Shown here: one piece after another, positions 1 through 64,000 of the stretch | Position numbering within the stretch: the first letter of the stretch is position 1 | Layout: every line of letters starts with the position of its first letter | Source: an uncultured bacterium | Lineage (GTDB): Bacteria; Patescibacteriota; Minisyncoccia; Phycocordibacterales; UBA2100 | Assembly: GCA_903824595.1 (NCBI GenBank) | Contig: CAIJXH010000002.1 | Span: 7,209-71,208 of the forward strand | Direction: 5' to 3' | Length of the DNA: 64,000 nucleotides | Position numbers and translations under genes: made by a program | Notes under the pieces: model-generated | The model's input: the letters and a program-made list of their open reading frames with translations, nothing else | Told to the model about the DNA's origin: nothing | Databases searched by the model: none

Positions 1-335
1 TTCTCTCTCCCGTATCTGGTGATTCACTTTCGCAAACCATACTGTCGGGCAATTTTCGATTTATTGGTGCAACACTTTTGCACGTGCTTTCGTCAGCGAT
101 CATTGGAGTCTCTCTCGGTCTCTCGTTCTACAAACATCGATACGTCCGCTATGGCTACGTGTTGTGCGGCATCGTGCTCGCCTGTATAACACATAGCGCA
201 TTCAATTATTCTATTCTGCATGTGCCAAGTGAACACATGGTGCAGGTTTTTGTTGGGGTGTGGATAGGAATTCTTGCGCTCCTCGCCATGCTAGAATATG
301 TCAAACGCGTCCGACCTGTATGCGCGTCGACGTGA
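1..335 (+). CDS. C-terminal fragment of a polytopic membrane protein (possibly PrsW-like intramembrane protease family); 5' end lies outside the window
   Basis: The frame is open from base 3 to the TGA at 333-335, with no stop upstream of the annotated TTG at 78. The translation is hydrophobic with TM-like segments, and its possible resemblance to PrsW C-termini is an impression from the ...ITHSAFNY... stretch, not a verified family motif. Confidence 0.35.
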   Translation, partial: LSPVSGDSLSQTILSGNFRFIGATLLHVLSSAIIGVSLGLSFYKHRYVRYGYVLCGIVLACITHSAFNYSILHVPSEHMVQVFVGVWIGILALLAMLEYVKRVRPVCAST

Positions 336-344
336 CATGATTAT

Positions 345-818
345 ATGAAAAAACCATCTTTCTTTTCTCGTCTTACTGGATCAGCCGATTCGTATGTATA
401 CGAGGACACCGATACTCACGCATCTCAAAAATCTCCGCACGGAGATCAATCACCCGTTGTCGACACCGCTAGATGGAACACAGACGGAACAGAAGAACTC
501 GCCATCGACATCTATCAAACACCCGAGGCTATTGTGCTGAAAACTTTTATAGCTGGCATCAATCCCTCCTCTCTCGACATTGCATTGACGCGTGAAATGG
601 TAACCATACGCGGCACTCGTCATGACGAAAACGAGGTCGAAGACGAACATTATTTTCAACGTGAACTCTGTTGGGGTTCATGTTCGCGCACCGTCCTTCT
701 CCCCGAGGAAGTAGATGTCGATATGGCGGAAGCTTCCGAACGTCATGGCATTCTTCACATACGTCTTCCAAAAATCAACAAGAAACGGGAAACTAAACTC
801 AAGGTGCGCAGCAAATAA
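345..818 (+). CDS. small heat-shock protein (Hsp20/alpha-crystallin family)
   Basis: A 157 aa protein with a recognisable alpha-crystallin domain (...ELAIDIYQTPEAIVLKTFIAGINPSSLDIALTREMVTIRGTRHDE...HGILHIRLPK). The ATG start is consistent with the annotated ORF. Confidence 0.8.
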   Translation: MKKPSFFSRLTGSADSYVYEDTDTHASQKSPHGDQSPVVDTARWNTDGTEELAIDIYQTPEAIVLKTFIAGINPSSLDIALTREMVTIRGTRHDENEVEDEHYFQRELCWGSCSRTVLLPEEVDVDMAEASERHGILHIRLPKINKKRETKLKVRSK

Positions 819-938
819 CGATAATGAGCGTGTCTCGCCTCTCACGGATTACAAGAAAAGATAGTTGACTAACGCGCGCAGCGTATTACTCTGTGTAAAG
901 TGACTTGCGTATAACAACACAGTCGAAGGGAGGAGCAC

Positions 939-1241
939 ATGCATCCGTCTCCAGAGCAACGCTTGACAGTCACCCGCATTCTAGAGAACGCGGAGAGATA
1001 CAGAGGGAAGGATGTAACGATACGAAGAGGGTTCTTCTCGTACAACGGGGAGCTCAGGCGAATTCAACTGGAGTCGAATAATGGCATGATAGTCTTTTCC
1101 GTAGGGCGAGGGCAAGAAAGATGCACGGACTTCGGTTTCTTGGTCGATACAATCATACCAGACACCGTGTATTGTTCTGGCATAGGATTGTATGTGAAGT
1201 TCCAATACGATTCTCGCGAAGATCACGTGAGTATCGTATAA
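939..1241 (+). CDS. hypothetical protein (100 aa)
   Basis: The ORF is preceded by a strong RBS (gaagggaggagcacATG) and followed by a hairpin plus T-run terminator at about 1248-1277. No family was recognised. Confidence 0.5.
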   Translation: MHPSPEQRLTVTRILENAERYRGKDVTIRRGFFSYNGELRRIQLESNNGMIVFSVGRGQERCTDFGFLVDTIIPDTVYCSGIGLYVKFQYDSREDHVSIV

Positions 1242-1247
1242 GCACAC

Positions 1248-1277
1248 GCCCCCGACAATGTCGGGGGCTACTTTTTC
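1248..1277 (+). terminator. rho-independent terminator after the 939..1241 gene
   Basis: The sequence gcccccgaca-a-tgtcgggggc forms a GC-rich hairpin, followed by ctacTTTTT. Confidence 0.6.
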
Positions 1278-1319
1278 GTGCGTATCCTCTTGCAGCACAT
1301 GTCGTGAGGGAATACGTAT

Positions 1320-3950
1320 CTACTTTTTGAGTACTCTCTTCAAATAGTACCCCGTATGCGACCCCTCTATTTTTGACACCTCTTCTGGCGTACCTTTCGC
1401 CACCAAGTGTCCGCCGCCGGAGCCGCCTTCCGGTCCCATGTCGAGGATGTAATCGGCACACTTGAGAAGATCGAGATTATGTTCGATGAGGACGACGGAA
1501 TTGCCGCGATCAACGAGCTTCTGCAAAATGTCGATGAGCTTCTGTACGTCGTCGTAATGCAAACCGACTGTCGGCTCGTCGAGCAGGTAGATCGTCTTGG
1601 TGGTGAGCGGACGATACAGCTCGGATGCGATTTTCACGCGCTGCGCTTCCCCGCCGCTCAAGGTCGTCGCGCTTTGTCCGAGCTCCAAATACCCGAGTCC
1701 CACGTCGATGAGTGCCTGGAAACGATCCGTGATTGCCGGAATGTCTTCAAAAAATGCGAGCGCCTGCTCGACCGTCATCGAAAGCACATCGTGGATGTTC
1801 TTTTTCTTATACTTCACTTCGAGTGTCTCTTTCATAAAACGCTTGCCGTTGCACACATCGCACGTCACGTACACCGTGGGAAGAAAGTGCATTTCGACAG
1901 CGACGAGTCCATTGCCCTGACATGCTTCGCATCGTCCACCTTTCACATTGAACGAAAATCGCCCCGGACCCCAGCCGCGCGCCTTGGACTCCTCGCTCAT
2001 CGCAAACATGTCGCGGATGTGCGTCCATGCGCCGGTATAGGTTGCGGGATTTGATCGCGGCGTGCGACCAATCGGCGACTGATCGATGAGAATGGCGCGA
2101 GCAAGCGATTCGGTGCCAGAAAATTCCGCGCAGTGGTAGGTTTTGGCGCTTCGGTAGCGCATATCGAAACGCGCCTGTAAATTGCGATGGAGAATTTCAT
2201 AGAGGAACGTGGATTTGCCAGAGCCAGAGACGCCCGTGATACACACCATTTTTGCGAGCGGAATGTCGACATTGAGTTTCTCGATATTGAAACGATGGGC
2301 ACCGCGGATCTTGATCTTGCCGCGATCGGCGGTGCGGCGTTTGTCGGGAATCGCAATCATGGCTTCGTTGCGCAGGTACGCAAGCGTGCGCGAGCCGCTT
2401 GCATTTGTTTTTGCAGTGAGCAAATCCTCGAGCCACCCCGAAGCTATCACCGTGCCGCCGTGCGTACCCGCACCCGGTCCTATGTCGACAATGTAATCCG
2501 ACGCGAAGATCGTGTCTTCGTCGTGTTCAACGACCAAGACGGTGTTGCCCAGATCGCGCAGGCGTTTGAGCGTCTCGATGAGTTTATCGTTGTCCCTCTG
2601 ATGCAAACCGATCGTCGGTTCGTCGAGTACATAGAGCGCGCCCACCAAACCACTCCCGAGCTGCGAAGCGAGCCTAATGCGCTGCGCTTCGCCACCGCTC
2701 AAGGTGTTGGCGCGACGATCGAGCGTGAGGTATTCGATGCCTACGTCGAGCATAAATTTCAAACGGCTCGTGATTTCTTTGATGACAACGCGCGAGATCT
2801 CCTCTTCTTTCTTCGTAAGTTTGAGTTTATCGAAAAATTTCTGCGCCTCGGCGATCGAGAGCGACGTGAGCTTCACGATATTCATTCCTTGCGCCGGCTT
2901 CCCTTCTTCATGCGTCACCGCACCCACAAACACATTGAGCGCCTCTGGTCGCAAGCGCGCACCCCTGCACACCTCGCACTCTTCATCGCTAAAAAGATAC
3001 TTCACGCCGAGACCTTTGCATTCCGGGCACGCGCCGTAGGGAGAATTGAATGAAAAAAGGCGCGGCTCCACCTCGGGGAACGAGAAGCCGTCGTACGGGC
3101 ACATGAATTTTGCGGACACAATGCGGCTTTTGCCCAAGGAATCAGTGATCGTTACCAGTCCCTCCGACTCCGCAAGCGCCCGCTCGATCGCCTCGCTCGC
3201 GCGCTCGCGCGCCGCCTTGGGATCGTCTTTGAATTCCGACACAAAGATCTCGTCCACCACAATGTCGATCTTATGCTTGTCGTTTTTCTCGAGCACGATG
3301 CGTTCGCGCAGCGATTTTTCCTCGCCATCGATAATCGCTTTTTCGTAACCCTTGTTGAGCATGTCGTAAAGCATTTGATAGTACTCGCCCTTGCGCCCCA
3401 CGACGACCGGCGACGAGATGCGCACTTTCGCGCTCGATACTGCGGCGGTGAGTTTCTTATCTTTTGCAGCGCCGCCCGCGCCCTTGCTCGCCTCGGCAAC
3501 GATACCAAGCACCGTATCGAGTATTTCTTCGTTGGACAGCTTGCGCACTTCCCGTCCGCACTCCATGCAATGCGGCTTGCCCACGCGCGCGTACAAGACG
3601 CGCAGGTAATCGTAAATTTCGGTGATTGTGGCGACGGTCGAGCGAGGATTATTGCTGCGTGACTTCTGATCGATGGCAATCGCGGGAGACAATCCGCTAA
3701 TCTCGTCGACATCGGGCTTCTGCATTTGCCGCAAGAATTGCCGCGCGTATGCCGAGAGCGACTCCACGTACTTGCGCTGACCTTCGGCAAAAATCGTATC
3801 AAACGCGAGCGACGACTTCCCACTGCCAGAAAGCCCCGTAAAAACGATCATTTTGTTGCGCGGGATTTCCACGCTCACATTTTTGAGGTTGTGCGTCCGC
3901 GCGCCTTTGATGATTATCTTATCCTGTGACATATGACCATGCAGTTCCAA
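1320..3950 (-). CDS. uvrA: excinuclease ABC subunit A
   Basis: An 876 aa ORF with two ABC ATPase modules ([14 protein letters not shown]... and [15 protein letters not shown]...), LSGGEAQR signatures and zinc-finger cysteines, which is the typical UvrA architecture. Confidence 0.95.
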
Positions 3951-4024
3951 CCCCTCGCGCAGGGCTAGGGGTAGGTAGCGGCACTATAGCATACGTTGCT
4001 ACGCATTCATCGGCACATCCATAG

Positions 4025-4945
4025 TCATAGCATTGCCGCTTCTTCTTTCAACACAACGCCAAACCGCATGTGAACAGCGTCTTTTATGTGTTGCGCCAAT
4101 GTCCGCACGTCATGAGCAGTCGCTGACCCGCTTTCGTTCACGAGATAATTGGGATGCTGCTCGCTTGCTTTTGCACCACCCACTCGCGCACCTTTCATTC
4201 CCACTTTTTCTATCAGCCATCCGGCAGGCACACGCCCTTCGCGCGCTCGCACCTCTTTCTCTTGTTCAAAGAGCGCGACCACCTCGGGCGGCGCGATGGG
4301 ATTCATAAAATAGGAACCGGCGGCGCGCACATGCTGCAAGTGCCGCTTTTCGCGCTCAGCGATCGTCTCCGCCGCGAGCCGTTCGCTTTCCTCTCGCGCC
4401 GTCTGCACAAGTCTGACTTGTGCAGAGGTGATGATCCACTGCGGATTGTCTTTGAAGAAACTATGGCGGTAGGAAAAATCGCATTCGCTTGCGGCAAACT
4501 CGCGCGCTTCGCCTGCCACCGAATCAATCGCCCGCGCCGACACCAAAAAATCCTTCATCTCCGATCCAAACGCGCCCGCATTCCCCCGCACCGCACCGCC
4601 AATGCTTCCCGGAATGCCTGCTAGCTTTTCCCATCCGCCAAGATTGTTCTTTGCCGCCGCGTGGATAAGCGCGAGCACATTACATCCCGCTTGTGCAGTA
4701 AGCACATCACCCTCGAATGAAAATGAGCCGCTGACGATATGAATCACCAGCCCGTCGAAACCACTATCCGACACGAGCACATTACTCCCGCCGCCAAGGA
4801 CCGTAAAAGGAAGGCGGCGGTCGCGAGCATACGCGACCGCCGCCCCCACCTCCTCCTCACTCTTCACCTCCACCACATACCGCGCCCCCCCACCGATGTG
4901 AAAGGTCGTGAGCGGCGCAAGCGGGATGTGTTCGCGAATGTCCAT
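4025..4945 (-). CDS. murB: UDP-N-acetylenolpyruvoylglucosamine reductase
   Basis: A 306 aa protein with an FAD-binding PCMH N-terminus (HIGGGARYVVEV...LGGGSNVLVSD) and a MurB-type C-terminal domain. Confidence 0.8.
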   Translation of the reverse strand: MDIREHIPLAPLTTFHIGGGARYVVEVKSEEEVGAAVAYARDRRLPFTVLGGGSNVLVSDSGFDGLVIHIVSGSFSFEGDVLTAQAGCNVLALIHAAAKNNLGGWEKLAGIPGSIGGAVRGNAGAFGSEMKDFLVSARAIDSVAGEAREFAASECDFSYRHSFFKDNPQWIITSAQVRLVQTAREESERLAAETIAEREKRHLQHVRAAGSYFMNPIAPPEVVALFEQEKEVRAREGRVPAGWLIEKVGMKGARVGGAKASEQHPNYLVNESGSATAHDVRTLAQHIKDAVHMRFGVVLKEEAAML

Positions 4946-5213
4946 AGCTTATAGAAGTTTCGAAGCCTCTTTGTCATGATTCACCACCGCCTCCTCCTCA
5001 ATCCAATGCAGGATCACCATAATGCGCCAAGTATGGGCTTTTTTGAGGCATTTTCAAGCGCAACATCTTCGAAACACACCTTCGCCATATTCCTTATTTT
5101 CTACGACCGTTGGAAATAAGGACAAGGATAGAACAGAAATAAGAAAAGAGAGGAGAGTCACTTATGCGATATGGTACATTTTATTTTTTGATCCTCGTGT
5201 GTCGCGCCTGCAT

Positions 5214-7235
5214 TTACTTTTTTTGTTTCGCCTCCTCCTCCAGCACTCGTATCTCATCGCGTATCAGCGCCGCTGTTTCAAAGTCGAGGCGGTCGGCGGC
5301 GTCGTGCATCTGGCGGCGTTTTTCTTTGATGAGCTTTTTTGTGTCGGTAGTAGCGCCCGCATCCATGCGCGCCAATTCCGAGACAGCACGCGAGCGTGAG
5401 CGCTGAATGTCACCGGTGATGTCTTTGATCTTCTTGGCAATCGTCTGCGGCGTGATGCCGTGCGCCGTGTTGTATGCCGTCTGTATCGCACGGCGACGAT
5501 TGGTTTCGCCAATAGCGCGCTCCATCGAGCCGGTCATGCTGTCGGCATAGAGAAGTACGCGACCGTTGACATTGCGAGCGGCGCGGCCGATGGTCTGGAT
5601 GAGCGATGTCTCGCTGCGCAAAAATCCTTCTTTGTCGGCGTCCAAAATACCCACGAGCTCCACTTCCGGCAAGTCGAGTCCTTCACGCAGGAGGTTGACT
5701 CCCACCAGGACATCGAAAACACCTTTGCGAAAATCAGTAAGAATCTCAATGCGTTCGATGGTCTGTACATCGCTGTGCACGTAGCGCGCTTTGATGCCGC
5801 GCTCGGCGAGGAATTGCGCCAAGTCCTCCGCCATCTTTTTGGTAAGCACGGTCACCATGGAGCGAGCGCCTTTTTTCGTTACCGCTTCTGCCTCGTTGAT
5901 GAAATCTTTCACCTGCCCCGGGTAGCTTGCCAAGGACCGTCCTTGGTACGGTGAGCCGCTCACGATTGGACGCACAATAATTTCGGGATCGATGAGTCCG
6001 GTCGGGCGGATGATCTGCTCTACAGGCTTGCCACCCAGTTCCAATTCATACTTCCCCGGCGTCGCCGACGTGTAGATGGTCTGCCCCGTACGCTCGCGGA
6101 ATTCTGTGGCGGTGAGCGGGCGATTGTCGACCGCGCTCGGCAAACGAAACCCGAATTCCACGAGCGTGTCTTTGCGCGCGCGATCGCCCGCGTACATAGC
6201 GCCGATCTGCGAAATGGTCACATGCGACTCGTCGATGATGGTGAGAAAATCTTTGGGAAAATATGAGAGCAGCGTGTACGCCGGCTCGCCGGACTTTCTG
6301 CGATCAAAGTGGCGAGAGTAATTCTCGATGCCGTTGCAATAGCCGAATTCGCGAATCATGGAAATGTCTTGGCGTGTGCGGCGTTTCAATCGTTCCGCCT
6401 CGAGCAGCTTCCCTTCTTTCTCAAACTTCTTCAGCTGCGCGGCAAGCTCGGTTTCCATGTCGGCGAGCGCGGCTTCCTGCACGTCTTTTGGTGTCACGTA
6501 CTGTCGAGCCGGAAAGATGAACATCGCGTCGTGTGTGGCGCCAATCTCTCGCGTCACAGGGTCAATCTCTTCGATTTTTGTAATCTTGCCGCCCGCCACA
6601 TCAATGCGATACACCGTGCGTTCGCTCGCGGGCATCACCTCGATTTTGCTGCCGAGCGCGCGGAAAGTGCCGGGCATAAGATCGCCCGCCGTGCGTTCAA
6701 AATAAATCGCCACAAGCTTGCGTGTGAGCGCTGCTCTCGTCATCGCCTCACCTTTTGTGATTTTTAGATTTACTTTCTGATACTCGATCGGACTTCCCAA
6801 TCCGTAGATGCACGAAACGGATGCAACCACGATCACGTCACTGCGCGTAAGCAATGATTGCGTCGCCGCATGCCGCAAACGTTCGATGTCTTCGTTGATC
6901 TGCGCCTCTTTCTCGATATACGTATCGCTGGTGGGCACATATGCCTCGGGTTGGTAGTAATCGTAGTATGAGACGAAATAGTGCACGGCATTCTCGGGAA
7001 AGAATTCTCGATACTCGGACGCAAGCTGCGCGGCAAGCGTTTTGTTGTGTGCTATCACGAGCGTAGGGCGCTGCACCTGTGCGATCACGTTTGCCGCCGT
7101 AAAGGTCTTGCCCGAGCCCGTCACACCAAGGAGCGTCTGATCGCGCTCCCCCGCTTTGAGCCCGCTCACCAGCGCTGCAATAGCCGCCGGCTGATCACCC
7201 TCTGGCTGATATTCTGATCGCAATCGAAACTGCAT
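5214..7235 (-). CDS. uvrB: excinuclease ABC subunit B
   Basis: Helicase motifs (LLGVTGSGKTF, DESHVT), the beta-hairpin region and a C-terminal UvrB/UvrC interaction domain are present. The start was moved to the internal Met (MQFRLRSEYQPEGDQP) that matches canonical UvrB N-termini, because the longer ORF to 7397 would overlap the upstream gene by about 160 nt. Confidence 0.93.
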   Translation of the reverse strand: MQFRLRSEYQPEGDQPAAIAALVSGLKAGERDQTLLGVTGSGKTFTAANVIAQVQRPTLVIAHNKTLAAQLASEYREFFPENAVHYFVSYYDYYQPEAYVPTSDTYIEKEAQINEDIERLRHAATQSLLTRSDVIVVASVSCIYGLGSPIEYQKVNLKITKGEAMTRAALTRKLVAIYFERTAGDLMPGTFRALGSKIEVMPASERTVYRIDVAGGKITKIEEIDPVTREIGATHDAMFIFPARQYVTPKDVQEAALADMETELAAQLKKFEKEGKLLEAERLKRRTRQDISMIREFGYCNGIENYSRHFDRRKSGEPAYTLLSYFPKDFLTIIDESHVTISQIGAMYAGDRARKDTLVEFGFRLPSAVDNRPLTATEFRERTGQTIYTSATPGKYELELGGKPVEQIIRPTGLIDPEIIVRPIVSGSPYQGRSLASYPGQVKDFINEAEAVTKKGARSMVTVLTKKMAEDLAQFLAERGIKARYVHSDVQTIERIEILTDFRKGVFDVLVGVNLLREGLDLPEVELVGILDADKEGFLRSETSLIQTIGRAARNVNGRVLLYADSMTGSMERAIGETNRRRAIQTAYNTAHGITPQTIAKKIKDITGDIQRSRSRAVSELARMDAGATTDTKKLIKEKRRQMHDAADRLDFETAALIRDEIRVLEEEAKQKK

Positions 7236-7239
7236 AGCG

Positions 7240-7743
7240 CTACTGCGCCACGAACGTCGCGCCGACGGCATCTCCGTGCGCGTTAGCGACTTGCGTATCG
7301 GAATGAAGGTCAAATTGTGCGTCTCCATCATCTTCATATACAAGTACGTGATACGTTTTGCCCGATTCCGTAGCACGCAACAGGTCGACAACTGCATCGT
7401 TCGAGATTCCCGCTTTCAATCGCAATGCACCTAACACAAATCCGCGACTATCGCGCACGGCAATCCATCTATCGTGTGACAACGATACACTCGCCACCTG
7501 CACCGAACTGCCGGCACGCTGATCAACGACGGTGATCGATTCGCCTTTTGATGTTTCTGATGGCGTAGTATCGGTATGTATTTCTTCTGATGGAGACGCC
7601 TCGGTACGCGCCACAGTCACCTCATGATTAGTAACAATATTTGAACGCACGGTATTGCGTGCAATAAGCCACCACCCACCAATAAACAAGAGTGACAACA
7701 TAATCAACGCTATCACCCTATTTGTCGTATCATTAAGATCCAT
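7240..7743 (-). CDS. hypothetical membrane-anchored protein (N-terminal TM helix, 167 aa)
   Basis: The ORF abuts the uvrB start and has a single N-terminal hydrophobic segment (VIALIMLSLLFIGGWWLIA). No family was recognised. Confidence 0.45.
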   Translation of the reverse strand: MDLNDTTNRVIALIMLSLLFIGGWWLIARNTVRSNIVTNHEVTVARTEASPSEEIHTDTTPSETSKGESITVVDQRAGSSVQVASVSLSHDRWIAVRDSRGFVLGALRLKAGISNDAVVDLLRATESGKTYHVLVYEDDGDAQFDLHSDTQVANAHGDAVGATFVAQ

Positions 7744-7808
7744 AGCAAAGTAGACTTATCAAAACTAATAAATAGCACCCCTCTAGTGTATGACGCGGCT
7801 TGCAAGAG

Positions 7809-8459
7809 TCAAACCCGCGCGTCAATCACACGTAACACATGCATCAAATCCGCAGTGCGTAACGCGCCCTCGCGCAGCACTCGGATTGAATGTCTCGTGC
7901 AATCAATGACGGTTGAGGGCAGGCGACTTGGCAAAACCCCAGCGTCTACCGCAAGAGAGATACCACGCGCATCCACGCCAAGCTGATCGATAATAGCATC
8001 AATACGTTGTGGACAAACCGCACCGCTCTTGTTGGCACTCGTCGCGACAATGGGTCTGTCGCAATAGCGAAGCAACGCTGTACAAAATTCATCGTCAGGA
8101 ATACGAAAACAAAACGTCGCGGCATTTCTGCATATTCCCGTCTGCATCGTATGATTGCTTTTTACCACAAACGAAACCTTGCCGCGCGGCAACAATTCGA
8201 TGAGTTTTTGGACGCGCTCGTCGATATCAGAATACCGAGCCGCCATTGCGCAATCTGTAACTATTGCCGATAGCGGTTTATCGTTCGCACGCCCTTTGAT
8301 AGAAAAAATGCGCGTTACTGCAGCATCAGAAAAAGCATCCGCACCAAGACCATACAGCGTATCTGTTGGGTAGAGCACGACACCATCGTCTTCCACCGTT
8401 GCGGCGGCGCGAAGCGCCGCCGCCTCTATTCCAACTTCTTCGATTGCAACACTATCCAT
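7809..8459 (-). CDS. tsaC: L-threonylcarbamoyladenylate synthase (Sua5/YrdC/YciO family)
   Basis: A 216 aa protein with a YrdC-like fold signature (VVLYPTDTLYGLGADAF...). Its partner tsaD is encoded about 2 kb away. Confidence 0.75.
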   Translation of the reverse strand: MDSVAIEEVGIEAAALRAAATVEDDGVVLYPTDTLYGLGADAFSDAAVTRIFSIKGRANDKPLSAIVTDCAMAARYSDIDERVQKLIELLPRGKVSFVVKSNHTMQTGICRNAATFCFRIPDDEFCTALLRYCDRPIVATSANKSGAVCPQRIDAIIDQLGVDARGISLAVDAGVLPSRLPSTVIDCTRHSIRVLREGALRTADLMHVLRVIDARV

Positions 8460-8468
8460 AATACGTGG

Positions 8469-8540
8469 TGCGCGGTGAGGGGATCGAACCCACGGCCCTC
8501 GTCACGTCAAGACGATGCTCTACCACTGAGCTAACCGCGC
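8469..8540 (-). tRNA. tRNA-Val (anticodon GAC)
   Basis: The reverse complement folds as a cloverleaf with acceptor GCGCGGT/ACCGCGC, D-arm GCTCAGTGGTAGAGC, anticodon loop TTGACGT and T-arm GGTTCGATCC. Confidence 0.85.
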
Positions 8541-8577
8541 TCAAACACTATACCAGAACTTGATGTGGATACAAAAA

Positions 8578-10356
8578 TCAATCCTCAATAAAGCCTCCCG
8601 CCTGATGATTCCACAACGCAGCGTATGCCCCGCCCTTTTCCAAGAGCGATGCATGGGTTCCATCTTCAACAATCAATCCATCCTCCATCACAATAATGCG
8701 ATCCATCTCTCGGAGAGTCGAGAGACGATGCGCAATCGCAACCACTGTTTTGCCCTTCATAAGCTCGTGCAATGCAGATTGAATGGCAACTTCCGATTCA
8801 CTGTCGAGAGCACTTGTCGCCTCATCGAGCAGCAGAATCGGCGCGTTTTTTAAGATCGCGCGAGCAATCGCGATACGCTGCCGTTCACCACCCGAAAGCT
8901 TGATGCCGCGTTCACCCACGAGTGTATCGTATCCATGCGGCAGTCTTTGAATGAATTCGTGCGCATATGCCATACGCGCCGCTTGCTCTATCTCTTCTTG
9001 CGTTGCGTCGAGCTTACCGTATGAAATATTTTCGCGTAGTGTCCTATGAAAAAGAATTGGCTCTTGTGGCACGTAGCCGATCGATTCTCTCAAAGAATCT
9101 TGCGTCACCCGCGCTATGTTTTGCCCGTCGATCATGATCGCACCTTCTGTCACGTCGTAGTGACGCAAAATGAGCTTCGCCAATGTACTCTTGCCCGCAC
9201 CGCTCCTGCCAATGAGACCCACTTTCTGATGCGACGACACCGTGAGAGAGAACCGCGATAGCACTCCCGCTGATCCTTCGGCATATTTGAACGAGACGTT
9301 GGAAAATGATATTTCTCCTTGCGTAATTCGTATCGCAGGAGCATTCGACACGTCGCGCACATCATGCGCGTGAGTTAGTAGTTCGACCGTCTCGCTCGCA
9401 TCAGCAAACGCATCATATACGCGACGCAATTCTCTGGTTACCCCGAGAAGATTGTCGATCACACCGAGCGCATATGTCTGAATGAGGACGAAATCCCCAA
9501 TCGACGCCCTTCCATGATTCCAAAAATACAGCGTGCTGAAAAAAAGCCCGAGCTGTATACCGATCATAAGAATACCTTGTGCCGACCAAATATATTCATC
9601 GGCATACCACGAACGTTTCGTTGCTCGCTGCCACACATCCACAAGTCCGTTGAATCGCGTCGACTCATGCGCAACGTGAGCAAAATGCATGATGGTGCTT
9701 TGATTGGAAATGGCATCCGCCATGCCGCCAACGGTCGCACTATCGGCTTCTGATCGCATCACGCGATACGGTTGTCGCCACAGCGATACCGCGATCTGAA
9801 ATATCACAAATACCACCGACCATGCGCCAAGCAACAGTCCAAGCGAACGATTGCGAAACACGAGTACCGTCACCGCACCTACAATGTACAATATCGCTGG
9901 CCCAAACGTCATGGAAAAACTGTCGAGCAATATTTCAAACGCCGACACATATTTACTGATACGACGCGTGAGTGTGCCCGCAAACTGATTACCGAAAAAA
10001 TGTGCTGAATGACGGATGAGGTATGCAAATGAATCCGCATACAGTTGACGCATGACGCATAGTTCGAGATACATGAGCGAAAACGAAAACAATCGACGCA
10101 GGCCCCACTGCACCACATACAGAAAAGCGACCATGTACAAAACCGATACGAGTATCGCCGATGTTGCCGCATTATGCGATTGATCGGCCACGAGAATGTT
10201 GAAAAAACGACTCAAGAAAATCGGTACAAAAACTGAGCAAAGCTGAACACCGATCATGGCGAGAAAAACAAGTAACAACGCCAACGGATGCTGAAAAAGA
10301 GCGTTCGCGTAGGATCGGAATATGTCTCGTATGGATACCGTGCGGCGCTTCTTCAT
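8578..10356 (-). CDS. ABC transporter, fused permease/ATP-binding subunit (MsbA/exporter type)
   Basis: A 592 aa protein with an N-terminal six-TM domain and a C-terminal NBD carrying Walker A (GRSGAGKST), the LSGGERQR signature and Walker B (ILLLDEATSALD). Confidence 0.85.
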   Translation of the reverse strand: MKKRRTVSIRDIFRSYANALFQHPLALLLVFLAMIGVQLCSVFVPIFLSRFFNILVADQSHNAATSAILVSVLYMVAFLYVVQWGLRRLFSFSLMYLELCVMRQLYADSFAYLIRHSAHFFGNQFAGTLTRRISKYVSAFEILLDSFSMTFGPAILYIVGAVTVLVFRNRSLGLLLGAWSVVFVIFQIAVSLWRQPYRVMRSEADSATVGGMADAISNQSTIMHFAHVAHESTRFNGLVDVWQRATKRSWYADEYIWSAQGILMIGIQLGLFFSTLYFWNHGRASIGDFVLIQTYALGVIDNLLGVTRELRRVYDAFADASETVELLTHAHDVRDVSNAPAIRITQGEISFSNVSFKYAEGSAGVLSRFSLTVSSHQKVGLIGRSGAGKSTLAKLILRHYDVTEGAIMIDGQNIARVTQDSLRESIGYVPQEPILFHRTLRENISYGKLDATQEEIEQAARMAYAHEFIQRLPHGYDTLVGERGIKLSGGERQRIAIARAILKNAPILLLDEATSALDSESEVAIQSALHELMKGKTVVAIAHRLSTLREMDRIIVMEDGLIVEDGTHASLLEKGGAYAALWNHQAGGFIED

Positions 10357-10383
10357 ATTGATATACTGATGTATAAAGGTACC

Positions 10384-11553
10384 ATGAGAATTCTTGGCAT
10401 AGAAACATCGTGCGACGAAAGCGGTGTGTGTCTGATCGATGCAAGCGGAATGTGTGGTATAGATTTCAAGTTTGACATTCTCGGCAACGCACTCGCCTCA
10501 CAAGCCGCGCTTCACGCACAGTATGGCGGTGTCTTCCCAAACCTGGCGAAACGCGAACACGCCAAAGCGCTCGTTCCGCTTTTGGAAACAGCGCTGCGGG
10601 ATGCGGGCGCAGCTTCGCTGCGCCCGCATCCCGCAACCGTTCCCGATCTGCACACCATACTGATGCGCGAACCAGAATTACAAGAGCAATTGGAGCCTTT
10701 TTTGAAAACGTATGAAAGACCCGCAATCGATGCAATTGCAGTGACAACAGGACCGGGATTGGAGCCCGCGCTCTGGGTTGGCATCAATTTCGCACGCGCA
10801 CTAGCCATCGCATGGGATATTCCCATCGTTGCCACAAATCATATGGAAGGACACATTATGCTCTCCATAGCGAACGAAACAGGATTGAAGCCATTCGAAT
10901 TTCCCGCACTCGCACTACTCATATCTGGTGGACATACAGAACTGGTGCTTATGCGTGCATTTGGAGAATACGAGATCATCGGACAAACGCGTGACGATGC
11001 CGCGGGCGAAGCGTTTGATAAAGTCGCTCGCCTACTCGGACTTCCCTATCCCGGCGGTCCAGAAATTTCGCGCCTTGCCGCTTCCGCTCGCGCACATCCT
11101 AGAGGCGACACCTCTAGGATTCAGCTGCCGCGACCGATGCTTCGCGAAGATAATTTCGATTTTTCGTTTTCTGGACTGAAGACTGCCGTGCGACGGGTTG
11201 TCGAGGCACACCAGCCGCTGTCGAACGAGATGAAATTGGCAATTGCGCGGGAATTCGAAGACGCCGCAACCGAGGTGATCGTGAGCAAGACGCTCCGAGC
11301 GGCAGAACACTTCTGTACACCCACAATTATCCTCGGTGGTGGTGTTTCCGCCAACACGCACATTAAAGACTCATTCTTCGCCGCGCTGCAAAAAGACAAC
11401 CTTGCCACACTTCTCACCCCTCCTCCTGCCCTCGCCACAGATAACGCACTCATGATCGCTCTCGCAGGCTACACCCATGCTGTCCAAAAAGAATTCGTCG
11501 AGCCACATACACTCAAAGCACAGGGACACGTACAACTCGGATTACAACGATAA
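10384..11553 (+). CDS. tsaD: tRNA N6-adenosine threonylcarbamoyltransferase (Kae1/YgjD family); contains an in-frame palindromic element
   Basis: The protein begins MRILGIETSCDESGV, which is canonical for TsaD, so the start was set at the internal ATG (10384) rather than the overlapping upstream ATG. The 25-bp palindrome at 11096-11120 is translated in frame as HPRGDTSRI, immediately before the conserved LPRPM motif. Confidence 0.9.
   Translation: MRILGIETSCDESGVCLIDASGMCGIDFKFDILGNALASQAALHAQYGGVFPNLAKREHAKALVPLLETALRDAGAASLRPHPATVPDLHTILMREPELQEQLEPFLKTYERPAIDAIAVTTGPGLEPALWVGINFARALAIAWDIPIVATNHMEGHIMLSIANETGLKPFEFPALALLISGGHTELVLMRAFGEYEIIGQTRDDAAGEAFDKVARLLGLPYPGGPEISRLAASARAHPRGDTSRIQLPRPMLREDNFDFSFSGLKTAVRRVVEAHQPLSNEMKLAIAREFEDAATEVIVSKTLRAAEHFCTPTIILGGGVSANTHIKDSFFAALQKDNLATLLTPPPALATDNALMIALAGYTHAVQKEFVEPHTLKAQGHVQLGLQR
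11096..11120. repeat. 25-bp perfect palindromic element, copy 1 (ATCCTAGAGG-CGACA-CCTCTAGGAT), in frame inside tsaD
   Basis: The arms are 10-bp inverted repeats around a 5-nt centre. The element contains two CTAG tetranucleotides and is read as P-R-G-D-T-S-R. Confidence 0.9.
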
Positions 11554-11562
11554 ACACGGGTC

Positions 11563-12240
11563 TCACGGTGTATCGAGCGTACGTTTCGTTTGTTTCCACG
11601 CATCGATAGCAGCGTGATTGCCCGAGAGAAGCACGGGCGGAACGCGATATTTTTTCTTTTTCCATATAAATACTTCCGGACGCGTGTAGACCTCGGGCGA
11701 CGACACGCGACTTGCTTCGAGTGATTCTGCCTTTCCCAAAACACCCGGCACGAAACGCGCCACCGCATCAATCACCGTAGCCGCAGGCAGCTCGCCACCC
11801 GTAAGTACGTACGGACCCATCGACACTTTTTTTGCCTTCAAAATCTTCTCGACACGCGCATCCACACCCTCGTAGTGTCCACAAATGAAAACGATATGTC
11901 TTGTCAACCTAGAGGCGACACCTCTAGGATTTGCTAATTTTTTTGCCATCGCTTCATCAAAAATCGCACCATCGGTAGCAAAGAAAATCTTCTCCGCGCC
12001 GCGCTTCTTCCCTATCGCCTTTTCAGCGGCACGCAGTATCGCATCCGGCTCCAAGACCATCCCGGGTCCACCTCCGTACGGCCGACGATCCACGCGACCA
12101 TAACGATCGTGCGTAAATTTCTTGGGGTCGTAGTATGAAATTTTGATTTTCTTGTTTTTCACCGCGCGCCCAATAATCGAGCTCGCAAGATACGGCTCGA
12201 TTGATTCGGGAAAGAGAGTAATGATGTGAAAATGGATCAT
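11563..12240 (-). CDS. trmD: tRNA (guanine37-N1)-methyltransferase; contains an in-frame palindromic element
   Basis: A 225 aa protein with TrmD signatures (MIHFHIITLFPE..., ...FICGHYEGVD...). The palindrome copy at 11906-11930 is translated as NPRGVASRL just upstream of the conserved CGHYEG motif. Confidence 0.9.
   Translation of the reverse strand: MIHFHIITLFPESIEPYLASSIIGRAVKNKKIKISYYDPKKFTHDRYGRVDRRPYGGGPGMVLEPDAILRAAEKAIGKKRGAEKIFFATDGAIFDEAMAKKLANPRGVASRLTRHIVFICGHYEGVDARVEKILKAKKVSMGPYVLTGGELPAATVIDAVARFVPGVLGKAESLEASRVSSPEVYTRPEVFIWKKKKYRVPPVLLSGNHAAIDAWKQTKRTLDTP
11906..11930. repeat. palindromic element copy 2 (AACCTAGAGG-CGACA-CCTCTAGGAT), in frame inside trmD
   Basis: This copy has the same 10-bp arms with a single mismatch at arm position 2, and is read in the gene orientation as P-R-G-V-A-S-R. 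Confidence 0.9.
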
Positions 12241-12275
12241 ACAAAGGCATCCTAATGCTTTTGCGCCCTCCGCAC

Positions 12276-12313
12276 AACAAAAAGAAAAAGCCGCGCAGAC
12301 GAATCTGCGCGGC
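12276..12313 (-). terminator. rho-independent terminator downstream of the 12343..13257 gene
   Basis: The sequence gccgcgcaga-cgaat-ctgcgcggc forms a 9-10 bp GC-rich stem, and the A-run on the plus strand (aaaaagaaaaa) gives a T-run after the hairpin on the minus strand. Confidence 0.6.
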
Positions 12314-12342
12314 CACCGGAAAAGCCGGATTTTGGTTGAACT

Positions 12343-13257
12343 TCAGCGAACCGGGACGGGGGTGCCGTTCGGAACGCCGACATCGGTCATGAAGAACGTG
12401 CTGCTTCCGCCAGCCTTCGCCGTCATCGCCTGCATCATCATCAGCTTGTAGATGAAGGCGCGTTGACCGGTCGGATCCGCTTTGATGAAGGCGTCGATCT
12501 TCAGCATGGCGTCGGTCAGCTTGTCGGCCGCTTGAGCGGACGCGATGGCACTGATCACTGACGGATCTGGCTTCACATTTGATGCGATCGCAGTGACGAG
12601 AAACAACGGCGAGTTGTTTTCGGCGAGCACCGTGCCGATCATCATCTTCATCTTGTCGGTGAAGCCTTCGGGCGTGCCGTTCTTGGCGATCGCGTCGAAG
12701 ACCGCGTCGACACTGGCGTAGCTCAGGCAGATGTCGCGGATTTTACCGCGCACCTGCTGTTGAACCTGCTGGAAGTAGACCGAAGCCGCGTCGAGGACGA
12801 GGACACGGTCACCGCCGAACTGCTCGTCCTTGGCGCGAACCGGCTTCCCGAGGATTCCCATCCGCAAGATCGCCTCCCGCCCCGCCGGTTTGGTGTGGTC
12901 TGGCATGGCGAAGAGCAGGCGAACATCGAGTGACATCGGCTCGCGCTTCGGCCCGACGATGCAACGATGGTCTTCGTGATCCTTGTCGTTGTTGGGATCG
13001 TTCTGGGCGAACTGCTCCTTGATGGCGAAGCCGCCGCGCTGCAGGAGTACCAGCTTGTTGCCCCAATCAGCGAACCAGCCTTTGGCACCGATGTCGACTT
13101 GGCCGGACTCGTAGATCTTGCCGTCGAACCCGCTCGGCGTGAGAATCATCCCGATCATGTCGGGAGGAATCGCACGCGGTTCCGAAGCAAACGACGAACC
13201 GCCGGTCAGGGTCGCAATCGCGACCGCGAGGGCGGCAACCAGTGAGAATTTACGCAT
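12343..13257 (-). CDS. hypothetical secreted protein (304 aa, N-terminal signal peptide)
   Basis: The N-terminus MRKFSLVAALAVAIATLTGGSSFA is signal-peptide-like, and the gene has markedly GC-rich third codon positions relative to its neighbours. No family was recognised. Confidence 0.55.
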   Translation of the reverse strand: MRKFSLVAALAVAIATLTGGSSFASEPRAIPPDMIGMILTPSGFDGKIYESGQVDIGAKGWFADWGNKLVLLQRGGFAIKEQFAQNDPNNDKDHEDHRCIVGPKREPMSLDVRLLFAMPDHTKPAGREAILRMGILGKPVRAKDEQFGGDRVLVLDAASVYFQQVQQQVRGKIRDICLSYASVDAVFDAIAKNGTPEGFTDKMKMMIGTVLAENNSPLFLVTAIASNVKPDPSVISAIASAQAADKLTDAMLKIDAFIKADPTGQRAFIYKLMMMQAMTAKAGGSSTFFMTDVGVPNGTPVPVR

Positions 13258-13295
13258 TTTCGGTATTTTCCGTTGGATGTGCCTTGCCGGATGGA

Positions 13296-13625
13296 TCAGC
13301 GTTTGATGTTGGCGCCCATGTCGCGGTTGATCGACGACCTGTCAAGCTCTGACCGCGGAATGGCATTGGTTGCATAGCTTGCCGCGTTGACGCAGAAGCC
13401 GGTGATCACCACGAGGGCAACGATGCCAGCTACGCCGTTGACCCAACTTCGGACCGTTGTCGCATCGGAGTCATCCATACCGCCATCCTTGGCCATCTTG
13501 TTGATGAACCAGCGGACGACCAGCAGGACGACGACGATCGTGATGATTGAGCCGATGAGCCACATCATATTGCCTTGAAGACCCTGGAGGAATCCCTGCA
13601 GGGTTAGCGAGGTTGAAGGTGTCAT
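13296..13625 (-). CDS. small two-TM membrane protein (109 aa); topology reminiscent of VirB2/TrbC-type pilins
   Basis: A polar N-terminus is followed by two hydrophobic helices (MMWLIGSIITIVVVLLVV and VAGIVALVVITGFCV) separated by a short charged loop. The pilin assignment is speculative. Confidence 0.4.
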   Translation of the reverse strand: MTPSTSLTLQGFLQGLQGNMMWLIGSIITIVVVLLVVRWFINKMAKDGGMDDSDATTVRSWVNGVAGIVALVVITGFCVNAASYATNAIPRSELDRSSINRDMGANIKR

Positions 13626-13761
13626 AGAACTGGTCCTTTTTGTCTTGAGTCAAAAGGAAACCGGAGCGCCACATGCGCTCACATTCCCGAACAAACCAGA
13701 ACGCCTTTTACACCAAAAAAAGGCTCTCGTCAAATTTTTTTGGATCCCGCTACGCCGGAAA

Positions 13762-14130
13762 TTATTTCAAATCCGCCAAGACATCATCGAGCGACTTTTC
13801 GGTACGTTCACGCTTTTCGTGGGTGTGAACATAGTCGCCGGTATCGGCATCGGGATCGGTTGCACCGGCGGCGGGGCGTTCGCTCCCCTCCGGTTCTTCG
13901 ATCTTGAGGTTGACGCGAGCATCGTTCTTCATACCGACGACACGAAGTACGGTGCGAATCGCCTTGGCGGTCGCGCCCGAACGTCCGATCACCTTGCCCA
14001 TATCGTCTTTATGCACCAAGAGCGTGAGCAGGACTCCCATCTCATCCACAACTCGAGTAATTTTCACATCTTCAGGATGATCTACCAACGCCTTCACGAC
14101 ATATTCCAAAAATTGTTGATCGCGTTCCAT
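13762..14130 (-). CDS. KH-domain RNA-binding protein (YlqC/UPF0109-like)
   Basis: The protein has a KH type II core (VLLTLLVHKDDMGKVIGRSGATAKAIRTVL) and an acidic C-terminal tail, and sits in the conserved position next to rpsP. Confidence 0.75.
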   Translation of the reverse strand: MERDQQFLEYVVKALVDHPEDVKITRVVDEMGVLLTLLVHKDDMGKVIGRSGATAKAIRTVLRVVGMKNDARVNLKIEEPEGSERPAAGATDPDADTGDYVHTHEKRERTEKSLDDVLADLK

Positions 14131-14177
14131 AGAAATCTTACTATCTACTAAATAATAACGATGATAATTATAGCAAA

Positions 14178-14525
14178 CTACGCCGCGACAGGCTCGCTCG
14201 GAACGTCCGCAGAAGGAGTGGTAGGATTTGAAACGGTACTCTCTGCAACGGGCACAGTTTTCTTGGGAAGGACATTGATCTTCTTACCCGCAATAACACC
14301 GGCAGATATCAACATGTTGTGTACCGTATCGGTTGCTTGCGCCCCTTTCCCTAGCCAATACATCACGCGTTCGGCATTGATTACTCTCTCTTTGGTGCGA
14401 GGATTATAGGTGCCGACTTTCTCAATGCATGTACCTGATTTTGCAGAACGGGCACGCTCCAAGACGACAATTCGAAAACTCGGCATGTTTATCCTCCCAA
14501 TCCTCTGCATTCGTATTCGTAACAT
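14178..14525 (-). CDS. rpsP: 30S ribosomal protein S16
   Basis: The N-terminus MLRIRMQRIGRINMPSFRIVVLERARSAKSG...GTYNP matches S16. The start was set at this internal Met because the longer ORF to 14582 would overlap smc. Confidence 0.85.
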   Translation of the reverse strand: MLRIRMQRIGRINMPSFRIVVLERARSAKSGTCIEKVGTYNPRTKERVINAERVMYWLGKGAQATDTVHNMLISAGVIAGKKINVLPKKTVPVAESTVSNPTTPSADVPSEPVAA

Positions 14526-14553
14526 ATGTTGCGCCACTTTACCCTTATTCCTT

Positions 14554-16776
14554 CTATTTTGCAACTTTTTGAGCATCCTCAAGCTTCACCGATAACAAGC
14601 GCGACACACCATCTTGACCCATCGTAATGCCATACAGTTCACCTGCAGCTGCCATGGTAGCTCGATTATGCGTGATAACAATCAATTGAGAATGTTTTCC
14701 GAGTTCGCGAATCATGTCGGCATATCGACGACTGTTTGCTTCATCAAGCGCAGCATCAGTCTCATCAAGAATAAGAAACGGTGGTGGATTGACACGGCTC
14801 ATTGAGAATATGAGCGCAATCGACGTGAGTGCGCGTTCACCTCCAGAAAGAGCTTCCAGTCCACGAACTTTCTTGCGCGGAAGCGCCACCGATATGGAGA
14901 GTCCAACAGAAAGATCCACGTTACTCTCACGCGACACAGCATCGTCCGCATCGTCATATGAATCGTTGTCATCATCTTCTTCATGCGCTCGAGTATTCGG
15001 ACGCTCTAGCTCAAGCATTGCGTGACCACCCCCAAAGAGCTGGTGGAAAAACAAAGCGAGAGATTCGTTGATCTTGATCAGTCCTTCGTGAAAACGAGCG
15101 TCGATGGTTTTTTCAAGATCTGTAATAATACCCCTCAACGACACCGCGGATTTCTCAAGGTCAATAATCTCATGCTCGAGAAACTCATCGCGCTCTTTTG
15201 TTTGTTTGAATTCTTTGATCACGGCGTCCCCGTTTCCAATACCAGATTCTTCTATTTTTATTTTGAGACGTTCGATATCGCGACGACGTTTTTCTTGCAT
15301 ACTTCGATCTTCAGAAAGTGCGCCATACGGGATTTCGGATCGTTCCCATGAATGGATCGCCGCACCGACAAGCGCTATCCCTTCTCGTACCTCATCCTCA
15401 AATCTTCGCTTCAGATCGACAATCGCCGCACGAGCAACACGCGCAGCGTCGCGCTTACTTTGTGCGTCACGCGCATTCGCTTCTAATTGCACAATATCAC
15501 GCTCTGCCGCAAGACGCTGCTCGCGTATACGCGCAATCTTTTGTCGCGCCATTTCACTGCTTTCACTGAGAATCATTTCTGTTTCCTGCGCTTTCTGAAG
15601 AAGCGTCTGGATGTTCGCGACCTGCTGACGAGCTTCTGCATTCGTAACCGGCGCACCATTTTCAAGACCATCAACGAACGATCGTATGCTCGACCGAAGT
15701 TGAGACACTCCCGATCGAATGAGGTTCACGTCTGTTGCGCGTTCTATGTCGGCAAGTGCGATTTCAATATCACGGAAAAATCCGCGCACATGCGGCACCG
15801 CCACGATCGCTTCGACGGTCACGTGATTTGCCTCGAGCGCACCTTCTGCGCGCCCAAGTTCACGCGCGAGCCGTTCACGTTCTCTACGCGCATCAGCCAC
15901 ACGCACGGTGAACTCGGAGACGGAACGCTCAAGATCGGATACATTATATGCATCTGGATCACCAGCTTTTCGCGCATCGGCAATTGCGTCAAGACATGTT
16001 TGCAACACGCGCTCATGAGCATGTTCATCATCGCTTATACGAGCATCTTCTTGTGTAATCCACGCATGTTCACGCGCAAGATATTCATTGAGGCGCGCCG
16101 CCAAATCTTCTCGCTGCTCACGCGCGCGTTCGATTTTTTCCACTTGTGAGCGCAAAAATCGTAAATGCGGCGCTATCTCGCGGCGCAGGGATGCCGTCTT
16201 TTCGAGATTGAGTGCCGTCTCTTCGAGTTTTCTTTCGCTCTCTATCTTCTTGTGCTGATACAATTTGAGACCAAGTGCGTCTTCGAGCATTTCGCGGCGC
16301 TCGCGCGGGCTTGCGTTGAGAATTCGATCGGCTTCGCCTTGCGAGATGATTTGATATCCCGAACCGCCAATGTTGGCACCAGCAAGAAGACGGATCACGT
16401 CTTTGAGACGCACCTGCGTACCGTTGAGCAGATACTCATTCAAGCCATCGCGATACACGGAGCGCTCGATCGTCACCTCGGAAAAGTCCATGTCGAGCAG
16501 CCGCGTGGAATTATCGAATGTAACTTTCACCCCCGCACGGTTGGCACGCGACAAGGCGGGCGATCCGCCCCAGATCAAATCCTCACCCTTCTTGCTACGC
16601 ATCGATTTCATCGACTGCTCGCCCAAGACGAAACGAAACGCTTCCGCGACATTCGACTTCCCGCTTCCATTCGGCCCCACAATGCTCGCAATCGGCGACG
16701 TGAAAACAAGCGCCGTCTTTTTCCCAAACGACTTGAAACCCGACAGCTCGATGGATTTGAGGTACATCGAATACAT
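14554..16776 (-). CDS. smc: SMC-family chromosome segregation ATPase (short, 740 aa)
   Basis: The N-terminal Walker A (IVGPNGSGKSNVAEAF), a long coiled-coil region and the C-terminal signature plus Walker B (LSGGERALTSIALIFSMSRVNPPPFLILDETDAALD) are present. The position next to rnc is the conserved smc locus, but the protein is about 400 aa shorter than canonical SMC. Confidence 0.75.
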   Translation of the reverse strand: MYSMYLKSIELSGFKSFGKKTALVFTSPIASIVGPNGSGKSNVAEAFRFVLGEQSMKSMRSKKGEDLIWGGSPALSRANRAGVKVTFDNSTRLLDMDFSEVTIERSVYRDGLNEYLLNGTQVRLKDVIRLLAGANIGGSGYQIISQGEADRILNASPRERREMLEDALGLKLYQHKKIESERKLEETALNLEKTASLRREIAPHLRFLRSQVEKIERAREQREDLAARLNEYLAREHAWITQEDARISDDEHAHERVLQTCLDAIADARKAGDPDAYNVSDLERSVSEFTVRVADARRERERLARELGRAEGALEANHVTVEAIVAVPHVRGFFRDIEIALADIERATDVNLIRSGVSQLRSSIRSFVDGLENGAPVTNAEARQQVANIQTLLQKAQETEMILSESSEMARQKIARIREQRLAAERDIVQLEANARDAQSKRDAARVARAAIVDLKRRFEDEVREGIALVGAAIHSWERSEIPYGALSEDRSMQEKRRRDIERLKIKIEESGIGNGDAVIKEFKQTKERDEFLEHEIIDLEKSAVSLRGIITDLEKTIDARFHEGLIKINESLALFFHQLFGGGHAMLELERPNTRAHEEDDDNDSYDDADDAVSRESNVDLSVGLSISVALPRKKVRGLEALSGGERALTSIALIFSMSRVNPPPFLILDETDAALDEANSRRYADMIRELGKHSQLIVITHNRATMAAAGELYGITMGQDGVSRLLSVKLEDAQKVAK

Positions 16777-16822
16777 TGTATCAAATAGAATGGTTCACGA
16801 ACTTGCCTCGCAATGAATGCGA

Positions 16823-16847
16823 ATCCTAGAGGTGTCGCCTCTAGGAT
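16823..16847. repeat. palindromic element copy 3 (ATCCTAGAGG-TGTCG-CCTCTAGGAT), intergenic between smc start and rnc stop
   Basis: This is the only copy outside coding sequence, and its centre is in the opposite orientation to the tsaD copy. Confidence 0.9.
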
Positions 16848-16859
16848 TTCAAAACAATG

Positions 16860-17546
16860 TCACCATCCCCTAGCCGCCAGCGCCTTCTCCGCCGCTGCTT
16901 GTTCGGCTTCTTGTTTGGAGCGACCTTCGCCAGCTGCCACTTTTTCGCGACCAATGTATGCGCCGACGACAAACACTCTGTCGTGATCCGGACCAGACTG
17001 GCTCTGCAGCTGGTATGTCGGCGTCACATTTTCCTTCTCCTGCGCCATCTCTTGAAAACGACTCTTCGCATCTTGCCACAAGCGCTTCGCGACCACCTCG
17101 TCGGTCTTGTGGAACAGCTGCGCCGCGATGAATTGCTGCGCCGCTCCATACCCAGCATCAAGGTACACAGCACCGATCAGCGCCTCAAATGCATTGGCAA
17201 GAATTATTTGCCGCGCGCGCCCCGTGTCTTTCGATTCTCCGCGCGAGAGAAGTAAAAAATCATTCATGCCGAGTTTGGTTGCCGCATCGGAAATGCTCTG
17301 CGTGTTCACCAATGCTGCGCGATACGCCGTGAGATCTCCTTCCGACTTCTCGGGATATTTCGCGTAGAGAAAATCAGTGACGACCAGCTCCAATACGGCG
17401 TCACCGAGAAACTCAAGTCGCTCATTGTGTTCGCGCCCGGGAGTCCTATTTTCATTCAAATATGACCGATGTGTAAACGCCTGCTCAATGAGTGATGAGG
17501 TGCGAAACACATGCCCGATCCGTTGTTCAAACGATCCGAAATCCAT
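16860..17546 (-). CDS. rnc: ribonuclease III
   Basis: A 228 aa protein with the RNase III signature (ERLEFLGDAVLELVVTDFLY) and a C-terminal dsRBD (GPDHDRVFVVGAYIGREKVAAGEGRSKQEAEQAAAEKAL). Confidence 0.9.
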   Translation of the reverse strand: MDFGSFEQRIGHVFRTSSLIEQAFTHRSYLNENRTPGREHNERLEFLGDAVLELVVTDFLYAKYPEKSEGDLTAYRAALVNTQSISDAATKLGMNDFLLLSRGESKDTGRARQIILANAFEALIGAVYLDAGYGAAQQFIAAQLFHKTDEVVAKRLWQDAKSRFQEMAQEKENVTPTYQLQSQSGPDHDRVFVVGAYIGREKVAAGEGRSKQEAEQAAAEKALAARGW

Positions 17547-17548
17547 AT

Positions 17549-18511
17549 CTAAGACCTATGCTTTTGCGCGAGAATGTTGATCGCGCGCGTCACGACAGGC
17601 AATATATCATCATAAAAATTGAGATCGCCCACCGACGCAAGAGGAAACCATTGCGCGTCATCGAGTCCGCCGTCTCTTTTGAGCAGGAGGTCTCGGAATT
17701 TTCCGCGCGCCAAATAGTAGGTCGCGTGACGTCGTTTTTTACCAAGCTTGCTCAAACTCGCCACATCACTTGCGATATATTCATTTTCTCCCAACATATC
17801 TTCCACATCGACATCGAGTCCGATCTCTTCATTTACCTTACGCCGCACTCCAACTTCTTTTGATTCACCCTGCTGCAATTTACCCTTTGAAAGAGTCCAG
17901 TGCCCGAAAATATCGTGCACCAACGCAAGATAAATCTGTTCGGCACCCTTGGCTGCATCGACAGGGATATCTCGTGCATACACCACGGCACCTACCAATT
18001 CTTCAACCGCCATATGGCTAGCAATGTAATCCGTTTGTTTGTGCATCTTCCCTTCGCCCTTACCCGGTTCGCCAAGCTCGATATACACTGCACCCAATAC
18101 GCCATTGACAAACCTGCTCGACGACGCACTTCCAAACGCTTTCGCCAGTTCAATTGATTCATTGATCGCAACCTTTGCGGGCACTTGCGAGCGATCTGCA
18201 TACAAAAGCTCTGCCAAACCAAGACGCAACACACAGCGATCAATCGCGGCAATTTTCTTAAGTGGCCATTCAGGTGCGGCACGCATGATCACTGCGTCAA
18301 TCTCTTTTTGTTTGAGAATGACGGTATGCACAAGCGTTCTCATGAAAGAGAAATCTGACTCGCGCGCTCCGAATTCTTTTGCATAAGAAACAAGGCGGCT
18401 CTCTGCTTCTGGCGCCGCCATCGTCCCTGAACTTTGGTCATATTCAAACAAGACTTGGAGGACGACTGATCGGGCTAGGTGTCTGTTTGACATATGATAG
18501 TGAAAGATCAA
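17549..18511 (-). CDS. nusB: NusB-like N-terminal domain fused to a C-terminal NUDIX hydrolase domain
   Basis: The N-terminal ~150 aa are NusB-like (RHLARSVVLQVLFEYD...IDRCVLRLGLAELLYAD...), and the C-terminus has a Nudix box GKLQQGESKEVGVRRKVNEEIGL (G-x5-E-x7-R-K-V-x-E-E-x-G-L). The true start may be a few codons downstream of the annotated one. Confidence 0.7.
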   Translation of the reverse strand: MIFHYHMSNRHLARSVVLQVLFEYDQSSGTMAAPEAESRLVSYAKEFGARESDFSFMRTLVHTVILKQKEIDAVIMRAAPEWPLKKIAAIDRCVLRLGLAELLYADRSQVPAKVAINESIELAKAFGSASSSRFVNGVLGAVYIELGEPGKGEGKMHKQTDYIASHMAVEELVGAVVYARDIPVDAAKGAEQIYLALVHDIFGHWTLSKGKLQQGESKEVGVRRKVNEEIGLDVDVEDMLGENEYIASDVASLSKLGKKRRHATYYLARGKFRDLLLKRDGGLDDAQWFPLASVGDLNFYDDILPVVTRAINILAQKHRS

Positions 18512-18534
18512 GTAAACATGAAAACGCGAAGACG

Positions 18535-18798
18535 TTACGTCTTCGCGGTACTTTTATCGGGAGTTTGTCCTGATTCGCGAAGTCCAGCCGAACGACGCTT
18601 GGCACGTCGCGCATCTCGAGTCGCGCGAGCGACGACGTCAACCACGACTCGTCCGTTGTACGTACCACACTGACGACACGCGCGATGCGACACGCGAGAC
18701 GCTCCGCACCCGCACTTCGCCAACCGTGCAGGCACGATTGCATGATGAGAACGGCGTTTTGCCGTTTGGGAACGATTTCTGCGCATTCGTACTACCAT
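18535..18798 (-). CDS. rpmF: 50S ribosomal protein L32
   Basis: An 87-aa sub-ORF (MVVRMRRNRSQTAKRRSHHAI...CRQCGTYNGRVVV) matches the L32 N-terminal basic motif and C-x2-C zinc ribbon. The ATG at 18798-18796 was verified, and the gene begins 9 nt after the rnhB stop. Confidence 0.7.
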   Translation of the reverse strand: MVVRMRRNRSQTAKRRSHHAIVPARLAKCGCGASRVSHRACRQCGTYNGRVVVDVVARATRDARRAKRRSAGLRESGQTPDKSTAKT

Positions 18799-18806
18799 AC
18801 CGACGA

Positions 18807-19421
18807 TTATACATTTTTTTGTTTTGTACGCAACGCGCGACAAAAGGAAAAGCGGTGGATAACCGAAAGTCCTTCTTGGTGGATCGCCTGTCGATGTGCG
18901 AACGTTCCGTATCCCTTGTGCGCTTCCAACCCATACGCAGGATACAACGGTGCAATCTGTGTCATGAAACGATCGCGTAACACTTTTGCGACGATCGATG
19001 CAAGCGCAATCACAGGGATCGTCTCGTCGCCACGGACAAACGCTTCCTGTTTCCATTCTGGCTGCACGCGAAGACCTGCATCGAGCAGTACGCTCGCCTC
19101 GCGCGGCGACACGCTCAGACAATCAATCGCTCTCGCGGCGGCGGCGTGAACGGCAGGAACAATACCGATTTTGTCGATCATTGCCGCATCAGAAAAGGCA
19201 TGCGCACATCGAAGCTCTCCATGCACAGCGATAATCTCGTACAGCGTTTCGCGCTGCGCTGCAGAGAGTTTTTTTGAATCGCGCAGCCGAGGCTCTCCGC
19301 GTTTCGTGATTGCTGCAAACACATCGCGCCACGCAAAATCCGCAGGCATACATACCGCACCCACAGCAACAGGCCCTGCCAGCGCCCCACGCCCCGCTTC
19401 GTCTATGCCGATGAGATACAT
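18807..19421 (-). CDS. rnhB: ribonuclease HII
   Basis: The N-terminus MYLIGIDEAGRGALAGPVAVGAV carries the RNase HII catalytic motif. The protein is 204 aa. Confidence 0.9.
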   Translation of the reverse strand: MYLIGIDEAGRGALAGPVAVGAVCMPADFAWRDVFAAITKRGEPRLRDSKKLSAAQRETLYEIIAVHGELRCAHAFSDAAMIDKIGIVPAVHAAAARAIDCLSVSPREASVLLDAGLRVQPEWKQEAFVRGDETIPVIALASIVAKVLRDRFMTQIAPLYPAYGLEAHKGYGTFAHRQAIHQEGLSVIHRFSFCRALRTKQKNV

Positions 19422-19444
19422 GATCGTATTGTATACTCTCTAGT

Positions 19445-22400
19445 ATGAAAAAATTCATCAATCTTCACACTCATTCTCACTACTCTCTGCTTGAAGCACT
19501 GCCAAACGTAGAGAATCTTGTTGCCGCGGCAAAAGCCGATGGTCAGACCGCGCTCGCACTCACCGACAACGGCAACATGTACGGCGCGATTGATTTCTAC
19601 AAAGAGTGCGTGAAGCAGGAACTGAAACCAATCATCGGCGTCGATTTCTACGTCGCGCCGCGCACGCGTTTCGACAAAGAACACCGAGTGGACGATCGTC
19701 ATTCACGTCTCATTCTGCTCGCACAAAACGATGCGGGATACCACAACCTCATTCGTCTCGTGTCGCAATCGCATCTTGAAGGCTTCCACGATCGTCCGCG
19801 CATCGACCGTGAATTGATCGAGCAATACCGAGAGGGACTGATCGCAATTCTCCCCGCTTTTGCAGGCGCACATACGCACGCCCTCAAGGATGGAAATATC
19901 GATCGCGCGCAAGAAATCGTCGCATGGCACGCGCGCATCTTTTCTGAAAATTGTTATGTCGAGATCACGCGCCACCAGGAAATTCTCGATCACGAGGAGC
20001 TCATGCGGCACATCATTTCTATCGCTCGCAAAGAGAACGTGTCACTCGTCGCCGCGCATGAGACGTATTATCTGAAGCAAGACGATGCCATAGCGCGCGA
20101 GCTTGTCAACTGCATCCGTACAGGTACAACACTCAACCGCGACCTCCTCGACAACCCTCATAATTTCTCGTTTCTTTCGTGTGCGCGCGCCGAAGAACTC
20201 TTCGCCGATCTTCCAGATGCACTTGAGAACAGTGCGAAAATCGCCGAGCAGTGCACACTCAAGCTCACTCTCGGAAAAGCAATCTTTCCCCTTTTTCCTA
20301 TTCCCGATAATTCGACACCAGATCGCGAACTGCGTGCACTTGCCGAAAGCGGTATCGCTGCGCGCGGATTAGCAGACACTCCCGAGCTTCGTACACGCAT
20401 GGACTACGAACTCGGAATCATTGAGAAAAAAGGCTACGCATCGTACTTCCTCATTGTCGCCGATCTTCTACGTCATGCCCGTGAGGTCGGCATCTTTACC
20501 AACACGCGTGGTTCGGCGGCAGGATCGCTCGTTTCCTACCTATGTCACATCACCACCGTTGATCCGATAAAATTCAACATGCCCTTCGAACGTTTCCTCA
20601 ATCCAGAGCGCCCATCGGCTCCAGATATCGATATGGATATCGCCGATACTCGACGCGATGAACTTATAGAATACGCGCGAAGAAAATATGGCACCGACAC
20701 TGTTGTACAGATTGGTACTTTCGGCACCATGATGGCACGCGCCGCGGTACGCGACGTGGCGCGTGCGCTCGGACACTCATATTCGCTCGGCGATGCGATC
20801 GCAAAAATGATTCCATTCGGCAAGCAAGGTTTCCCTGTCACCATCGACTCGTCACTCAAAGAAGTGCCCGAGCTTGCGAGCGCGTATGAAAAAGATCCTG
20901 ATGCGCGCGAAGTACTCGATCTTGCACGCGCGATCGAGGGCAACGTCCGCCATGTGGGCGTGCACGCCGCTGGCGTTATTCTCGCCCCAGGTCCCGTTAC
21001 CGATTATGCGCCCGTACAGCTCGACCCAAAAGGCGGCAAGACCATCACCCAGTACGACATGTATTCCATCGCCGATGAGTACGGCGGCGTCGGACTTCTC
21101 AAATTTGACTTTCTCGGACTCACCAACCTTTCCGTCTTAGCAGATGCCGTCGCTCGCGTAAAAACGCGACTCGGGCAAGACGTTGATCTCGACCGCGTCC
21201 CGCTCGACGACAAAAAAGTGTATGCCATGCTCACGCGCGGCGAGACACTCGGTGTATTCCAGATGGCAGGCAGCGGCATGACCGCATATCTCAAAGACTT
21301 GAAGCCCACGGTGGTACACGATCTCAACGCCATGGTCGCCCTCTATCGCCCCGGCCCCATGGCATTCATCCCCGACTACATCGCGCGCAAAAGAAATCCC
21401 GCGCTCGTCAAATATCTCGACCCTCGCATGGAATCCATACTCAAACCAACCTACGGCATTCTCATCTATCAAGACGACGTCATGATGATCGCCGTGCAGC
21501 TCGCCGGTTATTCATGGGGCGAGGCCGATAAATTCCGCAAAGCTATGGGAAAAAAGATTCCAGAGGAAATGGCAAAACAAAAAGAGCGTTTCGCCACAGG
21601 CTGCATCGAACGCGGCATGAACAAAGAAAAAACAGCCGAACTCTGGCAGCAGATCGAGACATTCGCCGCCTACGGATTCAACAAAGCCCACGCCGCCTCC
21701 TACGGCAGCCTCGCCTACAAAACAGCCTACATGAAAGCCAACTTCCCCGTCGATTACATGGCGGCAGTGCTCACGGCAGACGCGGGCGACGTGGAAAAAA
21801 TTGCCGAGATTGTCGCCGAGTGCAAACGCATGCATATCGCCATCCTCCCACCAGATGTGAATGAAAGTCTGGGGACGTTTACGGTTGTGGGAACAGCTGC
21901 TACAGCGGAGAACCTTGTAAGCGAGGCGACAGACATTGCTGGGGTCTCTCGCAGCGCGTCGGCGCGAGAGGGAGCGCTGGCGCAGCAGCGCCAGACAGCG
22001 ACCCCAGCAATGTCTGTCGCCGAGCGTGCCAACAACGGAGCAATCCGATTCGGTTTATATTCCATAAAAAACTTCGGCACTGGTGTCGCCGACTCCATCA
22101 TCGCAACACGCGAGAAAGGCGGCAGATTCGCCAATCTCGCCGATTTCCTCTCGCGCATCACCGACCCCTCGACTTCGCTCGGGACAAGCAAAAACTTCAA
22201 CAAAAAACAGCTCGAATCCCTCATTCAATCCGGCGCGCTCGACTCACTCGGCGAACGCGGACAGCTTCTCGCCGAGATCGAACTCCTCCTCATCTATCAC
22301 CGCGAACACACCAAATCACCGAACAATCAAATTTCTCTCTTTGGCGCGGCCGCCTTCGGCGGCCGCGCCCCTCTGACCCTACCACCACACGACCCCGCCG

Positions 22401-22777
22401 ACCCCGACCAAAAACTCACCTGGGAAAAAGAACTTCTCGGCATCTACGTTTCTGGTCATCCGCTCGACAAACACCGCGCAAAATTGAGTAACGTAAAGAA
22501 TTCCATCAAACATGCCAAAGAACATCTCAAGGGCGTCGAGACGGTGATCGGCGGCTTCATCGAGACGACGCGGCACATTCTCACCAAAAAAGGCGAAAAA
22601 ATGGCATTCCTTCAAATCGCCGATCTCACCGATTCCATCGAGGCTGTCGTCTTCCCTCGCTCGCTCAAAGAGTATGAAAAAATCCTCGTCCCCGGCGCCT
22701 GCGTTCTCCTCAAAGGAAAAATCTCCGAGAGAAACGGGGAGCCGAGTTTCGTGGCGGAGAAAGCAAAAGGATTGTAA
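19445..22777 (+). CDS. dnaE: DNA polymerase III alpha subunit
   Basis: A 1110 aa protein with the PHP domain (INLHTHSHYSLLEA...), the polymerase core (GVHAAGVIL, FDFLGL) and a C-terminal OB fold. Confidence 0.95.
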   Translation: MKKFINLHTHSHYSLLEALPNVENLVAAAKADGQTALALTDNGNMYGAIDFYKECVKQELKPIIGVDFYVAPRTRFDKEHRVDDRHSRLILLAQNDAGYHNLIRLVSQSHLEGFHDRPRIDRELIEQYREGLIAILPAFAGAHTHALKDGNIDRAQEIVAWHARIFSENCYVEITRHQEILDHEELMRHIISIARKENVSLVAAHETYYLKQDDAIARELVNCIRTGTTLNRDLLDNPHNFSFLSCARAEELFADLPDALENSAKIAEQCTLKLTLGKAIFPLFPIPDNSTPDRELRALAESGIAARGLADTPELRTRMDYELGIIEKKGYASYFLIVADLLRHAREVGIFTNTRGSAAGSLVSYLCHITTVDPIKFNMPFERFLNPERPSAPDIDMDIADTRRDELIEYARRKYGTDTVVQIGTFGTMMARAAVRDVARALGHSYSLGDAIAKMIPFGKQGFPVTIDSSLKEVPELASAYEKDPDAREVLDLARAIEGNVRHVGVHAAGVILAPGPVTDYAPVQLDPKGGKTITQYDMYSIADEYGGVGLLKFDFLGLTNLSVLADAVARVKTRLGQDVDLDRVPLDDKKVYAMLTRGETLGVFQMAGSGMTAYLKDLKPTVVHDLNAMVALYRPGPMAFIPDYIARKRNPALVKYLDPRMESILKPTYGILIYQDDVMMIAVQLAGYSWGEADKFRKAMGKKIPEEMAKQKERFATGCIERGMNKEKTAELWQQIETFAAYGFNKAHAASYGSLAYKTAYMKANFPVDYMAAVLTADAGDVEKIAEIVAECKRMHIAILPPDVNESLGTFTVVGTAATAENLVSEATDIAGVSRSASAREGALAQQRQTATPAMSVAERANNGAIRFGLYSIKNFGTGVADSIIATREKGGRFANLADFLSRITDPSTSLGTSKNFNKKQLESLIQSGALDSLGERGQLLAEIELLLIYHREHTKSPNNQISLFGAAAFGGRAPLTLPPHDPADPDQKLTWEKELLGIYVSGHPLDKHRAKLSNVKNSIKHAKEHLKGVETVIGGFIETTRHILTKKGEKMAFLQIADLTDSIEAVVFPRSLKEYEKILVPGACVLLKGKISERNGEPSFVAEKAKGL

Positions 22778-22853
22778 TACAAATCCACATATAGTATAAA
22801 GGAGAAGGTGGGCGTGTGTTGTACATGCCCTGCAATCGAGGAGAATATCCACG

Positions 22854-23231
22854 ATGTGCGTTCTTGTACTAGATTTGAGAGCAGTGGAGCAAGGACTTGC
22901 CCGCTTGATAAAATTCTATGTCGGCCATGAGGCGATGTTCGCGGATACGAATAGTCGGTACCTGGCAGATGTCATCGGTACCATGATTGGCCCAAGCCCC
23001 GAAGCGCTTCAATGTTATTTTGAGGCGTCTCCGCGCGTGTCGCGCATTCTGATGGAATCGGCGCAAAGAGCAGGATTCCCTGTCAAATCCGTGAATCAGT
23101 TATGGCACGCGTTGCGAAAGGTTGAAAAAAGAGTACGAAAACATCAGCCCATTGAAGCTGATGTGCGAAATCAGATTGAGGTACTAATCCATTTGATTGT
23201 ACACGGTTTATGTGATTGTGGTGATGGATGA
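22854..23231 (+). CDS. hypothetical protein (125 aa)
   Basis: This ORF lies between dnaE and thrS and is followed by a perfect GC hairpin, but there is no recognisable family and the start is uncertain. Confidence 0.3.
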   Translation: MCVLVLDLRAVEQGLARLIKFYVGHEAMFADTNSRYLADVIGTMIGPSPEALQCYFEASPRVSRILMESAQRAGFPVKSVNQLWHALRKVEKRVRKHQPIEADVRNQIEVLIHLIVHGLCDCGDG

Positions 23232-23242
23232 AAGATGATCTT

Positions 23243-23265
23243 GGCGCGCCACTTCGTGGCGCGCC
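23243..23265 (+). promoter_or_regulatory. perfect 10-bp GC hairpin (GGCGCGCCAC-TTC-GTGGCGCGCC) in the thrS leader; terminator or attenuator candidate
   Basis: The stem contains the 8-bp palindrome GGCGCGCC, lies 34 nt upstream of the thrS start and is followed by a T-rich but uninterrupted-run-free tract (tctctatttcc). Confidence 0.4.
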
Positions 23266-23298
23266 TCTCTATTTCCCCATTCACAAAAAGTTGCTATC

Positions 23299-25071
23299 AT
23301 GCTTCACATGCCTATCGAACACATCCGCCATACGCTCGCCCACTTACTCGCCGCCGCCATCCGTGAGCAGTATCCGCACGCCAAACCCACCATCGGCCCT
23401 GCCGTCGACAACGGCTTTTATTACGACTTCGATTTTTCTGCGGGCGAGATCCCCGGCGAGCAGCACCTCGCCAAAATCGAAAAGGCAATGCGCAAGATAC
23501 TCCCCTCGTGGAAAGAATTTTCGCACAAGGTCGTCTCCCCCGCCGAAGCGCGGGCGTTCTTCGCCGACAACGACTACAAACTCGAGCTCATCGACGAGCT
23601 CGAAAAGAAAGGTGAGACGATTACACTCTACACCTGCGGCCCTTCGACGGGCTCAGGGCAAGCTCATTTCACCGATCTTTGCCGCGGCGGGCACTCCGAA
23701 CATCCGAGCCAAGATATCGCCCCCGACTCTTTCCACCTCGACCGCGTCGCCGGTGCCTACTGGCGCGGCGACGAAAAGAACAAAATGCTCACCCGCATCT
23801 ACGGCCTCGCTTTCGCGACCAAAGAAGAATTAGACGCCTACATCGCCCAGCGCGAAGAGGCAAAAAAGCGCGACCATCGCAAAATTGCGCGCGAACAAGA
23901 CCTTCTAGTATTTTCCGATCTCGTTGGTAGCGGCATGCCCATGTATACCCCACGCGGCAACGTTGTCCGCAACGCAATCATCAACTACTCTCGCGAACTC
24001 AACGCGCAACTCGGCTTCGGCGAAGTCCACACTCCCAATATCAACAAAGCCGAGCTATTCAAACTCTCGGGTCACTACGACGCCTACAAAGAAGATATGC
24101 TTTCCGTTCGTTCGCAGTACGTCTCCGACGAAATGTTCTTGAAACCAATGAATTGCCCGCAACACACGCAGATCTACGCGTCGCAGATGCGCAGTTATCG
24201 CGACCTTCCTATCCGTTATGCCGACTTCGCAAATCTCTACCGCGACGAACGCCCCGGTGAACTCTCCGGCCTCACGCGTCTACGCGCATTCGCACAAGAT
24301 GACGGACACATCTTCTGCCGCGAAGACCAAATAGAGCAAGAAATTTCTGCCGTCCTCGACGCGATTCAGACAGCACTCTCTACCTACAAAATAGGATTCT
24401 GGATGCGCCTTTCTTTGCGCGATCCCAACAATGCCGCAAAGTATCTCGGCGATCCAACCAGATGGGAAACAGCGCAAGATATAATGCGCACTCTTTTGCA
24501 GAAAAAGAATATTGAATTCAAAGAAGCAATCGGTGAAGCTGCGTTTTACGGTCCGAAGATCGACATTATGGCTGTGGATGCCATCGGGCGCAATTGGCAA
24601 ATCTCTACCGTCCAGCTTGATTTCGTGCAGCCGTCGCGCTTCAAACTCGAATACATCGGCGAAGACGGGACCCCGAAAACACCAGTGATGATTCATCGCG
24701 CACTCATCGGCTCACCTGATCGCTTCCTCGGCGTCCTCATTGAGCACTACGCCGGTGCCTTCCCCCTCTGGCTCTCGCCCATGCACGTGCGTATTCTCCC
24801 CGTCTCCGAAAAACACTCCGAATATGCAGGACTTGTCCTGCGTAGCCTTGGCGAAGCAGGGATCCGCGCCGAAATAGCCGAAGCCACCGAATCCCTCGGC
24901 AAGCGCATCCGCGAGACCAAGCTCCAAAAAGCCCCCTACTTCCTCGTCCTCGGCGACGAAGAAGTTTCTGGCAATACCGCCACCCTCGAAGGTCGCACCA
25001 GCAAAATCGGCGCATTCCCCATCGCCGAGATTGTCCACAGGATACAGGATGAGATCCGTGCCCGCTCCTAA
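23299..25071 (+). CDS. thrS: threonyl-tRNA synthetase (short form lacking the N-terminal TGS domain)
   Basis: A 590 aa protein with class II aaRS motifs and an anticodon-binding C-terminus; the N-terminus starts at the HxxxH second additional domain. Confidence 0.9.
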   Translation: MLHMPIEHIRHTLAHLLAAAIREQYPHAKPTIGPAVDNGFYYDFDFSAGEIPGEQHLAKIEKAMRKILPSWKEFSHKVVSPAEARAFFADNDYKLELIDELEKKGETITLYTCGPSTGSGQAHFTDLCRGGHSEHPSQDIAPDSFHLDRVAGAYWRGDEKNKMLTRIYGLAFATKEELDAYIAQREEAKKRDHRKIAREQDLLVFSDLVGSGMPMYTPRGNVVRNAIINYSRELNAQLGFGEVHTPNINKAELFKLSGHYDAYKEDMLSVRSQYVSDEMFLKPMNCPQHTQIYASQMRSYRDLPIRYADFANLYRDERPGELSGLTRLRAFAQDDGHIFCREDQIEQEISAVLDAIQTALSTYKIGFWMRLSLRDPNNAAKYLGDPTRWETAQDIMRTLLQKKNIEFKEAIGEAAFYGPKIDIMAVDAIGRNWQISTVQLDFVQPSRFKLEYIGEDGTPKTPVMIHRALIGSPDRFLGVLIEHYAGAFPLWLSPMHVRILPVSEKHSEYAGLVLRSLGEAGIRAEIAEATESLGKRIRETKLQKAPYFLVLGDEEVSGNTATLEGRTSKIGAFPIAEIVHRIQDEIRARS

Positions 25072-25088
25072 TGATACAATGAAGTCGT

Positions 25089-25460
25089 ATGGAAAAGAAA
25101 CTATCCGTCGAACAAAAAATCGACCGGCTCGCCGTGGTCGTCGAACGTGGATTTGCGGCAATTGCTTCTGACATTCAGGAAATACGCGAAACAGTGGCAA
25201 CAAAAGCGGATATTTCCGATTTCGCCACCAAAGATGAAGTTCGTTCCATAGTTCGCACGGAGATTGACGCGGCATTAATCCCGATCAAGCTCGACCTCCA
25301 GTACATCAAAGACGATGTTCGCGACATTCGCAACAGAATAGAAAAACTCGAAGAGTCGACAAAAAATCATTCCGGTTTCGCAAAAGAAATCGACCACTTG
25401 TTCGATCGGATCGCGACCATAGAAAAACACCTTGGTATCAAAATCAAGGCAGTCGCCTAA
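25089..25460 (+). CDS. hypothetical coiled-coil protein (123 aa)
   Basis: The sequence is heptad-like and charged throughout, and the gene is followed by a bidirectional terminator. Confidence 0.45.
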   Translation: MEKKLSVEQKIDRLAVVVERGFAAIASDIQEIRETVATKADISDFATKDEVRSIVRTEIDAALIPIKLDLQYIKDDVRDIRNRIEKLEESTKNHSGFAKEIDHLFDRIATIEKHLGIKIKAVA

Positions 25461-25464
25461 CCAA

Positions 25465-25490
25465 AAACCACCCCGTCTTGGGGTGGTTTT
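25465..25490. terminator. bidirectional rho-independent terminator
   Basis: The hairpin aaaccacccc-gtcttg-ggggtggttt is flanked by an A-run on the left and a T-run on the right, so it can serve both convergent genes (25089..25460 on + and 25524..26996 on -). Confidence 0.65.
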
Positions 25491-25523
25491 CGTTCTACTT
25501 TGGAACTCTGAGTGGCGGCGGCG

Positions 25524-26996
25524 TTAGGCGCGAGAGATGATGATGCGCGGCGCGGACCCGTTTTCAGATCGCACCACCGTCATCGCGTCTTTCGGCATGG
25601 ATGATACAGAGCGCGCAACAGAATCTTCACGCACAGGGAGATGTTCCAACGATCCGTGCACATCATGTGCATACGACACACGCGGCGATGCGACGTGAAC
25701 GCGTGCTGTCGGACGATGTGTATACGCAAACATGGTCGACATGCCGCCTCGATAGTAGAGCACCAGGTAGCTTGCCGCAACAGCGAAGGCAAGGATCGCC
25801 ATCCAGTAGATGCTGTTGCCAATCGCACCGAAGTCGAAGCCTGTATACGGAATCTGCGAGAGCGCAACGTACGGAGCGGCAGTCGTCGGTGCCACGTATC
25901 CCACTCCATATTCACCCACATTCACCACCGCCTGGCAGCGACCGACGATGCCCTGATTGCTGTAGACCGTAAGCTCGTAGGTCGTCGTCTGTGTCGGGTA
26001 CACGGTCGTCAAACCAGATGTATTCACCGATCCTCCAAACAGATACGCCGTCCACGCGTTTGCCGATGTCCACGTGAGGTTCACCGCTTGCCCTGCAGAT
26101 ATGGTGTTTGGCGTTGCCGTGAGTGAGCACGATGGGTATACCGTATTGGTTCCTGTGTAATACGAAGATGAATACGGATACGAGTATTGCACAGGATAGT
26201 ACGCAGGATAATCGGAAACCGTCTTCAAAGTGGAAATCGTCGAGCCGGAGCCGTAGGTGTTGAAGCTGCCGTTGATGCTGTTGTCGGTGTAATTGCAGCT
26301 ACCGTTGGTGCAGTAGTTGGAGCTGTAGTTGGAGACATTGGTGCTCCCCGGCGCACTCACCGTAAACGGAGTCGACGCAGTCGTGCCGTATGAGTATGAG
26401 GCGGGATAGGAGTATGACGCAGGGTATGAATACCCATAACCGGAGGAAGAGTATGCGGGATAGGAATAGCCTGTGGAATACGCAGGGTACGAGTAACCCG
26501 AGGAGGAAGCTGGGTAGGAATAACCCGTGGAACCATTGCCGTAGGAATACTTGGGTGCGCCAGTAGTGGGATAATAGTAGTTCGGTTGCGCATCGCGATA
26601 CGTAGTGACAAGATTTGGAGAATAGTACGAAGAGCCAAAATCCGCACTTCCAACACCAATCGGTGAATAGTAACTCGAACCAAAATCACCAGCTACGGTA
26701 GGAGAATAATAAGACGAACCGAAATCTTTCGCTTGAGCAGCATGAGAATAAAACGAGGTGCCAAAATCAGAATTCACTGGAGAATAGAAACTGGAACCAA
26801 AATCAACATTTTGCGCCGTACAACAAGGAGCATCAGCCGATCCAAAATCACTGACACTAGTATCTGACCCCGACGAGAAGAAACTTGAACCAAAATCCTC
26901 TTGCGCCAATGTCACACGCGGCGCCACACTCATCACGAAAAGACAGGCTAGCACCACGATCATGGACGAACGAAACTGCTTTGAAATATATGTCAT
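25524..26996 (-). CDS. repetitive cell-surface protein (signal peptide, DFGSS[FY]YSP and GYSYPA tandem repeats, Ig-like region, C-terminal TM anchor)
   Basis: The N-terminus MTYISKQFRSSMIVVLACLFVMSVAPRVTLA is signal-peptide-like. The DFGSSxYSP motif occurs at least seven times, followed by low-complexity S/Y/P repeats, a beta-rich segment, the hydrophobic stretch IYWMAILAFAVAASYLVLYY and a basic tail. Confidence 0.6.
   Translation of the reverse strand: MTYISKQFRSSMIVVLACLFVMSVAPRVTLAQEDFGSSFFSSGSDTSVSDFGSADAPCCTAQNVDFGSSFYSPVNSDFGTSFYSHAAQAKDFGSSYYSPTVAGDFGSSYYSPIGVGSADFGSSYYSPNLVTTYRDAQPNYYYPTTGAPKYSYGNGSTGYSYPASSSGYSYPAYSTGYSYPAYSSSGYGYSYPASYSYPASYSYGTTASTPFTVSAPGSTNVSNYSSNYCTNGSCNYTDNSINGSFNTYGSGSTISTLKTVSDYPAYYPVQYSYPYSSSYYTGTNTVYPSCSLTATPNTISAGQAVNLTWTSANAWTAYLFGGSVNTSGLTTVYPTQTTTYELTVYSNQGIVGRCQAVVNVGEYGVGYVAPTTAAPYVALSQIPYTGFDFGAIGNSIYWMAILAFAVAASYLVLYYRGGMSTMFAYTHRPTARVHVASPRVSYAHDVHGSLEHLPVREDSVARSVSSMPKDAMTVVRSENGSAPRIIISRA
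26390..26890 (-). repeat. intragenic tandem repeats encoding the DFGSSYYSP and (G)YSYPA peptide repeats
   Basis: Repeated units (e.g. gaaccaaaatc...) are visible in the DNA at roughly 36-45 nt periodicity; the boundaries given are approximate. Confidence 0.5.
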
Positions 26997-27156
26997 ACGA
27001 ATGTTTCTAAATTGTGATTTCGGCTGCTAAATTACTTATATGTTTATATTATATCAAGATATTTTATGTTGTCAATGGTGTCATCTCGTCCTGAAAAATT
27101 GTTGCGTAGGGATGATACTTCTCATCCCTACGCAGGGTATGACGCGTCCATGACAA

Positions 27157-27609
27157 TCACTCGTGCACGTGCGTGCCCACGAGCACACGCTTGCCCCCCG
27201 GTGGCTTGCCTGTGCGGACCGCCTGAACCAGAGATGCGCCGGTAATCCAGCCAATCCCCTTCTCATCGCAAATCACGACCCACTTCGCGCCTGCAAACTT
27301 CGCAGGATGGCGACAAAAGTCGTCGCGAGGACCTGTAATCTTGGAGTCCTTGAACAGCGCATGAGAAAGCTGTTCTTGGATTCCTTGCGGCGTATCGCGC
27401 GGATTGAATTCCCGCAAGATAAACATCGCCACCTGCCCGTACCCCGCCTTTACAAACGGAATACTGACGCACGCAACAGGCGTACGCCCGCGGGTGTGTC
27501 CGGAACGCAAAACATTGCACGCGTCGCTATTGACGCACGCTCTTCCCGCCGCCATTGCCGGCACACTTGCCAGCAAGACAACCATCATGACAAAGATCAA
27601 TCGAATCAT
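27157..27609 (-). CDS. hypothetical secreted protein (~150 aa)
   Basis: The internal start MIRLIFVMMVVLLASVPAMAAG gives a signal peptide, and the protein is cysteine-containing. No family was recognised. Confidence 0.4.
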   Translation of the reverse strand: MIRLIFVMMVVLLASVPAMAAGRACVNSDACNVLRSGHTRGRTPVACVSIPFVKAGYGQVAMFILREFNPRDTPQGIQEQLSHALFKDSKITGPRDDFCRHPAKFAGAKWVVICDEKGIGWITGASLVQAVRTGKPPGGKRVLVGTHVHE

Positions 27610-27734
27610 TGCTTCCCTCCACTTCCTCAGGATTTCTTGCCTACACAAATGTATACGCAAGAAGCCACAAAGAATCAAGAAAATTTTTGGGCAGACTATG
27701 AACACGCCGTGTGTTCATAGTCTGCCCCAGTAGA

Positions 27735-28169
27735 TCAGTTCCAGCTCAAGTTCCCTATGAGAGAACCGTCGGGAAGCCGGCACTGATTCTTGCATTCGCG
27801 TTGCCTATTGCTGAGCACGCGGCAAGTATCGCTTCTAACCAGCGTCCCGCCCTTATTTTTGCAGGACTGCGCTTTCGAGGCATTCGACACCCCGTCAAAC
27901 GTGAACCCTTGCGGGGTCCCCTCGACGCGGAACACCTCCGCGCCAATGCCATACCGCACCACCTGCGGAGTGGGTGCCGGAGGCGGATTCGCCACCGCAC
28001 CTGACACCGCGACCGCGGGTGCCTTGTACTCCGTGGTGGCGACCTGCTGGGTGGTGGCGGGAGCATTCCACTTATTCACCCCCCACACAATCAGAGCCAA
28101 AACCGCCACGACGCCCACGAAGGCGCCCAGCCCTTTGAGGGCCTTTTTGCGACCATCAGTGAAAGTCAT
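27735..28169 (-). CDS. hypothetical membrane-anchored protein (144 aa)
   Basis: An N-terminal TM segment (LGAFVGVVAVLALIVWGV) is followed by an Ala/Pro-rich linker and a Cys-containing C-terminal domain. Confidence 0.4.
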   Translation of the reverse strand: MTFTDGRKKALKGLGAFVGVVAVLALIVWGVNKWNAPATTQQVATTEYKAPAVAVSGAVANPPPAPTPQVVRYGIGAEVFRVEGTPQGFTFDGVSNASKAQSCKNKGGTLVRSDTCRVLSNRQRECKNQCRLPDGSLIGNLSWN

Positions 28170-28348
28170 TTTCCTCTCCTCTTATCTTGTTTGCACCCAC
28201 TCCGGGTGACGACTGGCGGCATATTACCACATCAAGTATCTACTTGTCAATAGCACTCACCTAAATTCCTTCAAAATGGCTTCAATATTGAATAAAATAG
28301 GCGCGGAGATCGGAATCCCCGCGCCAAAAGTTCTCTCTTCTCTCTTTT

Positions 28349-29365
28349 TCAATCTTTCGATTCCGAACTCGGCGTCGGCACACCCGCACCCCTACGCAAT
28401 ATCGCAGCCGCATCAAGCAGTGTGTTGTTTGAGCGCACAAATGTCTCTTCTGAGCGTCCACGCAACACACTGACGCGATCAAGCGCTTCGGCGAGCGTCA
28501 TTTTCTCGCCTCGTCCAGATGCTTCCGTCACAATTTCTTTGGCAAGCGCAATTGCCGTGTGCACATCCGCCATTTCCGCTGTACGTTGCTGTTTTTCGAT
28601 CGCTCCACGCTCGGCATTTTTCTTCAGATCGCCTTCCGCTTCCACATTAGTGACATTGAGTCGGCGAATCTTGATTCCGAGATCGTGAATATCCGCAACG
28701 CCATTTTCGAGTGCCGATCGAAGGAATGTCTTTGCCGTATTTTCACTCGTAACCTGTTGGTCACTCACGCCGACCAATTCTTCAACAAGGAGCGCGGATA
28801 GCGTGTACTGACCAAGTGTCAGCTCCTCCCACGTCAATGTTGCACCATGCTGCCGTACCACCTCCTCAACCATATCTTCGAGAATCTTGTTGATCTTTGG
28901 GCGTCTGCCTCGATCCTGAAACTTCCTGAAACTCGCTGGACTGGTTGTATCGGGTACATAAACGACAGATACGTTCACGGTTACCGCGCCTCCACTGGCT
29001 TTCTCACCATCTTTGCTCAAGAGACACCGCACACCTTTTACTTCGATATCCATTTCTTCAGGTGTGATCTGCTCAACGATTAGCGTCTCAATGAATGGGA
29101 GAAGAAATACCCACCCTTCCCTTATTACTTCGTCGCAACGTCCACCAAGAAATGTAGGCGTCGCAACACTGGGAGGATTTGCAGACACCTCGTCGTAGCA
29201 CACAATAGCCAAAAGAGCAAAAACAAGAAGCAGCATGAGGCCAATAAACCATGGGAGTCTCGGGATCAAGAACAATGACACCGATGATGCCAACAAAACA
29301 AACAGTATCCACTCAGCAAAAGTCCTCGGCATGATCGCCTCCATCGGATTGGAACATTCCCTCAC
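28349..29365 (-). CDS. SPFH/band-7 (prohibitin/flotillin-like) membrane protein
   Basis: N-terminal TM helices are followed by an SPFH-like domain and a coiled-coil tail (KKNAERGAIEKQQRTAEMADVHTAIALAKE). Confidence 0.65.
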   Translation of the reverse strand: MRECSNPMEAIMPRTFAEWILFVLLASSVSLFLIPRLPWFIGLMLLLVFALLAIVCYDEVSANPPSVATPTFLGGRCDEVIREGWVFLLPFIETLIVEQITPEEMDIEVKGVRCLLSKDGEKASGGAVTVNVSVVYVPDTTSPASFRKFQDRGRRPKINKILEDMVEEVVRQHGATLTWEELTLGQYTLSALLVEELVGVSDQQVTSENTAKTFLRSALENGVADIHDLGIKIRRLNVTNVEAEGDLKKNAERGAIEKQQRTAEMADVHTAIALAKEIVTEASGRGEKMTLAEALDRVSVLRGRSEETFVRSNNTLLDAAAILRRGAGVPTPSSESKD

Positions 29366-29518
29366 AGGGGATTTTTCTGCGGCGCATTATACAATAAAAT
29401 ATACAAAATGAAAACCCCGCGATATAGATCAAAATAACTGTTACCCAAACCCCTCCGGATAGATCAAAATTCGGTTTGTGGGGTCTGACCCCAAACATGA
29501 TGACCCCAAACATCAAAC

Positions 29519-30583
29519 ATGACGACGTATACAATATATGTCATACTTGACATTATGAATGTCGATGTACTGACAAACACGGCTCGCGCGATGGTTGCTC
29601 ATGGTAAAGGCATTATCGCCGCCGACGAGAGTATCGACACCTGTAAAAAGCGTTTCGACGCGGTCGGATTGGAATGCACTGAAGAGAATCGCCGCTTATA
29701 CCGCCAAATCATTCTCACCGCACCGAAAATCGAGCAGTACGTGAGCGGCATTATTCTCTTCGACGAAACAATACGCCAAAAAAACGATGAGGGGATTCCA
29801 TTTGTCGACATACTCACGGCGCGCGGCATCCTCCCTGGCATCAAGGTAGACACAGGAACCTCCGCGCTTGCATTACACGAGAGAGAAAGCATAACGAATG
29901 GACTTGATGGTTTGAGAGAACGTCTTGCCGAATATGCGACATATGGCGCGCGATTTGCAAAATGGCGCGCCGTCATCGCCATCGATGCTGATATTCCATC
30001 AGAAGCATGCATCAAAGCAAATGCGCTCGCGCTCGCGCACTATGCAGCACTCTGTCAGGAAGCACATATCGTCCCCATCGTCGAACCAGAAGTCCTCATG
30101 ACGGGAGATCACACGATCGAGAGATGCGCCGAAGTGACTGAACATGTGCTAGAAGAAACAGGTGAGGAACTTTCGCGACAGGGAGTCGCCATCGGTGGCA
30201 TTATCCTCAAACCAAGCATGGTGATCGCAGGCAGCAATGCCGCAAATCAATCTACCCCGAAAGAGGTCGCTGATTTCACGGTGCGCGTCCTCAGCGCAAC
30301 AGTCCCCCGCGAGCTTCCCGGTATCACGTTTCTCTCTGGCGGTCAGAGCGACGAACAAGCAACCGCCAATCTACAGGCGATGAATGCGCTCGGCACACAT
30401 CCATGGAAACTCTCGTTCTCATACGGGCGCGCCATCCAAAACCCCGCTCTCGCCATCTGGGCATCAGACACTCAAGAAAACGTCGCAAAAGCACAAGAAG
30501 CACTCCTCTTCCGTTGCAAAATGAACTCGCTCGCTGCCCAAGGAACATACGACGCGTCGATGGAAGAATCGCGCACCTACTGA
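29519..30583 (+). CDS. fba: fructose-bisphosphate aldolase, class I
   Basis: The protein has class I FBA signatures (GKGIIAADESIDTCKKRF, the Schiff-base lysine region ...IILKPSMV..., LSGGQSDEQAT). An alternative start exists at MNVDVLTN (29555). Confidence 0.85.
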   Translation: MTTYTIYVILDIMNVDVLTNTARAMVAHGKGIIAADESIDTCKKRFDAVGLECTEENRRLYRQIILTAPKIEQYVSGIILFDETIRQKNDEGIPFVDILTARGILPGIKVDTGTSALALHERESITNGLDGLRERLAEYATYGARFAKWRAVIAIDADIPSEACIKANALALAHYAALCQEAHIVPIVEPEVLMTGDHTIERCAEVTEHVLEETGEELSRQGVAIGGIILKPSMVIAGSNAANQSTPKEVADFTVRVLSATVPRELPGITFLSGGQSDEQATANLQAMNALGTHPWKLSFSYGRAIQNPALAIWASDTQENVAKAQEALLFRCKMNSLAAQGTYDASMEESRTY

Positions 30584-30598
30584 CTGACAAACCTCTTG

Positions 30599-30671
30599 TG
30601 CTTGGGGCCGGGGTCGAACCGGCGACCCTTCCCTCTTCAGGGGAATGCTCTACCAACTGAGCTACCCAAGC
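30599..30671 (-). tRNA. tRNA-Phe (anticodon GAA)
   Basis: The reverse complement GCTTGGGTAGCTCAGTTGGTAGAGCATTCCCCTGAAGAGGGAAGGGTCGCCGGTTCGACCCCGGCCCCAAGCA folds as a perfect cloverleaf with anticodon loop CTGAAGA. Confidence 0.9.
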
Positions 30672-30705
30672 ATCCACCTCACTCTACCACAAAGCAATTT
30701 TTTGT

Positions 30706-32457
30706 TCATCTGTCTGGCGGAATTGCATAGTAGTTTATGAGATATCGCGCCAAGGAGTCGAACGGATGTGCGAGAGATGCCGATGCATATTCAACACCAT
30801 GCGGCTCAACCGCAAACAAAAAGATAATAAATTTCGGATCATGCGCGGGGAAATATCCAAAAAATGAATGAAGATAGCGATCGGTATAATATCCACCTCC
30901 GCCAGGTATCGCGATTTGCGCCGTGCCTGTTTTTGCCGCAATCGAATAATGCTCTTGTTTTATCGCACCCTTGAGGAGAGCATTGTCATACACACGCACG
31001 AGCATCGTCGTAACGGCATCCACGCTGTCAGGCTTGAGTACGCGACGCCCTTGTTCTAGAGAAACTTCACGCGTTATCCCGCTCTCAAACTGTACCGCCT
31101 TGACGATATGAGGACGCGGCAACACTCCACCGTTGGCGAGCGCCGCAAGCGCCCTAATCATCTCAACACCCGTGACGGCGACACCTTGTCCGAATGAAGC
31201 ACTCGCATAATCAACATCATACCCATGGTCAATCGCGCGAATATTTCCCATTGCCTCGCTCGGAACATCGACCCCCGTTTTCTCGCCCAAACCATATGCG
31301 TGCATATAGTTGCCAAAGATAGTATGCCCCATCGTATCTACGATAAATGTAACGCCGAGATTGAGTGATTGACTCAATATTTCTTGCATCAAAACCCGCC
31401 CGCGCGCCTTGCCATCGTAATTACAGATCTTTTTGCCGCTACGCTCGATACAACCCGTATCATCGTACATCGTATTGGGATTGATCGCTCCCGTATCAAT
31501 GCCCGCCGCCATCGTCAATGGCTTCATGATAGAACCCATCTCGTAATCGCCCTCAACGAGCTGATTGCTAAATAGTGAAACGTTGTCGATGGTATTGTAT
31601 GTATTTGGATCAAAACCAGGTCGTTCTCCCATTGCATATATCTCACCCGTGTGCGGATCCATAATAATACCGCCCGCGATTTTCGGGGTGTACGTTTTCA
31701 TGACTCCATCAAGAGTTTCTTCGAGTTCACGTTGCACCGATGGTTCGATTGACGTGATAATGTTTCCCGTGTGCGCAGCGGGATCAAAAGACAACGCCGA
31801 CTGCACATTTGCGAATATTTCAGCGAACGGATTCACCGCCGTACCGGACACTGTCTCGGCTAGAGTATCTTGCCACGAGCGCTCCAATCCATACACACCC
31901 ACGCGCGCATTCCCCTGATATCCGACAAATCCAATCACATGACCAGCCAGTTCACCCGCAGGATACATACGCCACTGATCTTGCACAGGAATGACGCCGG
32001 GCAGTTTTGCCGCATTGATCTTTGTCATGGCGCTATCAGACACATGAAATGCTATTTCTTCATAGGGATCGTCTTTTTTTGCAAGAGCAGCATCATAGCG
32101 CGCCCGATCTATCGGCGTAGCCGCATTGAGTACGGCATACGTCCGTTCCGCATCAACAATATCTCCCGGCTTGAGCGCAACGCGCCATCCCGTCTGTGTT
32201 ACCGCCGCCGCAACAAGTGATCCATCTTTTTGAGTGAAAAAAATGTCATGACGATAAATAGTATCCGGACCTTGATTGACATACTGCCCCATCGCCTGTC
32301 GACTATAATCTTCTCCGTGAACTAGCTGTATGAAATAAAGACGAACAATAAGCAGTGCCGCAACAAGAATGAAAAGACCCGACAAAAATCGGGTCCGCGT
32401 GACGATGTTAGATTTCATTGTGTGGAACCGATAGAGAAGCCGCGGCAGCATTGCCAA
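30706..32457 (-). CDS. ftsI: penicillin-binding protein 2 / FtsI-type peptidoglycan D,D-transpeptidase
   Basis: A 583 aa protein with an N-terminal TM segment, a PBP dimerisation domain and a transpeptidase domain (SIMKP; KTG motif AAKTGTAQ). Confidence 0.85.
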   Translation of the reverse strand: MAMLPRLLYRFHTMKSNIVTRTRFLSGLFILVAALLIVRLYFIQLVHGEDYSRQAMGQYVNQGPDTIYRHDIFFTQKDGSLVAAAVTQTGWRVALKPGDIVDAERTYAVLNAATPIDRARYDAALAKKDDPYEEIAFHVSDSAMTKINAAKLPGVIPVQDQWRMYPAGELAGHVIGFVGYQGNARVGVYGLERSWQDTLAETVSGTAVNPFAEIFANVQSALSFDPAAHTGNIITSIEPSVQRELEETLDGVMKTYTPKIAGGIIMDPHTGEIYAMGERPGFDPNTYNTIDNVSLFSNQLVEGDYEMGSIMKPLTMAAGIDTGAINPNTMYDDTGCIERSGKKICNYDGKARGRVLMQEILSQSLNLGVTFIVDTMGHTIFGNYMHAYGLGEKTGVDVPSEAMGNIRAIDHGYDVDYASASFGQGVAVTGVEMIRALAALANGGVLPRPHIVKAVQFESGITREVSLEQGRRVLKPDSVDAVTTMLVRVYDNALLKGAIKQEHYSIAAKTGTAQIAIPGGGGYYTDRYLHSFFGYFPAHDPKFIIFLFAVEPHGVEYASASLAHPFDSLARYLINYYAIPPDR

Positions 32458-32815
32458 GACGATGCACGTATGCCACGTGCGCCACGGGTACTAGTCCGAG
32501 TTCGCCTGCCGACTCAGGTGATATACCCGCAGATGCAGCAAAATATGCACGCTCTAACTCCGACACATCGGTCGAGAGATGCGTTGTGTGCACGGCAGTC
32601 TCCCGACGCGCCACGACGTTGAGCACGGTCGCGCTGACGAGATACACATAACAAAACGCGAGACAAATCAACGCGCCCGCCAGAACTCGCAACATCATAC
32701 GTTCAGCAGGATGTTCGATAGTGAGCGAAAATCCTTTTGGCGCCACAAACACAAGCCTCCCCTGAAACACGGAGGGCGTATATCTAGACATGCGCGTATT
32801 GACACGAGATCCCAT
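32408..32815 (-). CDS. FtsL-like single-pass membrane cell-division protein (hypothetical)
   Basis: This small protein with one TM helix (MMLRVLAGALICLAFCYVYLV) sits between rsmH and ftsI, where ftsL normally lies. The start was placed at an internal Met to avoid the rsmH overlap and is uncertain. Confidence 0.45.
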   Translation of the reverse strand: MGSRVNTRMSRYTPSVFQGRLVFVAPKGFSLTIEHPAERMMLRVLAGALICLAFCYVYLVSATVLNVVARRETAVHTTHLSTDVSELERAYFAASAGISPESAGELGLVPVAHVAYVHRLGNAAAASLSVPHNEI

Positions 32816-32825
32816 GATATAAAAA

Positions 32826-33773
32826 TTAGGTGCTGATTTTTTGGATGATTCGTAATTTCGCGCTCCTTGCGCGAGGATTCTGCGCCAATTCTCCCGCACT
32901 CGCAACAATCGGCTTTTTTGTGATACGCATACCAACTCCGCTGTCTTCCCATTCCGCATACTGTCTTTTCACCACCCTATCTTCGATGCTGTGGAACGAT
33001 ATAACTGCAATACGTCCATCTGGCACCATAAGATTCCACGCACGTCTAAGACCTTCCGAGAGCGCGCCAAGTTCGTCATTTACCGCAATGCGCAGCGCTT
33101 GAAACGTTTTAGTAGCTGGATGAATACGTCCGTGACGCGCCGACCCAGGTACCGCCAAGCGAACGATTTCCGCCAATTCACCAGATGTCTTGATGAGTCG
33201 CCGCTGCCTCGCGTCAACGATAGAGCGCGCTATCCGTCGGGCATATCGCTCCTCGCCCCAGCCATAAATGACATCGGCAATACTTTCTTCAGCCCATTCA
33301 TTCACAATAATCGCAGCAGTAAGCGGTCGCAGTCCCGTTGGCGCATACGTCATCGCGAGCGGCTCATCGCGCAGGAAAGAAAAACCTCTCCCTGCATCCA
33401 ACTGATACGAGCTCCACCCGAGATCGAACACCGCTTTCGAAATCATCTCGATACCGAGTCGCGATAGCTCGTGTGAAATGGTACGAAAGTCGGCATTCAC
33501 GAGATGCACTTGCGGTCGTGCGCCCGAAAGCGCATCTCGTGCCCGCTCAATCGCATCAGGATCCAGATCGAAACCGATCAAGACACCATCCGCCCCGAGC
33601 TTCTCCGCAATCGCGCGGGCGTGCCCCGCGCCACCGAGGGTCGCATCGACGACACAGTCGTCAGAAGCAATCGCCAACGATTCAAGAGTCTCATGTAAAA
33701 GAACAGGGATATGACGATCGACGTTGCCTGACAACGTCGGATCGCTGGAAGATTGTGAGCGTCGTGTGCGCAT
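32826..33773 (-). CDS. rsmH: 16S rRNA (cytosine1402-N4)-methyltransferase
   Basis: A 315 aa protein with MraW/RsmH motifs (VDATLGGAGHA, GVLIGFDLDPDAI, ISFHSIEDR). Confidence 0.9.
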   Translation of the reverse strand: MRTRRSQSSSDPTLSGNVDRHIPVLLHETLESLAIASDDCVVDATLGGAGHARAIAEKLGADGVLIGFDLDPDAIERARDALSGARPQVHLVNADFRTISHELSRLGIEMISKAVFDLGWSSYQLDAGRGFSFLRDEPLAMTYAPTGLRPLTAAIIVNEWAEESIADVIYGWGEERYARRIARSIVDARQRRLIKTSGELAEIVRLAVPGSARHGRIHPATKTFQALRIAVNDELGALSEGLRRAWNLMVPDGRIAVISFHSIEDRVVKRQYAEWEDSGVGMRITKKPIVASAGELAQNPRARSAKLRIIQKIST

Positions 33774-33831
33774 GACGATGTTGATCCTCCAGCTATCCGA
33801 TGCAATCAGACCTTCGGTTTTTGGACATACT

Positions 33832-34266
33832 CTAAAAAGCGCCTATCTCTCCAAGCTTCTCTGCAAGCGCATCCGCATTCTTTTCGATACGCTGCTTGTA
33901 GCTCTTCCATGCCTCTTTGTCCCAAATCTCGACCCGATCCGACACGCCCGCAAAGACAACATCCCGCTTCAATCCGGCAAATTCTTTCTGATGGTCCGGA
34001 ATGAGAATGCGCCCCGCGCCATCGGCTTCCACTTCCGCCGCACCCGAAAGAATGAAGCGACTGAAGCCGCGCGTGTCTGCCTGCGTGAAGGAAAGCGCGT
34101 CGAGCTTGCTTGCGACTTTCTCCCAGCCATTTCGCGGGTAGACGAAGAGACAATTATCAAGACCGCGCGTAATCACCATCTTTTTTCCAAGCGCCGATCG
34201 AAATGCCTTCGGAAGCATCACTCGTTTCTTTTCGTCCAACGTGTGTTCGTATTCGCCGATAAGCAT
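33832..34266 (-). CDS. mraZ: transcriptional regulator MraZ
   Basis: The protein has the two MraZ repeats (LDEKKRVMLP, ...GRILIPDHQKEFAGL...). The start was set at the internal Met MLIGEYEH matching MraZ N-termini, because the longer ORF adds an unsupported 34-aa extension. Confidence 0.85.
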   Translation of the reverse strand: MLIGEYEHTLDEKKRVMLPKAFRSALGKKMVITRGLDNCLFVYPRNGWEKVASKLDALSFTQADTRGFSRFILSGAAEVEADGAGRILIPDHQKEFAGLKRDVVFAGVSDRVEIWDKEAWKSYKQRIEKNADALAEKLGEIGAF

Positions 34267-34408
34267 AAAATTATTTACCACTTTTTCCCACTGCAATGGA
34301 GTATATACCACTATACCCCACCGCAAGACAGTTATCCACACTTCGACTCGCTCCATGGATATTCTCAATAAAAAATCCGGCTTGGCGCACTACCAAGCCG
34401 GATAACAC

Positions 34409-34627
34409 TTACAAAAGATCAACCTCCAGTGCGACTTTCTTCTTTTTTGGGCCGACCGTACCCACCTCAAAGGTCACGTCGAGCCCTTCGAGAAGTGTTA
34501 CCTCTCGGCGATACGACCGAACTTCGAGCGTCTCTTTGCCCCTGGAGCCGTCCAAATTATATGCACGGACTTTCCAAGAATTTCGAAAGGGTCCGACCAC
34601 AAACCCTTCGAATCTTTCTTGACTCAT
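34409..34627 (-). CDS. hypothetical small protein (72 aa)
   Basis: A GAAGGAG RBS lies 6 nt upstream of the second ATG (34627). The gene's start overlaps the 3' end of the upstream LysM-like ORF, and no family was recognised. Confidence 0.4.
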   Translation of the reverse strand: MSQERFEGFVVGPFRNSWKVRAYNLDGSRGKETLEVRSYRREVTLLEGLDVTFEVGTVGPKKKKVALEVDLL

Positions 34628-35024
34628 GCTCATCTCCTTCTGTGAAGGAGGAAAATTTACAAACGACCGTGAGGTCGTCTAAAATTTTTACTCCCTTCAA
34701 CTTCTCGAGCCCACGAAACTGCTCGTGGGCCAACCCCCAAAACATGTCTCCTGGGCGGATTATTTCCGCCATTCTCTCTGCCATATATGCCCTCATGCGG
34801 GCATCTTGTGCATGCCCGAGCATATGATGCTCGGAAAACGTCTCGGCATCGAGACGCAATTGGGACGCCCTTCTCCTTGTCTCCGCAACCTCCCGATGAA
34901 ACATCATCAGGAGCATTTCGGCATGATGAAGTCGTCCTACGACGACTTCATCACTTCCAATCTCAATGGCGACTTTTTGTTCCAGAAAGAATCCGTCGTC
35001 CATCCCTTTGTGCCTTTTTTCCAC
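34557..35024 (-). CDS. hypothetical protein with a LysM-like peptidoglycan-binding motif
   Basis: The stretch ...IIRPGDMFWGLAHEQF...KILDDLTVV resembles the LysM GDTLWxIA core. The ORF overlaps the downstream small ORF by about 70 nt, so either the call or the stop context is uncertain. Confidence 0.4.
   Translation of the reverse strand: MEKRHKGMDDGFFLEQKVAIEIGSDEVVVGRLHHAEMLLMMFHREVAETRRRASQLRLDAETFSEHHMLGHAQDARMRAYMAERMAEIIRPGDMFWGLAHEQFRGLEKLKGVKILDDLTVVCKFSSFTEGDEHESRKIRRVCGRTLSKFLESPCI
34634..34650. promoter_or_regulatory. perfect 7-bp/3-nt-loop hairpin CTCCTTC-TGT-GAAGGAG that contains the RBS of the 34409..34627 gene
   Basis: The Shine-Dalgarno sequence is sequestered in a palindrome, and the site lies inside the 3' end of the upstream LysM-like ORF. 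Confidence 0.35.
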
Positions 35025-35121
35025 TGAACATTTCCGGCCAATCCGGAAACGCAGTGCGGCATTTGTAACACGATGCGCGCCTATCTGTCAAACATGTCGT
35101 GATGTGGTACTTTTGTCGGAC

Positions 35122-36738
35122 ATGCTGACGATCCTGAAGCACGCCACCGATGAAGCGCTTGCCGACATACGCAATGAAATGCGTGTGCGCCAAACGACGA
35201 AGTTCATTCTGCTATTTTCTATGGGCAGCCAGTTTGATCACCTCATCGTGCGGCAGCTCGCCACGCTCGGCATCTACTGCGTCGTCGCCGACCCGTCGAG
35301 CGTGACGGCGGATGATGTGAAAAAAGCCGCTCCGGCGGGCATTATCGTCTCCGGTGGCCCTGCATCGGTGTACAACGAGCCGCCGCCGTTTGACGGCGCG
35401 ATTTTCGATCTCGGCATTCCCACCTTCGGCATCTGTCTCGGATTTCAGATGTTGGCACAGCGTGTGGGCGCGAGCGTCACCCCGCAAACGAAACGTGAAT
35501 TCGGCGTGCACACCTTCCGCGCAGCCGGCAACGATCCGCTTTTCGATGGAGTAGCGCGCGAGACGCAGGTGCTCGAGAGCCATGGCGATGCGGTCAATGC
35601 CGATGCGTCGTTTGACATACTAGGCACCACCGAGAATGCTCCCGTCGCCGCAGGTCGGCACAAGCATCTCTGGGGCGTGCAGTTCCACCCAGAAGTTACC
35701 GATTCACTGGAAGGCATGAAGATGTTTGAAAATTTCTGCGTGAAGATATGCGGCATCACCGACCGCTTCCCCGCACACAGCGTCGCCGAACAAAAAATCG
35801 CCGCGCTCAAAAAGCAGGTCGCCGGCAAAAAAGTCTTGATCGCTCTTTCCGGCGGCTCCGATTCCTCCGTCGTTGCCTATCTCCTCAAAGCCGCTCTCTC
35901 GCAAGAAAATCCGAGAGGTGACACCTCTCGGATGACAGGGATATATATTCGTGGCATAGACAGACCAGATGATGAGGCGTACGTGCAAAAATACTTCGGC
36001 ACTCAGGACTGGATTGAGGTGAAGATTTGCGATGCGACCGATCGTTTCCTCGAGGTATTGAGAGGAAAACTCACCATGCCCGAAAAACGCCTCGCCATGC
36101 GCGGCGTGTACAAAAACGTACTCGAAACCGAGATCGAAAAGATGGGTGCCGATTTCATCGCGCAAGGCACACTCTACACCGATCTCGTGGAAAGCGGGCA
36201 CGGGCACGACACCGGCGCTCGGCGCGCGCAGATAAAATTGCATCACAACACTGATCTCGGATTTTCCGTCCCCGAGCTCTCTCCGCTCGAGACCGAGGTG
36301 AAAGATTCCGCGCGATCGATCGGTCGCGACATCGGAGTGCCCGAAGATTTGCTCATCCGCCACCCATTCCCCGGACCGGGCTTAGTGGTGCGCATCGAGG
36401 GCGAGGTCAACGCCGAGACGCTCGCGATCGCCCGCGCCGCCGACGGGATCTACGTGGAAGAGCTGCGCGCGGCGGGGTTGTACCCAAGCGTGTGGCAAGC
36501 AGGTGCCACGCTCACCCGCTCCGAGCACTCGGTATCCAAAGGCGACGACGCGGGCACCGGGCACGTGCTCGCGCTCTGGGCAGTGTGGAGTGTGAATGGA
36601 TTTACTGCGCGTTTTGCCGAGCTTCCCTACGATTTCCTCGCCCGCGTATCGCGCCGCATCACCAACGAAATCCGCGCCGTCGGCGCCGTCGTCTACCGCA
36701 TCTCCGACAAACCGCCCGCGACGATCGAATGGGGGTGA
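35122..36738 (+). CDS. guaA: GMP synthase (glutamine-hydrolysing); contains an in-frame palindromic element
   Basis: A GATase-1 domain (GICLGFQ, HPE) and an ATP-PPase domain (SGGSDSSV) are present. The start was set at MLTILKH to match GuaA N-termini. The palindrome at 35909-35933 is translated as ENPRGDTSRM inside the PP-loop domain. Confidence 0.9.
   Translation: MLTILKHATDEALADIRNEMRVRQTTKFILLFSMGSQFDHLIVRQLATLGIYCVVADPSSVTADDVKKAAPAGIIVSGGPASVYNEPPPFDGAIFDLGIPTFGICLGFQMLAQRVGASVTPQTKREFGVHTFRAAGNDPLFDGVARETQVLESHGDAVNADASFDILGTTENAPVAAGRHKHLWGVQFHPEVTDSLEGMKMFENFCVKICGITDRFPAHSVAEQKIAALKKQVAGKKVLIALSGGSDSSVVAYLLKAALSQENPRGDTSRMTGIYIRGIDRPDDEAYVQKYFGTQDWIEVKICDATDRFLEVLRGKLTMPEKRLAMRGVYKNVLETEIEKMGADFIAQGTLYTDLVESGHGHDTGARRAQIKLHHNTDLGFSVPELSPLETEVKDSARSIGRDIGVPEDLLIRHPFPGPGLVVRIEGEVNAETLAIARAADGIYVEELRAAGLYPSVWQAGATLTRSEHSVSKGDDAGTGHVLALWAVWSVNGFTARFAELPYDFLARVSRRITNEIRAVGAVVYRISDKPPATIEWG
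35909..35933. repeat. palindromic element copy 4, variant ATCCGAGAGG-TGACA-CCTCTCGGAT, in frame inside guaA
   Basis: Both arms carry complementary changes (T>G and A>C) relative to the other copies, so perfect pairing is preserved; this is a compensatory double substitution. Confidence 0.9.
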
Positions 36739-36844
36739 GATCGTACACAGGAATTCTCCATGTGCGTGCCATACAATCCTTGCACTTTCGTAGTTTTCAT
36801 GTACGTTTTCGAGTAGCATACATGTTCTTTTTTTGGAGGATGAG

Positions 36845-37453
36845 ATGACCGAGGCGTTCATTGCACAACTTACAGAACACGACCTCACGGAGGTTGCCGT
36901 GCATCACACTTTGAGACAGGTTCTAGGATACGGAGACGCACTATACATCACCGTTGAATCACCAGGCTCGTATCTTGAACATCGAAGTATGGCAAACCTA
37001 CTTGAGCGTTTTGACGAAGACGGGGATGAGGAAAAATACCACGAAATCTCAGGTAGATTTCTCGGGATTGCGCGCGCTCTCAACATACGTCTCAACATTG
37101 AGCCATACCTCAACGTGATCAGGAATGTGTCCGAGACTGGTTACAGGGATTTCGTCATAAGCCGTGGCTCATACCTCACTGCACTTATGGTGACAAAAAA
37201 ATTGGAGCATTTGGGATTTACACTGGTAGATTCGGCGACATTCATAAAGATGGATGCTCGCGGTGTTATCGATCGCGATGCAACAAAACTTGCGTGGCAA
37301 CAATTACGTGTCACCGGAAAATTGGTTATCCCTAGCACATATGGATCTAATCCTGATAAGTCTATACACATATGCAATTCAAGAACCGTAATAACAGCGC
37401 TCGCGGAACTACTCGCCAGTTCTGGAATGTACGAGCGAGTCGTCATCGTATAA
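36845..37453 (+). CDS. hypothetical protein (~200 aa)
   Basis: A GGAGG RBS lies 5 nt upstream of the ATG at 36845, and a hairpin plus T7 terminator follows. GC is lower than in the core genome. No family was recognised. Confidence 0.5.
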   Translation: MTEAFIAQLTEHDLTEVAVHHTLRQVLGYGDALYITVESPGSYLEHRSMANLLERFDEDGDEEKYHEISGRFLGIARALNIRLNIEPYLNVIRNVSETGYRDFVISRGSYLTALMVTKKLEHLGFTLVDSATFIKMDARGVIDRDATKLAWQQLRVTGKLVIPSTYGSNPDKSIHICNSRTVITALAELLASSGMYERVVIV

Positions 37454-37464
37454 CTCCACACGTC

Positions 37465-37498
37465 AACGCCCCATATCCATTATGGGGCGTTCTTTTTT
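37465..37498 (+). terminator. rho-independent terminator
   Basis: The hairpin aacgccccata-tccat-tatggggcgtt is followed by cTTTTTTat. Confidence 0.65.
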
Positions 37499-39095
37499 AT
37501 CCAGATAAGGGTAGATCAACAGTAAACACCGCACCCTTGCCATCACCTGGAGAACTGGCAGATATATGCCCACCAAATCTTTCTACTATTCCTTTTGCTA
37601 AATACATGCCATTTCCTGTTGATTCAGGATTATCGTCACGACTGCGGGCATCATGACCGCCTTTCGTAAATAGAATCCTCATTGTCTCTCGTGATATTCC
37701 TTTGCCTGTGTCACTTACAGAGAATATTGCTCTGTCACCAATTTTTTCAACAACCACACGCACAGACCCACTCGCGGTGTAGTGCCATGCATTCTCTAAA
37801 AGAGCGAAAACCACGTGCAAACTAAGAGCAGTTTCATCGACGTCGACCATGATTTGTTCTGTTGGCACCTGTACTGCAAATTCAATTCCTTTTCGCTCGA
37901 ACAATCTCCGCATAACTGCACATTGGTTTCTTACAACATCTACTAAATCGATTTTTTCTAATTCGAAACGCAAAGCACCTTTATCAAAGTCAACAGCAGC
38001 AATCGTCGCCACCATGAGCTTATTTCCACGCATCGCGTCATCTTCTCTCTCCTCGGCGTATTTCTGCTGTTCTAATGCAGAAGACTTGTCTCTCGCGAGC
38101 TTTCCGTACCCGATCCACGCTCGATACAAGAAGTTCTTGGCGCCATGACTGATGACACTAAGAAGATATTTTTGTCCTTTATTTGCCTTATCGAGCTCAT
38201 TCGCCATTTTATCGAAGAAGAACGCGAGAATCGAAAACAGGATGATTGTAATCGCTATAACAACGCGCATTGTATGAAAATCTCTCACGACGAATAATGT
38301 TGAAGAGATAGCGACAACCATCGCTACAAGAATCGCTCGAGTACCCAGAAGACGAAGCTTGAATATTTGAAATCGTACGATCGTATACACGAGAAACGCG
38401 AGAAAGCTCACCATTCCAAGAGAGCCTATAAAGCTGATCTGCTGAATTCTAGTAATTTGACCAATGATATTGGATCCGAAAAATAGACTTAGAAAAGCAA
38501 CTATTCCACATGTAGTAAACATAATCTCTCCACTAAACGCATCTCGATCTTTGGTAGAACGATATCGAAAAATACCTAGCATGATAATGTAGATTATCGC
38601 CACAACCTCAAGAAAATACATCAAGTAGAAAAGAAACCCAGGCACACCCTCACAGCTATCCAAATCATACGAAGTGATGTTGAAAGTGGTCGGCAACAGC
38701 AAAAAGACCGCAGCCATAATCCCCATACACAACGATTTGAGCCATCGAGGTATGTCTGCATGATTCTTATCCGTTACAACATGTGAAAAACATACTGAAA
38801 ATATGAAAATTGGCACCTCGAATACAGGGGTAAGCTGCCACGCAAAGTGCAAGACATCGTTGTACGACGTCACCCACAGTACAAGAATATCCAACACCCA
38901 AAGCGCAAAAAAGGAAGTGATTCCAAATAAAAGCCTCGATGGTAAGGAATGCCTGTCTTTACTGAATACATATGCGCCAAGAAAGACTGAAATAATAATG
39001 ACGGGAACATAGGTATAGAAAAGAAGCGTTGGCGCGGTAGAGAAATCAAAAATAAGAAAAGACGGGATTTCGGTACCACAGATTAATGGATTCAT
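37497..39095 (-). CDS. sensor histidine kinase with a large polytopic N-terminal membrane domain
   Basis: About 8 TM segments are followed by a HisKA-like region (LLSVISHGAKNFL) and a HATPase_c domain (N, G1 and G2 boxes: ...DTGKGISRE...GNGMYLAKGIVERFGG). The ATG at 39095 was chosen over the TTG at 39134, and the region is AT-rich. Confidence 0.7.
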   Translation of the reverse strand: MNPLICGTEIPSFLIFDFSTAPTLLFYTYVPVIIISVFLGAYVFSKDRHSLPSRLLFGITSFFALWVLDILVLWVTSYNDVLHFAWQLTPVFEVPIFIFSVCFSHVVTDKNHADIPRWLKSLCMGIMAAVFLLLPTTFNITSYDLDSCEGVPGFLFYLMYFLEVVAIIYIIMLGIFRYRSTKDRDAFSGEIMFTTCGIVAFLSLFFGSNIIGQITRIQQISFIGSLGMVSFLAFLVYTIVRFQIFKLRLLGTRAILVAMVVAISSTLFVVRDFHTMRVVIAITIILFSILAFFFDKMANELDKANKGQKYLLSVISHGAKNFLYRAWIGYGKLARDKSSALEQQKYAEEREDDAMRGNKLMVATIAAVDFDKGALRFELEKIDLVDVVRNQCAVMRRLFERKGIEFAVQVPTEQIMVDVDETALSLHVVFALLENAWHYTASGSVRVVVEKIGDRAIFSVSDTGKGISRETMRILFTKGGHDARSRDDNPESTGNGMYLAKGIVERFGGHISASSPGDGKGAVFTVDLPLSG

Positions 39096-39289
39096 ATCGC
39101 GATATATAGCATTACGCACCTCAATGTACCACAAACAAACCTCTCATGGTATAGTGAAAATATGCGGAATGGGAACATGTGGCTACTAGTGGCGCTATTG
39201 ACACTTGGTTTCGCTTCCATTTGCTTTACCTACTATCAGACGATAGTCCAACGATCATATCTTAGCGTCCACAATGGCGACTTTGGCGG

Positions 39290-39682
39290 CTAGACAGTTT
39301 GATGATATTTTACCCCTCGCTCAATATAATTCTTCTCAACTTCTTTGCAATCGAAATAATTTTTCACAAACTCTTCTATATTGCCAGCTGAAAATTTCCC
39401 ACAAGAATACACATCAATAGAAATAAAGTTTTTCGGAGCCAGTGTGTGAATCTGAATCCCACTTTGTATGAGCGGTATCCAACCAGACAACCCCGCCAAT
39501 TCAGGATATTGAACCGCGTCACTCCTGAAAATAAACGGTGGCGATTGTTTGTTCATTTTGAGCCGCACGACTAGATCCTCAAGAAATTGGTAGCACAAAT
39601 TCAAATCATCGCACACACCAGGTCGACAACCGTACAAATCAAGGGTTAGCAAATATCCAAACGGCTTTTCTGCAGTTTCCAT
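39290..39682 (-). CDS. pyruvoyl-dependent decarboxylase of the S-adenosylmethionine decarboxylase (SpeH/SpeD class 1) family
   Basis: A 130 aa protein in which ...IPLIQSGIQIHTLAPKNFISIDVYSCG matches the proenzyme cleavage/Ser and (E)SHISIHTWPE...DVFTCG motifs of prokaryotic AdoMetDC and related ArgDC enzymes. Confidence 0.65.
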   Translation of the reverse strand: METAEKPFGYLLTLDLYGCRPGVCDDLNLCYQFLEDLVVRLKMNKQSPPFIFRSDAVQYPELAGLSGWIPLIQSGIQIHTLAPKNFISIDVYSCGKFSAGNIEEFVKNYFDCKEVEKNYIERGVKYHQTV

Positions 39683-39730
39683 GGTTGGATTGTAACAAAT
39701 CTATGGTATCAAACAACATCAAAAGTATCT

Positions 39731-40657
39731 CTAGCTGCGTATACGTACAGTGTATTTTTTGAGAAAAGCACAAGGCTCATAGCTTAGTTTCGATTTTCGC
39801 AATCCCAGATTCCCTAAATCTTGCTCCCAGTTCCAAACGGCAATACCCTGTGCCTGTAAATGAACCGCCACTCTATTCGCTAAAAATTCATAAATTCCTT
39901 TGTACATCAGATCGGCTTTCCAGTATTGACCTAAACATATTCCCTGTCCAACGATTTCATCGATTGTGAACGCTTGCATTTCCCCACCAATGAAGACGCC
40001 ACCAACAAGCAATGAGTGGGACGACGCAGTCTGCAGTAAACGCTCCAAAGAGGTTTCCTCATGTTCCAAAAAATATTCTTTGTTCGAGGATTTTTTACTA
40101 TGTTCCCATCGCCGAATTACGGAGCGAATCGAGGCCTGTACGTTTGTATCAGCGAGATCGGCAAACTCAACTACTGCTCCAGAATTTTCTCTCATAAAGC
40201 GTTTTAGCATCTTCCTCTTTGATTCAAATTTTGCACCAGAATATTCTGCAATTTCAGGCACGGATAATAAGTATTCGAAACTGTCACGATCTTCTTCCAC
40301 CTCAAGATCAGATCTGTTTATCAAGAGCGCAGATATTTCTGGCACAAGCCGAAGCACGGGAGAGATTTTCATGCTTTCCGCAAATGTTATTAGATCTAAT
40401 GCTGTGTGTGTCGCATCATTATCTCCAAGAAACGAAAGGAATGGCTCCTCTGTATGATAATCGGAAAATTGTACTGCCAAATTTCCACGAAGGTCGGAAA
40501 TTTGTCTGGAGGAATTAGTGTCCCACGCCCACAGTGATGTAAAACCGAAATCAGAATATTGAGGAAATTTGCTTGTATATGATTCGATAATCTCGCGATC
40601 TGAAATTTCAATTTTTTTGAATTCAGGAAATCGAGGAAGTACTTGTTGCATAAACAC
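39731..40657 (-). CDS. DUF2156 / lysyl-phosphatidylglycerol-synthase C-terminal-domain-like protein (candidate aminoacyl-tRNA-dependent transferase)
   Basis: The C-terminal stretch ...GIYEFLANRVAVHLQAQGIAVWNWEQDLGNLGLRKSKLSYEP resembles the conserved GLRxFKxKFxPxW tail of the MprF C-domain/DUF2156. This is a stand-alone 308 aa protein. Confidence 0.5.
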   Translation of the reverse strand: MFMQQVLPRFPEFKKIEISDREIIESYTSKFPQYSDFGFTSLWAWDTNSSRQISDLRGNLAVQFSDYHTEEPFLSFLGDNDATHTALDLITFAESMKISPVLRLVPEISALLINRSDLEVEEDRDSFEYLLSVPEIAEYSGAKFESKRKMLKRFMRENSGAVVEFADLADTNVQASIRSVIRRWEHSKKSSNKEYFLEHEETSLERLLQTASSHSLLVGGVFIGGEMQAFTIDEIVGQGICLGQYWKADLMYKGIYEFLANRVAVHLQAQGIAVWNWEQDLGNLGLRKSKLSYEPCAFLKKYTVRIRS

Positions 40658-40670
40658 CTTTCATGCGTGA

Positions 40671-40988
40671 TTAGGCTAGAGACATTATTACAATAGACGC
40701 AGCTCCAAGCATCACTCCAAGCGCCACCATCAAACTCAATGACTCACCAAAAACAAATATCCCGATGAGCACAGTAACAATGAAGCTTGCAACCGACCAA
40801 ATTGGACCAACTATCGAGAGTAGATTCCTTTCAGTCAACGCCAATAGCCACACACCTCCTGCCGCCGCATATGCCGCTATGGCGACACTACCCCACATTG
40901 CGGACGGGTGAATGGCAAATTTCTTAGACGCATAATCGCCTACGGCATATACTACTATTGACACACCAATCCAAGACAAATAATTCAT
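40671..40988 (-). CDS. small multidrug resistance (SMR/DMT) family four-TM transporter
   Basis: A 106 aa protein with four hydrophobic helices. The start was set at MNYLSW to avoid overlapping the upstream response regulator. Confidence 0.55.
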   Translation of the reverse strand: MNYLSWIGVSIVVYAVGDYASKKFAIHPSAMWGSVAIAAYAAAGGVWLLALTERNLLSIVGPIWSVASFIVTVLIGIFVFGESLSLMVALGVMLGAASIVIMSLA

Positions 40989-41019
40989 AGCGAGTACTTG
41001 AGCAGCTACCAAAACAAGC

Positions 41020-41424
41020 CTATCCCTGTACCACCTTTTTATGCGCCACAATCTTTCTTATGTGTTCCAAAATTTCTGCAGGACTCATCGTTGATTTGAC
41101 TATATATCCACTCGCCCCAAGACTCGTCGCACGATCACACTCTTGCTGATTGTCATCATTGGTCAACGCAATCTTTATTGATCCAACTCCTAAATTTTCA
41201 TTTTTTAACTCTTCAAGAAATGTAAAGCCGTCCTTTTTAGGCATTTTTATATCGAAAACAATAATGTCTGGCTTGAATCCTGTTCGCAATGAATCCATCG
41301 CGTCATCGACATTTAATTTTGCCGTGACGTGCAGTCCGCCTTGAATAAATATCTCGGCAAGTGTATTTGCGAGCAACACATCATCATCAACCATCAAAAC
41401 ATCAATTCTCTTATCCTGATTCAT
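41020..41424 (-). CDS. response regulator, receiver domain only (CheY-like)
   Basis: A 134 aa protein with the receiver signatures DVLMVDDD, the phospho-acceptor Asp in IIVFDIKMPKKDG, and the KIALT...GASGYIVKS region. Confidence 0.8.
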   Translation of the reverse strand: MNQDKRIDVLMVDDDVLLANTLAEIFIQGGLHVTAKLNVDDAMDSLRTGFKPDIIVFDIKMPKKDGFTFLEELKNENLGVGSIKIALTNDDNQQECDRATSLGASGYIVKSTMSPAEILEHIRKIVAHKKVVQG

Positions 41425-41465
41425 AAGTGGTGCTTTATATTGTTATTACATGTTTTTAGTATATT

Positions 41466-42287
41466 TCAGCTATTGCATTGCGGAACAACTGCAGATTTCG
41501 TTCGAATATCGTGCCATCCAAATTGGAGGTAAATCTTCCGAGTTACAAAACCAAGATACCCGAGAGCCATTAGACTTGTTCCTATTACCCCCATAATACT
41601 ATACGCATCGTGCGACAACGATAACAGCAACAAACTGAAATAAATACAAAACGTATCCGCCATCGAGACACTTTCTGTCAATGTACCGTAGAGAAACACC
41701 AGAGAAATCACAGCAATTAAAAACAAGACAACGCGTTCGATGAAAGATATTATTGGGATTTGTATATGCATCAATATTTGTATATGCATGAAGAACCATG
41801 AGAAAAGAAGTACGCATAGTGCCATAATCGCAGCAACATAACGACGTGTATTTGAATGAGAACCAGATCTATTACTCCCCATGACTCGAAGCAAATACAA
41901 CGCACCAACACAATACAAAAGCACGCTGATTCTTGCAGAAATAAGTAGAGCAAGGTTCTCCTCAATGACACCAGCGTAAACCGCAAATAACATTCCAGCA
42001 CCACTCATAACAAGTCCTGCTCCTGTTGTACGCAGACTATACATAACTTTCTCTGAAATATCACTCCATATACTACTTCGCCACATGATAACTACGCCAG
42101 ATATGATGTACGTCATCGCTAAGATGGACAAAAGGGCTATGGATGAGTGAATTTCTTCCCGCGCGAGCACGGTCAAGACAATTCCGCACATTGCCACACA
42201 GAACACTCGCTGATAATTATTTAGTCGATTTTGCTGAAAAACAAACATACCGTACCGAAATACTAGCATTGGCGAATTTTTTAGCAA
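41466..42287 (-). CDS. hypothetical polytopic membrane protein (273 aa)
   Basis: Six to seven predicted TM helices. The protein is AT-rich and contains an internal direct DNA repeat (tgcatatacaaat x2). Confidence 0.45.
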   Translation of the reverse strand: MLKNSPMLVFRYGMFVFQQNRLNNYQRVFCVAMCGIVLTVLAREEIHSSIALLSILAMTYIISGVVIMWRSSIWSDISEKVMYSLRTTGAGLVMSGAGMLFAVYAGVIEENLALLISARISVLLYCVGALYLLRVMGSNRSGSHSNTRRYVAAIMALCVLLFSWFFMHIQILMHIQIPIISFIERVVLFLIAVISLVFLYGTLTESVSMADTFCIYFSLLLLSLSHDAYSIMGVIGTSLMALGYLGFVTRKIYLQFGWHDIRTKSAVVPQCNS

Positions 42288-42352
42288 CCCTCCATGTGTG
42301 TATTCGTGTGCGTATAAGCGGCATCAAAGCGTACCACTGATGTAATAGTGAG

Positions 42353-42423
42353 CGGGCCCACAAGGATTCGAACCTTGATCAGCGGTTTTGGAGACCGCCA
42401 TTCTACCATTGAACTATAGGCCC
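42353..42423 (-). tRNA. tRNA-Trp (anticodon CCA)
   Basis: The reverse complement GGGCCTATAGTTCAATGGTAGAATGGCGGTCTCCAAAACCGCTGATCAAGGTTCGAATCCTTGTGGGCCCG forms a cloverleaf with anticodon loop CTCCAAA. Its 3' end faces the AT-rich island. Confidence 0.85.
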
Positions 42424-42761
42424 TAGAGAGGATCGAAAATGAACATCACCATTCATTTTCTCCGAACGAAGAGTCTATACGATCCTCATGTATGGACTCC
42501 GATGTTCCTCGATGATCCGAGGAATGAGACAGTATACTACTTTTTTGATTCTTTGTGTTTTGTCTGTTTTTTGCACCACTTGCAGAACTTTTGAAGCTCG
42601 ATTTTACGAGTAACCAGTTTGCGATTCTTTCGTGACCAATAGTTGATGCGCGAACATTTCCCGCATGCGATTTTTATGAGCTGGTCTTGTGACATACGAT
42701 ATATACAGAAATATACAGGGCTTGAGCTGCCTCGTCAAATGGATCAGACACTCGCAATTTT

Positions 42762-43163
42762 TTAGCAGATTTTATTCCACGGACCAAACCCTGCGCCTTG
42801 ATTGAACAGCGCTCTTATGATCGTGTCAACAACAAGCCACGCAGAGAGCACAATCACAAGCCCGATTGCCACATTGGTGAAGATGCTTTTCGCCTTTGCA
42901 GCAGCTCCCGTATCACCTCCTGCCATCAAATACACCCATCCTGCATACGCAAACAACACCGAGGACAGGAAAACCACCATGTAAATACCCGTATTGACCA
43001 CATGCTGCGCCGTGTTCGCAAGCTCACATATAGTACATGCGGTGCCGCCTCCCACGCTCGTCCCATCACAGGTGACAATTCTACTACTCATATCGGATGC
43101 AAATCCAAGCATCGGGATGAAATAGGATACCAAACACGCAACAGCAGCACGTGCACGATTCAT
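42762..43163 (-). CDS. small secreted/membrane protein with VirB2/TrbC-pilin-like topology (hypothetical)
   Basis: A signal-like N-terminus (MNRARAAVACLVSYFIPMLGFA) is followed by two hydrophobic helices (GIYMVVFLSSVLFAYAGWVYLMAGG and IFTNVAIGLVIVLSAWLVV) and four Cys. The longer ORF start (43238) was rejected because it overlaps tRNA-Tyr. Confidence 0.4.
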   Translation of the reverse strand: MNRARAAVACLVSYFIPMLGFASDMSSRIVTCDGTSVGGGTACTICELANTAQHVVNTGIYMVVFLSSVLFAYAGWVYLMAGGDTGAAAKAKSIFTNVAIGLVIVLSAWLVVDTIIRALFNQGAGFGPWNKIC

Positions 43164-43210
43164 GCAAACTATTGTAACATGAACAAAGATGCTGCATACT
43201 GTACGCGTGC

Positions 43211-43294
43211 GCGTCGGTGGCAGAGCGGTCAAATGCATCGCGCTGTAGACGCGACGGACTTTGTCCTACGGGGGTTCGAATCCCTCCCGGCGCA
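43211..43294 (+). tRNA. tRNA-Tyr (anticodon GTA), type II with long variable arm
   Basis: GCGTCGGTGGCAGAGCGGTCAAATGCATCGCGCTGTAGACGCGACGGACTTTGTCCTACGGGGGTTCGAATCCCTCCCGGCGCA has anticodon loop CTGTAGA and a variable stem-loop GGACTTTGTCC. Confidence 0.85.
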
Positions 43295-43302
43295 CTGTAT
43301 AA

Positions 43303-43327
43303 GACCCTGCTTTGCGGGGTCTTTTTA
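43303..43327 (+). terminator. rho-independent terminator after tRNA-Tyr
   Basis: The hairpin gaccctgc-ttt-gcggggtc (with one G.U pair) is followed by TTTTT. Confidence 0.7.
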
Positions 43328-43368
43328 CGTCGCATGCACACGTGTCACCCTTGGCAACACATGCGGTT

Positions 43369-46074
43369 TTATGTCCTTGCCGCACTACGAGCGCGAACAC
43401 CTCGCTCTCGCACATGACCTTTGCGCACGTCGAACGTAAAATCGCCCGACCCATCTTTGCCGCCCTTAGCATCAAAGCCAACAACGACCGATCCTCCTTC
43501 CATCACGCCACGAGCAACCATCATATTGGCAACCGGAGTCAATATCTTTGTCTGTATGAGTCGTTTGAGCGGGCGAGCACCGTACTGTGAGCTATACCCT
43601 TCACTCGCCAACCGATCGAGTGCCGCATCGGTAAACGACAGAGCAATATGCTTATCTTCGAGGCGTTTTGCGACAATGGAAGTTTGCATTCGCACGATAT
43701 CTTTTATTGCATGAGTTGAGAGAATATCGAACAAAATAATCTCATCAAGACGATTGAGAAATTCGGGACGGAAATATTCTTTGAGCGCACCCATAACCTT
43801 GCTTTTCACTTGTTCGTAACGTTCTCCTTCAGTGCGAGAATGTCCGCTCGCAAATCCGAGTCCCGACATATTATCTATGTATTCTGCCCCAATGTTTGAC
43901 GTCATTATTATGACGCTGTTCTTGAAATTTACTACTCGTCCTTTCGCGTCGGTGAGACGTCCATTATCAAGCACTTGCAGCAAGATATTGAAAACTTCTG
44001 GATGTGCTTTTTCAATTTCATCGAACAGAATAACAGAATACGGACGATGACGCACAAGCTCGGTTAGTCCCCCGCCATCATCGTGACCAACATATCCTGG
44101 CGGCGAACCGATCATCTTCGACACTGAATGTTTTTCCATGTACTCCGACATATCCACACGAATAAGCGATGAATCGCTATTGAACAAAAATTCCGCGAGT
44201 GCGCGAGTGAGCTCGGTCTTTCCAACTCCAGTCGGACCGAGGAATAGGAATGATCCCACGGGACGATTTGGGTCGGATATCCCGGCGCGACTGCGCTTGA
44301 TCGCGTCAGACACTTTTTGCACCGCCTCTTCCTGCCCCACAATACGCTGCTTGAGCACGAGTTCCATGCGAGACAACTTTTCCGCTTCTTCTTCAAGCAT
44401 GCGCGATACAGGCACCCCGGTCCAACGCGACACGACACCCGCAATATCCTCGCCGGTAATGTCTTCTCGCAATACACGGCGCGTCTGCTGGAGTTTCTTC
44501 AAGCGTTTTGTAGCAGTCTCAATAGCGCGCTCAAGAGAAGGTATTGTCGCGTAGCGAATTTCAGCAGTCTTCGTGAGATCGGCAATGGCTTCAGATGCGT
44601 CTGCATCGATACGCGCACGCTCAAGCTCACCCTTTGCTTTCTTTATTTCGGCAAGCGTATCTTTTTCATTTTTCCATTTCAGCTCAAGTTCGCGCGAACT
44701 ATCTCGCAGATCGGCTATTTCTTTCTCGATTCCTTGCACGCGTACACGCGCCACGCCATTTTCTGCTTCCGCTTCCTTTTTTAGAGCTTCTTTCTCAATC
44801 TCAAGACGCATTATTTTGCGATGCGCTTCTTCAAGGACAGGCGGCTTATTTTCAAGCGACAATCGCAATGCCGATGCCGCCTCATCGATGAGATCTATCG
44901 CCTTGTCGGGCAAAAATCGTTCAGTTATATATCGGGATGAGAGCTGCACGGCAGCTTGAATGGCGTCGTCGGTAATGTGTACGCCATGGTACAGCTCGTA
45001 GCGCTCTTTGAGACCTCGCAAAATCGCAATCGCATCCTCAATAGTCGGCTCATTCACGTATACGGGCTGGAATCGTCGAGTAAGCGCGGGATCATGCTCA
45101 ATATGTTTCTGATATTCCTTGAGCGTCGTCGCTCCAATGACGCGCACTTCGCCGCGCGCAAGCGCAGGCTTGAGCATATTACTCGCATCCATAGAACCTT
45201 CTGCCGCACCCGCTCCTACTAACGTATGCATTTCGTCGATGAACAGAATGATTTTCCCTTCGGAGCGCTCGACTTCTCGCATGACCGCTTTCAGACGCTC
45301 TTCAAATTCACCGCGATATTTCGTACCCGCGATCAAAAGCCCAAGATCAAGCTGTATGACCTCTTTGCCTCGCAATGATTCAGGAACATCGCCCGAAGCG
45401 ACTCGTTGAGCCAATCCTTCTGCGACCGCCGTCTTTCCCACTCCCGCCTCCCCAATGAGAATTGGATTGTTCTTGGTACGACGCGACAGTATTTGAATGA
45501 CACGCGTTATTTCAGTATCGCGACCAATAACAGGATCAAGCTTGTTTTCGCGAGCGCGCTCTGTGAGCGATCGCGCGAATCTCGACAAAGCCCTAGGTTT
45601 TTTCGGCTCCTCCACGTCGCGAATTTTTCCTTCTTTTATGTCTGAAAGTACGCGCGCAAGCGCCGCACGATCAACTTTGAATCGCAACAAAACATCTCCG
45701 GCAGGACCGGGGTTTTCTGTGACGGCAAGCAGCAAATGTTCGGGAGACACAAATTGCTCATTGAAACTCGCCGCTATGCGTGGCGCCGCCTCAAACACGC
45801 GCACCAATTCTGGCGTGAGATACAGCTGAAAAGAGGGAGAGACCGCGGTATTCCCTCCTCTGCCTTCTATCAATTCGAGTACCGAATCAACAAAATGTGG
45901 GACATCAATTTCTATCTGTTCAAGAATCGGCGCCACCATCGTTTCCTCTTGCATGATGAGCGCCGCAAGCATGTGTAGCGTAGACACTTGGTTGTGTCCA
46001 CGCTCCACGGCAAATTGATGCGCATGGTGAATCGCTTCTTTTGCTTTGGTCGTATAATTATTGAATGGTGTCAT
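43369..46074 (-). CDS. clpB: ATP-dependent chaperone ClpB
   Basis: A 901 aa protein with the Clp N-domain, two AAA+ modules ([15 protein letters not shown] and [15 protein letters not shown]) and the long middle coiled coil typical of ClpB. Confidence 0.95.
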
Positions 46075-46083
46075 AGGTGAGAT

Positions 46084-46908
46084 TTATTTTTTTATAGATC
46101 CGCTTCCTTTCGGAACACTTACCGCCACAAAAGCATTTCCCGATACTGCCCGCGATATCTCGGTACTCATTCCCACAAGGTCTCCATTGTCGTTGATGAG
46201 GGGTGAGCCATACATAATAGCGCCTTCGGGCAGATCAGTTTCTACTATATCACCACTCCCTTGACGCGGCACTATCGACGTAACCATGCCGCCATTGACA
46301 CGCGGGATTGTCTTACCGTTCAGCGCCACAACACTCTCGGCAAGTTTCGCTCGCGCGGGAGCAATCGTGGCAGGTACCCATGCGATAGGTTTGGCACCCG
46401 TCTCGATGGTCGAGGTTGAAACTCGCAAGAACGCATATCCGTTTGAGTCATCACGCGCGACGACAAATAATCGAAGACGCGACCCATCTCCAAAAACAGC
46501 GACCGCATCTCCATATGCTCCCAATGCCGCGGTATCGGATATCACCCCACCCGACTCAACGACAACACCAAGCCCCAGAAACAACGGGTCAGTACTGTCT
46601 GAAGAATATAATCGCACGACGCTTGGCGAAAAATCCGCCACTGATTGCGTCATCAGATCACTCTCTTTTATGAGCATCGTTTTCGTCTGTCCTGCCGACG
46701 CTGTCTGCGTCGTCGGAACAATTCTTTCGATCGTGTGTTCCACCACACGATTGACAGTCTGGGCAATCGCGGGCGGCGCTTTTTCCATCAACGAAACCGT
46801 GACTATTCCAGTCGCGATGGAGGTCACAAATGTAACCAACAAAGTCAACAATACGACTTGGGATTTCGAGAGTTGTTCTATATCCATACGTATGGGCGAG
46901 TATATCAT
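46084..46908 (-). CDS. membrane-anchored protein with a trypsin-like (S1/HtrA-like) fold, possibly degenerate
   Basis: An N-terminal TM helix precedes ...GSPLINDNGDLVGMST..., which resembles the GNSGGPL...vGI region of S1C proteases but is not canonical. Confidence 0.4.
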   Translation of the reverse strand: MIYSPIRMDIEQLSKSQVVLLTLLVTFVTSIATGIVTVSLMEKAPPAIAQTVNRVVEHTIERIVPTTQTASAGQTKTMLIKESDLMTQSVADFSPSVVRLYSSDSTDPLFLGLGVVVESGGVISDTAALGAYGDAVAVFGDGSRLRLFVVARDDSNGYAFLRVSTSTIETGAKPIAWVPATIAPARAKLAESVVALNGKTIPRVNGGMVTSIVPRQGSGDIVETDLPEGAIMYGSPLINDNGDLVGMSTEISRAVSGNAFVAVSVPKGSGSIKK

Positions 46909-48098
46909 TTTCGCGCAGAAACTAAAGCCGATAACACGATCACCACATACTCAATATCACGTTTTTTCGTCCCTCTCCCCAGAGAAAATCGTATGGTATG
47001 CGATGCACGCCACGCATCGGTTGAAACACCACATAAAGACGCAACGACGTGCGATGCCGTCTCGCCTTCGCGACACGCGCTTTTGGTTGACACGGCAATT
47101 CCCGCGTGATCGAGTGCTAACGCCAGATATTCTCCAGAAATTCCTGGTATCGATACGTTTAGTATGTGCGGAAGCGCGCACCGAAGATCGCCATTGACGC
47201 GCGCATCTGGAATACTCGCGCATAAACGCTGTGCCAAATGATCGCGCAGTTTCTTCACCCGTATTGCTTCAGTGTGACGATGACGTACCATCTCGGCACA
47301 TGCAGATGCAAACCCAGTCGCAAGAGCTACGTTTTCGGTACCAGACCACCACCCTTTTTCTTGCGCTCCCCCATACACAACGGGACGCAATCCCATATCG
47401 CCACGCACATACAACGCCCCAATACCATGCGGTCCGTACATTTTATTTGATCCGAACGATGCCAGGGAGACGCCAAGCGAGTGAATGAGCGTCGACTCGT
47501 ACAGCGGTGCCTGTCCGACATCGGTGTGAAATGCAATTCGAGTGCGATGTGTTTGTTCATGAACGCGAAGTGCACGAGCAATGTCGGCGAGCGGTTGAAT
47601 AATGCCAATCTCACTGTTCGCCCACCCCACAGACACGAAGACAGTTTCTGGACGCAATACGTCACACACCGCGGCAGGCGTAATAATGCCTCGCGCATCG
47701 GGCGCAACATACGACACCACGCCACCCATTCTTTCGATCTCATGAAAACATTCCCCTATCGACGGATGTTCGATAGTATCTACGATCCAGTGCGTACCCA
47801 CCATCGACGGCAACGATTGCGCAAAACCAATAACAGCAAGACTGTTTGCCGCAGTAAGACTAGGTGTAAAAACCAACTCACGCGCCTTTATTCCAAAAAC
47901 TCCCGCAATACGTTCGCGCGCATCATTGAGCGCACGCTTCGCCGCCACGCCCTCGGCATGAATAGCACTTGGATTACCCACGAGCTTTTCTGTGGTGCGC
48001 ATCGCACGAATCGCCGTCGCCAACACAGGAGACGCGCTCGCGTAATCGAGGTATATGCGACGTTTTTTTGCCTTATACATTGCCAGATTCTGCAACAT
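46905..48098 (-). CDS. iscS: cysteine desulfurase (class V aminotransferase, IscS/NifS-like)
   Basis: A 397 aa protein with the PLP-Lys region (...ASFGSNKMYGPHGIGALYV...) and the active-site Cys loop (STKSACREGE). Confidence 0.8.
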   Translation of the reverse strand: MLQNLAMYKAKKRRIYLDYASASPVLATAIRAMRTTEKLVGNPSAIHAEGVAAKRALNDARERIAGVFGIKARELVFTPSLTAANSLAVIGFAQSLPSMVGTHWIVDTIEHPSIGECFHEIERMGGVVSYVAPDARGIITPAAVCDVLRPETVFVSVGWANSEIGIIQPLADIARALRVHEQTHRTRIAFHTDVGQAPLYESTLIHSLGVSLASFGSNKMYGPHGIGALYVRGDMGLRPVVYGGAQEKGWWSGTENVALATGFASACAEMVRHRHTEAIRVKKLRDHLAQRLCASIPDARVNGDLRCALPHILNVSIPGISGEYLALALDHAGIAVSTKSACREGETASHVVASLCGVSTDAWRASHTIRFSLGRGTKKRDIEYVVIVLSALVSARK

Positions 48099-48148
48099 CT
48101 TGTATACTTATGCAATATTCTCGAGTCCTATGGCACTCATTTTTTCAT

Positions 48149-49654
48149 ATGAATCACGATATCAAGTCACACGCCATAGAACGCCCACCTGTCGTCGTCG
48201 TCATGGGACACGTGGATCACGGTAAATCTACGCTCCTTGATTTCATCCGTAAATCAAACATCGTCTCAAAGGAAGCAGGGGGCATCACGCAGCATGTCGC
48301 CGCATACGAGGTAACGCGCGAGCACGAGGGTGAACAGAAACGCATCACCTTTATCGACACGCCGGGGCACGCCGCATTTCAAACCATTCGCGCGCGCGGT
48401 GCCACCATAGCAGACATTGCTATTCTTGTCGTCGCAGCAGATGATGGGGTGAAAGCACAAACACTCGAGGCATTGCAAAGCATCCGAGACGCCCATGTTC
48501 CCTTCATTGTTGCAATCAATAAAATCGACAAACCAAATGCAAATATCGAGCGCACCCAAGGCTCACTTGCTGAACATGGAGTATATCTAGAAAAACTGGG
48601 CGGTGATGTGCCATGGACGGCAATTTCTGCGAAAACAGGAGGGGGGGTCGATGAGCTTCTCGACCTCATCCTCATTGTTGCTGAATTTCGTGAGCTCCGA
48701 GCACATCCAGCATCGCTTGCTCGCGGGTACGTCATCGAGGCGCATCGCGACCACAAACGCGGCATGGCCGCGACATTGATTATTACCGATGGCACCCTTG
48801 AACTCGGCATGTCGGTTGTCGCGGGACGCGGCATATCACCAGTCCGCATCATGCAAGACGCATCGGGCAAAACACTAAAAACAGCGACATTCTCAATGCC
48901 AATTACCCTTATCGGGTTTGACATACTCCCCGAAGTCGGAGCGACATTCATCGCATATGCAAACAAACGTGACGCAGAAGCGGCGCGTCCGTCTGGAAGC
49001 CCGCCCCCTACACACACCCCTACACACACTCCTGAATCGGTCGATCATTTTGCACTTCCCATTATTGTGCGTGCCGACACGACAGGTTCGTTAGAAGCAA
49101 TCGCGCACGAGGTTGTCACGCTTGGCAATGAACGGTCGTCAGTGCGCATCGTACAATCGGGCATCGGTGATATATCAGAAAATGACACGAAGGCAGCTCT
49201 CGCCGGCTCACTCCACGCATCCGTCTTTGGATTCAATGTTGAAGCTGATCAGACAGTGCGCGAATATGCGCGCAGACAAGGTGTCCGCATTGAAACTTTT
49301 GATATCATATACAAACTTACCGAGCGACTCCAGGAACTCATGGTTGACATGCGTCCAGAGCGACGCGTCGAGGAGGTTGTAGGCAAAGCTCGCGTTCTCA
49401 AGCTATTTTCGACTCGCAAAGATATGCACGTCGTCGGCTGTGTCGTACATGAGGGATACATGACGCGCAATGCCACCACGAAGATAATGCGACGCGGCGT
49501 GTTGATAGGAATTGGTACCGTACGCAATATCCAATCACACAAACAAGACGTGTCCCGCGTCGACACCGATTCAGAATGCGGCGTTGAATTGACCTCGTCA
49601 TTCGAGATAACCCAGGGCGACGTGCTTGAATGTTATGTTACCTCTGTTTCTTGA
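48149..49654 (+). CDS. infB: translation initiation factor IF-2 (short form without N-terminal domains)
   Basis: The protein starts at MNHDIKSHAIERPPVVVVMGHVDHGKSTLLD (G-domain), with DTPGHAAF and NKID motifs and C-terminal beta-barrels, and contains a low-complexity PTHTPTHTP insert. The ATG at 48149 was chosen over the upstream TTG-containing ORF. Confidence 0.9.
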   Translation: MNHDIKSHAIERPPVVVVMGHVDHGKSTLLDFIRKSNIVSKEAGGITQHVAAYEVTREHEGEQKRITFIDTPGHAAFQTIRARGATIADIAILVVAADDGVKAQTLEALQSIRDAHVPFIVAINKIDKPNANIERTQGSLAEHGVYLEKLGGDVPWTAISAKTGGGVDELLDLILIVAEFRELRAHPASLARGYVIEAHRDHKRGMAATLIITDGTLELGMSVVAGRGISPVRIMQDASGKTLKTATFSMPITLIGFDILPEVGATFIAYANKRDAEAARPSGSPPPTHTPTHTPESVDHFALPIIVRADTTGSLEAIAHEVVTLGNERSSVRIVQSGIGDISENDTKAALAGSLHASVFGFNVEADQTVREYARRQGVRIETFDIIYKLTERLQELMVDMRPERRVEEVVGKARVLKLFSTRKDMHVVGCVVHEGYMTRNATTKIMRRGVLIGIGTVRNIQSHKQDVSRVDTDSECGVELTSSFEITQGDVLECYVTSVS

Positions 49655-49656
49655 AT

Positions 49657-49983
49657 ATGAATACCAACAGACACAACAAGCTCACCCAAGAAATTGCGCG
49701 TCTCGCGGGAGATTTTTTTATGCGCAATGTACGCGTCCCAGATACGCTGCTTACCGTTACGAGAGCCGTTATTGCAGACAACCTAACTCGCGCGACGATT
49801 TTCTTTTCTGTGTTACCAGAACATCGAGAATCCATAGCGCTCGCCATAGCCAAGCGCGCGCGTTCCGATTTTCGGACATACGTGAAAGAACGCCGCCTAT
49901 TCCACCCCATACCAATCTTCGATTTTGACATTGACGCGGGCGAGAAGAACAGACAACGCGTCGATGAGCTCACACGCGCATAA
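49657..49983 (+). CDS. rbfA: ribosome-binding factor A
   Basis: A 108 aa protein with a KH-like RbfA signature (...NVRVPDTLLTVTRAVIADNLTRATIFFSV...) in the conserved position after infB. Confidence 0.8.
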   Translation: MNTNRHNKLTQEIARLAGDFFMRNVRVPDTLLTVTRAVIADNLTRATIFFSVLPEHRESIALAIAKRARSDFRTYVKERRLFHPIPIFDFDIDAGEKNRQRVDELTRA

Positions 49984-50017
49984 AACCATCGTTGACTGTG
50001 CTATAGTGTTCGCCATC

Positions 50018-50090
50018 GGCCCGATGGCGAAGTAGCAACGCGGCGGTCTGCAAAACCGCTACTGGGTGGGTGCAACTCCCACTCGGGCCT
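50018..50090 (+). tRNA. probable tRNA-Cys (anticodon GCA) with a non-canonical T-loop
   Basis: The sequence has a perfect 7-bp acceptor stem GGCCCGA/TCGGGCC, anticodon stem-loop GCGGT-CTGCAAA-ACCGC, discriminator U73 (the Cys identity element) and a T-stem GTGGG/CCCAC. The T-loop reads TGCAACT (G at position 55) and the D-stem has a mismatch. Confidence 0.5.
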
Positions 50091-50112
50091 CCGATAAAGA
50101 TGGGTGATCGCG

Positions 50113-50673
50113 CTATTTCACCGCGGCGATAAAACTGGTGTAATTGAATTTCAAATCCTGAATTGACTCTTCAAGAATGTCGAGACCGTAGAGCTTTGCC
50201 GCCGTGCGCGATGCGATAACAGCCGTATGTTCCGAGAGCACGCCACACGCAAGATCTTCCGCCGCTTTCGCCGTGTCTGCATATTCATGCATATGCACGT
50301 TCGTCCATTTACGTCGCATATACATACGACACTGCTTGAGCGCCTGATCATGAGAGGTAATCATCGTAACCATATCCGCGGTGGTGCCGCGACGTACCAA
50401 AAGGTTGTGATGCACGTCAATCTCAAATATCTTTTTGATGGTAAAACGATGCTTCGCCATAGCGTACACCGCTTCAATCACGATACCGCCGTTGGAATTC
50501 TCGATAGGAAATATGCCCACGGCAATTTTCCCCGCTTCAAGAGCCGCGAGGACGTTTTCTGCCGACACAAGACAGTCTAGCGAAAATCTTTTGATACCCA
50601 ATTTCGCAGCATACGTGCGCGCCGCCTCTTCCGAGAAGCTGCCGCGTGCGCCAGAAATTCCAATGGTCACCAT
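50113..50673 (-). CDS. pheA: prephenate dehydratase (PDT catalytic domain only)
   Basis: A 186 aa protein whose N-terminus MVTIGISGARGSFSEEAA resembles the PDT start, with a periplasmic-binding-protein-like fold pattern and no ACT domain. Confidence 0.6.
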   Translation of the reverse strand: MVTIGISGARGSFSEEAARTYAAKLGIKRFSLDCLVSAENVLAALEAGKIAVGIFPIENSNGGIVIEAVYAMAKHRFTIKKIFEIDVHHNLLVRRGTTADMVTMITSHDQALKQCRMYMRRKWTNVHMHEYADTAKAAEDLACGVLSEHTAVIASRTAAKLYGLDILEESIQDLKFNYTSFIAAVK

Positions 50674-50712
50674 CGTGGTATCCTACGCCATCCACCCTAT
50701 ATCTTCAAGAAT

Positions 50713-51735
50713 TTATGTACTAACCGTATACCTTCCGTCAGGAAGACGCACAAATGTACTCGCCTGGAGATTGACAGCAATCGTCGCATCTTTGACATAC
50801 CGCTCACGCTTCACACGTTCAATAATATCAACGCGCGACAAAGGACCTTCGCGTTCCAAAACACTCGCAATCACGTCACGAACAATACCCGGCTGATATC
50901 CCCACTCTTTCAAAGCATACAATCCACGCCCCACAAGCACGAAACGCGCATCTTTGATGAGTTCATTGTGTGTGGTCGCCGCATGAGCTTCGCGCTTGAA
51001 AAGATTTTTGATACTTTTGGCAACTTCGGAGAAATGCATCGGTGAACCATGTCGCTTGAGTGTCAGATACGCAAAATCACGTGTGTTTTTGATGCGTACA
51101 TGCGGAGATTCCATCCTGCCCCATTCCCCGAGCGGATTTTTGCCGACTCGTTTAGAAATCTGCAACCAGCGAGCCAATACGTCTGGTTGACGATTTTTTA
51201 TCTCGTGTTTTTTCAGTAAATCAGAGAACAATTCAAGAATCTCCTGCTCTGGCACCAGACGAGTTGGCTCGATCGCTTCATAGAGATTTGCGAGAGCGCG
51301 TTCAACCTGTTCGGCAAGCGTGTCATCAACATGCCAGCGGGTTTTGAAATCGGCGTCCTCGCGACGATCAGAAAAATGATGCCCAACCGTGAGGAGAAAG
51401 ATGATATGCGCGCGATCCGCAGACGATTTAGGCACCTCATCAAGGATCGTTTCCTCGGATACTACGCCACCTAGATTTTGAATTGCTTTCTTGAGATCGC
51501 CCCAAGCGCTTGAGTGGGTTTCGTATGCGTCAGAATCTCGCACCGAAGAAATACCATGACTCTCTATTTGACGGATACGTTCACGCGTTATGTTATACTC
51601 CTTACCGATTGAATCAAGTGTGCGTCGCTCCCCGCGTGGAGTGAGCCCGAAGCGATCAATAAGAACCTTTCGGGATCTCTCTGGAAGACCTGAGAGCAAA
51701 TCACGACTTACAGAACGTGGTGAAAAAGTAAGCAT
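50713..51735 (-). CDS. hypothetical protein with an N-terminal sigma-70 region-4-like HTH
   Basis: The stretch ...RTLDSIGKEYNITRERIRQIESHGI... resembles sigma-70 region 4 and ECF sigma HTHs, while the remaining ~250 aa are unassigned. Confidence 0.45.
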   Translation of the reverse strand: MLTFSPRSVSRDLLSGLPERSRKVLIDRFGLTPRGERRTLDSIGKEYNITRERIRQIESHGISSVRDSDAYETHSSAWGDLKKAIQNLGGVVSEETILDEVPKSSADRAHIIFLLTVGHHFSDRREDADFKTRWHVDDTLAEQVERALANLYEAIEPTRLVPEQEILELFSDLLKKHEIKNRQPDVLARWLQISKRVGKNPLGEWGRMESPHVRIKNTRDFAYLTLKRHGSPMHFSEVAKSIKNLFKREAHAATTHNELIKDARFVLVGRGLYALKEWGYQPGIVRDVIASVLEREGPLSRVDIIERVKRERYVKDATIAVNLQASTFVRLPDGRYTVST

Positions 51736-51813
51736 ATGAAATAAAATTGACTTATTTGTTGACTTGTTCCCTTGTTATAGCAACCATCCTTTCATCTGTC
51801 AAATATCTCCTGG

Positions 51814-51883
51814 CTGGGGGACTTGGGCTCGAACCAAGATTGAGAGCTTCAAAGGCTCCTGTCCTACCGTTAGACGATCCCCC
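51814..51883 (-). tRNA. tRNA-Gln (anticodon TTG); CCA encoded at 51811-51813
   Basis: The reverse complement TGGGGGATCGTCTAACGGTAGGACAGGAGCCTTTGAAGCTCTCAATCTTGGTTCGAGCCCAAGTCCCCCAGCCA shows a U1-A72 pair (typical of bacterial tRNA-Gln) and anticodon loop CTTTGAA. Confidence 0.8.
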
Positions 51884-51943
51884 AAACGAACGCCTGTATT
51901 ATAGCCGTGCTTCTGCAGAGACGCCACTGGCACCCTACTTGCG

Positions 51944-53242
51944 TCAATATGAAAATCCTTCTGAATGAATGTGGCGCGTAGGGACCCCCGCGGCAACAAG
52001 TTCGTTTGTTATGCCGATGACCATACCCGGTGGACCACAGAGGAAAACATCGCGATCAAACACATCGGGACATGTTTTGATTATCTCCGATGCATCAATC
52101 TTTTGCGCGGGAGTCACATCCGACACATACGTATGCACCTGAACTCCCGCGTGCATGAGTTCGTGTATAAGTGGAGTATCGGAACGCATCTTGTTTGCCA
52201 CAAAAGCGACCGCATCAGCAGGACGCGCCAGATCTCGGATCATGGCAACAATTGGCGTTATACCAATTCCACCCGCCACAAAACAAAATCTCCCCGTTTC
52301 TGCGAGATTGCACGTAAAGTGCCCCATCGGGCCATCAATGATAACTCGCGTCCCTGGAACAAGATTCTCGATGGTATTGGTAAAATCACCAAGTTTTTTT
52401 ATCGACACACGCAGGTCGATGCCGTTATACGGTTGAGAAAAAGAGAACGGATGATGCGAACATAATCCGCGCTGCAAAAACATGAAGTGCGCATACTGCC
52501 CAGCCTTGAAGCGAAATGATCTCATGTGCCTGCCCGTGATATAAATTGATACTACGGTATCCGACTCACGCACGACACGTGCGATACGAAAATCATGCCA
52601 CACCACATACCACAACGGACGAAACACGCGATACCAGAGAAACACACATCCGACCAGAAGCGCGAGAGTTGTCCAATATGTGCGAGCGAGAGAATCCGCC
52701 ATATCACCCGATGAAATTTGATGCATGAACGAAAACGCTATCGCGCCATAAAGAAACAAATGAAACGCATACCACAGCTCGTACCGAAACAATGTCCTCA
52801 CAGCTCGTATAGACATGATCCCGATCGCGAGTATGACAACCGCTCCCACGAGCGCATACACAACATTGTCCCACGTGGTGATAAACACACTACATTGTTC
52901 AAACACACCACGATGATCACGCGCCGCATAACCACCCACAAGCAAACATACGTGTATCACGATCATCCCGAGAATGGAAAAACCACATAGTCGATGCATG
53001 CGCGGCGCAGAGAAACTTGGGAACGCATCAAGTAGCGGCATGCGACTTGCGAGGAGAACCTGACAAAAGACAAGGAGCATAAGCGCAAGTCCCGCAAGTC
53101 TCCCGAATGCAATTGCGATACTCGCTCCAAGACCAGACACGAGCATTGATTCGGATCCCGCAAGCCAGAAGACAATCGTCGCAACCACCACCGCTATGAG
53201 AGCGCCTATCGTTATCAGCGCGACGTAGTCATTTCGTGACAT
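51944..53242 (-). CDS. NOX-family ferric reductase-like oxidoreductase (bis-heme TM domain + FAD + NAD(P)H-binding domains)
   Basis: A 432 aa protein with six TM helices and two His pairs at bis-heme spacing (HRLCGFSILGMIVIH and HLFLYGAIAFSFMH). It carries the FAD motif HPFSFS and NAD(P)H motifs GGIGITP and CGPPGM. Confidence 0.7.
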   Translation of the reverse strand: MSRNDYVALITIGALIAVVVATIVFWLAGSESMLVSGLGASIAIAFGRLAGLALMLLVFCQVLLASRMPLLDAFPSFSAPRMHRLCGFSILGMIVIHVCLLVGGYAARDHRGVFEQCSVFITTWDNVVYALVGAVVILAIGIMSIRAVRTLFRYELWYAFHLFLYGAIAFSFMHQISSGDMADSLARTYWTTLALLVGCVFLWYRVFRPLWYVVWHDFRIARVVRESDTVVSIYITGRHMRSFRFKAGQYAHFMFLQRGLCSHHPFSFSQPYNGIDLRVSIKKLGDFTNTIENLVPGTRVIIDGPMGHFTCNLAETGRFCFVAGGIGITPIVAMIRDLARPADAVAFVANKMRSDTPLIHELMHAGVQVHTYVSDVTPAQKIDASEIIKTCPDVFDRDVFLCGPPGMVIGITNELVAAGVPTRHIHSEGFSY

Positions 53243-53663
53243 TGCCTATATAGAAAGAAGAAAGCTCCTGATCAACTCCTGGTCTGGCGTGCGCACGAAC
53301 ACGCGCAAAAACTGCCGACGCATCTTTACCACACTCGTCAACAATAGCCTGCGATCCTCCGGGATGCACCGATTCAAACCGTGTCATGTCGTAGACTTTC
53401 CCCTCAACGATCAGCCAACAATCGCCAGCAGTATCGTGCTGTGCCACACGCGTACGCGTGATATCAGAAGACGTGTGCGTTGTGGTTTGTATCACAGGTG
53501 CTTTTGCCACAGACGTTGTTGCAGACACACTCGTTGTCGTAGGAGCGACGGGAGCAAACATCTTCGACGCATACGCAATCACTCCAACGCCCGCAACAGC
53601 AAACAACATCGCTCCCGTGAATACAACACGACTCATATGCGGCATAGTGTACCACATTCCCAT
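53229..53663 (-). CDS. membrane-anchored cytochrome b5-like heme-binding domain protein
   Basis: An N-terminal TM segment and a Thr-rich linker precede the Cyt-b5 motif (...HDTAGDCWLIVEGKVYDMTRFESVHPGGSQAIVDECGKDAS...). The gene overlaps the NOX-like gene start by 14 nt. Confidence 0.6.
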   Translation of the reverse strand: MGMWYTMPHMSRVVFTGAMLFAVAGVGVIAYASKMFAPVAPTTTSVSATTSVAKAPVIQTTTHTSSDITRTRVAQHDTAGDCWLIVEGKVYDMTRFESVHPGGSQAIVDECGKDASAVFARVRAHARPGVDQELSSFYIGNVTK

Positions 53664-53680
53664 GCTACTATGTCAGCTGT

Positions 53681-55138
53681 ATGCGGCACTCTTTTGTTCC
53701 CCCGATAGGCGCGACACTGATCATCTTTGCGATGATGTGCAGTGGCGCAGTCTACGGACATGTGCATGCCAATACCCCAAGCATCACCTCATTGGTGGCA
53801 ACCCCACCATATGTACCCAATAACTACACAACCACCCTGTCGTGGAACACCACAGGAGTCACGGGACAAAAGCTGATGTTCGATTGTGTGCTCGGCGTGA
53901 CCGCGAAAAACACCGATGGAACATCATTTCCATGTGGTACCCGTCAATCGGTGGGCGCGCAAGCCGCATCAGACTCATTCGGACTTTCTTTCACCAATGT
54001 AACGGGCGGCACACGAGATGTTCACCTGACGCTCTATCCTTCCATCGACACGAGTACCGATTACGACACAGGAGCAGCAAGCACCGTTATATCCGTGCAA
54101 CCATCTTTTCAACCAATTACCAACATCTCGATTACACCGCCCGCAACATCGACGACGCCCTCTGGGGCACCGATCACCCTGTCATGGACAGGTGTCGATG
54201 CGAGCGGCGTCAATGTACAAATCGCCTGTATCGAGGGTGTGAAAGTGTTCGCTTCGCCAACGGCGACCGATCCGCTACCATGCGGACTACCAGCATTCTC
54301 CAGCGACCTGCCCATCTCGGGAAATGTTACAGTCTACGCAACCAACACAACTTCCGAGCCACGAACTCTTACATTCACTGTCTTACCAGAGATAGGAGGA
54401 GCCACCTATGACGCGACACGATCACTTTCCACCAACGCAACGATTGCACCCGTTCCTATACCGGGAAAACCAATCGCGACATCTCTCTTCGCATCGGCAA
54501 TGCGATTACTCTCCAATGATATTCTTGCGATTTCGTGGTCAACCGCCAGTAGCACGGGAGCAAATCTCACCTTTTCATGCGTAGACGGACTGACCGTATA
54601 TGTCGCCAGTTCCACCGAGCGTATTGCTCTTCCGTGCGGAACGACGGCTTTCGCCTCGCCACTTCCTGCAGTGGGCAGCACAACAATTTCTATATCCAAC
54701 AGCAACTCGTACGGCATCTCGATGACGATCACCATTCTTCCGCAAGACAGTGCTGGCGCATATTATCAAACAGCGTCGCGCTCACTCACCACTACCATCT
54801 ATCCAGCGGGTGCAAACTTTGCTGCAAACCAGATTCAACCAACCACAACACCCGCAATACATACTGAACCAACGACACACGTGCGCCATTCATATATATT
54901 TTCTCGATCGCTTCAAAGAGGATCTCGCAATGTCGACGTACAAGCGTTGCAAACATTTTTGGCACTCGACGCATCTATCTATCCAGAAGGAGCAGTGTCG
55001 GGATACTACGGTCTTGCAACTGAACGCGCCGTCAAGCGTTTTCAGAAGAAATACCTACTCGCCACACAGAGCGATTCTGGATTTGGGTGCGTGGGACCAA
55101 AAACACGAACCGTCCTCAACACGCTTACGACACCGTAG
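53681..55138 (+). CDS. secreted protein with Ig-like repeats and a C-terminal peptidoglycan-binding (PG_binding_1-like) domain
   Basis: A signal peptide and repeated beta-rich modules are followed by a C-terminus ...RGSRNVDVQALQTFLALDASIYPEGAVSGYYGLATERAVKRFQKKYLL that resembles the PGRP/PG-binding three-helix domain. Confidence 0.55.
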   Translation: MRHSFVPPIGATLIIFAMMCSGAVYGHVHANTPSITSLVATPPYVPNNYTTTLSWNTTGVTGQKLMFDCVLGVTAKNTDGTSFPCGTRQSVGAQAASDSFGLSFTNVTGGTRDVHLTLYPSIDTSTDYDTGAASTVISVQPSFQPITNISITPPATSTTPSGAPITLSWTGVDASGVNVQIACIEGVKVFASPTATDPLPCGLPAFSSDLPISGNVTVYATNTTSEPRTLTFTVLPEIGGATYDATRSLSTNATIAPVPIPGKPIATSLFASAMRLLSNDILAISWSTASSTGANLTFSCVDGLTVYVASSTERIALPCGTTAFASPLPAVGSTTISISNSNSYGISMTITILPQDSAGAYYQTASRSLTTTIYPAGANFAANQIQPTTTPAIHTEPTTHVRHSYIFSRSLQRGSRNVDVQALQTFLALDASIYPEGAVSGYYGLATERAVKRFQKKYLLATQSDSGFGCVGPKTRTVLNTLTTP

Positions 55139-56177
55139 TCGATCCACACACGTCTATCACCGCAAGTTCGAGCGGTAATTGAGGTATCGCGGCATACGCC
55201 ATGGTCGCATATGCATCAAGCAACGCGCGAAGCGTTTCGGAATGTATGCCTGGTTCTTTTGATAATTCTCTTACCATCGCAATGTCCGATTCAGATAGTT
55301 CGCGCACATATCGCTCAATGAGATCGGGAGCAAAACGCATGAGAAGCACGGCGCGCAATCGGTGAATAAGCAATTTTGTAAGTACGCGCGCGTCGGTATG
55401 TGATGCAACGACTGCGTCAATCGCGGCAAGCGCACCCGATACGTCTTTCTTTGCAATTGCCGAAAGGATGACTCGAATCGATTCTCCGCGCGGCGCGCCA
55501 GAGACCATCTCGACATCAGAAAGATTGATATGTGTACCTGATGATGCGGCGAGTACTTTTTGCAAAAGCGAAAGCGCATCGCGGAACGACCCTTCGGCGA
55601 TCAGCGCAATGAGTTCAGCAGCGGATCGCTCGAGTGTGTACGCTTCTTTTTTTGCAATGTCACCAACGATATCAGCAAGCATCGCGCGCGTTGGCTGCTT
55701 GAACGAATACACTTCACAACGCGACTGGATCGTGTCTGGAACCTTATCGCGTTCGGTTGTCGCCATCACAAACAAACAATGTGCAGGCGGCTCTTCGAGC
55801 GTTTTCAAAAATGCATTCCATGCGTCTTTGGTGAGCATGTGTGCTTCATCGATGATGTATAGTTTGTAAGGCGATTCAAACGGGAGTGCGAGCACCCCTT
55901 CGCGCAATTCACGAATATCGTCGATGCCTCTATTGGAAGCCGCATCAATCTCATATAAATCACGATCAGTGACTCCGATTTCCTTCGCTAGAATACGCGC
56001 AACACTTGTCTTCCCCGTGCCACGACCTCCGCAGAAGAGGTAGGCATGCGCAAATTTTTTGTTCTCGATCGCCCGCCTCAACACGTCCGTAACATGCTGT
56101 TGTCCGCGTACCGCGTCAAAATCACTCGGGCGATAGGTACGATACAGTGTCTGATGCCGCTTTTCTTCCTTTTTCAT
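55125..56177 (-). CDS. dnaX: DNA polymerase III subunit gamma/tau (short form)
   Basis: The clamp-loader motifs are present: GGRGTGKTS (Walker A), DEAHML (Walker B) and the SRC motif (IQSRCEVYSFK). The protein is 350 aa. Confidence 0.85.
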   Translation of the reverse strand: MKKEEKRHQTLYRTYRPSDFDAVRGQQHVTDVLRRAIENKKFAHAYLFCGGRGTGKTSVARILAKEIGVTDRDLYEIDAASNRGIDDIRELREGVLALPFESPYKLYIIDEAHMLTKDAWNAFLKTLEEPPAHCLFVMATTERDKVPDTIQSRCEVYSFKQPTRAMLADIVGDIAKKEAYTLERSAAELIALIAEGSFRDALSLLQKVLAASSGTHINLSDVEMVSGAPRGESIRVILSAIAKKDVSGALAAIDAVVASHTDARVLTKLLIHRLRAVLLMRFAPDLIERYVRELSESDIAMVRELSKEPGIHSETLRALLDAYATMAYAAIPQLPLELAVIDVCGSTTVS

Positions 56178-57154
56178 GCGGGAAGTATAGCAGACACAAG
56201 CACGCGGCGCGCCTCAGCACTCGTATCGGTATTCATAAGACCAACACGCAATTCTCGAGCTCCATCCCATCCAGAAATATATGCTTTGAAGTGCTTTTTC
56301 ATCACCGCATACGATGTCGTCTCGGAAAGTAATTGATCAAACAGCATGAGATGTTCTATCAGCGCGGACACACGCTCTTGCGGCGCGGGAGGATGCACTC
56401 GATCCGCGAACAACCACGGATTGCCGTAAATCGCGCGACCAAGCATGACTCCGTCGCAGCCTGTTGCGTCAGCTTTTGCTCGCGCATCCGAAATGTCGCG
56501 CACATCGCCATTGCCAAGAATTTTTGTCATCCTAGAGGTGTCGCCTCTAGGATTTTGGATAGCGTTGCGGATGGCGACCGCCTTTGCAACGAATTCCCAG
56601 CGCGCAGGCACGTCGGAAAGCTCGTTGCGCGTGCGAGCATGTATGGTTATCGCCGCAGGTTCTTCTGCCAACAATTCCGAAAGCCACGTATCAAGCTCAT
56701 CGCGCGCATACCCGACGCGTGTCTTTACCGACACGGGAAGACCAGACTTTTTTGCGGCACTAATGAGTGAGCGAGCACGTGCCGTATCTTTGATCAGAGC
56801 AGCACCACTTCTGCTTTTCCCAATCGCACGATCAGGACATCCCATATTGATATCTATGCCGTCAAACCCCATATCCCGCACGATATGTGCAGCATGTTCC
56901 ATACGAGCAGGATCGGAAGTAAAGAGCTGCGCGATGATGGGATGTTCGCTATCACTATAGAGAAGTTTTTTACGGAGCTTGCGTTGTCCAGCGTCGTCGG
57001 CATACAACAACCCATCGGCAGAAGTAAATTCTGTAAAAAACACGTCGGGCTTGCCATGGCGAGCAATGAGGGCGCGAAACGCGGCATCGGTAACATCCTC
57101 CATGGGAGCGAGGACGAAAAATGGTTTCTTGAGCGTTTGCCACACGTTGCGCAT
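56174..57154 (-). CDS. dus: tRNA-dihydrouridine synthase; contains an in-frame palindromic element
   Basis: A TIM-barrel Dus protein (LAPMEDVTDAAFR, DINMGCP). The palindrome at 56529-56553 is translated as QNPRGDTSRM. Confidence 0.8.
   Translation of the reverse strand: MRNVWQTLKKPFFVLAPMEDVTDAAFRALIARHGKPDVFFTEFTSADGLLYADDAGQRKLRKKLLYSDSEHPIIAQLFTSDPARMEHAAHIVRDMGFDGIDINMGCPDRAIGKSRSGAALIKDTARARSLISAAKKSGLPVSVKTRVGYARDELDTWLSELLAEEPAAITIHARTRNELSDVPARWEFVAKAVAIRNAIQNPRGDTSRMTKILGNGDVRDISDARAKADATGCDGVMLGRAIYGNPWLFADRVHPPAPQERVSALIEHLMLFDQLLSETTSYAVMKKHFKAYISGWDGARELRVGLMNTDTSAEARRVLVSAILPA
56529..56553. repeat. palindromic element copy 5 (ATCCTAGAGG-TGTCG-CCTCTAGGAT), in frame inside dus
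   Basis: This is identical to the intergenic copy 3. In the gene orientation it reads P-R-G-D-T-S-R. Confidence 0.9.
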
Positions 57155-57166
57155 GCCGCCACAGTA

Positions 57167-58093
57167 TCACAAACGCGCCTTTGCGTCCGTACGCATTCCC
57201 GTTTTCAATTTATAAAATACACGATCCCCAAATCTAAGATCAATATACTCTATGGAGGAAATTGCGTCCCGGAGAGGGTCAGAAGAAAGAATGAGCTGGA
57301 GATTTCTGATGAGCAGCTCAGGATTCTGACCAAAAGAGGCTCGCACGACAAAGCCACGATTCAGTGTTATCGAAAAATCTTGCACAGTATCTTGGCGAAC
57401 ATCAATCACGCCAAATCCTGCTTGATCGAGTCGCTCAACCAACACGCGCAAATCGGTGAAATAACCCGAGGCATACGTTTGTCCCACGGGATTCAACGTA
57501 CTCGACGCAAGCGGTCCAAAAAACAAAGTGGTTTCCATTGACTCTCTGCTACTGGTAGCCGCTTCGCCAAAAATGTATCCCGTCGAATCCACAAAGAAAC
57601 ACGAATTGTCTGCACACCAGCGCGCGTATGGAATACGTTCCGCAACGACAATATCTACCGTCTGTGTCATATACGAGGCTCGCGAAAGATGTACGGTCGC
57701 GATGCGCGGAAACGTGTTTCTGATCGCTACCTCAACAGAATCTCGCGGATATAGCCACAGGTTTGCATGAGAGAAAAAAGCATGCCCATCGGGAGTAACA
57801 ATCGTTTCTGCAACTCGCTCAATCTCTGCATCGGAAAGCGTGCGCGCCCCAGACACAGTGAAGTGCGCGATCGAGAAGCGCGGTAGGTACGAAAGTGCGT
57901 GTATGCCCCATACGCAAAACACACACCCTATCACCAAAAAGATTCCGCCGATGATACGCGCATGACGACGGCGCGCGCGCAAGTTTGATTTTGGACGCTC
58001 ATACGTATCTTCCGCACGCACAGAAGACGCTCGGACATGCTCCTGAATTCCTACTTTCTTCTGACGCAAATCAACGATCTTTTGAGATGACAT
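57167..58093 (-). CDS. FtsQ/DivIB-like cell-division protein (hypothetical)
   Basis: A cytoplasmic basic N-terminus and a single TM helix (IIGGIFLVIGCVFCVWGI) precede a POTRA-like beta-alpha domain. The assignment rests on architecture only. Confidence 0.45.
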   Translation of the reverse strand: MSSQKIVDLRQKKVGIQEHVRASSVRAEDTYERPKSNLRARRRHARIIGGIFLVIGCVFCVWGIHALSYLPRFSIAHFTVSGARTLSDAEIERVAETIVTPDGHAFFSHANLWLYPRDSVEVAIRNTFPRIATVHLSRASYMTQTVDIVVAERIPYARWCADNSCFFVDSTGYIFGEAATSSRESMETTLFFGPLASSTLNPVGQTYASGYFTDLRVLVERLDQAGFGVIDVRQDTVQDFSITLNRGFVVRASFGQNPELLIRNLQLILSSDPLRDAISSIEYIDLRFGDRVFYKLKTGMRTDAKARL

Positions 58094-59342
58094 CGGTATT
58101 CATATATCCCCGCAAGGCGTCGGGAACCGTGATCGAACCGTCGGCACGTTGGTAGTTTTCTACAATTTGGCACAGTACGCGCGGCAACGCGAGCGCAGTA
58201 TTGTTGAGCGAGTGCACATAACGAAGAGTGCCGTCGCTATCGCGATAGCGGATGTTGAGTCGTCGTGTCTGGAAATCATGAAAATAAGATGCCGAGTGCG
58301 TTTCGCGATATTTTTTCTCGCTCGGCATCCACGCCTCTATATCATATTTTTTCACCTGTCCAAGCCCTAAATCGCCGCCGCAATTTACCACCACATGATA
58401 GGGCAATTTCAACTCCTGCAACAGTGCCTCGGCATGTGCTGTCAATTCCTCATGCCACCGCACCGATTCTGCGTGGTTCGCCTCGCACAAGACCACCTGC
58501 TCATATTTTACAAACTCGTGCACACGAAATACTCCGCGCGTATCTTTTCCATGACTCCCAGCTTCACGTCGAAAACATGGAGAGTATGAAAAAAATTTGA
58601 TCGGAAGCTTACTCTTTTCCAAAATTTCTTCCATGTAGTACCCCATCGTACCCACCTCGGCAGTGCCCGCCATATAGTCTCCATCTTGCGTCTTATACAA
58701 ATCTTCTTCGCTTTGCGGCAAATAACCCGTACCAACAAAAGGCTCTCGTCGAAGCATCGACGGTACTACCATTGGCACAAACCCTTTTCCATGAAAACGA
58801 TCTTGCACGAAACGTTCGAGTGCCCACACTAATCTCGCACCCTCGTTCTTCAAAAAATATCCGCGGAAACCAGCAACCTTCGCGCCGCGTTCAAAATCCG
58901 CCATGTCGTTCTGCAGCATGAGATCGACGTGATTTTTTGGCTCAAAATCGAAAGAAGGAATGTTGCCCCATGTACGCACTTCCTGATTATCGGCATCAGA
59001 CTCACCCTCCGGTACGGAAATGTCTGGAACGTTGGGCACGCGCACCATGAGTGCACGCCATTCTTTGAGCACGTCTTGCAATGATTCTTCTGCGATCTTC
59101 ATGGTGTCCTTGACCGATTGCATGCGTACAATTATTTCCTGACGCGCCTCTGGCGTCGCCGCACTCGCGATTGCCTGCGACGCCGCATTCTGCTCGGCGC
59201 GCTTTTCATCAATTGTTTTTTGTAGCTCGCGACGCTTTTCGTCGAGCACCAACAATTGCTCAATATCTATGTCGATATGTTTCTTCTTCGCTCCTGCAAC
59301 TACGATATCTTTATTTTCACGGATAAACTTTATATCTAGCAT
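58071..59342 (-). CDS. serS: seryl-tRNA synthetase
   Basis: The protein starts at MLDIKFIRENKD, has the N-terminal coiled-coil arm and class II motifs, and ends ...DGSITVPDALRGYM. Confidence 0.9.
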   Translation of the reverse strand: MLDIKFIRENKDIVVAGAKKKHIDIDIEQLLVLDEKRRELQKTIDEKRAEQNAASQAIASAATPEARQEIIVRMQSVKDTMKIAEESLQDVLKEWRALMVRVPNVPDISVPEGESDADNQEVRTWGNIPSFDFEPKNHVDLMLQNDMADFERGAKVAGFRGYFLKNEGARLVWALERFVQDRFHGKGFVPMVVPSMLRREPFVGTGYLPQSEEDLYKTQDGDYMAGTAEVGTMGYYMEEILEKSKLPIKFFSYSPCFRREAGSHGKDTRGVFRVHEFVKYEQVVLCEANHAESVRWHEELTAHAEALLQELKLPYHVVVNCGGDLGLGQVKKYDIEAWMPSEKKYRETHSASYFHDFQTRRLNIRYRDSDGTLRYVHSLNNTALALPRVLCQIVENYQRADGSITVPDALRGYMNTDVISKDR

Positions 59343-59358
59343 GCTAGGATAATACCAT

Positions 59359-60225
59359 ATGAATGATGCGCTCGTACAACTCATTCCTCATCAGTTTCCC
59401 CCACTTCTTCGAGAGATTTCCGACCCCCCGAAACAATTACATGTGCGCGGCGCCTTGCCATCATTCGATTTGAAATGGCTTGCGGTAGTAGGGAGTCGCG
59501 CCCTTACCCCATACGGCAAGCGAGCCTGTCGTACCCTCATCGAAGGATTACGCGGCTATCCCGTTGTCATCGTGTCTGGACTTGCGTATGGAGCCGATGC
59601 CGAGGCGCACCGCGCCGCGCTCGACAATAAATTGCCGACCGTCGCCGTCCCTGGATCTGGACTGAATTGGGATGTGTTGTATCCACGGGCGCACGTGAAT
59701 CTCGCGCACGACATACTCAACGCAGGCGGCGCTCTTCTCTCGGAATTCGAACACGATCTGAAAGCGACCGATTGGAGCTTTCCTCGCCGCAACAGAATCA
59801 TGGCAGGTGCTTGTCATGCCACTCTTATTATCGAAGCTAAAGAAAAATCTGGCTCGCTCATCACCGCAAAGCTCGCTGCAGAATACAATCGTGATCTATT
59901 AGTAGTGCCTGGCTCAATCTTCAGTGAGGAAAGTCGCGGCACACACCAATTCCTCAAACTCGGTGCGGCAGCCGCCACTTGCGCCGACGACATTCTCGCC
60001 ATGCTCGACATCAAAAAGCGGAACGATGCGGTATCACTTGCCGAAATACGCCAAGATCTCTCGCCTGAAGAAATTCGTGTCGTTGATATCATCAAATCTC
60101 CGCTCTCGCGCGACGCGCTTCTCGATGCGCTCAATCTCCCCGTCACCGAAGCCAATGTACTCTTATCGACTATGGAAATAAAAGGACTTATCGTAGAAGA
60201 ATTGGGCGCGATACGATTGAGATAA
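59359..60225 (+). CDS. dprA: DNA processing protein A (Smf)
   Basis: The Rossmann-like DprA core is present (LAVVGSRALTPYGKRACRTLIEGL...VIVSGLAYGADAEAHRAAL...PGS). Confidence 0.85.
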   Translation: MNDALVQLIPHQFPPLLREISDPPKQLHVRGALPSFDLKWLAVVGSRALTPYGKRACRTLIEGLRGYPVVIVSGLAYGADAEAHRAALDNKLPTVAVPGSGLNWDVLYPRAHVNLAHDILNAGGALLSEFEHDLKATDWSFPRRNRIMAGACHATLIIEAKEKSGSLITAKLAAEYNRDLLVVPGSIFSEESRGTHQFLKLGAAAATCADDILAMLDIKKRNDAVSLAEIRQDLSPEEIRVVDIIKSPLSRDALLDALNLPVTEANVLLSTMEIKGLIVEELGAIRLR

Positions 60226-60304
60226 CGATTTTCCTCATAGAGAAATTGTTCTGAAGCATTTGACATGTGGTACTCTTCTCGAGTATCACTATCCATATCT
60301 TCTT

Positions 60305-62464
60305 ATGAAATTAGTTATCGTTGAATCACCAGCAAAAGCAAAAACAATCGAGAAATATCTCGGAGATGGTTTTGTGGTGCGTGCCTCTGTCGGACACATC
60401 CGCGATCTTCCCAAAAGCAACAAAGATGCCGTTGATATCGAGGGTGGTTTTGTGCCGCGCTACCAGGTGGTAAAAGAGAAAGAACATGTCATTCACGACC
60501 TCAAGACCATCGCGAAAAAATCAGACGAAGTAATTCTTGCGACCGACCCCGATCGCGAAGGAGAAGCGATCGCGTGGCACCTCGCCGAGACGATCGGGCT
60601 CAAGAAACCAAAACGCATCGTCTTCCACGAAATTACTGAGCGCGCCGTACAAGAAGCACTCACGCATCCGCGCTTCATCGACGACGCGTTGCGGCGCGCC
60701 CAAGAGGCGCGCCGCGTACTCGATCGCCTTTTCGGTTACGATCTCTCTGGCTTGGTGTGGAAAAAAGTGCGCTATGGACTCTCGGCAGGCAGAGTACAAT
60801 CACCCGCGCTTCGCATTATTATGGAACGCGAGCGCGAGATCCGAGCATTTGTTCCGGAGAAATTCTGGATCGTATCCGCAGATGTCAAGACAAAAGCCAG
60901 CACACCATTTACCATCACCTGCACGGATGAACCAAAGACAATGGAAGAAGCTGAACGAGTCCTCGTCGCCGCACAAACGGGAACATGGTACGTGCAATCC
61001 ATAGAAGAATCCGAAGCCGCCCGCACTCCCCGCCCGCCATTCACCACCTCGACTCTCCAACAAGCAGCATCCACTCGTCTCGGTTTTTCGCCATCGCGCA
61101 CCATGCGCGTCGCGCAAAAACTCTACGAAGCAGGATTCATTACCTATATGCGCACCGACTCCGTCAATCTTGCAAAAGAAGCACAGGCGGCACTGTGCGC
61201 CACAGCAGAACGCGAATTTGGCGCAGGGTACGTGCAGGCGCGCACGTTCAAAACCAAATCCAAAAGTGCACAGGAAGCGCACGAGGCCATCAGACCAACC
61301 GATGCAAAAAAACGCGTTGTCGGCGGTAATGACGAGCAGAAAAAATTGTATGAGCTTATTCGAGCACGAGCGCTCGCCTCGCAAATGGCAGACGCGCGCG
61401 TCATGCGCACAAAAATCATCGCAAACATTTCTGGCAGTACCATTCCAGATTTTGTAGCAAATGGATCTCGCACCATTTTCGACGGCTGGCTCGCCGCCGA
61501 CACAGAAGCGCGCGGCGAAGATGTGGAGCTGCCGGCAGTCGCTCTCAACGATTCGCTCACCCTCATAGAAGTTCATTCGGAAGGAAAAGAGACCCAGCCA
61601 CCAGGTAGATATTCGGAAGCAGGATTGGTGAAAGAACTCGAGAAACGCGGCATTGGTCGCCCGTCCACCTACGCGTCAATCATCAAAACACTGGAGGATC
61701 GCGGCTACGTGGAAAAGCAAGGACGCACGCTTCTCCCTACGCCGACAGGCGATGTTGTGTCGTCATTCATCGAAGAACATTTCAAAGATTATATTAGCGA
61801 CAATTTCACCGCAGAAATGGAAGACGAGCTCGACGAAATTGCTGCAGGTACGCGCGAGTACAAGAAAACACTTACAGATTTTTATTCTTCATTTAGCAAA
61901 GCCGTGAAAAGCAAAAACAAGATCGAGAAAATTACAAACATGGGCAATGCCCCAACTGAATTCTCGTGCCCACTTTGCGGCGGTAGCATGGTATACAAAC
62001 TCTCGAAAACAGGCCGCTTCATGAGCTGCGCGAAATTCCCCGCATGCCTCGGTGCGCGAAAAGAAGACGGTTCTGAAATCGCGCCACCCAAAGATCTTGG
62101 AGAAGCATGTCCAGAATGTACAGGAGGAAAACTCATTGAACGCGAAGGTCGCTTTGGAAGATTTGTTGCTTGTTCCAATTACCCGAAGTGCAAATTTGTG
62201 CGCAAAGATGCCGCCGAAGAAGAGCGCGGCAAAACGGGAGTTACCTGTCCCGATTGCAAAAAAGGCGAAATGGTGGAGCGTCGTGGACGCTTTGGTGTCT
62301 TTTATTCATGCTCCAATTACCCAGCGTGCAAAAATGCCATCAAAGCTCGTCCCACTGGTCGATTGTGCGCAGCATGCGGTTCACTTATGATGGAAGGCAC
62401 CAAAACAATCCCCGAACGCTGCTCTAACAAAGCTTGCCACAACCATAATCCGCACAAGAAATAG
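60305..62464 (+). CDS. topA: DNA topoisomerase I
   Basis: The protein begins MKLVIVESPAKAKTIEKYLG (Toprim), carries the active-site Tyr region (...ITYMRTDS...) and ends with three C4 zinc ribbons (CPLCGG..., CPECTGG..., CPDCKKG...). Confidence 0.95.
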   Translation: MKLVIVESPAKAKTIEKYLGDGFVVRASVGHIRDLPKSNKDAVDIEGGFVPRYQVVKEKEHVIHDLKTIAKKSDEVILATDPDREGEAIAWHLAETIGLKKPKRIVFHEITERAVQEALTHPRFIDDALRRAQEARRVLDRLFGYDLSGLVWKKVRYGLSAGRVQSPALRIIMEREREIRAFVPEKFWIVSADVKTKASTPFTITCTDEPKTMEEAERVLVAAQTGTWYVQSIEESEAARTPRPPFTTSTLQQAASTRLGFSPSRTMRVAQKLYEAGFITYMRTDSVNLAKEAQAALCATAEREFGAGYVQARTFKTKSKSAQEAHEAIRPTDAKKRVVGGNDEQKKLYELIRARALASQMADARVMRTKIIANISGSTIPDFVANGSRTIFDGWLAADTEARGEDVELPAVALNDSLTLIEVHSEGKETQPPGRYSEAGLVKELEKRGIGRPSTYASIIKTLEDRGYVEKQGRTLLPTPTGDVVSSFIEEHFKDYISDNFTAEMEDELDEIAAGTREYKKTLTDFYSSFSKAVKSKNKIEKITNMGNAPTEFSCPLCGGSMVYKLSKTGRFMSCAKFPACLGARKEDGSEIAPPKDLGEACPECTGGKLIEREGRFGRFVACSNYPKCKFVRKDAAEEERGKTGVTCPDCKKGEMVERRGRFGVFYSCSNYPACKNAIKARPTGRLCAACGSLMMEGTKTIPERCSNKACHNHNPHKK

Positions 62465-62497
62465 ACAGGCGTCATCGCGAGACGTATCATAGCCTCT

Positions 62498-64000
62498 ATG
62501 GAAGCACGTTCGGTTGCAGACATAGTGCAGGCAATGGAACATCCGAGCGAAGAGAGTGTTGCGCTCGTTACCAAAGCATACGCATTTGCTCAAGAAGCAC
62601 ACAAGACACAAAAACGATACTCCGGCGAGCCCTACTTCATTCATCCCGCAGAAGTAGCTTACTCGCTCGCGAAAGCAGGTATGGGTCAGCGTACGATAGC
62701 AGCGGGACTCCTACATGACGTCATAGAAGATGCGGGGATCAAACCAGACACACTCAAACAAGAATTCGGTATTGAGGTACTTACGCTCGTAGAAGGAGTC
62801 ACCAAACTCGGAACACTGCGTTACCACGGGCTCGAGCGTCATGCTGAGTCATTGCGCAAACTCTTTGCCGCAACTGCAAAAGATATCCGAGTACTCATCA
62901 TCAAGCTCATGGATCGGCTACACAACGCGCGCACCCTCATGCACGTACCAAAACCAGAGAAAAGAATCCGTATAGCACTCGAGACACTTGAAGTATATGC
63001 CCCGATAGCCGACCGACTCGGTATGAGCGTCGTCAAACAAGAGCTCGAGGATTCTGCATTTCCCCATGCATACCCTGCAGAATTTGCTAAAACACGCGAT
63101 CTCCTCAAAGAGCGCAACATAGGAGACAACAACATCTTCGAACAAGACATCAAGCGTGAAATTATCAATGCAGGACTTCGACAATTTCGCATCGAAGCGC
63201 GCGTAAAAGGGCTCTATTCTTTGTTTCGAAAACTTGAACGTAAAGACTGGGATATAACCAAAATCTATGACATAGTCGCCGTGCGCGTTATCTTTCCTAC
63301 GGTCGCAGACTGCTATACCGCACTCGGTATTATTCATGGACGATGGCGACCAGTACCGGGTAAAATCAAAGATTACATAGCATTTCCAAAACCAAACGGA
63401 TATCAATCTATTCATACAACGCTCTACACAGGCAACGGTGGCGCCATGGAAGTGCAGCTGCGAACCGAGACGCAGCATAGAGAGGCACAATTTGGTATCG
63501 CGTCGCACCTCACCTACAAAGAGAACCAACATGCTTCAGATAGTACGCGCACTATTTCAAGCGGGGGAGGATTGGAATGGTTGCGACAATTTCTTCCGGG
63601 ATGGAAACGTAGCGCCGAACACACTCTCGCAACGTCAGATGATGTAGCCAAGCGTCCAACACCGCGATGGATCAAGGACATCGCGCACATGCAGGATGAA
63701 ATGGGTTGCTCGCAAGAATACATTGATACGCTAAAAGCTGATTTTTTCAGTCATCGCGTATTTGTGTTTACACCCAATGGCGATGTTATCGATCTTCCCA
63801 TAGCAGCAACGCCGATTGATTTCGCGTATGCCGTTCACTCTGATGTGGGCAATACGATGGCTGGCGCACGCGTCAATAATAAAATGGTGTCACTTGATAC
63901 AGCTCTAAAGAATGGTGATATCGTCGAGATCATAACAAAACCATCAGCACACCCATCGCGCAAATGGCACGACATTGCAAAGACAAGCATGGCGCGCAAA
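62498..64000 (+). CDS. relA: (p)ppGpp synthetase/hydrolase RelA/SpoT family, 3' end beyond window
   Basis: An HD domain (...GEPYFIHPAEVAYSLAKAGMGQRTIAAGLLHDVIED...) and a synthetase domain (...YQSIHTTLYT...) are present, and the frame is open to the window end. Confidence 0.85.
   Translation, partial: MEARSVADIVQAMEHPSEESVALVTKAYAFAQEAHKTQKRYSGEPYFIHPAEVAYSLAKAGMGQRTIAAGLLHDVIEDAGIKPDTLKQEFGIEVLTLVEGVTKLGTLRYHGLERHAESLRKLFAATAKDIRVLIIKLMDRLHNARTLMHVPKPEKRIRIALETLEVYAPIADRLGMSVVKQELEDSAFPHAYPAEFAKTRDLLKERNIGDNNIFEQDIKREIINAGLRQFRIEARVKGLYSLFRKLERKDWDITKIYDIVAVRVIFPTVADCYTALGIIHGRWRPVPGKIKDYIAFPKPNGYQSIHTTLYTGNGGAMEVQLRTETQHREAQFGIASHLTYKENQHASDSTRTISSGGGLEWLRQFLPGWKRSAEHTLATSDDVAKRPTPRWIKDIAHMQDEMGCSQEYIDTLKADFFSHRVFVFTPNGDVIDLPIAATPIDFAYAVHSDVGNTMAGARVNNKMVSLDTALKNGDIVEIITKPSAHPSRKWHDIAKTSMARK

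Follow-up and report, generated by a model that had tools for sequence, protein, structure and literature searches.

The window, as we call the whole 64-kb stretch of DNA analysed here, carries five copies of a short palindrome, four of them inside the genes tsaD, trmD, guaA and dus and one between rnc and smc. The genes and copies are as follows.

10381..11553, + strand: tsaD (Pfam PF00814, E 4.7e-74)
11096..11120, in tsaD: candidate REP-type palindrome ATCCTAGAGG-CGACA-CCTCTAGGAT, read as HPRGDTSRI
11563..12240, - strand: trmD (Pfam PF01746, E 9e-40; PDB homologues at E 1e-44)
11906..11930, in trmD (- strand): candidate REP-type palindrome AACC...GGAT with one outer mismatch, read as NPRGVASRL
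16822..16848, in the rnc/smc gap: intergenic 27-bp palindrome AATCC...GGATT
35119..36738, + strand: guaA, start codon approximate (Pfam GATase, GMP_synt_C, NAD_synthase)
35909..35933, in guaA: variant palindrome ATCCGAGAGG-TGACA-CCTCTCGGAT, read as NPRGDTSRM
56174..57154, - strand: dus (Pfam PF01207, E 1.8e-56)
56529..56553, in dus (- strand): candidate REP-type palindrome, read as NPRGDTSRM

The pattern ATCCKAGAGG-N5-CCTCTMGGAT is matched exactly at 11096, 16823, 35909 and 56529, so that all five palindromes listed in an earlier note on this DNA are present, although the copy at 11906 (AACC...) is inexact, with one mismatch. Shuffled window sequences gave 0 matches, chance expectation is 0, and three assemblies from different samples reproduce positions 11063-12740, including the tsaD and trmD copies, with 0 mismatches, which argues against an assembly artefact. 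The palindrome is dispersed, and copies also occur in relatives, both between and within genes, at a low number of exact copies per genome (3-9 in the contigs examined, with 9 in the MFLU01 contigs) and at a density of about 1 per 13 kb in the window. The arms are 10 bp and the centre 5 nt, as described previously, and the arms can mostly be extended to 11-12 bp; in 33 of 48 copies the palindrome reaches at least 1 bp further per arm (AATCC...GGATT). The 25-bp core is found, but 25 is not a multiple of 3, and most often the palindrome measures 27 bp, or 9 codons. The invariant core of the repeat is the AGG/CCT adjoining the loop, and the flanks hold solely an A-rich/T-rich palindromic extension. 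The centre, described as CGACA or its complement, is CGACA in the tsaD copy but TGACA in guaA, which makes the guaA copy a full 12-1-12 palindrome; this copy has no stop in any frame.

Pfam confirms the four host genes, and their frames run uninterrupted through the copies. The predicted peptides NPRGDTSR(I/M) and NPRGVASRL are those of trmD, guaA and dus, but TsaD reads HPRGDTSRI. The proposed placement in loops holds, with the sites modelled or aligned as helix-to-strand loops. In the AF2 model of TrmD the insert is the loop 104-113 between H96-103 and E114-119, with a pLDDT <50 at residues 108-111, and solved TrmD homologues have an 8-residue gap at this position. In the Dus model (pLDDT 91) it is the loop 198-207 between H184-197 and E208-212, and in guaA the loop that holds it follows the SGGSDS P-loop helix. 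A clean addition of 8-9 codons, as first supposed, is not what is seen, because native loop codons are partly replaced at tsaD, guaA and dus. In tsaD the loop has 16 aa between YPGGPEISRLA and PRPM, where the mode among 120 orthologues is 14, and the net gain over empty alleles is about +6 nt (2-3 codons); the guaA loop is 25 aa against 20 in three orthologues (P0374, P0371, P0364), a net gain of about +15 nt, and NPKGVASGI stands at the corresponding place in the nearest representative (P0361, 72% identity). At dus the net gain is +21/+24 nt, with 30 nt in the filled allele replacing 6 nt in the empty one, and at trmD the comparison with the DNA of an empty allele gives a 24-nt gain (TCCTAGAGGTGTCGCCTCTAGGTT). 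As the filled alleles are not clean insertions, extra steps or another mechanism are needed.

All four genic copies in the window read CCT AGA GG, but the single frame claimed for the element does not extend to the wider family. Among 13 gene sites family-wide, 10 are in the NPRGxxSR frame and 3 in the ILExxPLG frame, a bias of roughly 10:3 (p about 0.046). In the relatives L075 and P0002 the TsaD loop has the element too, but read in the second open frame (ILEATPPGF), and the copies in RecR and PurD are likewise in the ILExxPLG frame. The third frame, TCC TAG, does contain the two TAG stops attributed to it. Read on the opposite strand, the CCT AGA GG frame coincides with itself and is therefore open in both orientations.

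The copies form stable DNA hairpins (-9 to -21 kcal/mol, z -7 to -10), with -9.1 kcal/mol (z -7.3) for the tsaD copy and -11.2 kcal/mol for the guaA copy. The paired T>G/A>C change in guaA, from which selection on the stem had been proposed, is real, retains the stem and leaves the amino acid unchanged in either arm (CCT>CCG, AGG>CGG). Maintenance of the stem is general, as all 9 copies with two arm changes are compensated, and the copies located via protein rather than by DNA pattern hold four compensated pairs in L083 and one in L084. Copies within one genome (L017) differ, each being compensated on its own. When this was counted formally, pairing held in 97.9% of cells and 5 of the 10 pairs had changes on both sides, a result that none of 500 shuffles attained; 1 cell in 190 is G.U, the covarying pairs being otherwise almost all Watson-Crick. 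These compensated, almost exclusively Watson-Crick double changes point to a constraint on the DNA hairpin. An element acting at the RNA level, with the mRNA hairpin serving as stabiliser, RNase III site, terminator or translational pause, would fit the stability of the RNA hairpin (-15 to -17 kcal/mol, z about -6.5) and the reports of REPs elsewhere as RNA elements (PMC3733652), but we regard it as very improbable, as the scarcity of G.U cells is the pattern expected if both DNA strands must pair, copies are not followed by a T-run, an Rfam search gave no match, and the copies use two frames and either orientation and also adjoin a transposase gene. Indeed the intergenic copy, 13 nt past the rnc stop and 47 nt ahead of the smc start (- strand), has no T-run on the transcribed strand and so does not look like an intrinsic terminator.

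The perfect dyad symmetry would also suit a site for a dimeric DNA-binding protein, be it an operator or part of restriction-modification, defence or DNA uptake, and the RGD that appears in one orientation could suggest a selected peptide, NPRGD..SR. CTAG, noted earlier as usually avoided in bacterial genomes, is avoided here too, with 51 occurrences observed in the window against 247 expected and 8 of the 51 within the elements; 4-bp palindromes besides CTAG are likewise strongly avoided in this genome, which suggests restriction pressure. A binding site would, however, conserve sequence rather than complementarity, and here the arms change in compensated pairs, with CGAG, CAAG, CTGG or AGCG at the in-stem CTAG position, at a density of merely one copy per 13 kb or so. 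The identical DNA also occurs between genes, in the second frame and in both orientations, giving RGD, RGV, RGN and RGL with no single peptide conserved. Both the protein-binding and the peptide explanation are therefore barely credible. DNA uptake sequences are conserved, oriented motifs at high density (about 1 per kb), and this candidate was rejected on the low density and on arms that covary rather than keep their sequence. MITEs, which have terminal inverted repeats around an internal segment and a target-site duplication, were rejected as well, the entire element being one 25-27-bp hairpin whose flanks show no duplication.

Comparison among orthologues speaks for insertion of the cassettes and against shared ancestral sequence, since most trmD and dus orthologues, the closest relatives included, are empty. 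The TrmD site is empty in 77 of 106 orthologues, among them the closest relative (P0242, 85% identity). The Dus site is empty (a 20-aa segment) in 95 of 116 orthologues, again including the closest relative (73% identity), and filled (27-28 aa) in 12, and the filled alleles are spread over a neighbour-joining tree. Each genome has its own 5-nt centres, with 47 of 72 same-genome copy pairs sharing a centre against 22 expected (p<5e-5). Target-site duplications were looked for, but no direct repeats were found at the flanks or in comparisons of empty with filled alleles, as is expected for Y1 transposases.

These alleles bear on whether the copies are old relics, with one ancient insertion per loop inherited vertically and lost many times, a RAYT no longer making new sites, stems kept by hairpin-templated repair (quasi-palindrome correction) and copies homogenised by short-patch gene conversion. 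The occupation of identical loops in many lineages, the upstream CAA (Gln) common to all filled Dus alleles and absent from empty ones, the individual compensation of each copy even where those of one genome differ (L017), and decayed forms such as NPKGVASGI and a 24-aa Dus class all agree with such a history, and the downstream His that insert-bearing TrmD alleles tend to share suggests a clade. Nevertheless we think it improbable, because the TrmD and Dus of the window have empty closest relatives, and because loss restoring an identical LGSK or KKKD in 80-90% of lineages would require precise excision. Furthermore, junctions, net lengths, centre orientation and even frame vary between lineages at one site: the gain in trmD is +24 nt here and +27 nt in L020, where the centre is flipped relative to the window copy, and the variant in the same tsaD loop of L075 is in frame 0, with a 2-nt offset from the frame 2 copy here.

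In contigs of related Patescibacteria a Y1/HUH transposase homologue lies 2-25 bp from a palindrome copy in at least 10 distinct loci. Copies flank the transposase gene on both sides in six loci (L019, L064, L017, L025, L045 and L063), one flanking copy is visible in four (L009, L040, L044 and L059), and in three loci the 3' copy provides the gene's TAG stop. Pfam Y1_Tnp matches 9 of 9 homologues, some only marginally, and H83/H85 (HxHLL, the HUH motif) and the catalytic Y143 (YIHLNP) are invariant in their alignment. The sole NCBIfam match is REP_Tyr_transpos, at 44 and 23 bits against a cut-off of 80. Matches to the PDB are weak overall (E 0.07-0.24), the best profile matches being ISDra2 TnpA and the best solved relative of one member being E. 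coli TnpArep (4ER8, E 0.24). Enzyme and repeat co-vary, in that further RAYT homologues of these contigs have other palindromes at their flanks. Within the 64-kb window tblastn and a profile search found no RAYT gene, and the probable link to a RAYT in the window's organism is drawn from the contigs of its relatives.

We consider it likely that the elements are a REP-type family of Kaiserbacteria-like Patescibacteria (candidate phyla radiation, CPR), with a RAYT-like Y1/HUH single-strand DNA transposase as the cognate enzyme. The earlier note could not place the element in any described family; the relatives now show a REP-RAYT architecture, with palindromes on both sides of the transposase gene in the REPtron layout. 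In the mechanism that we propose, the RAYT is predicted to bind the hairpin of the palindrome in single-stranded DNA, presumably at replication forks, and to cut and rejoin beside it, by which a unit of about 27 nt would be copied or moved without target-site duplication. As the genome is about 90% coding (coding fraction about 0.90), genes would take most insertions, and the ones to survive would be those that add complete codons, keep clear of the frame with the TAGs and lie in tolerant helix-to-strand surface loops. The CCT AGA GG frame leaves both orientations open and gives a hydrophilic, turn-prone N-P-R-G-x-x-S-R peptide, which plausibly explains why NPRGxxSR outnumbers the more hydrophobic ILExxPLG. 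Survival in a few permissive loops (Dus, TrmD, TsaD, RecO and GuaA) would also account for their repeated occupation in different lineages. A bolder version, in which the RAYT-REP system is currently active and aimed at these few loops, so that cassettes of about 9 codons are repeatedly inserted, flipped, replaced and removed there in independent lineages, is possible but doubtful. If true, a single-strand DNA transposase would be a routine editor of housekeeping protein loops, and public metagenomes would be a natural archive of how REPs are gained and lost, something that has been hard to observe elsewhere.

A REP-type origin would indicate the fate of REPs in a genome with almost no intergenic space, where in-frame cassettes of 9 codons in the loops of essential enzymes would be the form in which they persist. 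It would also account for odd 7-9-residue insertions in CPR housekeeping proteins, and gene callers and aligners should allow for such cassettes. Matched alleles of identical sites, whether filled, empty, flipped or decayed, are plentiful in public metagenomes, which makes this palindrome family an unusually good data set for questions on REP movement, target specificity and the upkeep of stems by selection or by hairpin-templated correction.

Several known systems resemble the present one in part. IS200/IS605 elements such as IS608 and ISDra2 recognise hairpins in single-stranded DNA and leave no target duplication, and the present enzyme appears to share their transposase superfamily; they move their own transposase gene, however, with distinct left- and right-end hairpins and a specific target tetra- or pentanucleotide, whereas in the present case only the short hairpin is dispersed and both flanks bear the same palindrome. 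Rickettsia palindromic elements (RPEs), to which the element had been likened, are a valid parallel in behaviour: RPE-1 and its relatives (Ogata et al. 2000, as cited in PMC3733652) are reportedly in-frame palindromic repeats at surface positions in essential genes of a reduced genome, and the proteins bearing them are said to be presumed functional. RPE-1 is nonetheless roughly 100-150 bp and encodes 30-50 aa, in contrast to 25-27 bp here, and RPEs have a Rickettsiales rather than a CPR host, no transposase known to be associated and no sequence similarity to the present element, which has no CGTC end.

The closest comparison is with the REP-RAYT systems (REPtrons, REPINs) of E. coli, Pseudomonas and Stenotrophomonas (Nunvar 2010, PMC2817692; Bertels & Rainey 2011, PMC3116915). 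Common to both are a short GC-containing, genome-dispersed palindrome, a Y1/HUH tyrosine transposase gene between copies of its own repeat (here in relatives), a separate repeat sequence for each enzyme lineage, lineage-specific repeat variants and the absence of target-site duplication. The present repeat differs in being a fully symmetric palindrome that lacks the canonical unpaired GTAG (or CGTC) end tag, in having an enzyme below the NCBIfam RAYT cut-off and a CPR host, and in being mostly intragenic rather than extragenic (4 of 5 copies in the window; 13 gene sites family-wide); no REPIN doublets were seen among the present copies. For the E. coli RAYT, the discussion in PMC3733652 gives in-vitro cleavage and rejoining as all that is documented. 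Our literature search found no paper linking REP or RAYT with Patescibacteria and no earlier description of such systems in the CPR, to which REP-RAYT systems would hereby be extended. Intragenic, in-frame REPs have been known since 2013, when GTAG/CGTC REPs were described within genes of Opitutus terrae, in Xanthomonas recB and as R. conorii RPE-4/6 (Di Nocera et al. 2013, PMC3733652). Those, too, are in frame within known genes and are believed to occupy linkers or loops that tolerate them; in related species a site is occasionally shared, and in some cases the TAG stop of an adjacent ORF comes from such a REP. They are, however, a minority in their genomes and many are dimers encoding 20-30 aa, whereas here four of the five window copies are single 9-codon units, and the same Dus, TrmD and TsaD loops are filled in many lineages with genome-specific centres. 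The present, probably REP-type family is previously undescribed, belongs to a new phylum for such repeats and is unusually rich in intragenic copies.

Four palindromes of the window, at 11096, 16823, 35909 and 56529, match ATCCKAGAGG-N5-CCTCTMGGAT exactly and a further one, at 11906, matches with one mismatch, and dinucleotide-preserving shuffles of the window gave no match to this pattern. As first read from the sequence, and as the ORF listing and Pfam confirm, four copies lie within uninterrupted tsaD, trmD, guaA and dus; the fifth (16823) is between rnc and smc. Since about 90% of the window is coding, insertion without bias, with selection acting afterwards, would be expected to leave four of five copies in genes. 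The stretch 11063-12740, both of its copies included, recurs with no mismatches in three assemblies from different samples, which rules out an assembly artefact. The earlier note had the centre always as CGACA or its complement and the encoded peptides starting with NPRG; the guaA centre is TGACA, and the TsaD peptide begins with His. Nor can 25 bp be the in-frame unit, and a simple 25-bp insertion model was rejected, as 25 is no multiple of three and the junctions vary among sites. Among 48 copies on contigs of at least 45% G+C, A precedes ATCC in 77% of flanks and the palindrome is extended by at least one pair per arm in 33, so that the usual unit is a 27-bp, nine-codon palindrome, AATCC...GGATT. 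We sought a conserved target motif beyond the A/T-rich flanks, and target-site duplications, and found neither. The GC skew is negative over the entire window, and an Rfam scan of the window returned six tRNAs only, with no match at the elements.

When one genome per species was scanned, exact copies occurred only in Patescibacteria (CPR) genomes, namely several Candidatus Kaiserbacteria, an Adlerbacteria, a Paceibacterota and others, and the closest named protein relatives of the TsaD, Dus and TrmD of the window are likewise mostly labelled Kaiserbacteria or Paceibacterota. A metagenome scan supplied further contigs; about 50 distinct copies stand after removal of duplicates, all from records other than the window's own genome. 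Two matches from a viral-contig scan, in low-GC contigs, were judged unrelated, and the family statistics exclude several low-GC metagenome matches that resemble unrelated hairpins, among them those of the human-gut contigs L029-L032 (AAAAATCCGAGAGG-AAATG-CCTCTCGGATTCTT).

In contig L019 of a relative, two copies 671 bp apart enclose a 210-aa ORF, and on contig L064, whose G+C content is 31%, a homologous ORF likewise lies between two copies. Pfam assigns the two products to Y1_Tnp (IS200-like transposase), and their sole NCBIfam match is REP_Tyr_transpos, under its cut-off. At ten or more distinct loci tblastn places a homologue 2-25 bp away from a copy, and a relaxed scan located the second flanking copy in L017, L025, L045 and L063, bringing to six the loci with the palindrome on both sides. 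The 5′ copy lies 11-23 nt upstream of the transposase ATG, and in three loci the 3′ copy supplies the TAG stop. When nine homologues are aligned, the HxH (HUH) motif and the Tyr of YIHLNP are both invariant, and all nine match Y1_Tnp; the best solved relative of one of them is E. coli TnpArep (4ER8), a weak match (E 0.24), and a profile from the alignment of these RAYT-like proteins (RAYT, REP-associated Y1/HUH tyrosine transposase) gave only weak PDB matches, to ISDra2 TnpA. A Y1 gene flanked by the palindrome, as in these relatives, is how the REPtrons of REP-RAYT systems are laid out (PMC2817692, PMC3116915, PMC3733652), and the element, which the earlier note could place in no described family, has a place there. 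We infer that the RAYT recognizes the repeat and that the repeat is mobile. Within the window, tblastn and a profile of the nine homologues gave nothing below E 0.06, so for the window's own organism the link to a RAYT is drawn from its relatives. More distant RAYT-like homologues are flanked by other palindromes (CCGATGAGG-TCAGA-CCTCATCGG at L015 6830-7620, GGCAAGGCCTTGCC at L074 4300-5140 and ATATCGGGATTT-CGT-AAATCCCGATAT at L022 6800-7550), and thus several enzyme-repeat pairs coexist in these CPR lineages, much as each enzyme has its own repeat in the REP-RAYT systems described. The arms stay the same in hosts ranging from 31% to 57% G+C, a hint that the REPtron has spread horizontally. 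Between the 5′ palindrome and the RAYT start codon there is a -10-like box (TACAAT, TACTAT, TATAGT) at L019 6660-6710, L045 1390-1440, L040 234-290 and L017 3156-3172; the 5′ palindrome may overlap the transposase promoter and could regulate the gene. In L064 (1640-2452) the element arms flank the RAYT homologue immediately past the 3′ end of a tRNA-like sequence (GGTTCGAATCC...).

Comparison of filled and empty alleles, that is with and without the element, indicates from sequence that it is an insertion at these host-gene sites and not ancestral sequence. The TrmD segment concerned is 17 aa (DEAMAKKLAKKKDILFI) in 77 of 106 orthologues and 25 aa in the window; the closest relative (85% identity) is empty, and DNA comparison gives a 24-nt gain in the window. 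In L020 the gain at this trmD site is 27 nt and the centre is flipped, and other lineages have 6 to 10 additional residues of PRGVASR, PRGLASR or PRGDTSR, or unrelated inserts. Among the latter are KPARGNGRGKK, CASQTCTS... and GKYGSQTAV (orthologues P0243-P0263, P0284, P0287; L082 4001-4675); CASQTCT could be the translation of a further hairpin (TGTGCAAGTCAGACTTGCACA), and inserts of this kind seem to land in the loop quite generally. Dus is empty in 95 of 116 orthologues, filled in 12, and in nine carries a different 27-nt near-palindrome (CAATGTCAAGGCGACGCCTTGCCATTG), which in L078 (1155-2120, the 24-aa class) encodes QCQGDALPL and has only the GGCGACGCC centre in common with the element. 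The closest Dus relative (73% identity) is empty, and the filled alleles are scattered across a neighbour-joining tree that is only roughly resolved.

The clean in-frame addition pictured by the earlier note did not survive this comparison. In dus, 30 nt take the place of the 6 found in empty alleles; the TsaD loop is just 2-3 residues above the modal 14; and the GuaA loop is five residues longer than in relatives, the nearest representative having NPKGVASGI at the same site. The TsaD copy of L075 is offset by 2 nt and read in the other frame (ILEATPPGF), and the TsaD of the closest relative, P0002, reads NREASPLGF, the genome concerned (sample ERZ1426832; P0002, P0122) having, at the protein level, a frame-0 TsaD copy and an empty Dus site. 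As filled and empty alleles are not separated by a clean insertion, the sites have more than one step in their history, which may be repeated insertion at hot spots or ancient insertion with conversion and loss.

That the inserts fall at loops is upheld by orthologue-alignment AlphaFold models for TrmD and Dus and by alignments for TsaD and GuaA. In the models the TrmD insert is a loop of low confidence that joins helix 96-103 to strand 114-119, and the Dus insert is a loop that joins helix 184-197 to strand 208-212; the helix-to-strand loops of a TIM barrel are on the side opposite its catalytic end. The TsaD and GuaA sites also follow a helix and precede a conserved strand or motif. All four genic copies of the window read CCT AGA GGN NNN NCC TCT AGG, as the earlier note had it, but the same frame is not always used across the family, where 3 of 13 gene sites, all in host genes confirmed by Pfam, use the other:

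NPRGxxSR frame (frame 2), 10 gene sites: TsaD, TrmD, GuaA, Dus, ArgS, MnmA, AtpD, PheT, RecO and a LamG-domain protein
ILExxPLG frame (frame 0), 3 gene sites: TsaD in L075, RecR and PurD

The third frame, which does carry two TAGs, is used at none of the 13. Of the two frames taken to be stop-free, ATC CTA GAG is open in the sense direction only, whereas CCT AGA GG, the arms being palindromic, reads as the same frame on the other strand and is open in either orientation. A one-sided binomial test of 10 in 13 against equal use returns p of about 0.046; the NPRGxxSR frame is preferred but not obligatory, most likely because a hydrophilic, turn-prone peptide is tolerated better than a hydrophobic one, though a nucleotide-specific target may lie behind it. 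In RecR of L004 (330-354) part of the peptide of the frame-0 copy recurs after the copy (ILEATPLGFTPLGF), pointing to a small tandem duplication of its right arm. At window 11096-11120, 35909-35933 and 56529-56553 the peptide of one orientation has Arg-Gly-Asp (PRGDTS), that of the other RGV; the tripeptide is probably meaningless in cytoplasmic enzymes.

The compensatory stem change proposed from the guaA copy proved general, as all nine copies whose arms depart from the consensus at two places have the changes at paired, complementary positions, and two compensated pairs occur in one copy and three in another. Part of the copy set was found with a pattern that forces perfect arms, so the argument rests mainly on copies beside RAYT genes or found via host proteins. 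Those found through the Dus protein and not the DNA pattern are free of this ascertainment bias: L083 (ACCAGCGAGG-CGACG-CCTCGCTGGT) has four compensated pairs and is a perfect 12-1-12 palindrome, and L084 has one compensated pair. In the TsaD gene of L075, ATCCTGGAGG...CCTCCAGGAT lies inside a 33-bp perfect palindrome. Across 19 distinct sequences 97.9% of cells pair and five of the ten pairs are changed on both sides (16 cells), pairing and covariation values that none of 500 shuffles matched; the three loop-adjacent pairs (AGG/CCT) are invariant and unpaired changes are mostly at the outermost arm positions. Only one cell is G.U, which favours a constraint on DNA, both of whose strands have to pair, over one on mRNA. 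Both members of the guaA compensated pair are synonymous, so selection on the protein is not involved, and in L017 the copies within one genome differ from each other yet each is internally perfect, so maintenance would act on the individual copy. This per-copy maintenance would be the work of selection or of hairpin-templated correction.

The 5-nt centre is genome-specific (CGACA in four of five window copies, TAACA in 3/3 from JACRFH01, CGACG in 8/9 from MFLU01), with 47 of 72 same-genome pairs sharing a centre against 22 expected (permutation, p<5e-5). It tracks the genome and not the host gene, Dus having CGACA, CGACG, TAACA or CGATG by genome, and copies within a genome therefore have a recent common source. 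This could be either spread within the genome or conversion between copies, and on either reading the system is more than a collection of inert relics.

In-frame intragenic REPs have been described in Opitutus terrae, Xanthomonas and Rickettsia conorii and proposed to sit in tolerant loops (PMC3733652). Unlike known REPs, the present element has no unpaired GTAG or CGTC tag, is fully symmetric, is mostly intragenic as single nine-codon units, and reoccupies the same loops across lineages. Searches of the literature combining REP, RAYT or REPIN with CPR, Patescibacteria or Kaiserbacteria gave nothing relevant, and no report linking REPs or RAYTs to CPR bacteria was found there. REP-RAYT systems and in-frame intragenic REPs are thus already known, and what is new is this CPR family, whose main interest is that it offers natural, tractable material for studying REP mobility and hairpin maintenance within coding sequence.

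The window holds further palindromes. Inside tsaD, at 10595-10635, is a second, unrelated perfect hairpin of 41 bp (TGCGGGATGCGGGCGCAGC-TTC-GCTGCGCCCGCATCCCGCA; RNA fold -43 kcal/mol), a singleton across all DNA compared, which encodes LRDAGAASLRPHPA in a variable linker whose length is unchanged relative to close orthologues. In total the window has 21 perfect hairpins with arms of 9 bp or more and loops of 7 nt or less, where shuffles have 0-4; several fall within long ORFs, and most have a unique sequence. Examples are:

4402-4426, perfect hairpin
4813-4844, perfect hairpin
8401-8423, perfect hairpin
22343-22369, perfect hairpin
27103-27134, perfect hairpin
27689-27727, perfect hairpin
34375-34403, perfect hairpin
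34924-34953, perfect hairpin
60691-60715, perfect hairpin

The 21 may represent terminators together with a general tendency of the genome to make or keep perfect palindromes. CTAG is indeed strongly avoided, with 51 observed in the window against 247 expected (0.21), eight of the 51 within elements. Some other 4-bp palindromes are also avoided to an extreme degree, TTAA at 9 observed against 228 expected (0.04), GGCC at 0.15 and CCGG at 0.43, and CGCG and GCGC are 2.6-2.8-fold over-represented, a bias that suggests restriction-modification pressure.

What the first reader, a model, noticed from the sequence alone, without database searches (positions are those of the whole stretch)
17549..18511. 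NusB antitermination-factor domain fused to a NUDIX hydrolase domain
The N-terminal ~150 residues have NusB hallmarks, and the C-terminal ~150 residues carry a clear Nudix box (GKLQQGESKEVGVRRKVNEEIGL). NusB is normally a stand-alone ~140-aa protein. A covalently attached Nudix hydrolase would place a pyrophosphohydrolase activity on the rRNA antitermination/transcription complex, comparable to an RppH-like RNA 5'-pyrophosphohydrolase or a nucleotide-sanitising enzyme. The gene sits between rnc and rpmF/rnhB, an RNA-processing neighbourhood.
Basis: partly seen in the sequence, partly recalled or inferred. Interest (0 to 1): 0.55.

Follow-up and report, generated by a model that had tools for sequence, protein, structure and literature searches.

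The report
NusB fused to a Nudix domain
In a large group of tiny uncultured bacteria (Parcubacteria), the rRNA transcription factor NusB always carries an attached Nudix domain of the type that strips phosphates or caps from RNA 5' ends; nobody has studied the fusion, and it suggests a direct link between rRNA transcription, RNA 5'-end chemistry and RNase III processing.

Summary
One minus-strand ORF (ATG 18493 to stop 17549, 314 aa) has a bona fide NusB domain (aa 1-141), a roughly 17-residue disordered linker and a Nudix domain (aa 159-314). It is not a frameshift artefact. 82 of 83 related loci carry both domains in a single ORF. At least 572 species-level Patescibacteria genomes encode a relative. 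All 240 top hits of two homologue searches have both Pfam domains.

By profile and fold, the Nudix half belongs with the Ap4A-hydrolase/NUDT2 group, which is related to RppH and Dcp2. The Nudix box is not fully canonical: the "RE" glutamate is lysine (K219). Changing that glutamate to alanine inactivates E. coli RppH and human NUDT2. Across 236 fused proteins the position toggles between E (108) and K (94), and the rest of the box stays intact in both groups.

RNase III follows the gene directly in 78 of 79 loci. A BoxA-like motif lies just upstream of the start codon in 43 of 77 loci, against 14 of 428 other gene starts.

The most likely function is NusB tethering a 5'-polyphosphate- or cap-directed Nudix module to BoxA-bearing RNA. 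Catalysis is untested. The fusion sits in databases annotated simply as "NusB", and I found no paper describing it. Novelty: new variant of a known kind. Interest about 0.5.

The parts
17549..18493 (-). nusB::nudix coding sequence (314 aa plus TAG stop). The true start is the ATG at 18493, not the TTG at 18511.
   Evidence: homologues start MANRHLARS
18071..18493 (-). NusB domain, aa 1-141, seven helices
   Evidence: Pfam and NCBIfam above cut-off. Aligns end to end with E. coli NusB, E=6e-14. Foldseek TM 0.80-0.87 (normalised to the target) to M. tuberculosis, T. maritima, Aquifex and E. coli NusB. F128 = F122, D85 = E81 and F16 = Y18 are conserved.
18020..18070 (-). Linker, aa 142-158, predicted disordered. 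It begins with the invariant ELGEPGK motif.
   Evidence: AF2 pLDDT below 50 for residues 142-158; motif invariant in alignment A1
17552..18019 (-). Nudix domain, aa 159-314, alpha/beta/alpha fold of the Ap4A-hydrolase/NUDT2 type
   Evidence: Pfam. Foldseek best match 3i7u, TM 0.79 normalised to the target. Profile against PDB: 3i7u E=8e-16, then CT771, Ndx1, NUDT2, Dcp2.
17816..17884 (-). Nudix box, aa 204-226: G204 x5 E210 x7 R218 K219 V x E222 E223 x G225 L
   Evidence: sequence; conservation counts
17837..17839 (-). Codon AAG for K219, at the position of the canonical 'RE' glutamate (E53 of RppH, E58 of NUDT2). It is one transition away from GAG.
   Evidence: PMC6061791; PMC8616924
18503..18510 (-). 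BoxA-like element TGATCTTT in the 5' leader, 10-17 nt upstream of the ATG
   Evidence: 43/77 against 14/428, Fisher p=5e-29. Consensus compared with PMC5725501 and PMC3177189.
18525..18547 (-). 10-bp GC-rich hairpin with the rpmF TAA stop in its loop, followed by TTTTCATGTT. It looks like a terminator between rpmF and nusB::nudix.
   Evidence: similar strong hairpins in several related loci
16860..17546 (-). rnc (RNase III). It starts 2 nt after the nusB::nudix stop, so the two are probably translationally coupled.
   Evidence: adjacency in 78/79 loci
18535..18798 (-). rpmF (ribosomal protein L32), the upstream neighbour
   Evidence: upstream in 73 of 82 loci

Best explanation
This is the lineage's NusB, the BoxA-RNA-binding partner of ribosomal protein S10 in rRNA transcription antitermination. 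It carries, on a flexible tether of about 17 residues attached to the end of helix alpha7, a Nudix module of the Ap4A-hydrolase/NUDT2 class. That class is related to the RNA 5'-end enzymes RppH and Dcp2.

Proposed mechanism:
(1) The NusB half, with S10, binds BoxA on nascent RNA. This is inferred from conserved residues and from a BoxA-like motif in the gene's own leader.
(2) Binding holds the Nudix pocket within tens of angstroms of that RNA. The pocket residues D194, W199, T200, K203, Y239, Y259, W282 and Y294 are invariant or nearly so, and the metal ligands E210, E222 and E223 are retained. The pocket would then bind, and probably hydrolyse, a 5'-terminal polyphosphate or nucleotide cap (pppN-, Np4N-). 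This step is inferred.
(3) The action is coupled to RNase III, whose gene follows directly. The target would be the rRNA leader, and likely also the gene's own very short BoxA-containing mRNA as a form of autoregulation. This step is inferred.

In this window's protein the canonical RE glutamate is lysine. Catalysis may therefore be altered or reduced, although comparative data suggest that K is a function-preserving alternative in this family.
For: - The fusion is real and is the normal form: 82 of 83 loci have a single ORF, at least 572 species genomes encode a relative, and all 240 listed hits of two searches carry PF01029 plus PF00293, from Kaiser-, Giovannoni-, Niyogi-, Vogel-, Taga-, Nomura-, Campbellbacteria and Paceibacterota.
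- The NusB half is genuine: TIGR01951 scores above its cut-off. There is a full-length alignment to E. coli NusB, including chains from antitermination complexes. F122, E81 and Y18 equivalents are conserved in 34-35 of 35 deep representatives (residue roles from PMC3177189).
- The Nudix half sits in the ApnA-hydrolase group, with 3i7u at E=8e-16, followed by CT771, Ndx1, NUDT2 and Dcp2.
- NUDT2 dephosphorylates PPP-RNA (PMC8616924).
- The pocket residues are more conserved than any other part of the domain.
- The rest of the box is fully canonical in 82/94 K219 proteins and 84/108 E219 proteins, but in only 12/34 with other residues at that position.
- rnc is adjacent in 78/79 loci. [quoted passage not shown]
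- A BoxA-like motif lies upstream of the start in 43/77 loci against 14/428 other starts. BoxA-mediated Nus autoregulation has a precedent (PMC5725501).
- Tethering benefits a macromolecular substrate, not a freely diffusing nucleotide (inference).
Against: - No biochemical evidence exists for this protein.
- K219 replaces the glutamate whose alanine mutants are inactive in RppH and NUDT2.
- In some deep lineages the whole box is degenerate, for example P0242 and P0270. Hydrolysis is therefore not universally required.
- Scores against the RppH and MutT equivalogs are far below their cut-offs.
- The distance from BoxA to the RNA 5' end in these organisms' rRNA leaders is unknown, because no rRNA operon was available.
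- The BoxA-like motif is short and is absent from 34 of 77 leaders.
- The loci are phylogenetically related, so the counts are not independent.
- The AF2 interdomain geometry is not informative (pTM 0.57).
Confidence: 0.4

Rival explanations
1. The Nudix domain is a non-catalytic, or barely catalytic, ligand sensor. It would bind a small nucleotide such as Ap4A, an NTP, NAD or ADP-ribose, or an alarmone, and modulate NusB activity. Nudix domains work this way in the transcription regulators NrtR and AraR.
For: - The binding-pocket residues are more conserved than the catalytic glutamates.
- The RE glutamate is labile, and the box is degenerate in some lineages.
- The NrtR and AraR Nudix regulator domains appear among the fold matches (ranks 30-31, 41, 47).
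- A related Nudix domain is fused to Sigma70_r4 and DnaA_C HTH domains in P0198, and it also has RK.
Against: - The metal ligands E210, E222 and E223 and R218 are retained in 86-97% of 236 proteins, and equally well in the K219 and E219 groups. That is not expected for a pure sensor.
- 108 of 236 proteins have a fully canonical RE.
- The linker is disordered, and no conserved interdomain interface is predicted.
Confidence: 0.2
2. The fusion joins two independently acting housekeeping proteins: NusB and an Ap4A/oxidised-nucleotide hydrolase (MutT1- or NUDT2-like). They would be fused only for co-expression in a streamlined genome, with no functional coupling.
For: - The closest solved relatives are Ap4A/Ap6A hydrolases and MutT1 diadenosine polyphosphatases acting on free nucleotides.
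- The linker is flexible.
- Patescibacteria have reduced genomes in which fusions are plausible (general knowledge).
Against: - The fusion has been kept intact across very deep divergence, down to about 30% identity, and in hundreds of species.
- The only 'split' form checked at the DNA level is an in-frame nonsense codon.
- The linker motif ELGEPGK is invariant in the close set.
- Stand-alone close relatives of this Nudix subfamily are rare: only 311 representative clusters in 1.84 billion proteins, most of them fused or fragments.
Confidence: 0.2
3. The Nudix fold has been re-used as a protein-protein or RNA-body docking module, for example for RNase III, S10, RNA polymerase or SuhB-like factors, rather than as a nucleotide-binding site.
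For: - The C-terminal segment GGLDDAQWFPLASVGDLNFYDDILPVVTRAINILAQK is extremely conserved.
- rnc adjacency is nearly universal.
- In Dcp2 a helix adjoining the Nudix motif (Box B) takes part in partner and RNA binding (PMC6061791, introduction).
Against: The invariant residues map by alignment onto the nucleotide- and phosphate-binding positions of Ap4A hydrolases: the WT-x-x-KG motif, the Tyr pair and the basic loop. The metal ligands are also retained.
Confidence: 0.1
4. The fusion is an artefact: a frameshift, misassembly or read-through of two separate genes.
For: One locus, L085, has nusB and nudix called as separate genes.
Against: - In L085 the break is a single in-frame TAA at the conserved Tyr codon of GAV-Y-ELGEP, with the linker still encoded in frame.
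- 82 of 83 loci from independent assemblies have one ORF.
- Thousands of independent database proteins show the same architecture.
Confidence: 0.01

Closest known systems
NusB (TIGR01951 / PF01029), e.g. E. coli NusB in the NusB-S10-BoxA complex and the rRNA antitermination complex (rrnTAC)
   Same: Full-length sequence and fold match. The U8-stacking Phe (F128 = F122), the acidic residue (D85 = E81) and the aromatic at the S10 interface (F16 = Y18) are conserved. A BoxA-like motif is associated with the gene.
   Different: It carries an additional 170-residue C-terminal linker plus Nudix domain. The gene is paired with rnc instead of the usual contexts. Binding to S10 and BoxA was not shown here.
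Ap4A/ApnA Nudix hydrolases (Aquifex aq_158 3i7u, Chlamydia CT771, Thermus Ndx1, human NUDT2, C. elegans Ap4A hydrolase)
   Same: These are the best profile and fold matches over the whole domain. Shared features are the W-T-x-[PS]-K-G motif, the basic loop before the VxY[FY]L strand, the aromatic pair aligned to the base-stacking residues, and the C-terminal helix.
   Different: The domain is fused to NusB. The RE glutamate is Lys here and toggles between E and K across the family. The substrate is unknown.
RppH / BsRppH / Dcp2 (RNA 5'-pyrophosphohydrolases and decapping enzymes)
   Same: Same superfamily and a neighbouring clade. Dcp2 and BdRppH appear among the matches. The concept is the same: a Nudix enzyme acting on RNA 5' ends to license decay or processing.
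   Different: It is not an orthologue (RppH equivalog 21.7 bits against a cut-off of 118). RppH is stand-alone, or is activated by DapF. Here targeting would come from a covalently attached sequence-specific RNA-binding domain.
RsmB/Sun (NusB-like N-terminal domain fused to a 16S rRNA m5C methyltransferase)
   Same: It sets the architectural precedent: a NusB-fold RNA-binding domain at the N-terminus delivering a C-terminal enzyme to rRNA.
   Different: The catalytic domain is different (methyltransferase against Nudix). The N-terminal domain here scores as true NusB, not RsmB (45.6 bits against 319).
NrtR / AraR (Nudix-fold transcription regulators)
   Same: A Nudix domain is fused to a nucleic-acid-binding domain and used in gene regulation. 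Catalytic residues are partly relaxed.
   Different: Those regulators use a winged-helix DNA-binding domain and are largely non-catalytic. Here the partner binds RNA and most of the Nudix box is retained.

Membership tests
NusB (transcription antitermination factor) | Sequence model above the curated threshold | tested here: met
   TIGR01951 scores 109 bits against 88.35; PF01029 scores 104 bits against 23.1
NusB (transcription antitermination factor) | All-helical NusB fold | tested here: met
   The AF2 model has seven helices in aa 5-140. Foldseek TM, normalised to the target, is 0.78-0.87 to 1eyv, 1tzv, 3r2c and 3d3b.
NusB (transcription antitermination factor) | BoxA U8 pocket and S10-interface residues (F122, E81, Y18 in E. 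coli/Aquifex numbering) | tested here: met
   F128, D85 and F16 align to them. They are conserved in 34/35, 34/35 and 34/35 (F or Y) deep representatives. Residue roles are from PMC3177189, and Y18 from memory.
NusB (transcription antitermination factor) | Binds S10 and BoxA RNA and supports antitermination | not testable with these tools
   There is only indirect support: enrichment of a BoxA-like motif in the gene's own leader.
NusB (transcription antitermination factor) | Is the sole NusB orthologue of the genome | not tested
   There is no second NusB in the 64-kb window. No whole genome was accessible.
Nudix superfamily (PF00293) | Sequence model above threshold and alpha/beta/alpha Nudix fold | tested here: met
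   PF00293 scores 42.9 bits against 21.1. Foldseek to 3i7u gives TM 0.79 normalised to the target.
Nudix superfamily (PF00293) | Complete Nudix box GX5EX7REUXEEXGU | tested here: not met
   G204, E210, R218, E222, E223 and G225 are present, but the RE glutamate is K219. Of 236 relatives, 108 have E and 94 have K.
Nudix superfamily (PF00293) | Mg/Mn-dependent pyrophosphohydrolase activity | not testable with these tools
   E53A in RppH and E58A in NUDT2, at the equivalent position, are inactive (PMC6061791, PMC8616924). The rest of the box is conserved equally in K and E proteins.
Ap4A-hydrolase / NUDT2-type Nudix subfamily | Closest profile and fold relatives; W-T-x-[PS]-K-G motif and aromatic base-stacking pair | tested here: met
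   Profile against PDB: 3i7u at 8e-16, CT771 at 7e-13, Ndx1 at 7e-12, NUDT2 at 4e-10. W199, T200, K203, Y239 and Y294 are invariant or nearly so. The functional role of these residues is from memory of the Ap4A-hydrolase literature.
RppH (RNA pyrophosphohydrolase equivalog) | Score above the NCBIfam equivalog cut-off | tested here: not met
   NF001936 scores 21.7 bits against 118; NF001938 scores 14.2 against 116
MutT (8-oxo-dGTP diphosphatase) | Score above the equivalog cut-off | tested here: not met
   TIGR00586 scores 17.4 bits against 97.9; NF008044 scores 20 against 148
RsmB (NusB-like domain plus methyltransferase) | Score above the equivalog cut-off; methyltransferase domain | tested here: not met
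   NF011494 scores 45.6 bits against 319, and only the NusB-like part matches

The most novel reading that the evidence does not exclude
NusB::Nudix is a BoxA-guided RNA 5'-end enzyme. A sequence-specific antitermination factor delivers a decapping or pyrophosphohydrolase domain to the 5' end of nascent rRNA leaders, and to its own BoxA-containing leader as an autoregulatory loop. RNase III, encoded next door, and 5'-end-dependent nucleases then process or clear the leader. This would be the first transcription elongation/antitermination factor with a built-in RNA 5'-end-modifying activity. The recurrent E/K swap at the 'essential' RE glutamate would define a Nudix catalytic variant not previously recognised.
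Probability: 0.25. Interest if true: 0.7.

Novelty: new variant of a known kind. Interest (0 to 1): 0.5.

Why it matters
NusB is treated in textbooks as a small stand-alone adaptor. Here an entire major lineage of uncultured bacteria has it welded to a Nudix module of the class that acts on dinucleoside polyphosphates and RNA 5' ends. The fusion gene is locked next to RNase III and preceded by a BoxA-like site.

If the Nudix half acts on the BoxA-bound transcript, three processes that are separate in model bacteria would be physically linked: transcription antitermination, RNA 5'-end chemistry and rRNA processing. It would also be a natural example of sequence-targeted decapping.

The family is a natural experiment on the supposedly essential RE glutamate of the Nudix box. 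E and K interchange even between proteins 80-90% identical, while the rest of the site stays conserved.

In practice, thousands of these proteins are annotated only as 'NusB', so the Nudix half goes unnoticed.

Tried and rejected
- **Frameshift or two-gene artefact:** rejected. 82 of 83 loci have a single ORF. The one split case, L085, is an in-frame TAA at a conserved Tyr codon.
- **Stand-alone relatives of the Nudix half:** most short hits in the representative search are fragments. L084 is a Nudix gene nt from the end of a 1.8-kb contig, so any NusB part would lie off the contig. Canonical stand-alone relatives are more distant.
- **Second NusB or Nudix gene in the window:** none found.
- **Single-sequence search of the Nudix half against PDB:** it gave only weak matches restricted to the box. 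A profile search was needed.
- **Literature:** three searches for NusB plus Nudix, fusion, domain architecture or Patescibacteria found nothing relevant.
- **Promoter scan:** not above chance. The motif TGHTCYTT is only mildly enriched in the whole window (22 found against 12.8 expected), so the BoxA-like argument rests on the cross-locus comparison.
- **Covariation with the E/K state at position 219:** only R/K255 and H/Y198 differ between the groups, and this may be phylogenetic.
- **NJ tree with Fitch parsimony:** it gives about 51 changes at position 219. The tree is crude, so I rely on the tree-free pair analysis instead.
- **Organism names from cluster look-up:** mostly uninformative.
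Full report
**Observation.** The minus-strand ORF 17549..18511 is present. All close homologues begin MANRHLARS/MSNRHLARS, so the real start is the ATG at 18493, giving 314 aa; that numbering is used below. Pfam finds NusB (PF01029, E=1e-29) and NUDIX (PF00293, E=6e-11), both above the gathering thresholds. NCBIfam's nusB equivalog TIGR01951 scores 109 bits against a cut-off of 88.35. All MutT, RppH, NudI and RsmB models are far below their cut-offs. The window has 51% GC, and the genes annotated with Pfam are housekeeping genes.

**Is the fusion real?** Yes. A search of 5.8 billion proteins returned thousands of hits. The best 120 are all about 303-305 aa, 70-76% identical, and carry both Pfam domains. 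Where named they are 'transcription antitermination factor NusB' from Candidatus Kaiserbacteria, Paceibacterota, Parcubacteria or Uhrbacteria. A second search seeded with a very divergent fused member (P0242) again returned 120 proteins with both domains, from Giovannoni-, Niyogi-, Vogel-, Tagabacteria, Paceibacter and others.

In 82 of the 83 loci held at that point, a single ORF contains both domains; the exception is cut by a contig end. The only 'two-gene' version I could examine (L085) has an in-frame TAA exactly at the conserved Tyr codon of GAV-Y-ELGEP, with the linker still encoded in frame. It is a nonsense mutation or a sequencing error, not a natural split form.

**Anatomy.** AlphaFold2 with a 25-sequence alignment gives mean pLDDT 78. 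It predicts seven helices at residues 5-140, a segment with pLDDT below 50 at 142-158, and a Nudix-type alpha/beta/alpha domain at 163-310. The pTM of 0.57 means the relative orientation of the domains is undetermined. The start of the linker, ELGEPGK, is invariant among close homologues.

**The NusB half.**
- It aligns end to end with E. coli NusB (E=6e-14), including chains from the lambda-N and rRNA antitermination complexes.
- It superposes on M. tuberculosis, T. maritima, Aquifex and E. coli NusB with TM 0.78-0.87, normalised to the target.
- In the Aquifex NusB-NusE-BoxA structure, the 8-nt BoxA runs from the NusB N-terminus to helix alpha7 at the NusE interface. F122 stacks on U8 and E81 reads its base, and EcNusB F122D is defective (PMC3177189).
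- The aligned residues here, F128 and D85, are conserved in 34 of 35 deeply divergent fused representatives and in 120 of 120 proteins of the second set. The aromatic aligned to E. coli Y18 is F or Y in 34 of 35.
- The Nudix domain is attached directly after alpha7, next to where the 3' end of BoxA sits.

**The Nudix half.**
- On its own it is a small, distinct subfamily: only 311 of 1.84 billion cluster representatives match at E<=1e-3. The full-length ones are mostly 280-360 aa with an N-terminal NusB.
- A profile of 21 diverse members hits Aquifex Ap4A hydrolase 3i7u (E=8e-16), Chlamydia CT771, Thermus Ndx1 (Ap6A hydrolase), human NUDT2, yeast Dcp2, C. elegans Ap4A hydrolase and mycobacterial MutT1/Rv2985, over the whole domain including the C-terminal helix.
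- Foldseek agrees, with 3i7u at TM 0.79 normalised to the target.
- The domain therefore belongs to the ApnA-hydrolase branch. Members of that branch and its neighbours (NUDT2, RppH, Dcp2) act on RNA 5' ends; NUDT2 converts PPP-RNA to P-RNA (PMC8616924).

**The Nudix box.** The box reads G204-x5-E210-x7-R218-K219-V-N-E222-E223-I-G225-L. The canonical RE glutamate is therefore lysine.
- That glutamate is E53 in E. coli RppH (motif residues 38-60; E53A is inactive, PMC6061791).
- By my indexing of the aligned sequence it is E58 in NUDT2 (E58A is inactive on PPP-RNA, PMC8616924).
- Among 83 species-level relatives at 54-77% identity, the position is K in 64, E in 14 and A/S/T/V in 5. The E-containing proteins have a perfectly canonical box, REIKEE.
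- In the Giovannonibacteria-type set it is E in 87 and K in 21 of 120.
- Pooling 236 fused proteins gives E 108, K 94 and other 34. For comparison: W199 236/236, Y239 235/236, E223 230, R218 221, E210 213, E222 204.
- The E/K state differs even between proteins at least 80% identical: 66 of 609 such pairs differ, and 38 of those are E/K pairs. It is one G/A transition (AAG here).
- The rest of the box is fully canonical in 82 of 94 K proteins and 84 of 108 E proteins, but in only 12 of 34 proteins with another residue.

I read this as follows. K is a tolerated and possibly functional alternative to E in this family. Hydrophobic or small replacements go with decay of the site, and a few deep lineages have lost the box altogether (e.g. 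P0242, P0270). These counts are not phylogenetically independent.

The most conserved residues of the domain are not the metal ligands. They are D194, W199, T200, K203, Y239, Y259, W282 and Y294 (34-35 of 35 deep representatives). By alignment several of them fall on the W-T-x-P-K-G motif and the aromatic positions that, from my memory of the Ap4A-hydrolase literature, bind phosphates and stack the base.

**Context.** RNase III lies immediately downstream in 78 of the 79 loci with enough sequence. The gaps range from an 8-nt overlap to 169 nt, and about half are 15 nt or less. L32 is upstream in 73 loci, RNase HII in 60, and SMC is nearby in 64 of 82. [quoted passage not shown] A nusB-rnc gene pair therefore makes functional sense.

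**A BoxA-like element in the gene's own leader (found in passing).**
- The 50 nt upstream of the nusB::nudix start contain G[ACT]TC[CT]TT in 43 of 77 loci, against 14 of 428 other predicted gene starts in the same loci (Fisher p=5e-29).
- The motif is concentrated within 30 nt of the ATG and often occurs as two tandem copies (GCTCTTT…GATCTTT).
- The window has TGATCTTT at 18510-18503, 10-17 nt before the ATG, and no Shine-Dalgarno sequence.
- This matches the BoxA core: E. coli consensus GYTCTTTAANA (PMC5725501). Aquifex differs from the E. coli rrn BoxA only at positions 1, 6 and 9, with C at position 6 (PMC3177189).
- In many loci an extended-minus-10-like TGTACAAT or TACACT sits 8-11 nt upstream of the motif (by eye). 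That would make the mRNA leader little more than BoxA plus the ATG.
- Baniulyte et al. showed that a BoxA in the suhB leader recruits Nus factors to repress translation, and proposed that Nus-factor autoregulation is widespread (PMC5725501). The same logic would apply here.
- It would also place the tethered Nudix pocket near the 5' triphosphate of the gene's own mRNA.
- In the window, a 10-bp GC-rich hairpin with the rpmF stop codon in its loop, followed by TTTTCATGTT, lies just upstream at 18547-18525. Similar strong hairpins occur in several related loci.

**Interpretation.** Shown:
- The fusion is conserved.
- The NusB half is genuine.
- The Nudix half is of the ApnA-hydrolase type, with an intact pocket and a box that is canonical except for E to K at the RE position.
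- The gene is adjacent to rnc.
- A BoxA-like motif is enriched in the leader.

Inferred:
- NusB (with S10) docks on BoxA RNA.
- The tethered Nudix module then engages a 5'-terminal polyphosphate or cap of that RNA.
- This is coupled to RNase III processing and possibly to autoregulation.

Tethering argues for a macromolecular substrate, because a freely diffusing nucleotide gains nothing from it. I put about 0.4 on this model. I put about 0.2 each on a ligand-sensing role (NrtR-like) and on an independent housekeeping Ap4A/nucleotide hydrolase fused only for co-expression. A docking role gets about 0.1, and an artefact about 0.01. Whether the K219 form hydrolyses anything is the key unknown.

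**Novelty.** Both domains are well known, and the architecture is present in public databases, but it is named only 'NusB'. Full-text searches of about 8 million papers and preprints for NusB together with Nudix found nothing on it; most subscription-journal papers are outside that library. RsmB (a NusB-like domain plus a methyltransferase) is an architectural precedent, and NrtR/AraR are precedents for Nudix domains in regulators. I classify this as a new variant of a known kind, of moderate interest (0.5). It is clade-wide, mechanistically suggestive and directly testable, but no function has been demonstrated.

Noticed in passing
window 18503-18510 (-); related loci L003-L083, 50 nt upstream of the fused gene: A BoxA-like motif G[ACT]TC[CT]TT (TGATCTTT in the window) lies directly upstream of the nusB::nudix start codon in 43/77 loci, against 14/428 other gene starts. 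It is often present in two tandem copies and there is no Shine-Dalgarno sequence. This suggests Nus-factor autoregulation of nusB.
   Followed up: partly
window 18525-18547 (-): A 10-bp, GC-rich hairpin has the rpmF TAA stop codon in its loop and is followed by TTTTCATGTT. It looks like a terminator sitting between rpmF and the antitermination-factor gene. Strong hairpins occur at the same place in several related loci (e.g. L014, L020, L029, L006, L083, L033).
   Followed up: partly
related loci, about 20-35 nt upstream of the fused gene's ATG (e.g. L032, L027, L037, L016, L014, L020, L012): A recurrent extended-minus-10-like sequence, TGTACAAT or TACACT, sits 8-11 nt upstream of the BoxA-like motif. 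This implies a very short leader that starts almost at BoxA. It was seen by eye only and not tested statistically, and it is not obvious in the window itself.
   Followed up: no
L085 940-942: An apparent split nusB/nudix gene pair is caused by a single in-frame TAA replacing the conserved Tyr codon of GAV-Y-ELGEP. The downstream frame still encodes the linker and the Nudix domain.
   Followed up: yes
proteins P0198 and P0217: The same Nudix subfamily occurs in other nucleic-acid-binding fusions. P0198 has Sigma70_r4, a DnaA_C helix-turn-helix and Nudix (also with RK in the box). P0217 is a 577-aa protein with a weak cold-shock-domain hit, NusB and Nudix.
   Followed up: no
aa 198 against aa 219 of the fused family (window codons 17900-17902 and 17837-17839): The residue before the invariant Trp co-varies with the E/K state of the box. 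It is His in 71% of K219 proteins but in only 23% of E219 proteins, which mostly have Tyr. This may be phylogenetic or compensatory.
   Followed up: partly
window 14554-16776 (-); L001 7880-10084: The SMC homologue is only about 735-740 aa, much shorter than typical bacterial SMC as I recall it (about 1,150-1,200 aa). It is conserved at this length in related loci.
   Followed up: no
window aa 176-187 of the fused protein (about 17933-17968, -): The window's protein has a roughly 12-residue insertion (DIPVDAAKGAEQ) in a loop between two N-terminal beta-strands of the Nudix domain (model strands 163-175 and 186-193). Most close homologues lack it, and its pLDDT is low.
   Followed up: no
L061 about 4000-4440 (+): A second, stand-alone Nudix ORF (147 aa, E=9e-8 to the family profile) lies about 3 kb downstream of the fused gene in one Parcubacteria locus.
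   Followed up: no
window 12343-13257 (-), 25524-26996 (-), 27157-27705 (-), 27735-28169 (-), 36833-37453 (+), 22854-23231 (+): Several sizeable ORFs have no Pfam match at E<=1e-3. They may be lineage-specific proteins.
   Followed up: no

What the first reader, a model, noticed from the sequence alone, without database searches (positions are those of the whole stretch)
36800..43300. AT-rich island next to tRNA-Trp/tRNA-Tyr encoding a two-component system plus a pyruvoyl decarboxylase / DUF2156 transferase / SMR exporter set: candidate small-molecule module
From about 36.8 kb to tRNA-Trp (42353-42423) the composition falls well below the mid-50s % GC of the flanking guaA and clpB (by eye roughly 40% or less). 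Every gene from 37.5 to 42.3 kb is on the minus strand and tightly spaced: a polytopic sensor histidine kinase, a SpeH-type pyruvoyl decarboxylase, a stand-alone DUF2156/MprF-C-like protein, an SMR transporter, a receiver-only response regulator and a polytopic membrane protein. DUF2156-family proteins include aminoacyl-tRNA-dependent transferases. The co-occurrence of a decarboxylase, an aminoacyl transferase-like enzyme and an exporter under two-component control suggests production and export of a modified amine or aminoacylated metabolite, not ordinary polyamine synthesis. A 340-bp gene-free spacer, a VirB2/TrbC-like small protein and tRNA-Tyr complete the region. There are no integrase or transposase genes, and I found no direct repeat of the tRNA-Trp 3' end at the left edge, so any acquisition is old or used a different mechanism.
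Basis: partly seen in the sequence, partly recalled or inferred. Interest (0 to 1): 0.7.

Follow-up and report, generated by a model that had tools for sequence, protein, structure and literature searches.

The report
Mobile amine-modifying gene module, Patescibacteria
A low-GC six-gene block beside tRNA-Trp is one copy of a widespread, apparently undescribed gene module of ultra-small (CPR/Patescibacteria) bacteria; it joins an amino-acid decarboxylase, a double-GNAT acyl-transferase and a small exporter to a dedicated sensor kinase, most likely to make and export an acylated diamine.

Summary
Six co-directional genes (37497-42287, minus strand) have GC 0.39-0.46 and GC3 0.37-0.42. The host's long ORFs have GC3 0.54±0.08, and the tetranucleotide distance z-score is about 11. 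Pfam confirms the HATPase_c kinase, AdoMet_dc, LPG_synthase_C/DUF2156 and the receiver-only regulator.

- The "gene-free spacer" holds rpmG (L33).
- rpmG, the pilin and both tRNAs are host core, not island.
- The decarboxylase scores below the AdoMetDC equivalog cut-off and has ornithine-decarboxylase-like (SpeDC) motifs.
- The "SMR" call is weak.

The main result is comparative. Around stand-alone DUF2156 genes in 80 species genomes, a module recurs:
- a sensor kinase in 44 of 47 complete loci;
- an EamA transporter in 35 of 47;
- a pyruvoyl decarboxylase in 22 of 47, drawn from three AdoMet_dc clades or the unrelated PvlArgDC family.

In two genomes a PurD-like glycine–amine ligase takes the DUF2156 position. 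The module is lower in GC than its host in most of 67 relatives' loci. The window's closest relatives lack it at tRNA-Trp.

Best model: decarboxylase → diamine → N-acylation → export, under kinase control. The acyl donor is unresolved, because the nearest solved homologue (2HQY) binds acetyl-CoA. Lipid aminoacylation remains a serious rival.

The parts
37465..37491 (.). Bidirectional terminator-like hairpin (11-bp stem, 6 GC pairs, T-run) between convergent ORF206 and the kinase gene. It marks the left end of the operon.
37497..39134 (-). Sensor histidine kinase, 545 aa. About 8 TM helices at the N-terminus (HisKA_7TM-like), followed by a DHp domain (H330) and a CA domain. This is the 'type A' kinase that accompanies DUF2156 modules.
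   Evidence: HATPase_c 1.3e-17. H330, N448, D475/G477/G479 and G507/G509 are invariant or nearly invariant in its family. PF16927 is found on distant homologues. AF2 model has pLDDT 75.6; the Foldseek best hit is HK853. It is 38% identical over its full length to the kinase of L004.
39290..39682 (-). Pyruvoyl-type decarboxylase of the AdoMet_dc fold, 130 aa. The processing/catalytic Ser, His and Cys are present (..LIQS-GIQIHT..VYSCG). It is probably an ornithine (SpeDC-like) decarboxylase rather than an AdoMet decarboxylase.
   Evidence: PF02675 4.1e-15. TIGR03330 44.7 bits against a cut-off of 75.65. 70-81% identical to a large CPR clade whose consensus is PLIESGIQIHTLTPKNFISIDVYSC. SpeDC diagnostics are taken from PMC10407285.
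39731..40657 (-). Stand-alone DUF2156 / LPG_synthase_C double-GNAT acyl-transferase, 308 aa, no TM segment. It has a conserved basic helix, 142-157.
   Evidence: PF09924 1.9e-18, covering 10-297 of 298 profile positions. AF2 pLDDT 94.5. Foldseek: 2HQY TM 0.81, MprF C-domains about 0.6, FemX, Sbb17/Sba18. Family profile against PDB: 2HQY 3e-38. Helix net charge +4.5 in proteins of net charge -4.5.
40671..41051 (-). Small 4-TM SMR/DMT-like membrane protein. The likely true start is Met22, giving 113 aa and coordinates 40671-41009. It is the presumed exporter and takes the place of the 10-TM EamA protein found in most other modules.
   Evidence: EamA E=0.0019. EmrE subfamily E=1e-4, aligned from residue 22. 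Called as 113 aa on the identical contig L001. EamA is next to DUF2156 in 35 of 47 complete loci.
41020..41424 (-). Receiver-only response regulator, 134 aa, with acidic pocket DDD, phospho-acceptor Asp in 'IIVFDIKMP', and the conserved Thr and Lys. It has no output domain.
   Evidence: PF00072 6.9e-18. Sequence. Receiver-only regulators also flank 11 of 47 related modules.
41466..42287 (-). 273-aa polytopic membrane protein with no family. It is the first gene of the low-GC block and has no counterpart in the 80 related loci. It contains an in-frame 18-nt tandem duplication (41758-41792).
   Evidence: No Pfam or NCBIfam match. Singleton in clustering. Not significantly related to the C2 family. 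Repeat D4.
42352..42423 (-). tRNA-Trp(CCA). This is the right border of the island and the point where synteny with relatives ends.
36833..37453 (+). ORF206, convergent with the kinase gene. GC3 is intermediate (0.47). Only faint similarity to the aspartate-kinase N-terminus. Whether it belongs to the island is uncertain.
   Evidence: No Pfam match. NF006234 E=1.7e-4, 20.9 bits against a cut-off of 237. Adjacent to the kinase on contig L177 as well. GC3.
42537..42695 (-). rpmG (ribosomal protein L33).
   Evidence: PF00471 3.2e-14. 69-79% identical and syntenic in L090, L091 and L094.
42762..43238 (-). T4SS-pilin-like small protein. It is host core, not part of the module. The listed ORF start overlaps tRNA-Tyr, so the real start is probably further downstream.
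   Evidence: PF18895 9.2e-8. 46% identical and syntenic in L090. GC3 0.51.

Best explanation
The low-GC block 37497-42287 is a horizontally acquired copy of a gene module that circulates among Patescibacteria.

Proposed mechanism, with each step marked as shown or inferred:
1. The AdoMet_dc-fold pyruvoyl enzyme decarboxylates a basic amino acid, most likely ornithine to putrescine. The fold and the catalytic Ser/His/Cys are shown. The substrate is inferred from motifs and from the swap with PvlArgDC-type enzymes in sister modules.
2. The soluble double-GNAT DUF2156 protein, working at the inner face of the membrane, N-acylates that amine. The fold is shown. The acceptor is inferred from gene linkage and from replacement by a PurD-like carboxylate-amine ligase. 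The donor is unresolved: an aminoacyl group from aminoacyl-tRNA, as in MprF, FemX and Sbb17, or acetyl from acetyl-CoA, as suggested by 2HQY.
3. The SMR/DMT-like 4-TM protein exports the product, acting as a dimer. This is inferred; in most sister modules a 10-TM EamA protein takes this role, and in one an ABC exporter.
4. The 7TM sensor kinase and the receiver-only regulator tune the module. Because the regulator has no DNA-binding domain, this is probably by protein-protein control or phosphorelay. Catalytic motifs are shown; the signal and the output are unknown.
For: Recurrence:
- In 80 species-representative loci centred on DUF2156 homologues, my ORF clustering and HMM counts find, within 6 kb of the 47 complete loci: a histidine kinase in 44, EamA in 35, the accessory pair C2+C4 in 30 or C7 in 11, a pyruvoyl decarboxylase in 22, and a receiver-only regulator in 11.
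- A control of 80 clpB-centred loci gives 8 with a kinase, 2 with EamA and 0 with a decarboxylase.

Decarboxylase slot filled by different enzymes:
- At least three AdoMet_dc clades occur (window-type ESG/QSG..IQIHT..NF..YSC; canonical-like AESHISIHTFP; ETSSITIHC). The unrelated PvlArgDC family (PF01862, 1.7e-29) also occurs.
- The closest DUF2156 homologue for which context is available has AdoMet_dc 5 nt upstream (L180).

Acyl-transfer slot swapped:
- L004 and L172 carry EamA, a window-type decarboxylase (76% identical), a PurD-like ATP-grasp protein and a type-A kinase (38% identical to the window's kinase).
- The ATP-grasp protein scores 110-115 bits on purD against a cut-off of 288, and its N-domain is unmatched. 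It is therefore a paralogue of a glycine-amine ligase rather than purD itself.
- L176 links the two layouts: DUF2156, window-type decarboxylase, EamA, C7, kinase.

Chemistry is plausible:
- Foldseek places the model beside tRNA-dependent amide synthases that acylate small-molecule amines (Sbb17/Sba18, FemX) (review PMC12945691).
- A basic helix (+4.5) is conserved in otherwise acidic proteins.

Not AdoMetDC:
- The score is below the TIGR03330 cut-off.
- CPR SpeD homologues have been shown to be ornithine decarboxylases, e.g. Ca. Kaiserbacteria OGG79367 (PMC10407285).

Mobility:
- The module is lower in GC than its flanks in most of 67 relatives' loci, by 4.6 points on average. The difference is -10 to -17 points in hosts above 50% GC, and -9.4 points in the window.
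- Relatives L090, L091 and L094 share the stretch from tRNA-Cys through clpB, tRNA-Tyr and L33 to tRNA-Trp (L090 also has the pilin gene). After tRNA-Trp, L090 and L091 have miaA (L090 also a small Nudix-like ORF), and in all three no gene beyond it matches the module.
Against: - No enzyme activity, substrate or product is shown for any component.
- Only about half of the complete DUF2156 loci have a decarboxylase within 6 kb. The amine link is therefore not obligatory, whereas the kinase link (94%) is. This could mean that the real partner of DUF2156 is the signalling system or the membrane.
- A natural fusion of DUF2156 to the TM-anchored Cys-rich C7 domain (P0100) puts the enzyme at the membrane, which fits a lipid acceptor equally well.
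- The nearest solved homologue is reported to hold acetyl-CoA, and a family member is implicated in acetylating a protein.
- The window-type decarboxylase also occurs without any acyl-transferase (L007, L170, L174).
- The SpeDC assignment rests on my positional reading of four diagnostic residues from text only, and the window has 3 of 4.
- The genome scan used a single peptide pattern (DFNF[TVS]S[LM]W) that the window's own protein does not match, so the sample is biased.
- The left border of the insertion is not fixed by synteny.
Confidence: 0.4

Rival explanations
1. Split MprF-like envelope-charge system. DUF2156 transfers an amino acid from aminoacyl-tRNA to a membrane lipid on the inner leaflet. 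The SMR/EamA (or ABC) protein flips the modified lipid. The 7TM kinase senses membrane or cationic/acid stress. The decarboxylase contributes proton consumption or a polyamine counter-ion.
For: - Pfam places the protein in LPG_synthase_C, with a match over the full length of the domain model.
- MprF C-domains are the next structural neighbours after 2HQY.
- DUF2156 is fused to a TM-anchored domain in P0100.
- It is almost always next to a polytopic or membrane-associated sensor.
- In one module an MsbA-like ABC_membrane exporter follows (L179).
- From my own knowledge: DMT/SMR-like ArnE/F flip a lipid-linked sugar, and mprF genes are commonly under two-component control.
Against: - There is no MprF flippase domain and no TM segment.
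- TM-score to MprF is only about 0.6, at 13-16% identity. A family profile finds no MprF sequence in the PDB at E<=1.
- The model does not explain why four different decarboxylase types are recruited.
- It does not explain why a soluble PurD-like amine ligase can occupy the same slot.
Confidence: 0.2
2. Decarboxylation/antiport plus protein acetylation. The decarboxylase and the DMT/SMR transporter form a proton-consuming precursor/product exchange system (acid resistance or PMF generation). DUF2156 is an acetyl-CoA-dependent protein acetyltransferase acting on, or controlled by, the adjacent two-component proteins.
For: - 2HQY is reported to have acetyl-CoA bound, and H. pylori DUF2156 protein HPB8_1270 affects lysine acetylation of RNase J (PMC10700544).
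- The DUF2156-kinase linkage (94%) is tighter than the DUF2156-decarboxylase linkage (47%).
- The window-type decarboxylase sits beside transporters even without DUF2156: EamA in L004 and L172, SfLAP and MFS in L174.
- From my own knowledge: pyruvoyl ArgDC with an antiporter is a known acid-resistance design (Chlamydia AaxB/AaxC).
Against: - Under this model the PurD-like replacement of DUF2156 has no rationale.
- The EamA and SMR families are not known amino-acid/amine antiporters.
- No evidence identifies the protein target.
Confidence: 0.15
3. Ordinary, ancestral genes. This would be a normal AdoMet decarboxylase for spermidine synthesis that happens to lie beside unrelated membrane and signalling genes in a locally AT-rich but vertically inherited region.
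For: - The region is next to core genes (rpmG, tRNAs, clpB).
- There is no integrase and there are no repeats.
- L016 also has a DUF2156 module next to clpB and tRNA-Tyr.
Against: - The decarboxylase scores below the AdoMetDC equivalog cut-off, and no spermidine synthase lies in the block.
- The gene set recurs across many lineages, far above the control.
- GC3 of all six genes lies below every one of the 38 long host ORFs, and the tetranucleotide z-score is 11.
- The three closest relatives lack the block at tRNA-Trp.
Confidence: 0.05

Closest known systems
BT_3689 (PDB 2HQY) and other stand-alone DUF2156 proteins, including H. pylori HPB8_1270
   Same: About 300 aa, soluble, double-GNAT fold. 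It is the best structural match (TM 0.81, 24% identity) and the only PDB sequence found by the family profile (3e-38).
   Different: 2HQY has no assigned physiological substrate and is reported with acetyl-CoA bound. HPB8_1270 is linked to protein acetylation. Neither is described in a decarboxylase, exporter and kinase module.
MprF / aminoacyl-phosphatidylglycerol synthases (C-terminal DUF2156 domain)
   Same: Same Pfam domain, matched over its full length. Double-GNAT fold with a basic inter-domain helix. Often under two-component control (the last point from my own knowledge).
   Different: No N-terminal flippase membrane domain. Only 13-16% identity and TM about 0.6. A lipid acceptor is unproven. 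The gene context contains an amine-forming decarboxylase.
tRNA-dependent GNAT amide synthases of natural-product pathways (Orf11/Sbb17/Sba18, PacB, DhpH/DhpK, VlmA) and FemX
   Same: Double-GNAT enzymes that move an aminoacyl group from tRNA onto an amine or hydroxylamine of a small molecule or precursor (PMC12945691). They are structural neighbours.
   Different: Those enzymes sit in actinomycete antibiotic clusters or in cell-wall synthesis. Here the context is a compact module of a few genes in genome-reduced CPR bacteria with its own sensor kinase. tRNA dependence is not shown here.
SpeDC / SpeDA: AdoMetDC homologues neofunctionalised to pyruvoyl ornithine or arginine decarboxylases (Li et al., JBC 2023, PMC10407285)
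   Same: Class 1b AdoMet_dc fold with the processing Ser, His and Cys retained. No AdoMetDC-level score. The CPR origin matches the validated Ca. Kaiserbacteria SpeDC. The clade consensus carries Gln, Thr, Phe and Tyr at the positions I infer to be diagnostic.
   Different: The published SpeDC genes cluster with hss, speE or casdh/casdc for polyamine synthesis. This one clusters with an acyl-transferase, an exporter and a kinase. The window protein has Ala at the inferred Thr position and Gln instead of Glu before the processing Ser.
Polyamine acetylation/efflux pairs (B. subtilis Blt-BltD; E. coli SpeG; SMR-type MdtJI spermidine exporter), cited from my own knowledge
   Same: The same logic: a GNAT N-acylates a polyamine and a small multidrug-type transporter exports it.
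   Different: Single-GNAT enzymes of other families. No decarboxylase and no dedicated kinase in those operons.
PurD (phosphoribosylamine-glycine ligase)
   Same: The protein that replaces DUF2156 in L004 and L172 matches the purD A and C domains.
   Different: It scores 110-115 bits against a cut-off of 288, and its N-domain is not matched. It sits between a decarboxylase and a kinase rather than among purine genes, so it is a paralogue with a different amine substrate (inferred).

Membership tests
DUF2156 / LPG_synthase_C (PF09924) | Domain match above the Pfam gathering score, over the full domain | tested here: met
   67.0 bits against a cut-off of 27.5; profile positions 10-297 of 298
DUF2156 / LPG_synthase_C (PF09924) | Tandem GNAT fold with a basic inter-domain helix | tested here: met
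   AF2 pLDDT 94.5. Foldseek hits to 2HQY, MprF C-domains and FemX. Helix 139-159 has mean net charge +4.5 over 39 sequences.
MprF (aminoacyl-PG synthase/flippase) | Fusion to an N-terminal polytopic flippase domain | tested here: not met
   308 aa, entirely globular, no TM segment
MprF (aminoacyl-PG synthase/flippase) | Aminoacyl-tRNA donor and lipid (PG) acceptor | not testable with these tools
   Needs biochemistry or lipidomics. The nearest solved homologue is reported with acetyl-CoA bound.
AdoMet decarboxylase class 1b (SpeD/SpeH) | AdoMet_dc fold with the self-processing Ser and the catalytic His and Cys | tested here: met
   PF02675 56.5 bits against a cut-off of 25. Ser in 'IQS|G', His in 'IHT' and Cys in 'YSCG' align with T. 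maritima S63, H68 and C83.
AdoMet decarboxylase class 1b (SpeD/SpeH) | Reaches the NCBIfam equivalog cut-off for adenosylmethionine decarboxylase | tested here: not met
   TIGR03330 44.7 bits against a cut-off of 75.65
AdoMet decarboxylase class 1b (SpeD/SpeH) | Pro of the HTWPE motif, conserved in all bona fide AdoMetDCs (PMC10407285) | tested here: not met
   The window has HTLAPK (Ala at the aligned position); the clade consensus is HTLTPK. The position is inferred from my alignment, not from the paper's figure.
AdoMet decarboxylase class 1b (SpeD/SpeH) | Partner aminopropyltransferase (SpeE) | tested here: inconclusive
   None is present in the block or among the examined neighbours. The rest of the genome was not examined.
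SpeDC (pyruvoyl ornithine decarboxylase) | Four diagnostic residues Gln, Thr, Phe, Tyr in the central region | tested here: inconclusive
   The clade consensus S-G-I-Q-I-H-T-L-T-P-K-N-F-..-Y-S-C fits the stated order. The window has Q, A, F, Y. Positions were inferred from the text only. No validated sequence was available for direct comparison.
Two-component system | Kinase with a phospho-acceptor His and N, G1 and G2 boxes; regulator with an acidic pocket and phospho-acceptor Asp | tested here: met
   H330, N448, D475/G477/G479 and G507/G509 are conserved. Fold match to HK853. Receiver domain 65.3 bits.
Two-component system | DNA-binding or enzymatic output domain on the regulator | tested here: not met
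   134 aa, receiver domain only
SMR (small multidrug resistance) transporters | Family HMM match at threshold | tested here: not met
   No PF00893 hit. EmrE subfamily 22.7 bits against a cut-off of 162. EamA 18.9 bits against 28.2. Size (about 113 aa) and 4 TM helices are SMR-like.
tRNA-associated genomic island | Deviant composition, adjacent to a tRNA gene, absent from close relatives at that site | tested here: met
   composition; tRNA-Trp; L090, L091 and L094 lack it
tRNA-associated genomic island | Integrase or recombinase and flanking direct repeats | tested here: not met
   No such gene among the ORFs. No repeat of the tRNA 3' end.
Known anti-phage defence systems (PADLOC) | Any component matching a defence-system model | tested here: not met
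   Only one weak receiver-domain match, to an SduA model at 1.7e-6

The most novel reading that the evidence does not exclude
The module could be a self-contained chemical signalling (autocrine or quorum-type) system of CPR bacteria. The decarboxylase plus the acyl-transferase (DUF2156, or the PurD-like ligase in sister modules) would synthesise a small N-acyl-diamine signal. The DMT/SMR protein would export it. The co-inherited 7TM kinase, with its Cys-rich or polytopic accessory proteins, would sense it and signal through a receiver-only regulator. It would be a horizontally exchangeable 'language cassette' for ultra-small episymbionts.
Probability: 0.12. Interest if true: 0.85.

Novelty: new variant of a known kind. 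Interest (0 to 1): 0.6.

Why it matters
Patescibacteria make up a large share of bacterial diversity. They have tiny genomes and are mostly uncultured, so any multi-gene module that they keep and exchange is likely to matter for their lifestyle.

- **An orphan enzyme clade gets a hypothesis.** The stand-alone DUF2156 clade has 746 50%-identity clusters at E<=1e-30 and no assigned function. This locus gives it a concrete, testable one.
- **A second role for neofunctionalised SpeD homologues.** It suggests a role outside classical polyamine synthesis.
- **A PurD paralogue.** It points to a paralogue that may ligate an amino acid to a diamine.
- **A link to signalling.** It ties these enzymes to one of the few two-component systems these organisms possess.
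- **If the product is an exported acyl-diamine or a modified lipid**, it could bear on host attachment, envelope charge or cell-cell signalling in episymbionts.

Tried and rejected
- Exact look-up of the window's DUF2156 protein found no record. The identical module exists only on short ENA/JGI contigs (L001-L003, L177).
- I tested whether the 275-aa C2 membrane protein of 'type B' modules, or the window's MEM273, is homologous to the kinase's N-terminal domain or to each other. hhalign gave probability 0.3% and the hmmsearch hits were insignificant, so this was rejected.
- Search for an att-type repeat of tRNA-Trp at the left border found none.
- Rfam found only the two tRNAs and no riboswitch.
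- The promoter scan was not above shuffled expectation.
- PADLOC defence models gave nothing meaningful.
- IMG/VR viral contigs held no copy of the DUF2156 clade.
- Foldseek of the full kinase model returned only catalytic-core matches, so nothing was learned about the 7TM sensor.
- Longer DUF2156 proteins were checked for informative fusions. Most extensions are low-complexity tails. One is a P-type ATPase fusion of unclear reality. Only the C7 fusion (P0100) was informative.
- I could not obtain a validated SpeDC sequence: the paper's supplement holds only accession numbers.
- Literature searches for the module (DUF2156, LPG_synthase_C, CPR+MprF, Patescibacteria+agmatine) found no description of it.

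Full report
**1. Observation**

Sliding-window GC drops to 0.39-0.45 between about 36.8 and 43.0 kb. The other 2-kb windows of the 64-kb sequence lie between 0.48 and 0.57. Tetranucleotide distance to the rest of the window peaks at z = 11.2-11.4 for 37-43 kb.

Gene by gene, the six minus-strand genes from 37497 to 42287 have GC3 0.37-0.42. This is below every one of the 38 long ORFs elsewhere (0.541±0.076, minimum 0.43). Soluble proteins are shifted as much as membrane proteins. The gaps between the genes are 155, 48, 13, about 10 and 41 nt. A strong bidirectional hairpin terminator (37465-37491) closes the set.

**2. Gene identities**

Pfam and NCBIfam give:
- a 545-aa histidine kinase with a polytopic N-terminus (HATPase_c);
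- a 130-aa AdoMet_dc protein;
- a 308-aa LPG_synthase_C/DUF2156 protein;
- a small 4-TM protein with only sub-threshold EamA and EmrE similarity;
- a receiver-only response regulator;
- a 273-aa polytopic protein without family.

**3.

- The "340-bp gene-free spacer" encodes ribosomal protein L33 (42537-42695, PF00471 3e-14).
- rpmG, the T4SS-pilin-like gene and both tRNAs have host-like composition. They are syntenic in relatives, so they are not part of the island.
- No integrase and no att-like repeat were found.

**4. Organism and relatives**

Homologues of the decarboxylase (70-81% identity) and of DUF2156 (at most 53%) come almost entirely from Patescibacteria/CPR metagenome bins. The identical module is present on short ENA/JGI contigs.

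**5. Is it an acquired island?**

A metagenome scan with ClpB found relatives L090 (80% identity), L091 and L094 (66% and 65%).

- They share with the window the stretch from tRNA-Cys through two conserved ORFs, clpB, tRNA-Tyr and L33 to tRNA-Trp. L090 also has the pilin gene.
- Immediately after tRNA-Trp, L090 and L091 carry miaA (L090 also a small Nudix-like ORF).
- In all three, no gene beyond tRNA-Trp matches the window's module or anything else in the 64 kb.

Synteny therefore ends exactly at the tRNA. Together with the foreign GC3, this favours insertion, or insertion plus rearrangement. The left border (ORF206/guaA) is not fixed by synteny.

Across 67 other genomes, the homologous module is lower in GC than its own flanks in most loci, by 4.6 points on average. 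In hosts above 50% GC the difference is 10-17 points. The module therefore behaves as a low-GC cassette that moves between CPR lineages.

No copy was found on viral contigs, and nothing matches known defence systems.

**6. The recurrent module**

I took 80 species-representative loci containing DUF2156 homologues. I called ORFs, clustered them and re-counted with family HMMs. Two layouts dominate.

- Type A: [decarboxylase] – DUF2156 – EamA (305 aa) – C7 (about 140 aa, one TM plus a Cys-rich ectodomain) – 7TM kinase (about 547 aa, the window's family).
- Type B: [decarboxylase] – EamA – DUF2156 – C2 (275-aa polytopic, no Pfam) – C4 (92 aa, no Pfam) – soluble GAF-HisKA kinase – [receiver-only regulator].

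| Feature within 6 kb of DUF2156 | 47 complete DUF2156 loci | 80 clpB-centred control loci |
|---|---|---|
| Histidine kinase | 44 | 8 |
| EamA | 35 | 2 |
| C2+C4 | 30 | 0 |
| C7 | 11 | 0 |
| Pyruvoyl decarboxylase | 22 | 0 |
| Receiver-only regulator | 11 | 6 |

The window's copy is a variant. It runs MEM273 – regulator – 4-TM SMR-like protein (in place of EamA) – DUF2156 – decarboxylase – type-A kinase. L176 (DUF2156 – window-type decarboxylase – EamA – C7 – kinase) bridges it to type A.

**7. The decarboxylase**

The processing Ser and the catalytic His and Cys are present. The protein scores 44.7 bits on the AdoMetDC equivalog model against a cut-off of 75.65. It also lacks the Pro of HTWPE.

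Its clade consensus, PLIESGIQIHTLTPKNFISIDVYSC, carries Gln, Thr, Phe and Tyr in the order that Li et al. give as diagnostic for pyruvoyl ornithine decarboxylases (SpeDC). That group includes a biochemically validated Ca. Kaiserbacteria enzyme (PMC10407285). This assignment is my inference from the text. I could not obtain a validated sequence.

In sister modules the decarboxylase slot is filled by two other AdoMet_dc clades or by the unrelated PvlArgDC family (PF01862, 1.7e-29). Recruitment of different pyruvoyl amino-acid decarboxylases to the same slot argues that the module needs an amine such as putrescine or agmatine. It does not argue for decarboxylated AdoMet.

**8. The DUF2156 protein**

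- AlphaFold2 gives a confident double-GNAT model (pLDDT 94.5).
- The best structural match is the stand-alone B. thetaiotaomicron protein 2HQY (TM 0.81).
- MprF C-domains follow at TM about 0.6. FemX and the Gly-tRNA-dependent amide synthases Sbb17/Sba18 bound to streptothrisamine follow at TM about 0.5-0.56.
- A family profile finds only 2HQY among PDB sequences (3e-38).
- A basic helix (net charge +4.5 in proteins of net -4.5) is conserved at the position of the MprF/ErdS α(+) tRNA-binding helix (PMC7334510).

One caveat matters here. 2HQY is reported to contain acetyl-CoA, and an H. pylori DUF2156 protein is implicated in protein lysine acetylation (PMC10700544). The acyl donor of this clade is therefore open.

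The clade is large: 746 clusters at E<=1e-30. I found no description of the module in the literature.

**9. The informative swap**

In L004 and L172 the order is EamA – window-type decarboxylase (76% identical) – a 437-aa ATP-grasp protein – type-A kinase (38% identical to the window's, the best match among the fetched loci). The ATP-grasp protein matches the PurD A and C domains but scores 110-115 bits against a cut-off of 288, with its N-domain unmatched.

PurD ligates glycine to an amine. A PurD paralogue standing where DUF2156 stands is the strongest argument that the slot's job is amide formation on the decarboxylase-derived amine.

**10. Kinase and regulator**

The kinase has all catalytic boxes and an HK853-like core. 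Distant homologues carry PF16927 HisKA_7TM. The regulator is receiver-only, as in sister modules. The output is therefore probably protein-protein control or phosphorelay rather than direct transcription (inference).

**11. Model and rivals**

- **Best model (confidence 0.40).** Decarboxylase makes a diamine. DUF2156 N-acylates it with an aminoacyl or acetyl group. The SMR/DMT protein exports it. The kinase and regulator tune the system.
- **Split MprF-like lipid aminoacylation with a DMT flippase (0.20).** This is supported by the family name, the membrane context and the natural DUF2156-C7 fusion P0100. It does not explain the decarboxylases or the PurD-like swap.
- **Decarboxylation/antiport plus protein acetylation (0.15).** This is supported by the acetyl-CoA and HPB8_1270 data and by the kinase link being tighter than the decarboxylase link.
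- **Ordinary ancestral polyamine genes (0.05).** This is contradicted by composition, recurrence and the sub-threshold AdoMetDC score.
- **Most novel reading not excluded (0.12).** A portable signal-synthesis, export and sensing cassette.

**12. Limits**

- No activity has been measured for any component.
- The genome scan relied on one peptide pattern that the window's own protein does not match.
- Taxon labels of several bins ("Gammaproteobacteria", "Saccharibacteria") are unverified.
- About half of the modules lack a nearby decarboxylase.

**13. Verdict**

The locus is a new variant built from known enzyme kinds, and it defines a conserved, mobile, uncharacterised CPR module. Interest is 0.6.

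Noticed in passing
The order rpmG then tRNA-Trp is conserved in relatives L090, L091 and L094.
   Followed up: yes
window 42762-43238 (-) vs 43211-43295 (+): The longest ORF of the T4SS-pilin-like gene overlaps tRNA-Tyr by 28 nt. The homologue in L090 is 138 aa, so the true start is probably an internal Met.
   Followed up: partly
window 41758-41792: An 18-nt tandem duplication (ATTTGTATATGCAT[C/G]AA ×2) lies inside MEM273. It gives the repeated peptide MHIQI-L-MHIQI and looks like a recent in-frame slippage.
   Followed up: no
L010-L089 (67 loci), e.g. L065, L025, L072: The DUF2156 module is lower in GC than its host flanks in most loci, by up to 17 points (L065: 0.354 against 0.523). Why the cassette stays AT-rich in every host is unexplained. 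Frequent transfer from a low-GC pool, or selection, are both possible.
   Followed up: partly
P0100 (451 aa, JGI metagenome): A natural fusion of DUF2156 (residues 1-297) with a TM helix and the Cys-rich C7 ectodomain that is normally a separate gene between EamA and the kinase.
   Followed up: partly
P0387 (1040 aa): A P-type ATPase (E1-E2_ATPase plus Hydrolase) is fused N-terminally to a DUF2156 domain. It could be a real Rosetta-stone fusion or a gene-calling artefact.
   Followed up: no
L004 10535-11848; L172 6532-7845: A divergent PurD-like ATP-grasp paralogue (purD 110-115 bits against a cut-off of 288, N-domain unmatched) sits between a SpeD-like decarboxylase and a 7TM kinase in CPR genomes. 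It is a candidate amino acid-diamine ligase.
   Followed up: partly
L016, L017, L026, L030, L074, L079, L081, L086 (gene cluster C21); L172, L178, L180: Aminoacyl-tRNA synthetase genes often lie directly beside the module: a 450-480-aa protein that looks by eye like CysRS (not HMM-tested), class II tRNA-synt_2, tRNA-synt_1b, and a HisRS-like gene. This may be plain synteny, or a hint about the aminoacyl donor.
   Followed up: no
L010, L013, L180; L007-L009: A PrmA-like class I methyltransferase (277-285 aa) is inserted between DUF2156 and the kinase in some modules. Another methyltransferase directly follows the window-type decarboxylase in L007. The amine may be further modified, or there may be an aminopropyltransferase-like activity.
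   Followed up: no
L174 5634-6393: Two AdoMet_dc genes lie in tandem (113 aa and 130 aa), followed by a SfLAP-family membrane protein. This is another transporter-linked context for the window-type decarboxylase.
   Followed up: no
L090 12805-14593: The closest relative has an extra stretch of about 1.9 kb between clpB and tRNA-Tyr. It holds a 213-aa ORF and a 267-aa ORF whose motifs (..LGDGHV.., ..FDTDGS..) recall LAGLIDADG homing endonucleases. The tRNA cluster may be a hotspot for insertions.
   Followed up: no
L016 7035-12932: A more distant relative (ClpB 62%) carries a type-A DUF2156 module inserted right after clpB and tRNA-Tyr. This is the same neighbourhood but a different tRNA and a different module type from the window, and suggests independent insertions near this tRNA cluster.
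   Followed up: partly
window 36833-37453 (+): ORF206 has only faint similarity to the N-terminal part of aspartate kinases (20.9 bits) and intermediate GC3. It may be a gene remnant at the island border.
   Followed up: partly
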